Assembly: GCA_029762535.1 (NCBI GenBank) | Contig: JARVGK010000038.1 | Location: 1-30,800, forward strand | From: Thermoplasmatota archaeon | GTDB lineage: Archaea > Thermoplasmatota > Penumbrarchaeia > Penumbrarchaeales > Penumbrarchaeaceae | Direction: 5' to 3' | Length of the DNA stretch: 30,800 nt | Part shown: in pieces, positions 1-30,800 of the stretch | How positions within the stretch are numbered: position 1 is the stretch's first letter | Layout of the letters: each line of letters starts with the position of its first letter | Made by a program: the position numbers and the translations under genes | Notes under the pieces: model-generated | What the model was told of the DNA's origin: nothing | Database searches by the model: none | Seen by the model: only the letters and a program-made list of their open reading frames with translations

Positions 1-41
1 ATGATCCGGCTCCGTATCATTCATTGATTGAGGGTTAATAA

Positions 42-710
42 TTAGATTGGTTTAGGAGTTAAGTGGATACCCCATTTTATTTTTATCTCCTCTTGATTAC
101 GTTCTTTTTGCCAGGCTGATACTACCTGTCGTAAAATGTTTTTTGTAGGTATACGTCCTTTGATACATTGTGCATCCAATACGCCGATTTCGATTTCAGC
201 TACATTTAGCCAACTCCCATGTTTTGGCGTATAGTGGAACTTAATTTTTTTAATTATTCGTTCGGCTTCCTCTTTTGTATATGTTTCATAGAATGCAGAT
301 TCATTATGTGTGTTTAAATTGTCGAGTACAAAGTGTATTTTAACAGCATCAGGATAAACCTTGTCAACTATGAACTTTGCAATTTTTGCAAAGTCCCTTT
401 TTGTTCTTCGTCCAGTAACTCTTGTTATACGTTTTCCGGCTTTATGCTCGACAGCCATAAAGATATTAGCATTTCCTTTTCGAACATATTGAGAGTCACA
501 CTTCTCAGGTTTTCCAGGGCTCATCGGTATTGGTTGATATTTATCTCCAAGTAATTGTTTAGGTTTTTCATCAAATCCAATTACCGGATGATCTTTGTCA
601 TAAGGTTTCTCATATAAATCAAGAACATCATACATACACTTTCGATATTCCTCGTTTATTTCCGATATGCACCACATTCTTTTTAGCCATGGTTTTGTCT
701 GGTTTTTTTT
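42..710 (-). CDS. IS630 transposase OrfB (DDE domain), reached by -1 frameshift or slippage
   Basis: KPWLKRMWC, GFDEK (D), VLDNLNTH (D), WLNVAEIEI (E). The listed start at 794 is probably not used. Confidence 0.88.
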   Translation of the reverse strand, partial: KKNQTKPWLKRMWCISEINEEYRKCMYDVLDLYEKPYDKDHPVIGFDEKPKQLLGDKYQPIPMSPGKPEKCDSQYVRKGNANIFMAVEHKAGKRITRVTGRRTKRDFAKIAKFIVDKVYPDAVKIHFVLDNLNTHNESAFYETYTKEEAERIIKKIKFHYTPKHGSWLNVAEIEIGVLDAQCIKGRIPTKNILRQVVSAWQKERNQEEIKIKWGIHLTPKPI

Positions 711-1114
711 AGAATCAAACGAATTGATTCCCGATTTATATCTTCTAAACCTTTTCTTTTCTTCATAGTCTTGGTCAATAATCTCACGGTCCATCTATCA
801 TAACCTACAGGTGGTTTAGTACAAGCCAATGCAATGATCTCAGCTTCGTCATTCATATCATATTTTTTCGGTTGTCCAGGTCTGGGATCATCATAAAGAG
901 CTTTTTCAAGACCCCCCATACGATATCTTTTCTTAATATTAGAAACAGTAGCTCTACAAATATTTAGAGTAATACTTATGTCTTCTTCTGTCATACCTTC
1001 ATTAGTATATATTAAAATTCTTGCTCGGCTAATTTGCCGTGCTTTTCTTTCTCCTTTTGATACAAATTCTTTTAGAAATTCAAGTTCTTGATTATTAAGC
1101 TTTATTTTTTCCAT
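683..1114 (-). CDS. IS630 transposase OrfA (HTH DNA-binding part)
   Basis: Motifs RARIL, LYDDPRPGQP and RWTVRLL; ends ILKK over an A8 run (T8 at 703-710 on the + strand). Confidence 0.9.
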   Translation of the reverse strand: MEKIKLNNQELEFLKEFVSKGERKARQISRARILIYTNEGMTEEDISITLNICRATVSNIKKRYRMGGLEKALYDDPRPGQPKKYDMNDEAEIIALACTKPPVGYDRWTVRLLTKTMKKRKGLEDINRESIRLILKKTRQNHG

Positions 1115-1175
1115 GATTAAGGTAATGTGTTATTAGTATATAAATATGTCTAAATAATACTTTGTCATAACACTA

Positions 1176-2039
1176 GCCGGGTATTATGAAACACACGATG
1201 TCAGTTCCACCAATACACTGGACGGTAAACCCATAATATACTGGAAAGATACAAAGAGCAAATGGGTGCCCTCCAATGCGGGTTGGATCGTCCTTGTGAA
1301 TTGCAAGAATATCTTCGGTAAGGACATCTATATAACGAATAACTATAACGCCCTCCTCATGGAAGAGTGTGTGAACTGCAATTTTAAAAATATCCATACC
1401 AAGGAATGTTGGGACCCGATTCGCCTGAACAAATGTGATAATATCAAGATATCCGAGTGCACGTTGGAGCAACCGGACATGGGAATGCGAATCCAGGACA
1501 GTCACAATTGCAAGATATCAAAATGCTCGCTCATAGACTGCGAGTTCTGCGGGATGGACGTATCCGGTACCGGGAACCATTTGTTCTTCAATGAGATCTC
1601 AGCATATGAAGATTACTCGGGCCATGGGATCGCACTCCTTGGAGGCGGTACCGAGGCAGACAACAATCTCGTCATGGGTAATTACATAACCGGATTCCAG
1701 GAAGCGGCGATATGGGTGATATGGAGCAAAGGAAACACCTTGAAGAACAATGACATCGTCGAAAATGATTATGCCTTCTCCTTCCATAGCTCCTATGACA
1801 ATGTGCTTCATCACAACAACATCGTGGACAATTGGAGACCATTCATGGATTGGTATTATTCCTTCGAAGACCCGAACCCGACCCAGGCATCCAACACATG
1901 GGAGGACGGCAAAGGTGAAGGCAACTACTGGTCCGATTACGAAGGAGAGGATACTGACGAGGATGGTGTCGGTGACACGGACCTCCCGCATAATGGAGTG
2001 GACTACTATCCCCTGATGAAGAAGTTACGCGGGAAGTAA
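1176..2039 (+). pseudogene. NosD / right-handed parallel beta-helix surface protein, 5'-truncated by the IS630
   Basis: The frame is open from the IS edge: AGYYETHDVSSTNTLDGKPIIYWKD...VPSNAGWIVLVNC, an internal motif of archaeal NosD-type proteins. It has Asn-ladder repeats and the C-terminal GNYWSDY...DGVGDT...DYYPLM motif, but no signal peptide or convincing start. Confidence 0.8.
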
Positions 2040-2165
2040 TACGTCGGATACAACTACTGGTCCGACTACGAAGGATCGGACACGGACAAGGACGGTGTTG
2101 GAGACACCGATCTTCCGCACAACGGAGTGGACTACTACCCATTGATGGAAGAATGCGATTGGTAA
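1923..2165 (+). repeat. Diverged in-frame tandem duplicate of the NosD C-terminal motif (1923-2018 and 2052-2147)
   Basis: Copy 2 reads NYWSDYEGSDTDKDGVGDTDLPHNGVDYYPLMEECDW*. Offset is 129 nt and most differences are synonymous. Confidence 0.9.
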
Positions 2166-2191
2166 ACATTCAGCCTCTATATGGCCCCCAG

Positions 2192-2246
2192 GGATCCCGG
2201 AGGGGGGATCGTTTTTCTGTCCCTTCTTTCCCTTCCTCCGGGATCC
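2192..2246. other. Intergenic inverted repeat / stem-loop
   Basis: GGATCCCGGAGG (2192-2203) and CCTCCGGGATCC (2235-2246) are perfect reverse complements, with a pyrimidine-rich loop. Confidence 0.6.
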
Positions 2247-2361
2247 GATCTTTCTCATTATCTACGATCCCTTCGGATCCGATGACAATCGATGATGGCA
2301 GTAATTGTTTGTACATGGGATGGAGAAGTTTAACTAATTAGATAGATATTATTCTAACCTG

Positions 2362-2604
2362 ATGGTTAGAATTATTTCAAGACCCGTTCTGGCAAAAGGC
2401 CAGATAGTGATCCCCCAGGCATTTAGGGAAACGCTCGGGATCAATACCGGGGATAAGGTCCAGATCGAACTGGAGGATGACCATCTCATAATCCGCAAGA
2501 AAGCGGACCCTTTGGAGGTATTTCATGAGATTTCGGTCTCATTCGGTTCAACTATCACGATGAAGGAGATAAAAAAGGAATATGATGGCACACTCTTTTA
2601 TTAA
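2362..2604 (+). CDS. AbrB/MazE/SpoVT-family DNA-binding protein (antitoxin-like)
   Basis: KGQIVIPQAFRETLGINTGDKVQI swapped-hairpin signature. Confidence 0.88.
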   Translation: MVRIISRPVLAKGQIVIPQAFRETLGINTGDKVQIELEDDHLIIRKKADPLEVFHEISVSFGSTITMKEIKKEYDGTLFY

Positions 2605-2612
2605 GGGCACCA

Positions 2613-3704
2613 TTAACTTCGATCCTTTGCGGAAATTGATTGGACCCATTCCCTGTGCTCCCACAGGGCGCATCCGCCCTTGACCTGGCCGACCATCTCT
2701 CGGTTTGAGCGAATCTCCCTCAGCAAGGGGGAGGACAGGGCCTCCTTCATGCTCATCTTCCGGAGGTTCATATCGGAGTAAGGGGCGAAAGGGCACGGTT
2801 CCAGATCCCCCCATGGATTAACGTGAACGAATCCCCTTCCCGATGATAGGCATCCCCCCATTTTATCCTCATCGCCCGGAAATGAGATGAATATCCCGGG
2901 ATGCTTTTCCGATAGCAATGTTGAGACATGCTCGATATCCTTCACCTGCTGCTCATCAAGGCAGAGGGTTTCCGATCCTTCCTTGACGGGGACGTATTCC
3001 ACGAAGATAAAGAGCCTGGGCCCTTTTTCTATGATGGACCCTATGAACCCATCGGAAGTGACAAGGGTATGGTTTGCCCTGGTCACCGTCAGGGACACGC
3101 CGAAGAACAAACCCGCCCCATGAAGCAGCTCCATGGTTCTCAAGCAGCTGTCCCAGACCCCCAGCCCCCTTCTTCCATCGGTGTCAGCCTCCAACCCCTC
3201 GATCGATAGCATTGGAATGATATTATTGGCTTCTTTGATCCTCTTCAGCATCGCCTCATCGAGCATGGTCCCGTTCGTGAAAAGCAGGAATAGCATCTTA
3301 GAATGACCAGCCAATAGGTCTATGATCCAGTCCTTGACGAGCGGCTCCCCTCCGGCTACAAGGACCACGGAGATCCCCAGATCCGACGATTCCTTTATGA
3401 TACGGTCCACCTCGCCCTCATCGAGTTCAGGCCCCGATCCCCTCTGGAGTAGCTTGGAATAGCATCCTTGACAGTTGAGGTTGCACTCATGGGTCATGGA
3501 GAGGATCATGAACGGAGGGACATGGATCCCTAAATTCTCATGTCTCTTCCTTCTGATGGACGCCCTTCTCTGATTGTCGTAATGCCTCATCGCATGAAAG
3601 AAGAGAGAGGGGTCTCCCTTCAGCAAGGAGATCCCCTTTTTGAACAGACCCTTTATTGATACGCTCAGCATGGATCCCACCTGGGCGTCCGAGATCTCGA
3701 CCAT
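2613..3704 (-). CDS. Radical SAM protein with SPASM/twitch-like C-terminus
   Basis: CNLNCQGC, GGEPL, FTNGT, GCLSSGRGFVHVNPWGDLEPCPF. Start placed at ATG 3704 because the upstream extension runs through promoter and repeat DNA. Confidence 0.88.
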   Translation of the reverse strand: MVEISDAQVGSMLSVSIKGLFKKGISLLKGDPSLFFHAMRHYDNQRRASIRRKRHENLGIHVPPFMILSMTHECNLNCQGCYSKLLQRGSGPELDEGEVDRIIKESSDLGISVVLVAGGEPLVKDWIIDLLAGHSKMLFLLFTNGTMLDEAMLKRIKEANNIIPMLSIEGLEADTDGRRGLGVWDSCLRTMELLHGAGLFFGVSLTVTRANHTLVTSDGFIGSIIEKGPRLFIFVEYVPVKEGSETLCLDEQQVKDIEHVSTLLSEKHPGIFISFPGDEDKMGGCLSSGRGFVHVNPWGDLEPCPFAPYSDMNLRKMSMKEALSSPLLREIRSNREMVGQVKGGCALWEHREWVQSISAKDRS

Positions 3705-3808
3705 ATCTCGCCGGGATACATTGTTCTGATAATAACTTACCCGATATGTTCTATTGATCTCTAAATAGAACTTCCCTGGCCACCCCCTGAAAGTATCATA
3801 AATGATAT

Positions 3809-3893
3809 TTACAGCATCATTTAAACGGTTCGAGATCATCTACTCTCCCGGATGGATCCCATCCTTTTCGTAACGAAGATCCTCGGACCCCCC
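3809..3893 (+). repeat. Direct repeat copy A (duplicate of the phosphatase promoter and first 14 codons)
   Basis: Matches 5368-5452 over 85 bp with 3 mismatches. Confidence 0.95.
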
Positions 3894-3999
3894 CTCAATG
3901 TTAGATGTTATCATCGCAGGATCGATCCCTGCGAACCCCTTTGCAGATGCGACATTTATTCGACCAAGGTATAATAGGGGTTCAAGAAGCCACTTATTT

Positions 4000-5304
4000 C
4001 TATGGCCGATCCTTGAGGAGCCACTCCGTTATCGGTATTACCTGGACCTCTGATCCGAGGTCGATCCTCTCCACGGTCAGGACGATCTTTTCCGATGCTC
4101 CCAGCTCTGCCTCCGCCTCGAGAAGTCCCTTTATCTCCCTCTTTCGGGTCTTAGAATCCTCCAGATCCCATGAGACCTGGATCAACTTCCTTTCATCGCC
4201 ATTGATCACGACGAAATCTACCTCGCCCCTCCCCTTCCAGTAGAATATGTTCTCCTTACCATGCCTTCTGATCAGTTCCATGGCCACGACATTCTCCGAG
4301 ATCGATCCATAGTCCATCCTCTTAGGCCTCTTTACGGACCTGATCATGCCGGTATCGACACAATACAATTTCTTTGGATATTGTTCGATATCCTTGGCCT
4401 TATACGATATTATTGGAATGAAATAGAATATCAAGGATTCCGAAAGATACGAGAAGTACTCGCTTATCGTGGCGGATGATATCTTGATGCCCAGAGAGTT
4501 CATGGTATTCATCATCTTGGTGACGCTGGTCAATCCTGAAATATTGTTGAGCAGCAAAGTCGCCATCGATTTCAACTTGTGGACCTCTCTTACACCGAAC
4601 CTGTTTACGATGTCCCTGTTGATCATCGAATGGAAAAGCTCCTTGAGGAACTCGTCTTTTAGGATTTGATCGTCTATCGACTGTACCTGAGGAAAACCTC
4701 CTGTTTCCAGATATTCGAGCAGGAGGCTCTGCATCCTTTTCTCATTCCACATATCATATTTGACGTCCCTATAATCTAGGAACTCAGCGAAGCTGAAAGG
4801 TTGGAGCCTCAATTCCATGGTCCTTCCCGTTAAAAGCGATGATAGTTCCTGTGTCATAATTCGGGATGATGATCCGGTGACTATGATCTTCATATTCGAA
4901 CTCTTGTCTATCATCGATCTGACCCATCTCTCCCAACCCTCAATGGCTTGCGCCTCATCGATGAACAGATGGATCATGCCTTTGGGTTTGATGAAATGCA
5001 TATAGCTTTCTAGAATATCATCGAGAAGCCGAGGCCCCAGATACGGCTCAAAGGCCGGGTCCTCAAGATTGATGAAAACGGATGAACGAGGGTCCATTCC
5101 CTTTTCGATCGATCTCTTTATCAGCTGTCTGCACAGGTAGGTCTTTCCACATCTTCTAACCCCGGTAACGGCGACTGTTGTCGAAGGTATTTTCAGATAA
5201 CTCTCGAACCTGTCAAGGTAAGGATTTCGAACATAACCCGTCTCTAGATCCCCTTCCCAGAAGTTGAAAGGTGATATTATTTCGATGAGTTCGTGCCTTA
5301 TCAT
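4000..5304 (-). CDS. AAA+ ATPase (AAA_14 plus DUF4143 type) with C-terminal PD-(D/E)xK-like domain
   Basis: Walker A GVRRCGKT, Walker B LFIDEAQ, VTGSSS, LTGR, GGFP, KKLYCVDTG, EVDFV...IQV. Confidence 0.92.
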   Translation of the reverse strand: MIRHELIEIISPFNFWEGDLETGYVRNPYLDRFESYLKIPSTTVAVTGVRRCGKTYLCRQLIKRSIEKGMDPRSSVFINLEDPAFEPYLGPRLLDDILESYMHFIKPKGMIHLFIDEAQAIEGWERWVRSMIDKSSNMKIIVTGSSSRIMTQELSSLLTGRTMELRLQPFSFAEFLDYRDVKYDMWNEKRMQSLLLEYLETGGFPQVQSIDDQILKDEFLKELFHSMINRDIVNRFGVREVHKLKSMATLLLNNISGLTSVTKMMNTMNSLGIKISSATISEYFSYLSESLIFYFIPIISYKAKDIEQYPKKLYCVDTGMIRSVKRPKRMDYGSISENVVAMELIRRHGKENIFYWKGRGEVDFVVINGDERKLIQVSWDLEDSKTRKREIKGLLEAEAELGASEKIVLTVERIDLGSEVQVIPITEWLLKDRP

Positions 5305-5356
5305 TCATTATACTAAACGATAATATGGTATTTATTATTTAGTATGGTAAATGATA
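5299..5356. promoter_or_regulatory. Imperfect inverted repeat over the ATPase start and promoter (possible operator)
   Basis: TATCATTCATTATACTAAA (5299-5317) versus the reverse complement of 5338-5356 (TATCATTTACCATACTAAA): 16 of 19 match. Confidence 0.5.
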
Positions 5357-5367
5357 TTACTCTTTTC

Positions 5368-5452
5368 TTACAGAATCATTTAAACGGTTCGAGATCATCT
5401 ACTCTCCCGGATGGATCCCATTCTTTTCGTAACGAAGATCCTCGGATCCCCC
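5368..5452 (+). repeat. Direct repeat copy B (contains TTTAAA box and phosphatase start)
   Basis: Matches 3809-3893 at an offset of 1559 nt. Confidence 0.95.
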
Positions 5453-6334
5453 TCCATTCTGGAAGGGATAGGCCCGGGATCGATAGACGAAGTCAAGGAA
5501 CTGTTGGACCTCTGCTACCGGGAGATCTCCATGGACCCGTGGCCCCTCGTCGATATCGACGGGTCCAAAGACGTCATCGTCGTGGGGGATCTCCACGGGG
5601 ATCTCCCCGTGGCAAGGGCCGTCGCAGGGAGATTCCTAATAGGTCCTTTCAATCAAAAGGCGGGGGATCTCCCCGTGTTGGTCTTTCTCGGCGACTACCT
5701 CGACCGCCCTCCTGAGGATACCCCGCAGGGAGGGCTCCTGACGGCGATCTTCACGATGGCTCTGAGGATAGCCTTTCCCCAAAACGTCATACTCCTGAGG
5801 GGCAACCATGAGGCTGCGGAATTATTCTCGGATTTCTCCCCCCAACAACTCCCGGAAGAGATCGGTGAGAGGTTCGGATATGGGGGGACCGAGGGATCGC
5901 TGACGGAATTCCAGAGGACGTTCTCAGCCTATCCCTTGATGGCAAGGACCGGGGGCGGGCCCTTCATCTCGCACGCCTCGTTCCCAAGAAACAAGATCCC
6001 CGAGGATATGACCCCCGGGGATACCGAGGAGATCCTCAGGACGCTGTGGGGGGATCCCGTCCTGAAGGACGGGTTCAGTGGCAGAATGATGGGCTACGGG
6101 TTCACCGAAAAGGAGCTGGTCCAGTTCCTGGAGAAAGTCGGGTCCTCCTGCCTGATAAGAGGACACGATCCCCCTCTGCAGGGGATCCCCATGTATGACA
6201 ACAGGATGATGACGATCGTCACCTCAAGGAGGTATGAGAAGATGGGGGCGGGGGGGATCCTGGTGGCGAGGATCCCCGCTGGCAGGAGGATCGGGTCCGT
6301 CCTCGATCTGGATGTCATCGACATCGAGCTTTAA
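5411..6334 (+). CDS. PPP-family Ser/Thr protein phosphatase (metallophosphoesterase)
   Basis: GDLHG, GDYLDR, LRGNHE, LWGDP and IRGH motifs. Confidence 0.9.
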   Translation: MDPILFVTKILGSPSILEGIGPGSIDEVKELLDLCYREISMDPWPLVDIDGSKDVIVVGDLHGDLPVARAVAGRFLIGPFNQKAGDLPVLVFLGDYLDRPPEDTPQGGLLTAIFTMALRIAFPQNVILLRGNHEAAELFSDFSPQQLPEEIGERFGYGGTEGSLTEFQRTFSAYPLMARTGGGPFISHASFPRNKIPEDMTPGDTEEILRTLWGDPVLKDGFSGRMMGYGFTEKELVQFLEKVGSSCLIRGHDPPLQGIPMYDNRMMTIVTSRRYEKMGAGGILVARIPAGRRIGSVLDLDVIDIEL

Positions 6335-6357
6335 TTGGATGGACCTCATATCGGGTC

Positions 6358-6843
6358 ATGGCCGGGAAATACCACATGTTGAGGCACGAGAAGGAGATCT
6401 TGGATCCGGAAGCGATCCGCTCGATATTGTCTTCGGGCAGATATGCGAGCATTGCCCTTTCCGGAGAGGACGGACCTTACGTCATCACCCTGAGCTACGG
6501 ATACGATAAAGATCGGAACTGCCTATACTTCCACACCGCAAAGAGGGGGAGGAAGCTCGAGATGATAGAGGAGGACCCCCGAGCCTGCGCAACCATCATC
6601 GAGGATCTGGGATACAGGCAGGGCCAATGCGATCACGCCTACCGATCCCTTGTGATCCACGGGAGAATTATCCTCGTCGAGGACCCCTCTGAAAAGATGC
6701 ATGCCCTGGAGGTGATGATAGATCACCTGGAGGCGGGTCCGGATCCGGTCAAGGAGCGCTTTTTAAAGAGAGAGGACAGCTTCGATCGGGCAGAGATCCT
6801 CCGCATGGATATCGAGGATATGAACGGTAGGGAGAACGGATGA
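6358..6843 (+). CDS. Pyridoxamine 5'-phosphate oxidase-like / NimA-family flavin-binding protein
   Basis: PYVITLSYGY, LYFHTAKRGRKLEMI, YRSLVIHG, EKMHAL. Confidence 0.87.
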   Translation: MAGKYHMLRHEKEILDPEAIRSILSSGRYASIALSGEDGPYVITLSYGYDKDRNCLYFHTAKRGRKLEMIEEDPRACATIIEDLGYRQGQCDHAYRSLVIHGRIILVEDPSEKMHALEVMIDHLEAGPDPVKERFLKREDSFDRAEILRMDIEDMNGRENG

Positions 6844-7108
6844 GAAGGGGATCTCCGACCGGTCCAACCTTTGATCACCGCATCTATCATTGGAGGGATA
6901 CTCCGGGAGAGGGTTCCTTTTTGGTGTTGGATCCTGTAGCGAACAGTGTCTGATACGGCCATAGAATGGATCGATATGGGGTCCTTCCCGGATGAAAATG
7001 ACCTCACTCTACGGATGGAGAGCCCCCAAAAACGAAATAAGCAAACAAATAATAGTGCCGATCCATTAATGGTTCTTTATTGAGAAAAAATTGATTGGAG
7101 TTTCAACA

Positions 7109-7261
7109 ATGGTCATGATCAACAACATATCTCGAGAAAAACTCTTAAGAAGCAACTCCGGATATCGGCTGACAAGTTGAGAAAGAACATCGATGATGCA
7201 GAATACAAATACATTAAGGGCTTTGATAGTAGAGAACCTGGATAAGGTGAACCTGGAATGA
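7109..7261 (+). pseudogene. hsdM: Type I R-M HsdM relic: N-terminus joined directly to C-terminus (internal deletion)
   Basis: 7141-7215 reads TLKKQLRISADKLRKNIDDAEYKYI, resembling the HsdM N-terminal pattern LW..ADKLR.N.D..EYK. 7214-7261 in another frame reads LRALIVENLDKVNLE*, HsdM-like C-terminus, whose stop overlaps the next ATG (ATGA). Confidence 0.72.
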
Positions 7262-8184
7262 CCGGTAGTGAATTGATGATCGTCAAAGATATCCAGAATA
7301 GGATATACACCATCCGTAGCGTTCAGGTGATGATCGATAACGATCTGGCAGAACTCTATGGAGTTGAGACCAAATATCTCAATAGAGCTGTAAAACGTAA
7401 TATTCACAGATTTCCAGACAAATATATGTTTCATCTGACCAAGGAAGAATATGAAAAAATAAGGTTCCAATACAGCACCCTGGAAATGGATGATCCTTTA
7501 AGGTTCCAATATGGCACCTTAGAAGCGGGCAAGGGAAAACACCGCAAGTACTTGCCTTACGCATTCACCGAGCAAGGGGTTGCAATGCTTTCCTCTGTTT
7601 TGCGAAGTGAAACCGCAGTGAAAGTGAGCATACATATAATAGATGCTTTTGTTGCAATGCGTCGCTTCATCACCTTGAACGCTCAGGTCTTTCAAAGATT
7701 GGACTCGCTTGAGATCAAACAACTTGAAACCGATAAGAAGATGGAAAAGGTCCTTATTGCCATAGAAAATAAGGACGTTCAACCAAAGCAGGGTATATTC
7801 TACGACGGCCAGGTATACGATGCCTACATTTTCATATCCGATCTTTTCAAGATAGCAAAGAAATCTATAACGATAATCGACAACTATCTCGATGACAGCG
7901 TTCTTACCCTTCTCACCAAACGGAACGAAGGTGTAAAGGTCCTGCTTCTCACGAAGAAGGTGAACAAAGCTTTGGAGCAGGATGTCAAGAAATGCAACGA
8001 CCAGTACCCTCCGATAGAGATCAGAAAATTCAACAACTCACACGACAGGTTCATCATAATCGATGACAGGGATCTGTACCACTTCGGCGCTTCTTTGAAG
8101 GACCTTGGAAAGAAGTGGTTCGCCTTCTCGAAGATGGATAGGGGGGCTGTTGACATGCTTTCAAAGCTGGAGGAGATTGGATGA
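7258..8184 (+). CDS. ORF6N (KilA-N-like) DNA-binding domain protein with C-terminal HDRFIIID domain
   Basis: IYTIRSVQVMIDNDLAELYGVETKYLNRAVKRNIHRFP, YLPYAFTEQGVAMLSSVLRS, SHDRFIIID, YHFGASLKDLGKKWFAF. Confidence 0.9.
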   Translation: MTGSELMIVKDIQNRIYTIRSVQVMIDNDLAELYGVETKYLNRAVKRNIHRFPDKYMFHLTKEEYEKIRFQYSTLEMDDPLRFQYGTLEAGKGKHRKYLPYAFTEQGVAMLSSVLRSETAVKVSIHIIDAFVAMRRFITLNAQVFQRLDSLEIKQLETDKKMEKVLIAIENKDVQPKQGIFYDGQVYDAYIFISDLFKIAKKSITIIDNYLDDSVLTLLTKRNEGVKVLLLTKKVNKALEQDVKKCNDQYPPIEIRKFNNSHDRFIIIDDRDLYHFGASLKDLGKKWFAFSKMDRGAVDMLSKLEEIG

Positions 8185-8455
8185 CAGAGTGGAAAGTGTG
8201 TAGACCGGTGAATATGCTAATATAAAAATAGGACGATCTCGAAAATCAGAGTAATACCATGAATAAAGGGACGGCGTTTTATTTAAACATGGAAATAGAA
8301 CGTTCGGAGCGAATATCCCGTTATTGATGCCTATTGCCCAGATCCAAAAAAGATGAGAAATAAAAGAGTTTTTCTTGATCAGTGTAAGAGCTACTGTTGG
8401 TGATTTGAATATTGTACATCAAGATATCTGCATAGGGCGAGGTTTGGCAGCATAA
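8181..8455 (+). pseudogene. hsdS: Decayed type I R-M specificity subunit (first target recognition domain)
   Basis: ATGA-coupled MTEWK start; across frameshifts and stops it reads GEYANIKIGRS.KSE, HGNRTFG, YPVIDAYCPDPKK, LISVRATVGDLNI, DICIGRGLAA*. Confidence 0.85.
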
Positions 8456-8502
8456 GGATACTTCCTTCTCTATTATGGAGGGATCCTTTTAGCAATTCTA
8501 AT

Positions 8503-9900
8503 TCACGGAACCGGGGGGGACAGACGGATCCCATCTCCGGAGGAGAGGGATCGATCCTGTGCTCCCTCCGAGATCCTCCTGTGGAGGGATCTCAACGCAT
8601 CGACGAGATCGATCCTCTCCACTACAAGATAATAGGCGGTTCCCGTGCCTCCGGATCCCGACATCGATACGGGGATATCCCCCTCTATGAGATCGATAAG
8701 ACATGTTCCCAGCAGGGAGGGGTCTTCCTTCAGCCTCCCGCCCACGATCCCTATCATCGCCAGGTCCTCATCGATCCTTATTCTCCGGATCCCGGCCTCC
8801 TCCAGGGCGAGCATCGCCCTGGGACCTTCGCAGGGATCCAATACGATCCCCACCGAACCATCGGACGAAGAGACGGAATATGGGAATATCCCCCTTGATG
8901 AAAGCACACCGTACGCCGCGCACAGAATGGATGCCGCTTCCTTTCCGGCATCTATGACAATAAGCGACACTCCGTCCCTTGATGCGAGGCTCATTATATC
9001 ACATGGGCCATCCCTCGACCCGACGATCCGCGTCCCTCCGGAATGACCATCGGACATATTCAGGACGCGTATGGGGATCCCGCTGCCTACAAGCGGGGAG
9101 AAGGTCCTGGGATGCAGGACCTTAGCGCCAAAATGCGAAAGCTCGATCCCCTCCTCGAAGGTGATCTCGTCCAACATGTAAGCATCGGGGACGATCGTCG
9201 GATCAGCGGACATGAACCCCCTGACGTCCTTGTAGAGGACCAGCTCCGATGCCTGGACGGAACGGGCTATGACCGCGGCGAGGTAGTCCGAACCGTTCCT
9301 GCCGAATGTCGCGGTCCTCCCGTCATCTAGAACGCCGTAGAACCCAGTTATCACGGGTACTTTCCCTTCCTCCATGGCGGGAATTACCTTTTTCATAAGG
9401 TTTCGTCCTGTCCGCTCCAGGTCCGCCTCGGCGTTTCCTAGCTCCCCCACCGCCGCGATCCCCGCTTCCTCCGAGCTCATCGGGACGGAAACGATGCCCA
9501 TGCGGTTCAGGTATAGGCAAACGAGGCCCACGGAAAGCCTCTCCCCGTATGTGATCGCGTGCTCACGCACCCACAGCGGAACGGCCTCGTCGTCCTCGTC
9601 CAGAAGCCTCCTCAACCTGCCCATCTCCCGCTCCAGCATGCCCTCGAATGCCTCCCTGTCGGAGGGCTCGGTAAGAAGTTCGGAGGCCAAAATGCTGTGC
9701 CTCATCCGAAAATCCGATATGATGGACCTGGACCTCTCCTCCAGATAGGACTTGAGGAGGTCCGTGGAATCCTTGATCGCCGAAAGCACCACCGCTTTCT
9801 TACCTGGGACAAGGGACAGTATCTCCCCGATCCTCCTTATGCCCTCGGGATCCGACATGCAGGACCCTCCGAATTTCAGGACCCTGATACCGTCATTCAT
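8503..9900 (-). CDS. lysC: Aspartate kinase
   Basis: VLKFGGS, GERLS, VPVITGF, TFGRNGSD, KDVRGFMSADP, GAKVLHPRT, ACT-like C-terminus. ATG 9900 overlaps the asd stop. Confidence 0.93.
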   Translation of the reverse strand: MNDGIRVLKFGGSCMSDPEGIRRIGEILSLVPGKKAVVLSAIKDSTDLLKSYLEERSRSIISDFRMRHSILASELLTEPSDREAFEGMLEREMGRLRRLLDEDDEAVPLWVREHAITYGERLSVGLVCLYLNRMGIVSVPMSSEEAGIAAVGELGNAEADLERTGRNLMKKVIPAMEEGKVPVITGFYGVLDDGRTATFGRNGSDYLAAVIARSVQASELVLYKDVRGFMSADPTIVPDAYMLDEITFEEGIELSHFGAKVLHPRTFSPLVGSGIPIRVLNMSDGHSGGTRIVGSRDGPCDIMSLASRDGVSLIVIDAGKEAASILCAAYGVLSSRGIFPYSVSSSDGSVGIVLDPCEGPRAMLALEEAGIRRIRIDEDLAMIGIVGGRLKEDPSLLGTCLIDLIEGDIPVSMSGSGGTGTAYYLVVERIDLVDALRSLHRRISEGAQDRSLSSGDGIRLSPPVP

Positions 9901-10934
9901 CGGATGATACCCTCCTTGAGGCACTGTTCGGCGATGAGAACTGCGTTCCCTGCCCCGCCCCTTATCGTGTTGTTGACCAGGGCGAACGCCCTTAGCATGC
10001 CTTCATCGACCCTGACCCTTCCCACTGAGACCGACATCCCGAGGGGACCCCCTGCGAATGAATCCAGATCCGGCCGGGGCCTGTCATTCTCCTTCCTCAG
10101 CACCAGGGGCCTCTTCGGAGCGGAAGGCAACCCCTCAAGCCCTGTGAACGATCCCATTCTGCGCTTCACCTCCTCAATATCCACACGATCCTTCAAGGAG
10201 GCGGAGAAGGATATAAGGTGGCCGTCCCTGACCCCCACCCTGACGCAGTTGGGAACTATCCTGATCGAAGACCCGACGATCATGCCATCATCGAGCCTCC
10301 CGAGTATCTTGACCGGCTCCTCGATGAGCTTCTCCTCCTCACCGCTGATGTATGGAAGCACCGTTCCAAGCGCTTCCAGGGAGGGAACGCCCGGGTAACC
10401 TGCCCCCGATATCGCCTGATAAGATGAGACGTGAACTGGGCCTTCGAGAAGGTCAGCTATGGGCGCGAGCGCCATGACGAGACCCGTTGTGGTGCAGTTG
10501 GGGTTGGTCGCCAATATTCCTTCTTCCCTGTCGAGAAGCATGGACAGATGCCCCCCATTGACCTCGGGTATGACCAGAGGTACATCCGGATCCATCCTGT
10601 GGAAGCTTGAATTGGATATAACGTGTATGCCAGAATCGGAAAGCTTCCTCTCGATCGAGGCGGCCGCCTCCGAGGGTAGGGCACTGAAAACCATATCGAC
10701 TCCGGACCTCCTCACGCCGGAGAAGGCCCCTTCCGTCATGACGATGTCGGAGGCGGCTCCGGGAACGTCGGGGCCTATCATCCATCTCACCGCCTCCGAA
10801 TAGGGCCTGCCGACACCTTCCCCTGATGAGAAAAGTGCCCCGAGCTCGAACCAGGGATGACCCGAGAGCATCTCAACGAACCTCTGTCCGATTATCCCCC
10901 TGGCCCCCAGAACCCCGCAGCGGACGCGATCCAT
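9897..10934 (-). CDS. asd: Aspartate-semialdehyde dehydrogenase (archaeal type)
   Basis: GARGIIGQ, DVPLVIPEVN, NPNCTT, QAISGAG, RVGVRDGH, NTIRGGAG; AGGTGA SD site. Confidence 0.95.
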   Translation of the reverse strand: MDRVRCGVLGARGIIGQRFVEMLSGHPWFELGALFSSGEGVGRPYSEAVRWMIGPDVPGAASDIVMTEGAFSGVRRSGVDMVFSALPSEAAASIERKLSDSGIHVISNSSFHRMDPDVPLVIPEVNGGHLSMLLDREEGILATNPNCTTTGLVMALAPIADLLEGPVHVSSYQAISGAGYPGVPSLEALGTVLPYISGEEEKLIEEPVKILGRLDDGMIVGSSIRIVPNCVRVGVRDGHLISFSASLKDRVDIEEVKRRMGSFTGLEGLPSAPKRPLVLRKENDRPRPDLDSFAGGPLGMSVSVGRVRVDEGMLRAFALVNNTIRGGAGNAVLIAEQCLKEGIIR

Positions 10935-10940
10935 ATATGA

Positions 10941-12854
10941 TCACCTACTATTTCCTACACCGGACGCTTTCGCCTTGCGGGGGGCCTTTGCCTCATCCTT
11001 CAATGAGATGTGCCCAATGGACCTGCCACCCCAGCTGACAGCTATCATATCGACCATCAACACCATGCCGGATACCGCGACAAATCCCGGTATTATGTCG
11101 GGTAGCCTGCGGTTCACAGGCGGTGTCAGCCCGGGGATCAGCTCAATTCCCTGGGCGGAACTGAGGGTATCCCTATCGTAGTTGATGAACACCAGAACGG
11201 GGGAGTCGCTCTTGACCCTCATCAACGATCCCCGGGTCATGTTTTCCCTGGAGAGGAAGATGCTGTCCCTTAAGCTCCTGTCAACGGCGATCCTGGGGAC
11301 GGAATCCAGCATGAAACGGTTCTGAGGGTCTCTCAGCGTCCATTCCGGGGGCTGCATGTAATTCGTATCGGAGAGGACCATGTTCATGTAGTAGTAGGAA
11401 TCCTCGGAGAACTCTATGGTCACGGTCTCGTAGGCCTTCATCTGTTTCTTGTAAGGCATGAGTAGAGCGGAGAAGTTCACCTGGACATCGTTGTCATCGC
11501 TGCCGAGGTTCACCACCGTCACATAGGCACGGCTGTAGAGCGGGACCTGGAAATCCGTATCGGCCGGGTATGGGACGAGGCCGTGGGAGTAGAACGTCGT
11601 GACCTTGCGGTTCTTCATCAGGTACTCCTCCCCGGCGATCCTGTTCGCGTAATCCTCATCCAGGTACCACTGGTTGTTGGCGAAGGTATAGACGAAGACG
11701 GGCCTGTTCGATCTGAGGGTTGCCCATTCGAAGGACGAATAACCTCTGAGCTTGTACATCACCTTGAAATCGAAGGTCCTGAACTCGCCCTTCTTGAGCG
11801 TCCCCTTGAAGGATCCCTGATTCCCGTTGGGGTCCTTGAGGTCGATGGTGGCCCCATCCGGCGCATGTACCAATATCTGGCCGAAGGTGGGGAAATGGAA
11901 GTCCCTGCTGTCCTTTCCGAACACCTGGACGAAGTTCTGCCTCGACTGCAGCCCGGCGACTATGGATACGGGCTTGTCCGCGCTTATCAGAACGTGATCG
12001 TCGTCGAAACCCAACTGCTGATATATGGGGTTCCTGCAGTAGGACCAGCCCTCGAACCTGTCAAGCTTCACGGTGAACTCGTCGTTTCGGTCGGAGAAGT
12101 CCCATATCCTCACGGTCGTATGCGCCTCGAGGGCGCTTATCCAGCAATCTCGCGTTATCCTGGTGAAGAGTTTGGAGGTGTAGGCCGAGTATACTCCGTC
12201 CCAGTAGTAGTTGATCATGTCCTGGCCATCAGAGTCCTTTGTTCCGGTCGGATACAGCTTGTGATGCATCACCGTTATCGGGTTGTCGGATGTGATCCGC
12301 ACCGTCCCCGTAAGTATCCTGAGATCGTCCTTGACCAGCCAGCTGTTCAAGGGGATCTCCTGGGATTCGTAAACCCCCATCTTCAGGAACCTGCTGTCCG
12401 ATATCGGGGGTTCAAGATGCTCCAGCCAGTGCATCGAGTGGCCCTCTCTGAGACTCCATGTCCGGCCGGCCGGATCGAAGGTCGCCCCGTCTATCACGGT
12501 CGCGTTGAGCCATTGTATCCTAACATTGGCCCCGTTCTCGTAGGAGAATACCTGTATGCTCGAAAGGTTGGACATTATGTAGTTCCCGGAGCGGTACTGA
12601 TAACCGTACCAGACGGATGGCCTCTCGAGCGATTTGGTCACTGGCGGGGGTACGTAGAAGACGAACTCGGTATTTGTGAAGGCATCGATGTCGGTCGTGC
12701 CGAGGTCGGTGTGCTCGCTCTTCTCCCTGGCCACCCGGATGTTGTCGCTTATCGCCCGGGATATAGGTGAGTCGTAATGCAGTATCTCGGACATCGGCAG
12801 GAACAGCAGTCCTATCACGCAGGCGACCAGCATCACTCCTCTCAACACGGCCAT
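10941..12854 (-). CDS. Double membrane-anchored surface protein B with IgGFc-binding-like beta repeats (637 aa)
   Basis: Hydrophobic N-terminus from ATG 12854, C-terminal TM plus basic tail; repeats ITSDNPITV, ISADKPVSI, LRSNRPVFV, VKSDSPVLV. The family call is by motif resemblance only. Confidence 0.65.
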   Translation of the reverse strand: MAVLRGVMLVACVIGLLFLPMSEILHYDSPISRAISDNIRVAREKSEHTDLGTTDIDAFTNTEFVFYVPPPVTKSLERPSVWYGYQYRSGNYIMSNLSSIQVFSYENGANVRIQWLNATVIDGATFDPAGRTWSLREGHSMHWLEHLEPPISDSRFLKMGVYESQEIPLNSWLVKDDLRILTGTVRITSDNPITVMHHKLYPTGTKDSDGQDMINYYWDGVYSAYTSKLFTRITRDCWISALEAHTTVRIWDFSDRNDEFTVKLDRFEGWSYCRNPIYQQLGFDDDHVLISADKPVSIVAGLQSRQNFVQVFGKDSRDFHFPTFGQILVHAPDGATIDLKDPNGNQGSFKGTLKKGEFRTFDFKVMYKLRGYSSFEWATLRSNRPVFVYTFANNQWYLDEDYANRIAGEEYLMKNRKVTTFYSHGLVPYPADTDFQVPLYSRAYVTVVNLGSDDNDVQVNFSALLMPYKKQMKAYETVTIEFSEDSYYYMNMVLSDTNYMQPPEWTLRDPQNRFMLDSVPRIAVDRSLRDSIFLSRENMTRGSLMRVKSDSPVLVFINYDRDTLSSAQGIELIPGLTPPVNRRLPDIIPGFVAVSGMVLMVDMIAVSWGGRSIGHISLKDEAKAPRKAKASGVGNSR

Positions 12855-12871
12855 GGTCCATCCCCGTCCTT

Positions 12872-15016
12872 TCACTTTCCCTTGATCAACGCGCCCAGCT
12901 TGTCCTTTCCAGTGTAGGTCAAAGTGCCTACGAGTCCCTTCGACCCGTTCGCCACCAGGACCGCCTCCACTCCGAATATCAGGGTCAGGGCCAGTGGAAG
13001 GGGCCAGAAGTTCTCCCCGCCCTGCGACCTCTGTATGGTCGGCTTGACGGATAGGACTATGTCCATGTCCTGGGGCTCGCATGAGTAGTCTCTTGCGTAT
13101 CGGACCATGAGCATGACCTTCTTGTCCGCGTTCACATCCATCATCTGGATCACCGACTCCAGCTCGTCCTGGTTGTCCGGCTCGGTGTCATCGACCTCGT
13201 CGCCGTTGTAATCCTCGTTCGAGTCCACCACGATCCTGTATACATCATACGCATCGAGAGTGGCCTCGGAGGGGCGGTTGTTCAGCCATGTCCCCGTCCA
13301 TCCGACCTTCGTGTCATCCTCCAGGGCTATGATGTATACGAGGCAGCGGTGATGTATGGCGAGGTTCCATTTCTCCATGGCCGCGGAGTAGTCGAAGCCG
13401 CGCTTGAACGTGGAGATCTGCGTCTCGTCGAAGGCGTTGTCGTCGTTCGCCATCCAGAACTCCACCCTGATCGGCCAGTCGCTGATTATCTTGCACCAGG
13501 TGATCTCGGCGATGTAATTGTTGGAGAACGGCCCCGGCGCCATGCTCTTGTAGGTGTACTGCTCACCTGGCTTGATCACGATCGAGACGTCCTCGGTCGC
13601 TTTGTCCTGGAACTCCAGGGTCACGTGGGCCTCGCGCTCGAGCCCCGTTATGGTCAAGGCGGATGAGAGCGGGACCAGGTACCTCGATCCCAGGAATCCG
13701 TATGCCTGTGTGTGGAAGTTGTTGTCCCAGATCCCGCCGTAGATGGTCACGGGCTTCTGGGACCGGACTATCACCCAATCGGCCTCGAAATTGCCCGAAT
13801 CCACGGCCTTCTTTATAAGATCTGATCCCATGAACTCCTTGACCTCTTCCGGGTTCGACCAGTTGAGCTTGTTCCTGTGGGTAGCGTAGTCCAATTCGTT
13901 GTTGTCCCCCGCATCGTCGCCACCGCACCACGTGTCCACCACGAAGTTCGAGGCCCAGACGAAGTTCTCCCAGGCGTTCAGGGTGATCGTCTGGGTGTCG
14001 TCCCCGTCGGAGACGTCGATTATCTCGATCTTGTTGTTATCATCGTAGCTCGCTATCATGAGGTCCCTGTGGACGAACCCGAAGAACTCGTCCCCGTAGA
14101 AGGACCATACGGCATCATCGCTCATTCCGTTCGCGAACCATTCCGTGTTCACACCGTGGGAGACCTCATCGTCCCCATCGTTGTAGCCTCCGTTACCGTC
14201 CATGTCGCAGTCGTCCCAGAGGTCTGGGATCCCGTTCTCGTTCTTGTCTATGTACCCGTCCGTGACTGTCATCTTGGTGACCGTGACCCGGCCCGTGGAT
14301 TCTACTTTTAGTACGCCGTCCCACAGCCACCAGTCCATCGTCGTGTAGAATATCTTGCCCTCGTACTTCCCCAGCGTTCCCTCCCAGAGGACATGGTCCT
14401 TGACCTTCAGGAGGTCGGGGGAGTTCAAGGGCGCCCTTGCAGGGTCCATCAGATCGATCTTATCAGGCTGGTTCTTGTCGGGCTTGCCGTTGTTGTTCAT
14501 GTCCGCGTTGAAAACCGAGCCGTCCTTCCAGCGTATGGTGTTCTCGGGATAGTCCTTCTTGAAATTGTCGGTGAACAGATGTCCGTTGAGGACGGTCACC
14601 TTGATCCTGTTGTCCTTGGCATAGGATCCGATCGAGATCGCTCCTTCATCGCTAATGTAGGTGTCGCCGTAGAACGAGATGCCGCGCCTGGTCTCGCCGT
14701 CGGTCTGGCCGTTGTTGAAATCGTCGTTGTGACCGTTCTCGATCCCCCAGGGGCAGTTCTGCTCGGTATCTGCCTGATCGTATAGCGGGTCTATCGGGCT
14801 CCAGTAGAATATGAACTCGTCGTTGACGAAGGGCGTATATGCGCTGGTCTTCGTGCTTCCCGTTATCTCGTCTATCAGGCGGGCGTCGTGCACCATCACG
14901 TGCGATGACGGCAGCAGAAGGACCCCGAAGAGCATGAACATGATAGAGAAAGCAAGTCCGTAGCTCTTGAGAAACGTGAGCAGTTTCAACTTCGTATCCT
15001 CAGGTATCTTCCCCAT
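12872..15016 (-). CDS. Acidic double membrane-anchored surface protein A, paralogue of B, with Ca-binding-like loops (714 aa)
   Basis: GGTGA SD before ATG 15016; N- and C-terminal TM; VRSQKPVTIYGG, ISDWPIRV, VNADKKVML; DMNNNGKPD, DKNENGIPD, DCDMDGNG. Confidence 0.65.
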   Translation of the reverse strand: MGKIPEDTKLKLLTFLKSYGLAFSIMFMLFGVLLLPSSHVMVHDARLIDEITGSTKTSAYTPFVNDEFIFYWSPIDPLYDQADTEQNCPWGIENGHNDDFNNGQTDGETRRGISFYGDTYISDEGAISIGSYAKDNRIKVTVLNGHLFTDNFKKDYPENTIRWKDGSVFNADMNNNGKPDKNQPDKIDLMDPARAPLNSPDLLKVKDHVLWEGTLGKYEGKIFYTTMDWWLWDGVLKVESTGRVTVTKMTVTDGYIDKNENGIPDLWDDCDMDGNGGYNDGDDEVSHGVNTEWFANGMSDDAVWSFYGDEFFGFVHRDLMIASYDDNNKIEIIDVSDGDDTQTITLNAWENFVWASNFVVDTWCGGDDAGDNNELDYATHRNKLNWSNPEEVKEFMGSDLIKKAVDSGNFEADWVIVRSQKPVTIYGGIWDNNFHTQAYGFLGSRYLVPLSSALTITGLEREAHVTLEFQDKATEDVSIVIKPGEQYTYKSMAPGPFSNNYIAEITWCKIISDWPIRVEFWMANDDNAFDETQISTFKRGFDYSAAMEKWNLAIHHRCLVYIIALEDDTKVGWTGTWLNNRPSEATLDAYDVYRIVVDSNEDYNGDEVDDTEPDNQDELESVIQMMDVNADKKVMLMVRYARDYSCEPQDMDIVLSVKPTIQRSQGGENFWPLPLALTLIFGVEAVLVANGSKGLVGTLTYTGKDKLGALIKGK

Positions 15017-15341
15017 GTTTATCACCTTGGCCTTATCTAGTAAAGGACGGAAATACGATCATAGCCATCTGTTAGTAAATAAAGGTATGGCGGGAGATCC
15101 CCGATTATTGAAATGAGAATATGTACAACATTGTAATTTTATGTAGCCATGAATTATAGGTTCGAACACAGGATAATTGTAAAGAAAAACGGGATAATTG
15201 AACGTCAGATATCCTTTGAAAAACTGGAACCATGCGAAAATAATGATGAGCAAACGCATAAATAGCATAAAAAACAGTTGATTTTTCTGCGAGAATACGG
15301 GACCATCCCGTACGAATGTCGGGATCCACTGAGGTGAGAAG
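15017..15341. promoter_or_regulatory. AT-rich divergent promoter region with tandem repeat
   Basis: AC(A/G)GGATAATTG at 15168-15179 and 15189-15200 (21-bp period); TACAA-CA-TTGTA palindrome at 15124-15135. Confidence 0.6.
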
Positions 15342-15563
15342 TTGGCCGAGAGTTTGATATCCTGGTTGATAAAGAAGCCGTTAGTGATCGATATCGTGAG
15401 CAGGATCGACCGCTTTGAGCTGACTCCTGAATTGATGAACAGGATCAGGATAGTTCTCCTTCTGAGCGCTATACTGGCATTCTTCATAGCGTTCCAGATG
15501 GGAGATGACTGGTACGTGAGGGAGTATGCGGATTACGACTGGGCGAGGCACATCGGTTATTAG
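15342..15563 (+). CDS. Small single-TM protein, CD1871A-like but lacking CxxC
   Basis: GAGGTGA SD before TTG; TM helix followed by GDDWYVREYADYDWARHIGY; 5 nt upstream of the 4Fe-4S gene. Confidence 0.65.
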   Translation: MAESLISWLIKKPLVIDIVSRIDRFELTPELMNRIRIVLLLSAILAFFIAFQMGDDWYVREYADYDWARHIGY

Positions 15564-15568
15564 GAGAC

Positions 15569-16495
15569 ATGCACATGGCGAGCGATATCGGGATAATAAT
15601 GGCCCTATACACACTCATAATAACGGGTGTGATCGTCGTCATTAGGTTCGGCGGCGTCGCTTTCAGGCTGCCGATGCAGATCGGCGCGTTCGCCTTTCAC
15701 CGTCTTGGGATATTCAGAAAATTGCCGGGGGCGTGGCACGCTCCGATACCCAGGACCAGCGGTATCACGTGCACGCTCAACTGCCAGGCCTGCGAGCTCG
15801 CGTGGCTCGGATGTCCCATCGGCATGCTCCAGAGGTATGTGATCGACACGAGGCTGCCAATATACGTTTATGGGGTCCTGGTCGCGGCCGGATTGGCCCT
15901 CGGCCGGGCGATATGCGGCTGGCTCTGTCCCTTCGGCCTCATCATGGACCTTCTGAACAAGGTAAGCATTCACAAGTTCAATCCGCCCGAGTGGATGAGG
16001 GCCATCAAGTATTTCTACGTCATCGGGGCGGTAGTTCTGGCCGCTCTGACCGGGATGATATTCTATTGCAGGTATCTGTGTTTCGGGGCGCTTCTCGGGG
16101 TCATACCATACTGGCTCACATGGCATACGGTCAGCGCCACTTGGCTCTTTTTCCACTTGGGCGTGTTCGCGGCCTACGTCGCATTCGGATATCTTACGAA
16201 CGGCAGGGCGTGGTGCAGGTACTTCTGCCCCCTCGGGGCCATACTGTCCCTGTTGAACCCCATCTCGCTCATAAGAAGGAAGTTCGACTGGAAATGGTGT
16301 ACGAAGTGCGGCAGGTGCAAGACCGTCTGCCCGATGGGACTTGACCCCACCAAGGACGATCTCAAGAGCAAGATCGACTGCATCAAATGCGGACGCTGCG
16401 TCACCGAGTGCAAATCCAAGTCCCTCTCCATAGGGACGGTATTCTCGGGAAGCAAGGAAACACACAAGAAGGGTGCCGAGATCCTCACCGATTGA
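15569..16495 (+). CDS. Membrane-bound 4Fe-4S polyferredoxin (NapH/MauN-like)
   Basis: CTLNCQAC...GCPIG, CGWLCPFG, CRYLC, WCRYFCPLG, CTKCGRCKTVCP, CIKCGRCVTEC; several TM helices. Confidence 0.9.
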   Translation: MHMASDIGIIMALYTLIITGVIVVIRFGGVAFRLPMQIGAFAFHRLGIFRKLPGAWHAPIPRTSGITCTLNCQACELAWLGCPIGMLQRYVIDTRLPIYVYGVLVAAGLALGRAICGWLCPFGLIMDLLNKVSIHKFNPPEWMRAIKYFYVIGAVVLAALTGMIFYCRYLCFGALLGVIPYWLTWHTVSATWLFFHLGVFAAYVAFGYLTNGRAWCRYFCPLGAILSLLNPISLIRRKFDWKWCTKCGRCKTVCPMGLDPTKDDLKSKIDCIKCGRCVTECKSKSLSIGTVFSGSKETHKKGAEILTD

Positions 16496-16501
16496 GGTCG
16501 T

Positions 16502-17371
16502 TCATCCCCCTCTTATGATGGCTGCCTTGATATGAGATGGAGCGGTCCTGATCATCCTACCCGCCCCTATCGCTCCTATGATAGTACCGGCTCTTAAGGG
16601 ATCGCAAAGTATGACGGTAGCGGGCCCCGTCCCGGAGATCCCCGCCGCAAGGGCTCCGGCATGAAGCGCCCTGACCGCTATCGAGGGATCGAGCCCCATT
16701 GCCGCAGCATAGCAGAGCCCGTTGATGATCATCCCCGCCCTGTGATCGCCAGAGAGGGCAAGATCGTGGGCCGCCTTTATGGCCGGCTCCAGGCCCTTTA
16801 GCCTTCCCACGTCCACTTCGGATTTCCGGATCTTATCCTCCGGGACGTGGACGAGAACGCTCAGCTGCTCGTTGAGGGGATACCTCCTCATTATCCTCCT
16901 CATCAGGTTGTCGGTGACGACCGCCCCACCGTAGTAGCATGCGCAGGCATCGTCGTACGCCCCCGTTATCGTGACCCCTGCCTTGAAGGAGGCCTCGATC
17001 CCGGCGGAGATCGCCTCCTCATCGGAGCATTCCTCGTTCAGGGCCGCGTAGCATGCGAGGACGATCGCGTTCGCGGCCGCGCTCGAGCTCTTCAATCCTC
17101 TTGATATTGGGATGTCGGATAGGGTCCCTATCCGCGCCCCGTACCTGCCTTCGTTCCCGGTCCTTCTCAGGACCTCTCTGACGCATTCGATGGCTAGTTC
17201 GGGGGCCTCTGCCGGATCGCTGCCTATGCTGACCGAGAAGGAGCCGGGATCGTCGTTGAGCCGAACAATGGCCTCCGTCCTGAGGGCGATGCCGAAGGAC
17301 GCGCCCTTGCCTGTGGCGATCCCGTTGACGATGGTCGCGGCCCCGTGGCAGAATGCCCTTCCCTCCTTCAT
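16502..17371 (-). CDS. aroK: Archaeal (GHMP-family) shikimate kinase
   Basis: ATIVNGIATGKG, IPISRGLKSSSAA, AGVTITGAYDDA, SGTGP. Confidence 0.93.
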   Translation of the reverse strand: MKEGRAFCHGAATIVNGIATGKGASFGIALRTEAIVRLNDDPGSFSVSIGSDPAEAPELAIECVREVLRRTGNEGRYGARIGTLSDIPISRGLKSSSAAANAIVLACYAALNEECSDEEAISAGIEASFKAGVTITGAYDDACACYYGGAVVTDNLMRRIMRRYPLNEQLSVLVHVPEDKIRKSEVDVGRLKGLEPAIKAAHDLALSGDHRAGMIINGLCYAAAMGLDPSIAVRALHAGALAAGISGTGPATVILCDPLRAGTIIGAIGAGRMIRTAPSHIKAAIIRGG

Positions 17372-18231
17372 GGGGGCCAGCCTCCTCCGAGCGTTTCGAT
17401 CAGCGCTCTTTTCATAACCTCAACGGGGGCTTTGGACCCCGTCCAGATCTCGTAGGACCGGGCACCCTGCCAAAGGAGCATGTCATGACCCTGAACGGTC
17501 CTTGCTCCGATATCCTTTGCCCTATCGAGAAAACGGGTATGTTTTGGATTGTACACGACATCCATCACGGTCATGCTCTCGTTCAGCAGTTCGGGGTCAA
17601 GGGGAACCTCATCAGGGAATCCGGCCATGCCAAGAGGGGTGCAGTTTATGACAAGATCAAGGGCCTTCATATCCTCCTCCCCTTCCTCGAGGACCCTGGC
17701 ATCGGTCATTTTAGATAGATGGGCCGCAAGCTCCCTGGCCCTAGGGGTCGACCTGTTCGTTATGAGGATGTCCATTCCGCACTCGGCAAGGCAGTATCCT
17801 ATGGCCCTTGACGCGTGCCCCGCTCCTATCAACAGTGCCTTTTTACCCTCGAACGGGATGAACCCGTTCGCTCGCAGGGCGTCCATGGCCCCCCTGCCGT
17901 CGGTGTTGTGGCCGATGAGATCGCCCCTGCGGTTCTCTATGACGTTGACGGCGCCTATGCCCTGGGCATGATCGTCGATCCCATCAAGATGTGCCATGAC
18001 GGCGCTCTTGTGGGGGATCGTCACGTTGATCCCGGATATGCCCATCTCCCTTGCCCCCCGGAGGAAGGCCTCCAGACCCCGCCCGTCTATCCTGAACGCC
18101 AGGTACACTGCGTTCGTTCCGTCGTTCAGGAATGCCGCGTTGTGCATGGACGGGGACATGGAATGCCCAACGGGATCGCCTATCAGGCAGTAAAGGCGGG
18201 TCCCCGCATCGATCCTATGGGTCGTAACCAT
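17368..18231 (-). CDS. aroE: Shikimate dehydrogenase
   Basis: GDPVGHSMSP, NVTIPHK, GAVN, GHNTD, GAG, NRS, DVVYNP, MLLWQG. Confidence 0.94.
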   Translation of the reverse strand: MVTTHRIDAGTRLYCLIGDPVGHSMSPSMHNAAFLNDGTNAVYLAFRIDGRGLEAFLRGAREMGISGINVTIPHKSAVMAHLDGIDDHAQGIGAVNVIENRRGDLIGHNTDGRGAMDALRANGFIPFEGKKALLIGAGHASRAIGYCLAECGMDILITNRSTPRARELAAHLSKMTDARVLEEGEEDMKALDLVINCTPLGMAGFPDEVPLDPELLNESMTVMDVVYNPKHTRFLDRAKDIGARTVQGHDMLLWQGARSYEIWTGSKAPVEVMKRALIETLGGGWPP

Positions 18232-18919
18232 CCCTCCGCAGTATTGACCAGAAACACTTCAACGTCCTTATGTCCAACTGATCGACGGCCGATGTATCGT
18301 CCATGGGGCAATAAACGATCTCGGACCCCGATAGTGGAGCCAGTATCCTCGTTATATGGCCGAAAGGTCCCATGCCCATGATCGAGCATCTCATACCCTC
18401 ATCATGAGCGGTACAGGCCAGCTCAAGTATGGCACGGGAGTCCTCGGCGGAGCGGGTCATGAATGCAGCCTTGATGATGTTCGCCCCCGCCCTGGCGCAG
18501 CGGTCCACGATCGCCCTCATATGATCGAAGGGAGGTGTGGAGGAATGGTCGTGATGGGAGATGATCACCTCAACCCCCGAGGACCTCGCCCTTTCCACGA
18601 GGGGATCCCTGAATCGTTGGGACATGCCCAATTCCACATCGATGAGGTCCGGCCCGCTGTCGATGATGCGCATCAGCGCTTCCGAGGCCGCCTCATCCCC
18701 GCCTTTGAAATGACCACCGTCCTGCCCGGACCTGAGCGTTATCACGCTTCGCATCCCGATCCTTCCCAACCCTTTCTGATGGGACGGGCTCCATTCGATG
18801 CGGTCCTGATGGTCCAGCCTGATCTCGACCATATCGGCCCCTAATGATCCGCATGCCGGGGCCAGTTCAAGCGCCGCCTGGGCGCTCCGTTGTCGAAGCG
18901 TCACGCAGATCGATGTCAT
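18215..18919 (-). CDS. aroD: Type I 3-dehydroquinate dehydratase
   Basis: VEIRLD, TLRS..DGG, IDVEL, IISHHD, IIK, MGMG..G..TR. Confidence 0.88.
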   Translation of the reverse strand: MTSICVTLRQRSAQAALELAPACGSLGADMVEIRLDHQDRIEWSPSHQKGLGRIGMRSVITLRSGQDGGHFKGGDEAASEALMRIIDSGPDLIDVELGMSQRFRDPLVERARSSGVEVIISHHDHSSTPPFDHMRAIVDRCARAGANIIKAAFMTRSAEDSRAILELACTAHDEGMRCSIMGMGPFGHITRILAPLSGSEIVYCPMDDTSAVDQLDIRTLKCFWSILRRDGYDP

Positions 18920-18931
18920 ATATCCTCCTCA

Positions 18932-19966
18932 TCACAGCTCCTTTATGCTCTCCTTGACCTTCGTTCCGAAATGCCTTCCGCCCTCGGAGACCATCAATGA
19001 TACCTCATCACCTTTTTTCAGCTCTACAAGGGAAACGGCCTTTCCCCCGGAGACGAGCCTCACGGTCTCCGCGTTCTGAAGTATGATATTGTAGATATCA
19101 CCGCCGTGCTCGGCCGAAACCAGGACCAGCGGCCTCTTCTCTATCTTCAACCTGCCGATGATCACGCTCCTCGCGTTGCCCTTGGAGTCCACGGCGAGGA
19201 GCTCATCCCCTGTCCTGAGATCGGATAGATAAGGCGTTCTGTCCCCGGCGGCTAGGGCATAGGATTGGACCGATCCAGCGTTCACCCTGAACGGCCTTGC
19301 GCTCGCGTACTCCGAATCTATGGACTCCGAGTGGACCAGGAACAGGCCGGAGGACCGCGAGCCGATCAGCATCCCCTCTCCGGTCCTGAGCATGGAGCAT
19401 GTATCTATGCAAACCCGATCCCCTTGGCCCAGCGACCTGATCTCCACAACGCGGGCCTGGACCAGGTCCACACGTTCTGCCCTCAATTCGTCCAGGATAC
19501 GCCTGGAACGTATCACGTCCTCTGGGGAGGCGGGTTCAAGCAGTATCCCGTCGACCCCCGCCTCCAGCGCACCGAAGAACAGGGGGATCTCCTCCGGATC
19601 GCTGACCTGTGCCACCAGATCGGTCCCGCTGCCCTGGAAGGCGGCTATCAGGTTCTCCATCGGGATCACCTTCCAGTCATCGACGCTGACGACGACCATA
19701 TCCGCCTTCCCCGCGAGGCGGGAGGCCTCGGTCTCGTCGTCCTTGCCGGATATCCGCAGCATCATTCCTTCCCTGCCATCGACAGATATTGACCCATCCT
19801 TTACGGATATGATCTGGAACCGGCCTATCCTGAGAAATGATTCGATGTCCTCTTCCCTCACGGCTATTGACAGGAGATCGCTCTCCAGGGCCGCGGTGAG
19901 TATGGCCTTTCTCTCATCTCTGCCCTGCGCAGTGTCAGCTCTGACCCAGACGAACTTGTCCTTCAA
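18932..19966 (-). CDS. aroB': 3-dehydroquinate synthase type II (archaeal)
   Basis: DWKVIPMENLIA, GDRVCIDTC, GEGMLIGS, RPFRVNAG, YLSDL, ILQNAETVRL, GRHFG. Confidence 0.94.
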   Translation of the reverse strand: MKDKFVWVRADTAQGRDERKAILTAALESDLLSIAVREEDIESFLRIGRFQIISVKDGSISVDGREGMMLRISGKDDETEASRLAGKADMVVVSVDDWKVIPMENLIAAFQGSGTDLVAQVSDPEEIPLFFGALEAGVDGILLEPASPEDVIRSRRILDELRAERVDLVQARVVEIRSLGQGDRVCIDTCSMLRTGEGMLIGSRSSGLFLVHSESIDSEYASARPFRVNAGSVQSYALAAGDRTPYLSDLRTGDELLAVDSKGNARSVIIGRLKIEKRPLVLVSAEHGGDIYNIILQNAETVRLVSGGKAVSLVELKKGDEVSLMVSEGGRHFGTKVKESIKEL

Positions 19967-20766
19967 CCCTTACCCTCCAGTCCCTCGAGGGCCTCCTCCA
20001 CATCGTATCTATCGATCACGACCCTCCTTATGGCCCTGACCATCTTCGTGGGGTCGGGATGCTGGAAGACGTTCCTGCCAATGGATACGCCCTTCCCGCC
20101 CGCGGTCATGGCCTCCTTCACCATCTCCAGGACCTGGCGGTCGGTCTCCATCCTCGGGCCGCCGGCTATCAGGACCGGGACGGGGCACCCTCTTGTGACC
20201 TCCCGGAACGTATCGATGTCCCCGGGATAGTTCGTCTTGATGATATCGGCCCCGAGCTCCGCCCCGAGCCTAGCTATGTGCTTTATCGAATCGGGGTCCA
20301 GCTCGTCCTTGATGTTCTTGCCCCTGGTGTACATCATCGCCAGGAGCGGCACCTGCCATTCCCTGCAGGATCGGGACACCTCTCCTAGGTCGAAGAGCAT
20401 CTCCCTCTCCGTCTCCGCGCCCACGTTGATATGTACCGACACCGCGTCGGCTCCCAGCCTCAAGGCCTCCTCGACGGAGCTGACCAGTATCTTCGCGTTC
20501 GGATAGGGGCCGATATGGGTGCTGGCCGATATGTGAAGGATCAGCCCGATCTTCCCTCCGACATCTTTGAGGCCCTCGCCGACCAAGCCCTTGTGTATGC
20601 TCACGGAGGTGGCCCCTCCCGCGGCGACCTTGTTTATAGTGCTTCTTATGTCCATCAAACCCTTTATCGGCCCCACGGTCACGCCGTGGTCCATCGGCAC
20701 CAGTACGAACCTTCCCGTCCTCATGTGTCCGATGCGCCTCATCCTTATCTCGTGTCCGTTCGTCAT
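19963..20766 (-). CDS. aroA': 2-amino-3,7-dideoxy-D-threo-hept-6-ulosonate (ADH) synthase, DhnA-type aldolase
   Basis: PMDHG, HKG, GADAVSVHIN, MMYTRG, GADIIKTNY, IAGG, GRNVFQH; adjacent to DHQ synthase II. Confidence 0.9.
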   Translation of the reverse strand: MTNGHEIRMRRIGHMRTGRFVLVPMDHGVTVGPIKGLMDIRSTINKVAAGGATSVSIHKGLVGEGLKDVGGKIGLILHISASTHIGPYPNAKILVSSVEEALRLGADAVSVHINVGAETEREMLFDLGEVSRSCREWQVPLLAMMYTRGKNIKDELDPDSIKHIARLGAELGADIIKTNYPGDIDTFREVTRGCPVPVLIAGGPRMETDRQVLEMVKEAMTAGGKGVSIGRNVFQHPDPTKMVRAIRRVVIDRYDVEEALEGLEGKG

Positions 20767-20785
20767 CTCTCTCACGCTCCATACG

Positions 20786-21712
20786 TCATGTGACTCCAGC
20801 TATGAAGGTCAAGGCCAGCACGGCCGTCAGAGTAAGGAGGTATCCTATGTGCAGCTTTCTCGCCGAGGCTTTCGTGTACCTCCTGAATATGGATATGCAA
20901 AGGTAAAGACATATCGCCTCCCACGTGAGAACGAGCAGGAGGACCGCCGCCTGCACCACAAATTGCGTTTCGTGTATGAAGAAGTACGAATAGGCCCACA
21001 GCGAGATCCCGATGACCGAGAATACGAAAGAGGCCCCCGATGCTGCCTTGTTCCCCAGAAGGACCGAGGTCGTTATCTTCCCCGAATCCCTGTCGTTCTC
21101 CAGGTCCCTTAAGTCCTTCGCAAGCGTCTCCGCGATCCCGACGAACAACACCATCACGGCCAGGAAGTAGAGGCCGTTCAGTATGTTCTGATAGGGGATC
21201 GATTCGTACCTGACGAGATACGCAGATATCGTGAGATAGTACAGTATGGCGAAGAGGACCCAGAACAGCTGGGATACGAAGGGGCGCCCGTTCATCTTCA
21301 AGGGGGGCAGCGAATACTGATGGGCCAAAAGGACCAATGACAGGGTGAATATGAACACATAGATGTCGAGCATCAGGGCGAGGAGAAGGCCCAACGCGAA
21401 AAGGGAATATGCCTGTATCCTTGCCGATCTCATGCTGACGGTCCCCTTGCAGAGGGGGCGGTCCTTTCGCGAGCTCTCCGTGCTGATACGGTCGGATGCG
21501 ATGTCGCCAATATCGTTGAGGGTACATGCCCCGGCATCCGTCAGGAGGGAGGTCAATATGAACAGCAGGAAATGGACCCGGGGAAGATGCTGTGTCAATA
21601 CCGCGTAGCTTGCGAACCCTATGAATATATCGAACCAGATGAGCTGTATGGGGCGCATGAGTATGAAATGCCCCTTGATCCTCTCAAGGAGGCCGAAGCC
21701 GGATCCCGTCAA
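20786..21712 (-). CDS. UbiA-family membrane prenyltransferase
   Basis: N-terminal LMRP, NDIGDIASD..., RPL..G, second motif KDLRDLENDRDSGKITT; polytopic. Confidence 0.9.
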   Translation of the reverse strand: MTGSGFGLLERIKGHFILMRPIQLIWFDIFIGFASYAVLTQHLPRVHFLLFILTSLLTDAGACTLNDIGDIASDRISTESSRKDRPLCKGTVSMRSARIQAYSLFALGLLLALMLDIYVFIFTLSLVLLAHQYSLPPLKMNGRPFVSQLFWVLFAILYYLTISAYLVRYESIPYQNILNGLYFLAVMVLFVGIAETLAKDLRDLENDRDSGKITTSVLLGNKAASGASFVFSVIGISLWAYSYFFIHETQFVVQAAVLLLVLTWEAICLYLCISIFRRYTKASARKLHIGYLLTLTAVLALTFIAGVT

Positions 21713-21715
21713 CTC

Positions 21716-23032
21716 TCACGCCCCCTCTATGATCTCGCCTTTGCCGCTTATCTCGTCGACCACCCTCGATAGGGCCTTTCCCGGCCTGACTTCGCGGTAG
21801 TCATATAGCGTCCCGGGTTCAACGATGTCAACGGTCGAGGGCACGCCCAATTCCTTCTGGAAATTCCTGCGTATCCCTTCATTCAATTCGGCGGCCTTGC
21901 CCCTGTGCTCGATCTCTATGTGCAGGCCCTCGCTGCGGACGGTTATTCGATACCACGGGCCGTTGATATGGGACCTGTAGAGGATATCCTCGAGCTCTAT
22001 CGGGTAGATGTCCCTCCCATTTATCCTGATAAGGGTCCTCTTCCTGCCGAAGATCTCCATCGATGGAAGGGGAAGGCCGCATGGACAGGGATCGTCATGT
22101 AGGGCTATCACATCGCCCGTGACGTATCTGAGGATCGGCTGGGCCTCCCTCCACGTGGGGGTCACTATTGAATGCCCTTTCTCCCCCGGGTCCGCCTTCG
22201 TTCCATCCTCTCTGTAGACCTCGGTGTACATGGCGAACGAGGGCAGATGAAGGACGTTATTCCTGCAAGGGATCGCCACCCCGACCTCGTTCTGACCGAG
22301 CAGGGACAGCGCCCTGCAGCCATACAGCTTACCCAGGACCTTCGCCCTGGAGGAGGATAGTGGCTCAGCACCGGAGACGATCAATCGTATCCCAAGCGAT
22401 GTCGGGTCGATCCCCCTGTCCATGAGTATGTTGGCGTAGGAGAACGCGTCCGTTGCGACCGAGCCCAGTATGGTCGGTTTGAGCCTGAGCAGGGTATCGA
22501 CGACCTCCTCCGGAGGGTACATGTTGTTCCTCGTCCCCATGGGGATGATCGTCACCCCCCTTTTCTGGTTTATCATGTCCGCCATCCTCCCTGCGAGGGT
22601 CCTGGTGTACGGATAGCAGAGGGCGACGACGTCCTTAGGGGACATCATATCCTGGAAGACCGGGAGGCTCACGGCCATCCCGACGCTGCGCTCTATCTCG
22701 TCTCGGGTCACCCACAGCGGCACGTGGCCTCCCGTGGTCCCGGAGGTCTGTGAATAGATCATGCACTTCTCCCCCGGCCTGACGGCCAGGGTGTCGTAGG
22801 GTCCGGCCTCCACGAGCTCCTCCCTCGTTGTCGGGGGGACCATCTCGTTGAAATCGCTCAAGGTCTTGATCCTGTCCGGGACCACTCCGGCATCCTTGAG
22901 CTTCCTTGCATAGAACCTGCTCTTGTAGGAATATTTTATAGCCCGCTTCAGCCTCTTGAGGACCATCTTATCGCTGTTGGCGTACCTGAGAAGCCCCGGA
23001 TGCTTCTTCAGAACATACGCTTTTAGGTCCAC
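21716..23032 (-). CDS. PaaK / coenzyme F390 synthetase-like adenylate-forming enzyme
   Basis: QTSGTTG P-loop, SGAEP, LGQNE, PILRYVTGD, CPCG, FGR, IYPIELE. Confidence 0.88.
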   Translation of the reverse strand: MDLKAYVLKKHPGLLRYANSDKMVLKRLKRAIKYSYKSRFYARKLKDAGVVPDRIKTLSDFNEMVPPTTREELVEAGPYDTLAVRPGEKCMIYSQTSGTTGGHVPLWVTRDEIERSVGMAVSLPVFQDMMSPKDVVALCYPYTRTLAGRMADMINQKRGVTIIPMGTRNNMYPPEEVVDTLLRLKPTILGSVATDAFSYANILMDRGIDPTSLGIRLIVSGAEPLSSSRAKVLGKLYGCRALSLLGQNEVGVAIPCRNNVLHLPSFAMYTEVYREDGTKADPGEKGHSIVTPTWREAQPILRYVTGDVIALHDDPCPCGLPLPSMEIFGRKRTLIRINGRDIYPIELEDILYRSHINGPWYRITVRSEGLHIEIEHRGKAAELNEGIRRNFQKELGVPSTVDIVEPGTLYDYREVRPGKALSRVVDEISGKGEIIEGA

Positions 23033-23050
23033 TCTGTCACTTCCTCTACA

Positions 23051-24115
23051 TCAAGTCTTGAAGTCGTATCTCAACCGCTCCTGCCTTGGAACGAGCGAAT
23101 CGTGGTCCAGGATCCCCGATATCATCAGATGATCGACCGTGACGATGGCGCTCACCGCCTCTGCGACCACGAGGACCCTGGGGGTGTAGTTCGCATCGAA
23201 CCTGCCCTCCGTCGATATGGTGGCGTTCTCCATTTTTGTCAGATCAACGGTGTCCTGAAAGGACAGGACCGAGGGAGTGGGCTTCACAATTGCCCTGAAG
23301 ACGACCGGCGGCCCGCAGGTGATGCCCCCGAGAACGCCCCCGGCCCTGTTCGAGGCGGGGGCGACGATGCCGTTCTTGACCCTGATGGGGTCGTTGAACT
23401 CGGTCGCTTTCATCTTCGCGGCCTCCCTGCTGGAACCGAGCTCGAAGGATTTGATACCGGGAATGCTCAATATCCCATGCCCCAGGTCCGCATGGAAGCG
23501 GTTGAAGGCAGGTGCTCCGAGCCCCGGAGGCAGTCCTTCTATCCGGACCTCGATGATGCCTCCGGTGGCATCCTCCTCCTTCGCGGACGTCTCCGCCAGC
23601 CTCTCGATCTCGGATCGGAGGTTGGAGTCAGTGATCGGTCTACCACCAAGCTCCACGATCGAGCTTCCTACCCTCACGTTCCTTATGGAGCAGAGGCTTC
23701 TGGCCACACCCCCGGCGGCTATGATCGGTGCCCAGGTCCTGCCGCTGGCCCTGGACCCGCCCCTCCAGTCGACATGGCCGTATTTCATCCTGTACGCCAG
23801 GTCCGCATGTCCGGGCCTGGGCCTTGACATTATCTTGAGGTACTTGTCGCTCTCGACGTTCGAGTTCCTTATAATTATCGATATCGGCGTGCCGATGGTC
23901 TCACCCTGGAACACGCCGCTCAATATCTGGAATCTGTTCTCCTCCACCCGCCTCGTAAGAACGGGATAGGGAACGTCACGATCCAGTTCCTCCCTGATGA
24001 TGTCGGGCCCCATCTTCAAACCGGCAGGGCAGCCGTCTATGACGCAGCCCATGCTGTCGCCGTGGGATTCACCCCAGGTCGTCACCCTGAACATGTGGCC
24101 GATCGTATTTCCCAC
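23051..24115 (-). CDS. aroC: Chorismate synthase family protein (divergent motifs)
   Basis: TTWGESHG, GTPI, RPGHAD, RASGRTW, SIPGIK, GGVLGGIT, KPTPS, GRFD..YTPR. Confidence 0.88.
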   Translation of the reverse strand: MGNTIGHMFRVTTWGESHGDSMGCVIDGCPAGLKMGPDIIREELDRDVPYPVLTRRVEENRFQILSGVFQGETIGTPISIIIRNSNVESDKYLKIMSRPRPGHADLAYRMKYGHVDWRGGSRASGRTWAPIIAAGGVARSLCSIRNVRVGSSIVELGGRPITDSNLRSEIERLAETSAKEEDATGGIIEVRIEGLPPGLGAPAFNRFHADLGHGILSIPGIKSFELGSSREAAKMKATEFNDPIRVKNGIVAPASNRAGGVLGGITCGPPVVFRAIVKPTPSVLSFQDTVDLTKMENATISTEGRFDANYTPRVLVVAEAVSAIVTVDHLMISGILDHDSLVPRQERLRYDFKT

Positions 24116-24124
24116 CAGGCGAGA

Positions 24125-24625
24125 TCACCCCTGGGGATTGGGTGCGAAGATCAGCCTCTTCTCCTTTGAGGACCCGGGCTTCTCTACGACGAGGAACTGG
24201 CCCTGGAAAGCCAGCTCCAGAAGTATGACGAGGATCGGGGAGACGATCGCGGTCGCGAAGAAACCGATGCTCATCTGCCATACTGTGGATATGCCCATGA
24301 ACAGGGCGATCGCTATGATCAGGACGAATATCGGAACGTAGATGACCAGTACCGTTCGGCCTTCGAGGACCACGCCTTTCTTGGGGTTCCCTTTTGCCCT
24401 GAACATGTTGAGAAGCGTCAGCCCCGTCATCGTCAGCAAACCAAGGACCACCCCGAGGACGATGAAGACTATCTTGTAATCGTAATAGTTGGGGAACTCC
24501 CTCGCGTAGTTCCTCAGCATCAGAAGCGAGACAATGGTGTAGAGCAGCGGCAGGACGCAGCCCTTGGCAATGCGCTTCCAGTACCTGTAGCGATCGCCTT
24601 CGATCTCCGGGTTGTCCGAGGTCAT
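24125..24625 (-). CDS. Hypothetical 4-TM membrane protein, first gene of the aro/ubiA run
   Basis: Four hydrophobic stretches; 9 nt from aroC; TATA-like AAAACCTTAATTA on the - strand at about 24722-24734. Confidence 0.7.
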   Translation of the reverse strand: MTSDNPEIEGDRYRYWKRIAKGCVLPLLYTIVSLLMLRNYAREFPNYYDYKIVFIVLGVVLGLLTMTGLTLLNMFRAKGNPKKGVVLEGRTVLVIYVPIFVLIIAIALFMGISTVWQMSIGFFATAIVSPILVILLELAFQGQFLVVEKPGSSKEKRLIFAPNPQG

Positions 24626-24783
24626 TTCCGTCCCATCCCATGAACGTTCAAAAGGGCCGGATCCCAACTTGGATGTATACACCTGACCCGTCCCTTTTTT
24701 AGAACAATTGGGACATGCAGGTAATTAAGGTTTTGACCTGGGTTATCTCCTGGCGAACTGAAGGCGGATGGGGACTCGAAGGG

Positions 24784-25749
24784 TCATAAGAGCTTCTTCG
24801 AGAGCTTCTCTATCATATCTTTAGTCATCGAGGAGATGTCGTAGGTGGGGGACCAGCCCCATTCCTTTCTGGCGGCGGAGTCATCGAGGGATTTCGGCCA
24901 GGAATCCGCGATGGCCTGCCTGAAGTCGGGCTTGCATGTGATCTCGAAGTCCGGGATGTGCTTCTTGATCTCATCAGCGAGCTCTCCCGCGGAAAAGGAC
25001 ATCGATCCCACGTTGAAGTCGGAATGGTGGATGAGGTTCTCTATAGGGGCCTCCATGAGGTCCACCAGCGCCTTTAGGGCATCGGGCATGTACATCATGG
25101 GAAGGATCGTGTCCTCCCTCACGAAGCACTCGTAGCGTCTGTTCTTTATGGCCTCGTAGTAGATCGCGACGGCGTAATCCGTGGTTCCGCCTCCCGGGGG
25201 CGTCTCCGAGGATATGATCCCGGGGTATCTGAGCCCTCTAACGTCCACCCCGAACTTCCTGAAGTAGTAGTCGCCCAGAAGCTCCCCCGCGACCTTGGTG
25301 ACGCCGTACATCGTTCTTGGCTTGAGTACCGTTTCCTGGGGCGTGTTGTCCCTGGGCGTTTCGGGGCCGAAGGCTGCTATCGATGAGGGATTGATGACGC
25401 GGGAGAGGTCCTTCTCCCTGGCGCATTCGAGGACGTTGTGGAAGCCGTTCATGTTCACGTCCCAGCACAGCATGGGGTTCTTCTCACCGGTCGCGGAGAG
25501 GATCGCCGCGAGGTTGATGATGGTGTCGATATTGTATTCGTCCACCACCTTGTCGAGGTCCGCCCGGTCGTTGATGTTCACGGTCACGACGGGGCCAGTC
25601 TCATAGATGATGGCGGGGGGCTTTGTCCGGTTGATCCCGGCGACAACGTTGTCGTTCCCGTATATGTTCCTCAGGTATGGGACGAGTTCTGATCCTATCT
25701 GCCCGGCGGATCCCGTCACGAGGATCCTCTTTATCGGCTTGGTCGTCAT
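24784..25749 (-). CDS. tdh: L-threonine 3-dehydrogenase (SDR / epimerase type)
   Basis: GSAGQIG, LAAILSATGE, PSSIAAFG, MYGVTK, PGGGTTDYAV, PMMYMPD, RQAIADSWP; GGTGA SD before ATG 25749. Confidence 0.9.
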   Translation of the reverse strand: MTTKPIKRILVTGSAGQIGSELVPYLRNIYGNDNVVAGINRTKPPAIIYETGPVVTVNINDRADLDKVVDEYNIDTIINLAAILSATGEKNPMLCWDVNMNGFHNVLECAREKDLSRVINPSSIAAFGPETPRDNTPQETVLKPRTMYGVTKVAGELLGDYYFRKFGVDVRGLRYPGIISSETPPGGGTTDYAVAIYYEAIKNRRYECFVREDTILPMMYMPDALKALVDLMEAPIENLIHHSDFNVGSMSFSAGELADEIKKHIPDFEITCKPDFRQAIADSWPKSLDDSAARKEWGWSPTYDISSMTKDMIEKLSKKLL

Positions 25750-25870
25750 GTTAGCTTCACCTTTGAGCCCCCGTAAAAAGTCCTGCCTCATCAAAATTTG
25801 CATGGGGGATCCCATCGGAAAAGGTTTTATCCCATTCGCAGATGAGGATACCCTCGATCCAAGATAAATC

Positions 25871-25943
25871 GGGCCGATGGTCTAGGGGTTATGACGTCGC
25901 GCTTACAACGCGGAGGTCCCCGGTTCAAATCCGGGTCGGCCCA
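25871..25943 (+). tRNA. tRNA-Val(TAC), no intron, CCA not encoded
   Basis: Acceptor GGGCCGA/TCGGCCC plus A; anticodon arm TCGCG-CTTACAA-CGCGG; T arm CCCGG-TTCAAAT-CCGGG; T-run downstream; AAAAGGTTTTAT upstream. Confidence 0.96.
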
Positions 25944-26069
25944 TTTTATAATTATTTTCGGAGCATTTTTCTTTCCCGGATTTGAACCTTGGTTTCTTTG
26001 GAAGGAGAACGATCAGGATATGTCAAAGTTCCAAAGATCGGGGAAATGGCATCAGCCATTTTCCAACGA

Positions 26070-26194
26070 CAAATCCGGGTCGGCCCACTCGATTTTCATT
26101 AATGATTATTTGCAGAGTGGGACGACCCGAATAATTAATGAGAGTACATTGAGAGTGAAAATCCGAAGGATTTTTACGGATCCGGGTCGGCCCA
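26070..26194. repeat. Copies of the tRNA 3' end (att-like): two direct, one inverted
   Basis: CAAATCCGGGTCGGCCCA at 26070-26087 equals 25926-25943; ATCCGGGTCGGCCCA at 26180-26194; an inverted copy at 26115-26132 matches 26073-26090 at 16 of 18. Confidence 0.85.
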
Positions 26195-26288
26195 CTTCTC
26201 CTCATTATTCATTCGTCGGATCCTCCATCGTCCATGAACAAATAAATCATGGAGGAACCATTATACGACGATCATTCGGGGCAGATAC

Positions 26289-27599
26289 ATGAAGGGAATG
26301 ACAGCTATCTTTTTCAGCATATGGGTCATCTTTTTATTCTTAGGGATCCCCATCGCGGCCGGGTCCGCCTCAACGGAGGATCGATATGGATCCATACAGA
26401 GCGTCCAGGCGATGCATCAGGGCAGGTTCAACCACACCGCCACCACCCTCAAGGACGGAAGGGTGCTCGTTACCGGCGGGACACCCGACGGCTACGCTTC
26501 GTTGAGAAGCGCCGAGATCTTCGATCCAAAGACAAAGGATTGGGATCGCCTCCCGGACATGCTCGATCCGAGAATGAGGCACACCTCGAACATCCTGCTT
26601 TCCGGGGATGTTCTCATCGCCGGAGGCTATTACGGAGGCGGTCATCCGTCGATCTTCCATTCATACAAAGGCCCGGGGAACCACTCTATCGACGGATGCG
26701 AGATATTCGATCCCTCCACTCTCGATTTCCGGAGGGCGGCCCCCATGATGACCGGGAGGTTCTGGCACAGGGCGGTGGAGCTAAAAGATGGCAGGATCAT
26801 GGTAATCGGCGGATTGAACGTCACCCACTCAGGATTGGGATCCTGCGAGATATTCGATCCTACCAAGGGGACCTGGACGGAAGCGGCCTCCCTGAATGAA
26901 CCGAGGGCGAGGTTCACCGCGACCGTTCTGGCCAACGGATCCGTGATCGTAACGGGGGGCCACAATGGAACCGTGAAGGTCCCGACCTCCACTTGCGAGA
27001 TCTACATCCCCACCGAGGATAGATGGTACAGAATCGCACCCATGAACGATGCCAGGGGATATCATTCGGCTCTATTGCTCGGCGATGGCAGATTGATGGT
27101 ATCCGGAGGTTTCTCGGGTCCGAAAACGCCCGACCACCACAGCAGCGAGATATACGATCCTGTCCTCGGAATATGGACGTTATCAGGACCGATGAGGCTC
27201 GGAAAGCACGCCCACAGCATGATTTTGCTATCCAATGGAGGCATAATATCCCATGGCGGCTCATCGGTCACGGACCTGTCATGCCAGGTCTGCGGATTGG
27301 AATATTACGATACGGTCTCCGGCATCTGGTCCGACACCTACCTGCTAATGCTGGGAAGGGCATGGCCGGCCGAGGCGGATCTCCCGGACGGGGGGCATCT
27401 GATATGCGGTGGATTGTCCTGCAACGAGGCCAAGGACGTTACCGACATATACTATCCCCCCGGACATTTCGTGGCAGCAAAGGGAGATGATGATCGTATC
27501 GATCCGACCTATATGATCATCGGAGCGTTGGTCCTTGTGGCACTGGTCCTGGTCGCTTTGAGGTTCGCCCTGCCAAGGATACTGAGGCCCGCTTCATAG
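26289..27599 (+). CDS. Secreted Kelch-repeat beta-propeller protein with C-terminal membrane anchor
   Basis: Signal peptide; repeated R..H.A..L.DG.V.V.GG...EI(F/Y)DP...W units; C-terminal TM. Confidence 0.9.
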   Translation: MKGMTAIFFSIWVIFLFLGIPIAAGSASTEDRYGSIQSVQAMHQGRFNHTATTLKDGRVLVTGGTPDGYASLRSAEIFDPKTKDWDRLPDMLDPRMRHTSNILLSGDVLIAGGYYGGGHPSIFHSYKGPGNHSIDGCEIFDPSTLDFRRAAPMMTGRFWHRAVELKDGRIMVIGGLNVTHSGLGSCEIFDPTKGTWTEAASLNEPRARFTATVLANGSVIVTGGHNGTVKVPTSTCEIYIPTEDRWYRIAPMNDARGYHSALLLGDGRLMVSGGFSGPKTPDHHSSEIYDPVLGIWTLSGPMRLGKHAHSMILLSNGGIISHGGSSVTDLSCQVCGLEYYDTVSGIWSDTYLLMLGRAWPAEADLPDGGHLICGGLSCNEAKDVTDIYYPPGHFVAAKGDDDRIDPTYMIIGALVLVALVLVALRFALPRILRPAS

Positions 27600-27611
27600 G
27601 CCGTTCTCCCT

Positions 27612-29024
27612 TCACCAGAATTTGATCCCGAAGAAGCGCAGGGCGAAGACCACGCCCATCGCCACAACGACGATCCCGAACACTATCTTGACCCACTTGC
27701 CTATGGATACGAACTTGTCCGTCAGTCCGGCAGAGAAGGATCTGGTCCCGACCGCAAGCGGTATGAATATCAACCCGTGCCCGATCCCGAAGGAGAGGAA
27801 CAATATCCCTCCCATCAACATGGATATGTCCTGGGAAAGGATCCAGACCACGACGGGAAGGACCAAAGATACAGCGCACGGGGCCAGCCCGAACGAGAAC
27901 AGGATCCCGAGAAGGAACGCGCCCAGGGTGGGGGACTTCCAGAACAATTCCCTGATCGATAGGATCGATGTCTGCTTCAGCGATCCCTCGGCATTTCCCT
28001 CGCCGATCCTGAATATCCGCTTCACGTTCTCTTTCATGACATCGTAGAATGAGAACAGGTTGTTCAACCCGAGGATGACCAGTATTGCCCCGGCCCCCAG
28101 GTCGAAATATCTGGCGTTGTTTATGAATATCCCGACCCTCGATATGAATAATCCTATGATGAAGAAGACCAGCGCCATGCCCACGATGAAGGAAAATCCT
28201 ATCGCCAATCCCTCCAAGGAGGATCCTTTGTAAGCCCTTTTCTCAGTCCCTTGTTGTGCCTGTCCCTTGGGCCCGGTGGATACGATGAACGTGAAGACCG
28301 TGAAGAGAAGTGCGATGCAGCATGGGGAAAAGGACGTGATGATCCCCAGAACGAACATGCCCATGACAGAACCACCTCCCATGGACCGCCTCTGGCCCTC
28401 GACCCCCTCCCAGTCGCCGCTCCTTATCCTGTCGGCCTTCTCCACGATCTCATCCGAATCCATGACATCGTAGACCTTCCCCTTTCCCATCTGGTATATG
28501 TGGTATATGCCGACGATGTCCTGCTCCTCGTTTACAAGGAGCAGTGTGGGGTTCGCGCTCTCCGAACCCACGGACCAGTAATCGATATACTTGCCAGATA
28601 TCGTGAAAGGCTCGAAATCCTCGATCCATATCCAGGTGACGTTCACCCCCCACCATCTTTCTGCAAGCTCGTATCCTGGATCCGAAAACGAGTTCTTGCG
28701 CATGTTCACGGTGATTATGATGAGATCCTCATCTTCCCCAAGGGCCTTCTCAAGTTCGACCGTCTGTTCTTTCAGTTCGACCTCGCATTCGAGGCATACG
28801 GGGTTCTCTATATTGGTGAAATGAAGGAGTATGACCGAACCCGAAAGGTTCCTTAGCGATGTTCTGTTTCCATCCGGAAGGACCATCTCGAAATCGGGGG
28901 CCTGTTCTTCGACCTCCCTTATGTCCGACCAGAACATGTACGAGGCGAAACCCAGAAGGAATACTATCAGGACGGCCGAGGTCGCTATCATGACGGCCTT
29001 GCTGGCCTTGACCACCTTCACCAT
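27612..29024 (-). CDS. ccdA: Thioredoxin/TlpA-like domain fused to CcdA/DsbD transmembrane domain
   Basis: APDF, PVCLEC, GIITSFSPCC, GAFLLGILF...APCA. Start moved to 29024 to remove the long overlap with the upstream gene. Confidence 0.85.
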   Translation of the reverse strand: MVKVVKASKAVMIATSAVLIVFLLGFASYMFWSDIREVEEQAPDFEMVLPDGNRTSLRNLSGSVILLHFTNIENPVCLECEVELKEQTVELEKALGEDEDLIIITVNMRKNSFSDPGYELAERWWGVNVTWIWIEDFEPFTISGKYIDYWSVGSESANPTLLLVNEEQDIVGIYHIYQMGKGKVYDVMDSDEIVEKADRIRSGDWEGVEGQRRSMGGGSVMGMFVLGIITSFSPCCIALLFTVFTFIVSTGPKGQAQQGTEKRAYKGSSLEGLAIGFSFIVGMALVFFIIGLFISRVGIFINNARYFDLGAGAILVILGLNNLFSFYDVMKENVKRIFRIGEGNAEGSLKQTSILSIRELFWKSPTLGAFLLGILFSFGLAPCAVSLVLPVVVWILSQDISMLMGGILFLSFGIGHGLIFIPLAVGTRSFSAGLTDKFVSIGKWVKIVFGIVVVAMGVVFALRFFGIKFW

Positions 29025-29785
29025 CCTCCGATGTTCTGTTGATGATAGTATATCGAGTCGCGGATATAGGCGTTCAGCCACTCCCTTCCCGTTGCGCCCT
29101 CGCTCCCGTGCCATGCTATCATGACCTCGCCATCGGCCCCCTTCAAAAGAGTGAATACTATCGTCAGCGGAATGTAATTGGGATCCCCGTTGGGATCGAA
29201 CTCGCGGAAGACCTCCCCGTACCTGGGATCGATGCCCGACATCATGTCCACCAAAGTTATCTGGTCTTTATAATTCGGAAGAACGGCCTTGATGTCCCTC
29301 TCCTGCTCGATGCACGGGGCGCAGTTGTCGCTGTGCGCGAATACGATCACGGGGCCCTTCCTCAGCGGATCTATCAGCCAAGGAGGGTGCATGGGCATCT
29401 CCCCCCATCTGGGGTTCTGCCTCGGATACTCTATCCACCAATCGTTGTTGGAGGATCCCCTCCGGAAAGCAGGGTTGTAGGTTTGCAGCCAGTCCGGATC
29501 GTCATTGATATCCGGGCCCTCATCGTCAGGTGATTGGAGGTACATGTATGCCGCTCCGGCGATCAGGAGGATGATGACCACGATGACGGCCACGAAGGGG
29601 ATCGTCCTGGATACGGACCTCTCAGTGTTCGTGGGCAACGGGGCGCTGCCCTTGTGTACGCTCTGCATGTGCTTGCGAAGGTTCCTATCTTTTAGCTTCA
29701 CACCGCAAACCTTGCATACGGCCCAACCCTCCTCAAGGTCCTGCTCAACAGAAGCTTCCTTCTTCTTCCTGGTCCCGTGCTGCAT
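29018..29785 (-). CDS. C2H2 zinc finger - TM - thioredoxin-like (CAPC) protein
   Basis: CKVC...HMQSVH, a TM helix, GPVIVFAHSDNCAPC, YIPLTI. Confidence 0.8.
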   Translation of the reverse strand: MQHGTRKKKEASVEQDLEEGWAVCKVCGVKLKDRNLRKHMQSVHKGSAPLPTNTERSVSRTIPFVAVIVVIILLIAGAAYMYLQSPDDEGPDINDDPDWLQTYNPAFRRGSSNNDWWIEYPRQNPRWGEMPMHPPWLIDPLRKGPVIVFAHSDNCAPCIEQERDIKAVLPNYKDQITLVDMMSGIDPRYGEVFREFDPNGDPNYIPLTIVFTLLKGADGEVMIAWHGSEGATGREWLNAYIRDSIYYHQQNIGGW

Positions 29786-29826
29786 GATATTCCCCGGAAG
29801 ATACTATGTGCCCCATAACCTGGGCG

Positions 29827-30057
29827 TCATTTAAGCATTCTCTTGATCTCATCGGGAGATAGTACCTTCCCAACGGACTTCACAACGCCGTTGACAGAGA
29901 GCGCCGGGGTCATCATGACCCCTCGGTTGGCGATCTCCACGATGTCCTCCACCTTCTTCACCTCGGCCTTGATCCCCAGCTCCTTGACCGCCTGCTGGAC
30001 GTTCTTCTCGAGCCTCTTGCATTTGGCGCATCCGGATCCCATTATCTCTATCTTCAT
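29827..30057 (-). CDS. Small redox-active disulfide protein (MTH895 / Thioredoxin_3 family)
   Basis: MKIEIMGSGCAKC, GVMMTPAL.VNG, GKV; GGTGA SD before ATG 30057. Confidence 0.92.
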   Translation of the reverse strand: MKIEIMGSGCAKCKRLEKNVQQAVKELGIKAEVKKVEDIVEIANRGVMMTPALSVNGVVKSVGKVLSPDEIKRMLK

Positions 30058-30393
30058 GTTCTTCACCTTCGTTATTTGCGCAGCCCTCTGGACCGCTTCC
30101 ATTTCAAATATTTTTGAAGGACATCCGATGCATACGATAAATCCTTTTTGGTTCAGATGAGGTATCGATCCCGAAAGGGGGGGATCCGCGGGATAAGAAG
30201 CTTCATCATGTCCTGAACACCTTCATCCTGGACCTGTTCCACGATGCAAAGGATAGCAGAGGATACCTGATCTTCACGACACACAACAAGAACATTCTCT
30301 ATCGGAATATCTTCAAGAGGGATCCAGGATACGATCCCACATGTATTTTTCAACCGGCACTTCTATCTAAAATTAGACCGGAATCTACAATCA

Positions 30394-30800
30394 CTACTCC
30401 GCGGGCTCTACCTCGATCACACCCACAATGCGGTCATCTTGACGGCCGATCACATCGCCCGGAAGATCGAACGCTTCAAACGGATCCTCCTGCTCATACT
30501 CGATAGGTGGGATCGATCGTTCCGGGTCATCGAATACGGTATCGTTCCGTTCCGGAAAACTATCATCCAACAATGGTGATCCACCGAATATATCCTCCAT
30601 GGACCTATCCTCCGGCAGATCATCGTATTCGGGTTTTTTCTTTTTTCTCAAGAACATCAGAAGAAGAACGGCCAATAACACAATTATGACAAGTGCAATG
30701 GATACAAGAGAGATAAGGACCCAAGGGATATCGTTATCCGGATCAATGGGAGGGAATTCTTCGATGTTCCTTATTATGGTGATATTGTTCCAGAATTCAT
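30394..30800 (-). CDS. C-terminal part of a membrane-anchored surface protein (continues beyond the window)
   Basis: Frame is open to the window edge: ...PPIDPDNDIPWVLISLVSIALVIIVLLAVLLLMFLRKKKK followed by an acidic tail. Confidence 0.8.
   Translation of the reverse strand, partial: EFWNNITIIRNIEEFPPIDPDNDIPWVLISLVSIALVIIVLLAVLLLMFLRKKKKPEYDDLPEDRSMEDIFGGSPLLDDSFPERNDTVFDDPERSIPPIEYEQEDPFEAFDLPGDVIGRQDDRIVGVIEVEPAE

Follow-up and report, generated by a model that had tools for sequence, protein, structure and literature searches.

In the canonical archaeal shikimate pathway, with its AroA'/AroB' entry from aspartate semialdehyde as in Methanocaldococcus jannaschii, ADH synthase and DHQ synthase II are found with a type I dehydroquinase, shikimate dehydrogenase, GHMP shikimate kinase and a protein of the chorismate-synthase family. 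Ubiquinone and menaquinone biosynthesis combines a shikimate-derived ring acid with a membrane prenyltransferase of the UbiA superfamily. PaaK-like enzymes that adenylate aryl acids, such as AjiA1, a chain deposited as 'PaaK-like ligase' and bagremycin BagE/FevW, act in pathways that build their ring from shikimate or through aspartate semialdehyde chemistry. The cyclohexanecarboxyl-CoA pathway, which serves ansatrienin and omega-cyclohexyl fatty acids, starts from shikimate and not from chorismate; its first step is a 1,4-elimination in the ring, and a ligase activates the carboxyl. We know of no chorismate-synthase homologue or prenyltransferase in that pathway. DGGGP synthase, the closest characterised UbiA relative of the enzyme described below, is to our knowledge universal in archaea.

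The locus analysed here combines elements of these systems, and no description of such a system was found in the literature searched. It lies in a window of 30,800 nucleotides (the whole stretch of DNA that was analysed) from an uncultured sediment archaeon of the Thermoplasmatota with a genome of 2.96 Mb, 93% complete. Genes were assigned by Pfam and NCBIfam profile matches, and all the genes named in the initial annotation were found at their positions, as follows.

8503-9924, minus strand, lysC, aspartate kinase (AA_kinase; PF00696, 133 bits)
9897-10934, minus strand, asd, aspartate-semialdehyde dehydrogenase (PF01118 and PF02774)
10941-12857 (ORF 10941-13082), minus strand, surfA, predicted bitopic surface protein (TM prediction; no Pfam match)
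12872-15025, minus strand, surfB, predicted bitopic all-beta surface protein (TM prediction; no Pfam family)
15569-16495, plus strand, NapH/MauN-like membrane polyferredoxin (PF12801, PF13187)
16502-17371, minus strand, aroK, archaeal GHMP-type shikimate kinase (TIGR01920, 228 bits; cut-off 127)
17368-18231, minus strand, aroE, shikimate dehydrogenase (NF001319, 274 bits; cut-off 252)
18215-18919, minus strand, aroD, type I 3-dehydroquinate dehydratase (PF01487, 137 bits; TIGR01093, 133 bits, cut-off 139)
18932-19966, minus strand, aroB', 3-dehydroquinate synthase II (PF01959, 401 bits)
19963-20775, minus strand, aroA', ADH synthase, aspartate semialdehyde-consuming (TIGR01949, 342 bits; cut-off 299)
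20786-21712, minus strand, UbiA-superfamily prenyltransferase (PF01040, 92 bits)
21716-23032, minus strand, PaaK-family adenylate-forming ligase (ANL motifs)
23051-24115, minus strand, chorismate-synthase (aroC) paralogue (PF01264, 340 bits)
24125-24682, minus strand, 4-TM protein (no Pfam or NCBIfam match)

The module starts at 8503, as had been proposed, and ends at 24682 rather than 24625; the polyferredoxin is present as described, with its strand corrected to plus. Nine genes form a tight run in the order of the 4-TM protein, aroC, ligase, UbiA, ADH synthase, DHQ synthase II, aroD, aroE and aroK, with successive gaps of 9, 18, 3, 10, -4, 12, -17 and -4 nt, and start and stop codons overlap at some of these couplings. 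The polyferredoxin gene converges on aroK at a distance of 6 nt and diverges from the surface-protein operon across a 543-nt spacer. An ORF at 15059-15487 is unsupported as a gene.

Comparative genomics of metagenome-assembled genomes showed that the whole set (asd-lysC, the napH-like gene, both surface proteins, the 4-TM protein, aroC, the PaaK-like gene, UbiA and the aro genes) lies side by side in the genomes of 13 Thermoplasmatota species, although at least four gene orders occur, and this bears out the co-conservation that the initial annotation had asked about. Since related genomes inherit a common gene order, independent observations are fewer than genomes. lysC adjoins the cluster in most Thermoplasmatota loci, and the polyferredoxin gene in 11 of the 13 species-genome loci (L034-L046; in 10 of these 11 the flank measures 10 kb or more, and no polyferredoxin gene was seen in L045 and L046 within the sequence compared). 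The core of PaaK-like gene, aroC, UbiA and aro genes also recurs in Asgard archaea. Among 401 sampled genomes of the phylum, 9 carry the PaaK-like gene, exactly those 9 carry surfB, and the UbiA orthologue is present in 8 of them and in no other. Of the genomes with the PaaK-like gene, two lack this UbiA orthologue, G050 and the Heimdall genome G052. The families are small, with about 97 (PaaK-like), 74 (UbiA) and 57 (surfB) clusters among 5.8 billion proteins.

The lack of EPSP synthase and of Trp, Phe and Tyr genes, noted earlier for the window, holds across the entire genome. At 93% completeness, it yielded no EPSP synthase, chorismate-binding enzyme, CM_2-type chorismate mutase, prephenate dehydratase (PDT), prephenate dehydrogenase (PDH_N) or MqnA. 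Likewise, the genome-wide search found no canonical aromatic amino-acid pathway for the operon to feed, and from its gene content the archaeon is predicted to be unable to make aromatic amino acids. Of 16 other genomes with the cluster, 14 also lack EPSP synthase, including three closed chromosomes (CP070739.1, CP070751.1 and CP070760.1); PDT and MqnA were found in none of these 16 genomes, and a chorismate-binding enzyme in one. As a control, EPSP synthase is present in 18 of 19 aroC-positive, PaaK-negative Thermoplasmatota genomes (the PaaK-negative genomes common to the aroC-positive list and the EPSP synthase survey). In G042, which is without EPSP synthase, a TrpE/PabB-like enzyme is nevertheless encoded together with its amidotransferase; this gives a hint that the organism may form a chorismate-like compound and counts against our main reading. 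lysC (one tblastn match in the genome), asd and all the aro genes are single-copy. Since neither DapA nor homoserine dehydrogenase was found in the 93%-complete genome, ADH synthase is left as the one enzyme recognised to use aspartate semialdehyde, and the earlier suggestion that the cluster carries its own precursor supply is strengthened.

The cluster aroC forms a separate clade (support 100/99). Its catalytic motifs are intact and its score remains above the NCBIfam equivalog cut-offs for chorismate synthase (329 vs 321 bits), with group-specific changes at otherwise invariant residues (F14W, R47D, D60N, G121S, T128W, H306F and P308A). R47D adjoins the conserved basic residue 46, and the arginine may only be shifted by one place. 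The genome G004/G043 carries a complete bacterial-type DAHP synthase-AroB-AroDE-AroA-AroC operon in addition to this cluster, with canonical aroC and the cluster paralogue both present in G004; thus the two aroC copies are not redundant.

UbiA has eight predicted TM helices and intact catalytic motifs (NDIGDIASD at residue 66 and DLRDLEND at residue 200). It falls below every NCBIfam cut-off, scoring 67-70 bits against DGGGP synthase equivalog cut-offs of 296-353. The 4-hydroxybenzoate and MenA models give it about 31 bits, and it is nearer to DGGGPS/ChlG-type models. Because its family is tiny and confined to cluster-bearing genomes, it is not the housekeeping DGGGP synthase, for which the window genome has a better candidate elsewhere (G000:C25); the concern that this gene might be an ordinary DGGGP synthase is thereby removed. 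Its closest characterised relatives are DGGGP synthases, and therefore its acceptor need not be a ring. The ligase, predicted to be cytoplasmic, has intact ANL motifs (TSGTTG, GQNE, TGD, GRK and PGK) and a sharply bounded orthologue group of about 97 members, after which the matches drop from E 1e-82 to 1e-32. Its closest solved structures are AjiA1 and the 'PaaK-like ligase' chain, which we take to be the benzoxazole enzyme NatL2; these relatives presumably use aromatic acids and form esters, with transfer of the acyl group to a hydroxyl, not to CoA.

SurfA and surfB are distant paralogues (18% identity over 422 residues, E 1e-7), each with a predicted N-terminal and C-terminal TM helix and with the bulk of the protein predicted outside the cell. 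SurfA matched no Pfam family, is syntenic with the cluster and probably starts at M76, at 12857. The AF2 model of surfB has a pLDDT of 65 and gave no fold match against the PDB (TM <= 0.13). Asgard loci also encode a pair of bitopic paralogues, unrelated in sequence to surfA and surfB. The polyferredoxin has four TM helices, two 4Fe-4S motifs and 18 Cys, and scores 86 bits on TIGR02163, under the cut-off of 213. The 4-TM protein, whose gene in Thermoplasmatota invariably lies just upstream of the aroC paralogue, gave no Pfam, NCBIfam or atlas lead.

We consider it reasonably probable that the locus encodes an EPSP-independent shikimate branch leading to a prenylated, adenylate-activated ring compound, as a self-contained biosynthetic and membrane module. 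According to this model, which is built from sequence, LysC and Asd would supply aspartate semialdehyde, which ADH synthase and DHQ synthase II would convert to 3-dehydroquinate, and AroD, AroE and the GHMP shikimate kinase would lead to shikimate 3-phosphate. Because EPSP synthase is absent, no enolpyruvyl addition would follow, and the ring would be handled instead by three cluster-specific enzymes. The aroC paralogue would keep the FMN-dependent machinery for 3-phosphate elimination with a remodelled substrate pocket, UbiA would act as the membrane prenyltransferase, and the PaaK-family enzyme would adenylate a carboxylate. Prenylation may take place at a ring carbon, or at the shikimate 3-phosphate hydroxyl in place of the enolpyruvyl group. 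The gene content, the co-occurrence, the missing pathways and the standing of aroC as a paralogue are observed; how the three steps are ordered, what accepts the activated carboxyl and which physiological role results are inferred. As product we predict an acid of the cyclohexadiene or benzoate type that bears a polyprenyl chain and has its carboxyl activated for transfer, that is, a membrane-anchored shikimate-derived lipid and not an amino-acid precursor. In Thermoplasmatota it would be used with the 4-TM protein, the NapH-like iron-sulfur membrane protein and the two paralogous surface proteins, most plausibly as a redox-active or surface-associated lipid. Besides the enzyme of G042, points against this reading are the score of the aroC paralogue above the equivalog cut-offs, the possible one-place shift of its arginine, the lack of the UbiA orthologue in G050 and G052, the kinship of UbiA to DGGGP synthases and the gene order that relatives have by descent. 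The initial annotation had proposed a prenylated aromatic product, possibly a membrane electron carrier. Its interpretation is supported, and the results that it had named as refuting were tested and none refuted it; the product may be aromatic, ring-prenylated and an electron carrier.

The missing EPSP synthase could also reflect a bypass, in which an unrecognised enzyme, perhaps the PaaK-like one, replaces it, the remaining shikimate pathway serves a soluble cofactor (methanopterin arylamine, folate) by making either chorismate or, directly, 4-hydroxybenzoate or 4-aminobenzoate, and UbiA and the surface genes do a separate job. Retention of aroK and aroC that pass equivalog cut-offs and the TrpE/PabB-like enzyme of G042 fit this reading, and work on Methanococcus reportedly indicates that archaea form the 4-aminobenzoate moiety through steps yet to be worked out. 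However, a chorismate user was found neither in the window genome nor in 15 of the 16 others, the rarity of the cluster (9 of 401 genomes) is not what one would expect of a core cofactor pathway, UbiA and surfB follow its phyletic pattern, and G004 has a canonical aroA-aroC pair besides the cluster. Moreover, enolpyruvyl transfer by an adenylate-forming enzyme would seem to have no plausible chemistry, and we regard the bypass as unlikely. A similarly low probability is given to modification of surface proteins, with the prenylated activated acid attached covalently to surfA/surfB or the Asgard bitopic pair as an anchor or prosthetic group and the NapH-like protein acting in maturation. MauN-type proteins serve in maturation of periplasmic quinoproteins. 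The match of the polyferredoxin to the NapH/MauN family, the identical phyletic patterns of surfB and the PaaK-like gene, the two both-ends-anchored paralogues beside biosynthetic genes in both phyla despite unrelated sequences, and the presumed ester chemistry of the ligase's relatives argue for it; against it, the ligase and the bulk of its supposed targets would lie on opposite sides of the membrane, no acceptor motif conserved in both surfA and surfB was found (the invariant Cys of SCEP is in surfB only), and the surfB model gave no clue to fold.

A 3-amino-4-hydroxybenzoate type product, with the aldolase and DHQS-II acting as GriI/GriH, the PaaK-like enzyme as BagE/FevW and the ring built from aspartate semialdehyde and a C3/C4 unit instead of shikimate, is very improbable. 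BagB/FevI (237 bits), BagC/FevH (179 bits) and BagE/FevW (125 bits) models all match, but far under the thresholds set for them (500, 750 and 800 bits); the aldolase scores above the equivalog threshold for ADH synthase, and the co-conserved aroD, aroE, aroK and aroC paralogue would have no role in that route. We also give little credence to an inherited or co-transferred island of unrelated genes that moves or persists as a block without shared function. The patchy spread over three families (4 of 14, 1 of 2 and 3 of 3 genomes), a cluster GC of 0.574 vs 0.531 for the genome and the gene order common to relatives by descent agree with such an island, whereas the persistence of the genes through their rearrangements in two phyla, the tight couplings with overlapping codons, the complete metabolic logic (precursor supply without another consumer; aroK and aroC without aroA) and the absence of att-like repeats in a search around the cluster speak against it.

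Among known systems, the canonical archaeal shikimate pathway shares its enzymes with this locus, here in one operon. It differs in that the genome here lacks recognisable EPSP synthase and chorismate-consuming enzymes, aroC lies in a separate clade with conserved residues changed, and the locus brings lysC and asd along as its own source of precursor. Ubiquinone and menaquinone biosynthesis is alike in its UbiA step, and a NapH relative, quinol-dehydrogenase-like, adjoins here; the entry enzymes UbiC, MenF and MqnA were not found here, and the cluster contains no ring-modifying hydroxylases or methyltransferases and includes an adenylating enzyme, with a UbiA distant from the 4-hydroxybenzoate and MenA enzymes. 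The cyclohexanecarboxyl-CoA pathway resembles our proposal in its use of shikimate, ring elimination and carboxyl activation, but the cluster contains none of the reductases and dehydratases of that pathway. DGGGP synthase shares both Asp-rich motifs with UbiA (6m31, 35 bits; PRK12883, 70 bits), whereas UbiA is far under the equivalog cut-offs and occurs only with the cluster. The recurrence of this combination of genes in a small number of Thermoplasmatota and Asgard archaea points to a compound, derived from shikimate and bound to the membrane, that has yet to be described. The AjiA1/BagE/FevW-type enzymes belong to the same ANL subfamily as the ligase (about 110-125 bits), and a similar ring origin is proposed here; in contrast to them, the ligase scores far under the family cut-offs, sits in an archaeal setting without a second aromatic partner or amidohydrolase, and has a chorismate-synthase paralogue and a prenyltransferase as its partners.

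The genome that holds the window (2.96 Mb, 93% complete) was searched in all six frames for protein families. No match was found in it for EPSP synthase (PF00275), for the chorismate-binding enzymes TrpE/PabB/MenF (PF00425), or for prephenate dehydratase (PF00800), CM_2 chorismate mutase (PF01817), prephenate dehydrogenase (PF02153) and MqnA (PF02621), and the same families were matched in 13–14 of 14 control genomes (MqnA in 4 of 14). As far as family searches can tell, this genome appears to have neither a use for chorismate nor a way to EPSP. DapA and homoserine dehydrogenase were also not found in the genome, and lysC, asd and all aro genes occur in one copy each, which would leave ADH synthase as the only recognisable consumer of aspartate semialdehyde. 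On this ground, the idea of the initial annotation that the cluster carries its own precursor supply holds.

All genes that the initial annotation had named were recovered by Pfam and NCBIfam scans.

Features in the window (coordinates, strand, description)
24125-24682, minus strand, 4-TM protein of no known family
23051-24115, minus strand, chorismate-synthase family protein (aroC)
21716-23032, minus strand, PaaK-family adenylate-forming enzyme
20786-21712, minus strand, UbiA-superfamily prenyltransferase
19963-20775, minus strand, ADH synthase
18932-19966, minus strand, DHQ synthase II
18215-18919, minus strand, type I dehydroquinase (aroD)
17368-18231, minus strand, shikimate dehydrogenase (aroE)
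16502-17371, minus strand, archaeal GHMP shikimate kinase (aroK)
15569-16495, plus strand, NapH/MauN-like polyferredoxin, convergent with aroK
12872-15025, minus strand, surface protein surfB with N- and C-terminal TM helices, in a second minus-strand operon
10941-12857, minus strand, surface protein surfA with N- and C-terminal TM helices, in the same second operon
25871-25943, tRNA-Val, anticodon TAC

From the 4-TM gene to aroK, the intergenic gaps of the minus-strand run are 9, 18, 3, 10, -4, 12, -17 and -4 nt. Long open frames had suggested a fusion of aroC and the PaaK-like gene, and this was rejected because the two are read in different frames and aroC ends in a stop codon of its own. 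The second operon runs surfB, surfA, then asd and lysC, and a divergent spacer of 543 nt (15026-15568) lies between surfB and the napH-like gene. An ORF of 142 codons in this spacer (15059-15487) matches no family, has an unusual sequence of low complexity, and hence is probably not a gene. On the side of the tRNA-Val away from the cluster, its 3′ end is repeated in two direct copies (26073-26090 and 26180-26197). No integrase was found in the window, and a genomic island at this tRNA was rejected since the copies lie only downstream of the tRNA and none lies on the far side of the cluster. Elsewhere in the window, direct repeats of 85 nt (3809-3893 and 5368-5452; 96% identical, 1559 nt apart) bracket an ORF at 4000-5304, and a plus-strand gene (26289-27599), whose product is a Kelch-repeat beta-propeller protein with hydrophobic segments at both termini, adjoins a minus-strand gene for a DsbD-like membrane protein of 500 aa (27612-29114).

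The aroC product scores well on the models of its family (PF01264, 340 bits; NF003793, 329 against a cut-off of 321; TIGR00033, 303 against 212), and its FMN and catalytic motifs are intact (GESHG at residue 15, RPGHAD at 100, KPTPS at 278 and GRFD, the R-x-D motif, at 304). When 16 cluster-linked sequences were aligned with 16 canonical ones from Thermoplasmatota, the former carried the substitutions F14W, R47D, D60N, G121S, T128W and H306F; the canonical residue at these sites is found in 15–16 of the 16 canonical and 0–2 of the 16 cluster-linked sequences. Unlike canonical chorismate synthases, the cluster-linked proteins mostly lack three residues that are otherwise invariant near the substrate site, namely Arg in L-x-x-R-[KR]-P-G (R47D), a Thr (T128W) and Asp in E-x-D (D60N). 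Position 47 presumably corresponds to R39 of the S. pneumoniae enzyme by our own count, and T128W falls two residues past the Arg of the S-x-R motif, which binds the substrate. The changed residues presumably lie around the substrate site, where each may contact a group of the ligand. Position 46, next to R47D, is a conserved Arg or Lys, so this change may amount to no more than a one-position shift of the basic residue. In an ML tree, the Thermoplasmatota cluster-linked sequences and one from Promethearchaeota form a clade (support 100/99) whose stem measures 0.7 changes per site; the Hod-/Hermodarchaeota pair has a long branch of its own, and canonical sequences fall outside the cluster-linked clade. 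Judged by sequence, the cluster aroC is a distinct paralogue.

The absence of EPSP synthase extends to 14 of 16 other genomes that carry the PaaK-like gene, and three carriers without it are closed chromosomes (CP070739.1, CP070751.1 and the Heimdall chromosome CP070760.1). Prephenate dehydratase and MqnA were found in none of these 16 and a chorismate-binding enzyme in one. In the control set, 19 aroC-positive genomes from another class of the phylum that were all covered by the EPSP-synthase search, 18 have EPSP synthase. The lone exception (G186, a Thermoplasmatota genome, 97% complete) has a chorismate synthase at E 3e-110 with neither EPSP synthase (E <= 1e-20) nor the PaaK-like gene, and may represent an assembly gap or another exception. 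Within the window's class, no aroC-positive genome lacks both EPSP synthase and the PaaK-like gene. As a rule, carriers have aroC without aroA, a combination that is otherwise exceptional.

One carrier, G004 (CP070629.1), has both EPSP synthase and the PaaK-like gene. Its bacterial-type operon (L030, C1:412000-430000) encodes DAHP synthase, classical AroB, a fused AroD-AroE, EPSP synthase and a canonical chorismate synthase (447 bits), and its cluster, without aroD and aroE, has its own aroC, 40% identical to the canonical copy. Retention of both copies in one genome argues for two functions. Chorismate users (PDT, chorismate-binding enzyme, MqnA) were not found in G004. A B12-binding radical SAM gene follows the bacterial-type operon.

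The PaaK-like orthologue group is sharply bounded: about 97 clusters among 5.8 billion proteins match at E <= 1e-82, and the next matches are at 1e-32. In a scan of one genome per species, the gene occurred in 16 species, 13 of Thermoplasmatota and three of Asgard archaea (Hod-, Hermod- and Heimdallarchaeota), and metagenome contigs show that 'Promethearchaeota' also carry it. Among 401 genomes of the phylum, each at least 80% complete, the PaaK-like gene is present in nine, surfB in exactly the same nine, and the UbiA orthologue (E <= 1e-30) in eight of the nine and no other. The UbiA and surfB families (74 and 57 clusters) are as small as that of the ligase. In Thermoplasmatota, the full set (asd, lysC, napH-like, surfB, surfA, 4-TM, aroC, PaaK-like, UbiA, ADH synthase, DHQ synthase II, aroD, aroE and aroK) is kept together in at least four different orders. 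Hod- and Hermodarchaeota loci hold two blocks, DHQ synthase II-(aroD)-ADH synthase-UbiA and PaaK-aroC-aroK-aroE, with two paralogous bitopic proteins of about 220 aa and two 7-8-TM proteins between them (L047:4654-9578 and L048:6573-9885), none of which has a Pfam family. These accessory proteins resemble those of Thermoplasmatota in architecture but not in sequence, and profiles of surfB and of the bitopic pair from Asgard archaea show no homology (probability 0.2%). One of the two loci also holds an IS605 OrfB.

ADH synthase passes its equivalog model (TIGR01949, 342 bits against 299), and DHQ synthase II matches PF01959 at 401 bits and falls slightly under the NCBIfam equivalog cut-off (350 against 392). 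The ligase has the motifs of ANL enzymes (TSGTTG at residue 96, GQNE at 246, TGD at 305, GRK at 329 and PGK at 417), which are invariant in 16 orthologues, the P-loop and the C-terminal catalytic Lys included. Its closest solved structures are AjiA1 and a chain deposited as 'PaaK-like ligase' (115 and 109 bits), the latter presumably NatL2, and it is similarly close to BagE/FevW and PaaK models. AjiA1, NatL2, BagE/FevW and PaaK activate aromatic acids by adenylation, after which a hydroxyl or CoA accepts the acyl group. The prenyltransferase (PF01040, 92 bits against a cut-off of 34; eight predicted TM helices) has both Asp-rich motifs, NDIGDIASD and DLRDLEND, which are kept in 68 of 70 and 70 of 70 family members. 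Its top NCBIfam scores (84, 70, 67 and 57 bits) are on models of DGGGPS and chlorophyll-synthase type, all below cut-off, and among solved structures M. jannaschii DGGGPS comes closest (35 bits), followed by AfUbiA (33 bits). Four other UbiA paralogues exist in the genome. One is a better DGGGPS candidate. An archaeosortase A gene (TIGR04125, 89 bits) is directly preceded by a UbiA paralogue (L005, G000:C7:36091-39858). The genome has one UbiD-family gene, outside the window.

The accessory genes encode membrane or surface proteins. The NapH-like protein (TIGR02163, 86 bits against a cut-off of 213) has four TM helices and Fer4 motifs, with no nap, nos or mau partners in the window. surfA is distantly paralogous to surfB (18% identity over 422 residues, E 1e-7). 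surfB has Asp-rich, calcium-site-like loops at residues 260-290. An invariant Y-x-x-D-x-S-C-E-P motif at 643-651 contains the only invariant Cys of surfB and ends some 25 residues short of the C-terminal TM helix; surfA lacks this motif. The AlphaFold2 model of surfB is all-beta (pLDDT 65, pTM 0.70), and Foldseek against the PDB returned generic beta-sandwich matches only (TM <= 0.13), with no functional clue. Pfam at E <= 0.5 gave nothing credible for the 4-TM protein, surfA, surfB or the Asgard membrane proteins, and the best ESM Atlas score of the 4-TM protein was 0.86, to unnamed clusters.

According to our model, aspartate would be converted via aspartate semialdehyde and 3-dehydroquinate to shikimate 3-phosphate, a route based on family assignments that pass equivalog cut-offs. 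In three later steps, which could run in more than one order, the aroC paralogue would eliminate the 3-phosphate in an FMN-dependent reaction, UbiA would add a prenyl group and the ligase would adenylate the ring carboxylate. In one order, direct elimination from shikimate 3-phosphate would give 3,4-dihydroxycyclohexa-1,5-dienecarboxylate, which would become aromatic before its prenylation at a carbon, as in the synthesis of ubiquinone. In the other order, UbiA would alkylate a hydroxyl of shikimate 3-phosphate in place of enolpyruvyl transfer, and the aroC paralogue would act on a lipid-linked analogue of EPSP. Both orders fit the data. We slightly prefer the second, since UbiA leans to O-prenylating relatives and the aroC paralogue has two Trp replacements and has lost a conserved Arg; the bulky hydrophobic replacements, the loss of Arg and the leaning of UbiA are also compatible with the first. 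The product would be membrane-bound, and strict co-occurrence with the NapH-like iron-sulfur protein, the 4-TM protein and two surface proteins suggests a membrane or extracellular redox role or modification of surface proteins.

The cluster might instead bypass EPSP synthase and make true chorismate, or a benzoate for a cofactor. This explanation is kept alive by G042 (CP070739.1), where a lone TrpE/PabB-like component I and a glutamine amidotransferase (L053:7923-10009) are found on a closed chromosome without EPSP synthase or prephenate dehydratase. However, the cluster is rare, chorismate users are absent in nearly all carriers, and G004 holds a double set. An aminohydroxybenzoate route of GriI/GriH type is unlikely, since the aldolase clears the cut-off for ADH synthase and is conserved together with aroD, aroE, aroK and aroC; on the GriI/GriH (BagB/BagC) models the cluster enzymes reach only 237 of 500 and 179 of 750 bits. 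Pure hitch-hiking of the genes is also unlikely, given that the set is kept across rearrangements and phyla. Moreover, no att-like repeat brackets the cluster, and its GC content (0.574) is just slightly over that of the genome (0.531).

A bolder reading, which we hold to be possible but rather short of probable, is that the aroC paralogue was recruited to eliminate phosphate from shikimate 3-phosphate itself or from a 5-O-polyprenyl derivative that UbiA makes in place of EPSP, and that this EPSP-independent branch yields a novel class of membrane-anchored ring lipids, possibly redox carriers, common to sediment Thermoplasmatota and Asgard archaea and served by dedicated surface proteins. The product is likely a prenylated shikimate-derived lipid, and we class the cluster as a known kind of pathway in a new form; the enzymology of the aroC paralogue could be new in kind. 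Chorismate synthase is held to act on a single substrate and to come invariably after EPSP synthase. Full-text literature searches, with few subscription journals covered, turned up no account of this gene set, nor of a chorismate synthase that works in the absence of EPSP synthase. A conserved aroC clade without EPSP synthase, in organisms that make no use of chorismate, would imply a new reaction or substrate for this unusual flavoenzyme, and with it a new way out of the shikimate pathway. The likely prenylated lipid would bring a further class of compounds to archaeal membranes. It could be the membrane electron carrier or the surface lipid that is missing for widespread anaerobic archaea of sediments, Asgard lineages included, and might act as a lipid biomarker.

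The Men, futalosine and Ubi quinone pathways enter from chorismate, and the entry families of the first two, PF00425 (MenF) and PF02621 (MqnA), are missing in this genome. The ligase is far below the cut-offs of phenylacetate-CoA ligase PaaK (122 of 646 bits on TIGR02155 and 136 of 700 on NF041878), and is flanked by aroC and UbiA with no paa genes, in contrast to PaaK in the paa operon. The prenyltransferase scores 31 bits on the 4-hydroxybenzoate polyprenyltransferase model TIGR01474 (cut-off 275) and 22-31 bits on MenA models (cut-offs 264-555). Its 67-70 bits on DGGGP synthase models fall short of equivalog cut-offs of 296-353, and whereas DGGGP synthase is a housekeeping enzyme universal in archaea, this orthologue was unmatched at E <= 1e-30 in 393 of 401 genomes.

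Follow-up and report, generated by a model that had tools for sequence, protein, structure and literature searches.

What does a chorismate synthase homolog act upon where no EPSP synthase supplies it? This question is raised by the 30,800-nucleotide stretch of DNA analysed here (the window), in which a member of the chorismate synthase (AroC) family, which we call AroCv, is the second gene of a nine-gene operon; two surface proteins and a polyferredoxin of the NapH-like kind are encoded alongside. The chorismate synthase family is regarded as having a single function; databases annotate every member accordingly, and all proteins of the variant clade described below that have a source name are called 'chorismate synthase'. 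The genes concerned, with the nine operon genes first and in operon order, are the following.

24125..24682, minus strand: small multi-span membrane protein of 185 aa, of no family, first gene of the operon
23051..24115, minus strand: AroCv, AroC-family paralog of 354 aa, variant clade type A (profile matches, family alignment, AF2 model)
21716..23032, minus strand: PaaK-like adenylate-forming ligase of 438 aa
20786..21712, minus strand: UbiA-superfamily prenyltransferase of 308 aa, about 8 TM segments, closest to DGGGP-synthase/ChlG-like enzymes
19963..20775, minus strand: ADH synthase (AroA'; profile matches)
18932..19966, minus strand: 3-dehydroquinate (DHQ) synthase II (AroB'; profile matches)
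18215..18919, minus strand: type I 3-dehydroquinate dehydratase (AroD; profile matches)
17368..18231, minus strand: shikimate dehydrogenase (AroE; profile matches)
16502..17371, minus strand: archaeal GHMP-type shikimate kinase (AroK), the enzyme that forms shikimate-3-phosphate (S3P)
15569..16495, plus strand: NapH-like membrane polyferredoxin with Fer4_5 and 2x[4Fe-4S] domains
12872..15025, minus strand: surface protein A, 717 aa, with N- and C-terminal membrane anchors, conserved with the cluster
10941..12857, minus strand: surface protein B, a paralog of A, conserved with the cluster; its likely start Met is at 12857, not 13082
8503..10934, minus strand: aspartate-semialdehyde dehydrogenase and aspartate kinase, the source of the ASA used by ADH synthase

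AroCv is a full-length member of the AroC family (PF01264): it matched that profile over positions 1-327 of 327 with 339.8 bits (cut-off 27), and it scored above the cut-offs of two equivalog models, namely TIGR00033 (303 bits; cut-off 212) and NF003793 (329; cut-off 321). Its AF2 model (pLDDT 94.4) has the beta-alpha-beta sandwich of solved chorismate synthases, and at least the 20 best Foldseek matches were all chorismate synthases, with a TM-score of 0.83 to 1qxo_A from the EPSP/FMN-bound structure 1QXO used in the fold comparison. The protein keeps (i) the catalytic residues H18, H103, and D307 (S. pneumoniae H10, H110, and D339), (ii) the FMN-site motifs, and (iii) the phosphate-binding residues Arg56, Arg126, and Arg305. 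The original prediction had read three altered motifs beside intact catalytic ones, and the translation of 23051-24115 (minus strand) bears this out, with GESHG at residues 15-19, RPGHAD at 100-105, and KPTPS at 278-282, alongside LDRDVPYP at 44-51, RASGRTW at 122-128, and GRFDA at 304-308.

The extent of these alterations was gauged in a 163-sequence family alignment, which included 135 diverse canonical AroC representatives, and in HMMER alignments to solved AroCs. AroCv keeps 32 of the 38 columns that are at least 95% conserved among the canonical representatives, including H18, R56, R100, H103, R126, D307, and R313. The remaining six are changed (R47D, D60N, G121S, T128W, G229S, and G237A), and the canonical residue is present in 135/135 representatives at position 47, in 133/135 at position 60, and in 134/135 at both 121 and 128. 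The altered stretches of AroCv are located as follows.

23963..23986, minus strand: LDRDVPYP, in which Asp47 (23975-23977) stands for the invariant Arg (S. pneumoniae R39) (alignment)
23936..23938, minus strand: Asn60, in place of the near-invariant Asp (family alignment)
23732..23752, minus strand: RASGRTW, with both arginines kept and Trp128 for Thr (alignment)
23192..23206, minus strand: GRFDA, with Arg305 and the catalytic Asp307 kept and His306 replaced by Phe (alignment)

The substrate loop of AroCv is also two residues shorter than the canonical one, has no R45-equivalent arginine, and is no longer basic. Asp occupies position 47 in all 25 variant-clade members of the alignment set, and R47D, D60N, and T128W/C are common to every member of the clade; R47D, D60N, T128W, G121S, and the shortened loop without the R45 equivalent are found never or almost never in canonical enzymes. 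By motif register, the Asp47 column is that of S. pneumoniae R39, so the earlier manual alignment, which placed an Asp at this arginine, was right. The three motif differences were not all equally special, however. The R47D loop stood out, but the RSSARET and GRHDP changes occur in ordinary archaeal AroCs as well: canonical archaeal enzymes encoded next to EPSP synthase read GGGxFSGRxT instead of RSSARET, one of them reads GRFDP, and the His-to-Phe change in the GRHDP motif is present in 4/135 canonical representatives.

All sequences with an Asp at position 47 fall into one clade (SH-like support 99), which comprises the Thermoplasmatota type and a second, 47-53% identical type (type B) from Asgard archaea and some bacteria. 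Across 28 clade members, with identities down to 43%, 51 columns are invariant, and AroCv has a conserved C-terminal tail. Judged from these sequence relationships, AroCv is part of a conserved paralogous clade distinct from ordinary archaeal AroC. When contigs were searched with a variant-only alignment, the 80 loci listed were all canonical AroCs with RR(K/R)PG, with no variant among them, and a phrase search of the literature found no relevant account of a chorismate synthase-like protein or paralog.

If AroCv made chorismate, it would need EPSP. The genome that holds the window is 93% complete, and it gave neither a PF00275 match nor a tblastn match with the EPSP synthases of relatives. 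PF00275 was likewise not found in the seven other genomes that carry only the variant, which brings the count to 0/8; these eight are all incomplete MAGs (72-93%) from two families and therefore do not amount to many independent cases. EPSP synthase was present in 5/5 archaeal genomes with a canonical AroC, and it adjoins that gene in the three for which both coordinates were compared (G033, G028, and G052). An assembly gap was rejected as the reason for the missing EPSP synthase by this division between the two sets of genomes. Further, two archaeal genomes (G033 and G052) and two bacterial ones (G041 and G402) contain both AroC paralogs and EPSP synthase, such that a separate canonical AroC exists in 4/4 of the tested variant-bearing genomes with EPSP synthase. 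EPSP synthase was thus missing wherever the variant is the only AroC. Two findings named in advance as refuting the original prediction, namely that ordinary archaeal AroCs commonly have the same substitutions and that EPSP synthase is encoded elsewhere in the genome, were looked for and did not emerge. On the consuming side, the window's genome has no TrpE-type (Chorismate_bind), CM_2, PDT, MqnA-type (VitK2_biosynth), or IGPS (TrpC) protein, in a search whose scope was these five families.

These distributions bear on two conservative explanations. According to the first, AroCv is an ordinary chorismate synthase that receives EPSP from an unrecognised, non-homologous enolpyruvyl transferase and passes chorismate to unrecognised enzymes. 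The full-length match above equivalog cut-offs, the intact catalytic residues, and the incompleteness of the MAGs would all fit, but the exchange of a universal arginine for Asp, the coexistence of the paralog with canonical AroC and EPSP synthase in four genomes, the 0/8 score for PF00275, and the absence of five chorismate-pathway enzyme families from the window's genome make it improbable. According to the second, AroCv is a remnant of aromatic amino-acid synthesis in an auxotroph, either decaying or without catalytic activity, a view that would agree with the lack of aromatic amino-acid branches in the window's genome. We find this scarcely credible for a gene with an intact frame, 51 clade-wide invariant columns, and a confident AF2 model, which lies in a multi-gene cluster kept in four families and alongside which alone the whole upstream pathway is retained.

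The shikimate genes of the window's genome are single copies, all within the AroCv operon, and in the family designated f1, DHQ synthase II is confined to the five genomes that bear the cluster (0/19 others). G033 and G052 each have one shikimate kinase and one DHQ synthase II, both at the variant cluster, with EPSP synthase and the canonical AroC located elsewhere, which makes S3P the branch point. The order small membrane protein-AroCv-ligase-UbiA, together with the polyferredoxin and the two surface proteins, is kept across four Thermoplasmatota families, and the 185-aa membrane protein adjoins AroCv in all Thermoplasmatota clusters examined. The AroC variant and the PaaK-like ligase also adjoin in an Asgard contig, and two bacterial contigs show the order DAHPS-AroC variant-polyferredoxin-ligase, followed in one of them by a multihaem cytochrome c/b fusion. 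For the surface protein and the small membrane protein, the ESM Atlas gave no look-alikes other than unnamed hypothetical proteins (<0.9), and the AF2 model of surface protein B (pLDDT 52) was too poor for a fold search. A complex prediction for AroCv with the PaaK-like ligase scored 0.00, a value that has no bearing either way.

On balance, and with moderate conviction, we favour the view that AroCv is a functionally diverged chorismate synthase paralog that acts as an FMN-dependent phosphate lyase on S3P or on a derivative made by the ligase. What AroCv acts on, whether the ligase or the lyase comes first, what is formed, and what it is used for are all inferred. In the proposed scheme, ADH synthase, DHQ synthase II, AroD, AroE, and AroK would lead to S3P. 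Since EPSP synthase is absent, S3P, or a derivative from the adjoining PaaK-like adenylating ligase, would pass directly to AroCv, which would still use reduced FMN to eliminate the 3-phosphate in an anti-1,4 reaction, but in a substrate pocket remodelled to accept a molecule that lacks the enolpyruvyl carboxylate. Elimination of phosphate would give 3,4-dihydroxycyclohexa-1,5-diene carboxylate or an activated form of it, from which a hydroxybenzoate or protocatechuate-type head group should form readily by aromatisation. The chorismate-independent function proposed in the original prediction is thus supported as far as the paralog clade and the absence of EPSP synthase and chorismate consumers go; the specific substrate, product, and UbiA acceptor that it named are not among the supported parts.

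The role of the lost arginine affects the order of the steps. In the 1QXO paper, R39 is said to contact the enolpyruvyl carboxylate of EPSP, which would suit unmodified S3P as the substrate. A published model based on docking to a fungal enzyme (PMC11633415), in which we matched the R47-equivalent arginine by spacing, assigns it just 'one of' the two carboxylates of EPSP and pairs it with the equivalent of R313, a residue retained in AroCv. If the invariant arginine instead holds the ring C1 carboxylate, its change would point to a C1-modified substrate: the PaaK-like enzyme would first derivatise shikimate or S3P at the C1 carboxylate (as an adenylate, thioester, ester, or amide), AroCv would then eliminate the phosphate from this derivative, now neutral at C1, and Asp47 would take the place of the ring-carboxylate ligand. 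An Asp beside a free carboxylate would be unfavourable, the variant and the ligase adjoin in both archaea and bacteria, and the closest solved relatives of the ligase, namely the aryl-acid ligases AjiA1 and NatL2, adenylate ring carboxylates. However, the RPGHAD arginine, which binds the other carboxylate, is retained, and the type-B gene adjoins neither the ligase nor the polyferredoxin in an Ozemobacteraceae genome (locus L020) and the related bacterial genome G402 (locus L034). This ligase-first order appears rather unlikely to us.

The polyferredoxin suggests a further alternative, in which AroCv would be a net-redox flavoenzyme, with polyferredoxin electrons driving a reductive loss of phosphate (e.g., to 4,5-dihydroxycyclohex-1-ene carboxylate) or some other reduction. 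Its gene is conserved beside AroCv in archaea and lies directly downstream of the variant in the two bacterial contigs, next to the multihaem cytochrome fusion in one of them. Yet canonical chorismate synthase likewise depends on reduced FMN for a reaction with no net redox change, which means that one would expect a dedicated reductant in any case; moreover, the membrane-bound polyferredoxin could equally serve the surface proteins, and the N5-base residue Asp307 is retained. We hold a net-redox reaction to be about as improbable as an ordinary chorismate synthase.

With AroCv as a phosphate lyase, the downstream steps would fall to its neighbours: the PaaK-like ligase would activate the carboxylate, the UbiA enzyme would add an isoprenoid chain, and the end product would be an aromatic lipid that resides in the membrane, is probably redox-active, and works with the NapH-like polyferredoxin and both surface proteins. 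Through the AroCv branch, the shikimate pathway probably has an undescribed exit that bypasses chorismate and leads toward a prenylated membrane compound. A fuller proposal is tentative and decidedly more doubtful than the lyase assignment, namely that an S3P (or acyl-activated S3P) phospho-lyase, the PaaK-like ligase, and UbiA make a prenylated aromatic lipid of a new kind, which would act as a quinone-like carrier for a polyferredoxin/surface-protein electron-transfer module (a multihaem cytochrome in bacteria) in uncultured Thermoplasmatota, Asgard archaea, and some bacteria. The cluster contains no aromatising, hydroxylating, decarboxylating, or methylating enzyme, which makes a quinone end product conjectural.

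Should AroCv work without EPSP synthase, S3P would become a new branch point in a textbook pathway, and metabolic reconstructions in which these archaea make aromatic amino acids in part would be corrected. The clade would further be a natural experiment in how the unusual flavin chemistry of this enzyme family is fitted to another substrate. It would also point to an aromatic compound in the membranes of sediment archaea that are abundant but uncultured and whose route to quinones is not understood; this compound may be an electron carrier.

Among known systems, AroCv is closest to chorismate synthase AroC itself (EC 4.2.3.5; 1QXO, 1UM0, and 2O12), with which it shares the fold, the glycine-rich motifs of the FMN site, and the catalytic and phosphate-binding residues. 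It differs from a functional enzyme of that class in the lost substrate arginine and pocket Asp and Thr (R47D, D60N, and T128W), the shorter, non-basic loop, the C-terminal tail, and its separate clade; it has no EPSP synthase partner or chorismate consumers, and it joins a canonical copy where EPSP synthase is present. The GriI/GriH-type 3,4-AHBA clusters (BagB/BagC/BagE; NatL2/AjiA1) likewise encode an aryl-acid ligase of the PaaK-like type together with ADH synthase and DHQ synthase II homologs. A GriI/GriH-type identity was nevertheless rejected for the window enzymes, to which the models for ADH synthase and DHQ synthase II give much higher scores: the aldolase exceeds the equivalog cut-offs for ADH synthase, and the DHQ synthase II reaches 400 bits against PF01959, versus 179 for the GriH type, although it falls just under the NCBIfam equivalog cut-offs. 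AroD, AroE, and AroK come next in the window operon, and the single copies in G033 and G052 must also feed the canonical EPSP synthase and AroC, and hence make dehydroquinate, not AHBA.

The UbiA neighbour resembles the UbiA/MenA quinone prenyltransferases and DGGGP synthase in being a UbiA-superfamily membrane enzyme encoded beside aromatic-acid genes. It lies far under every equivalog cut-off (31 bits against TIGR01474, cut-off 275), however, and its best matches, to generic or DGGGPS-like models (70-84 bits, all under cut-offs), place it closest to the O-prenylating DGGGP-synthase/ChlG-like enzymes rather than to the 4-hydroxybenzoate or DHNA prenyltransferases. The chorismatases and chorismate lyases FkbO, Hyg5, XanB2, and UbiC provide starter or acceptor units of the compound class predicted for the AroCv route, namely 3,4-dihydroxycyclohexadiene carboxylate or 3-/4-hydroxybenzoate. 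These enzymes have unrelated folds, and because their substrate is chorismate they depend on EPSP synthase and AroC at earlier steps, whereas the AroCv route would bypass chorismate. The cyclohexanecarboxyl-CoA pathway (AnsJKLM/ChcA of Streptomyces collinus; the omega-cyclohexyl fatty acids of Alicyclobacillus) is bacterial, contains neither an AroC homolog nor a prenyltransferase, and leads to another end product, but it is, like the proposed AroCv route, a chorismate-independent branch that combines an early 1,4-conjugate elimination on a shikimate-level intermediate with a CoA ligase.

The chorismate synthase (AroC) paralog of the window, AroCv, is encoded at 23051-24115 on the minus strand (354 residues) and is, as a protein, a member of the AroC family. 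PF01264 covers it over its whole length (339.8 bits), and it scores 303 bits against TIGR00033 (cut-off 212) and 329 against NF003793 (cut-off 321). An AlphaFold2 model of AroCv, with 53 homologs as input, has a mean pLDDT of 94.4, and the significant neighbours in a structure search with this model were solved chorismate synthases only, with 1QXO (EPSP- and FMN-bound) at TM 0.83. The motifs quoted in the original prediction all lie where it placed them (AroCv numbering, used hereafter unless stated):

Residues 15-19, GESHG
Residues 44-51, LDRDVPYP
Residues 100-105, RPGHAD
Residues 122-128, RASGRTW
Residues 278-282, KPTPS
Residues 304-308, GRFDA

AroCv and its own group were aligned with 135 canonical (ordinary) AroC representatives, one per 50%-identity cluster, which came out of searching 1.8 billion proteins exhaustively with HMMER. 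Among the 38 columns with ≥95% conservation in these representatives, AroCv keeps 32 and alters six, namely R47D (Arg in 135/135 canonical representatives), D60N (Asp in 133/135), G121S (Gly in 134/135), T128W (Thr in 134/135), G229S, and G237A. In the family alignment, it retains the catalytic histidines His18 and His103 and the catalytic aspartate Asp307, as well as Arg56, Arg100, Arg126, and Arg313 among the near-invariant columns. Column 47 corresponds by motif register to Arg39 of S. pneumoniae AroC, as had been proposed; the loop that follows is shorter by two residues and lacks the equivalent of S. pneumoniae Arg45. Three motifs had been flagged as altered, and the Arg-to-Asp change at 47 is not ordinary. 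The other two are partly ordinary, since RSSARET is likewise missing from canonical archaeal AroCs of relatives, whose genes lie beside EPSP synthase, and one canonical archaeal AroC from relatives reads GRFDP. The change of His306 to Phe is also less special, with Phe in 4/135 canonical representatives.

A FastTree analysis of 163 sequences placed all 25 Asp-47 sequences, together with three close relatives that have another residue at 47, in one clade (SH-like support of 99). Its type A part, known from MAGs of Thermoplasmatota (about 90 clusters when grouped at 90% identity), is recognised by RD(V/I)P(Y/F)P, SGRTW, and GRFDANYTPR, plus a conserved C-terminal tail; type B, 47-53% identical, reads RDVPD..LGTPRGE and SGREC and comes from Asgard archaea and from bacteria, among them Ozemobacteraceae. 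Across 28 clade members, down to 43% identity, Arg46, Asp47, Asn60, and 48 other columns are invariant, which points to purifying selection on the new residues. Every variant-clade protein that has a named source carries the plain annotation 'chorismate synthase'. One type A protein (P0011, 68% identical) comes from an NCBI contig of 21 kb attributed to '[Eubacterium] cellulosolvens'; because the other named type A sources are all Thermoplasmata MAGs, this contig appears to be a contaminant or to have been mis-binned.

The genome of the window (G000; 102 contigs, 93.4% complete) has a single AroC-family gene, and EPSP synthase was not found in it by HMM or by tblastn with the EPSP synthases of relatives. 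Among the relatives and 401 sampled genomes of the phylum, ten carry type A; eight of these yielded neither EPSP synthase nor a second AroC, although these counts are not independent events because the genomes are related MAGs:

Type A only, without EPSP synthase: G000, G010, G013, G015, and G020 (family f1)
Type A only, without EPSP synthase: G070, G082, and G112 (family f30)

The other two (G033 and G052) have EPSP synthase with an extra canonical AroC immediately beside it. Moreover, EPSP synthase is present in 5/5 archaeal genomes with canonical AroC, and the type B bacterial genomes G041 and G402 additionally have a canonical Gram-positive-type AroC and AroA. EPSP synthase therefore goes with canonical AroC rather than with the variant. 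Two genomes of the same class (G026 and G028) have EPSP synthase and canonical AroC yet lack DHQ synthase II, and presumably use a shikimate pathway entry other than the ADH route. In G000, we found no TrpE/PabB/MenF-type enzymes, CM_2 chorismate mutase, prephenate dehydratase, MqnA-type enzymes, or indole-glycerol-phosphate synthase, and from this gene content AroCv could not serve aromatic amino acid synthesis.

AroCv lies in a nine-gene minus-strand run with gaps of ≤18 nt or short overlaps, to which the shikimate genes of G000 are confined:

Genes 1-3 (minus), 185-aa multi-span membrane protein, AroCv, PaaK-like adenylate-forming ligase
Genes 4-6 (minus), UbiA-family prenyltransferase, ADH synthase, DHQ synthase II
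Genes 7-9 (minus), AroD, AroE, archaeal shikimate kinase

Beside this operon lie asd/lysC, which supply aspartate semialdehyde, a membrane polyferredoxin resembling NapH, and a pair of paralogous surface proteins that have an anchor at each end. By gene content, four Thermoplasmatota families keep the polyferredoxin, the two surface proteins, the small membrane protein, AroCv, the ligase, UbiA, and the shikimate genes; the cluster is thus conserved, and it is undescribed. In family f1, DHQ synthase II is present in 5/5 cluster-bearing genomes but in 0/19 others, so the upstream shikimate pathway there exists only within the AroCv module. In G033 and G052, the sole shikimate kinase and the sole DHQ synthase II lie at the variant cluster, with the EPSP synthase/canonical AroC pair elsewhere, which argues that the early enzymes of the variant cluster are genuine and that shikimate-3-phosphate is the last intermediate common to the canonical and variant branches.

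Outside Thermoplasmatota, an Asgard contig has a ligase (49% identical) directly after type B AroC and encodes ADH synthase, AroD, and AroE in the vicinity. Two bacterial contigs, metagenome and MAG (L022 9126-15088 and L035 810-5197), have DAHP synthase, type B AroC, a Fer4_5 polyferredoxin (35-37% identical to that of the window), and a distant PaaK-like ligase, in this order; the ligase is followed in L022 by a seven-haem cytochrome c/cytochrome b fusion, and in L035 by an FG-GAP protein and a squalene-hopene-cyclase-like protein. The constant NapH-type polyferredoxin and the bacterial multihaem cytochrome suggest a membrane redox role, though the polyferredoxin might merely supply reduced flavin.

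The remaining features of the window are as follows:

42-794, DDE_3 transposase, in a low-GC stretch
1266-2039, NosD-like beta-helix protein fragment, in the same stretch
10941-15025, surface proteins A and B, paralogous, doubly anchored, about 19% identical to each other
15569-16495, NapH-like polyferredoxin, conserved with AroCv-ligase-UbiA in four Thermoplasmatota families
24784-25815, SDR/epimerase-family protein, directly upstream of the operon
25871-25943, tRNA-Val (TAC), between the cluster and the Kelch-repeat protein
26289-27599, Kelch-repeat protein
27612-30102, DsbD-like membrane protein (500 aa) and thioredoxin-fold protein

The surface proteins matched no Pfam family, and the AlphaFold2 model of protein B was poor (pLDDT of 52); together with the polyferredoxin, they resemble a module for redox or binding outside the cytoplasm. 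The 713-codon ORF of surface protein B shares 210 nt with the end of protein A; since its hydrophobic signal-anchor begins at Met 12857, this Met, and not position 13082, is probably the true start (638 aa). The SDR/epimerase-family protein, whose best match is D-erythronate dehydrogenase-like (115 bits, under cut-off) and which is found at the operon in G000, G010, and G015 only, may be a tailoring dehydrogenase specific to this lineage, or may have no connection with the cluster. The ORF listed at 25891-26292, which runs into the tRNA, is probably not a gene. The DsbD-like and thioredoxin-fold proteins suggest extracytoplasmic thiol-redox maintenance, and positions 1-2000 (39% GC, versus about 55-59% elsewhere) are probably an insertion or foreign segment.

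AroCv retains the arginines that a published docking model of a fungal chorismate synthase places on the phosphate (PMC11633415). Arg46, which in that model binds one of the two carboxylates of EPSP, corresponds to the invariant Arg at column 47, as mapped via its spacing to Thr54/Thr55, and AroCv keeps the equivalents of Arg103, Arg129, Arg354, and Arg362 (fungal numbering), only that of Arg46 being Asp. The variant has lost a cationic site; Asp60, changed to Asn in AroCv, is the probable partner of the Arg47 column, the RSSARET segment has gained a large side chain, Trp (in type B, Cys stands there), and the basic residues of the lid loop are gone. Read most simply, these changes fit a substrate that carries one carboxylate less than EPSP. 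The retained catalytic residues and phosphate arginines argue that the core chemistry would be as in canonical AroC, namely an anti-1,4 elimination of the C3 phosphate with reduced FMN, protonation via two histidines, and an Asp servicing N5. With EPSP synthase missing and the substrate one carboxylate short, shikimate-3-phosphate would be the substrate. If the ring carboxylate is instead what the invariant Arg binds, the ligase step probably precedes that of AroCv, whose substrate would then be a derivative activated at C1, with which the nearest solved relatives of the PaaK-like ligase, AjiA1 and NatL2, are consistent, as they adenylate ring carboxylic acids. Elimination from shikimate-3-phosphate itself would give 3,4-dihydroxycyclohexa-1,5-diene carboxylate, which is the product of chorismatase and also an intermediate of the cyclohexanecarboxylate pathway. 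The UbiA enzyme of the window is nearest to O-prenylating DGGGP-synthase-like members and scores far under all quinone-prenyltransferase cut-offs. The predicted route without an enolpyruvyl group is thus partly supported: EPSP independence is well supported by comparative genomics, whereas we infer the exact substrate, product, and UbiA role.

Judged as an EC 4.2.3.5 enzyme, AroCv lacks the invariant Arg and two further near-invariant pocket residues, and G000 lacks both an EPSP source and chorismate consumers. Searching the open literature by phrase for AroC-like enzymes or paralogs of chorismate synthase gave no relevant result. AroCv is best regarded as a putative new functional variant of the known AroC family, whose route would be alike in logic to chorismatase- or UbiC-fed prenylation routes and to the shikimate-derived cyclohexanecarboxylate pathway, while differing from both in its enzymes.
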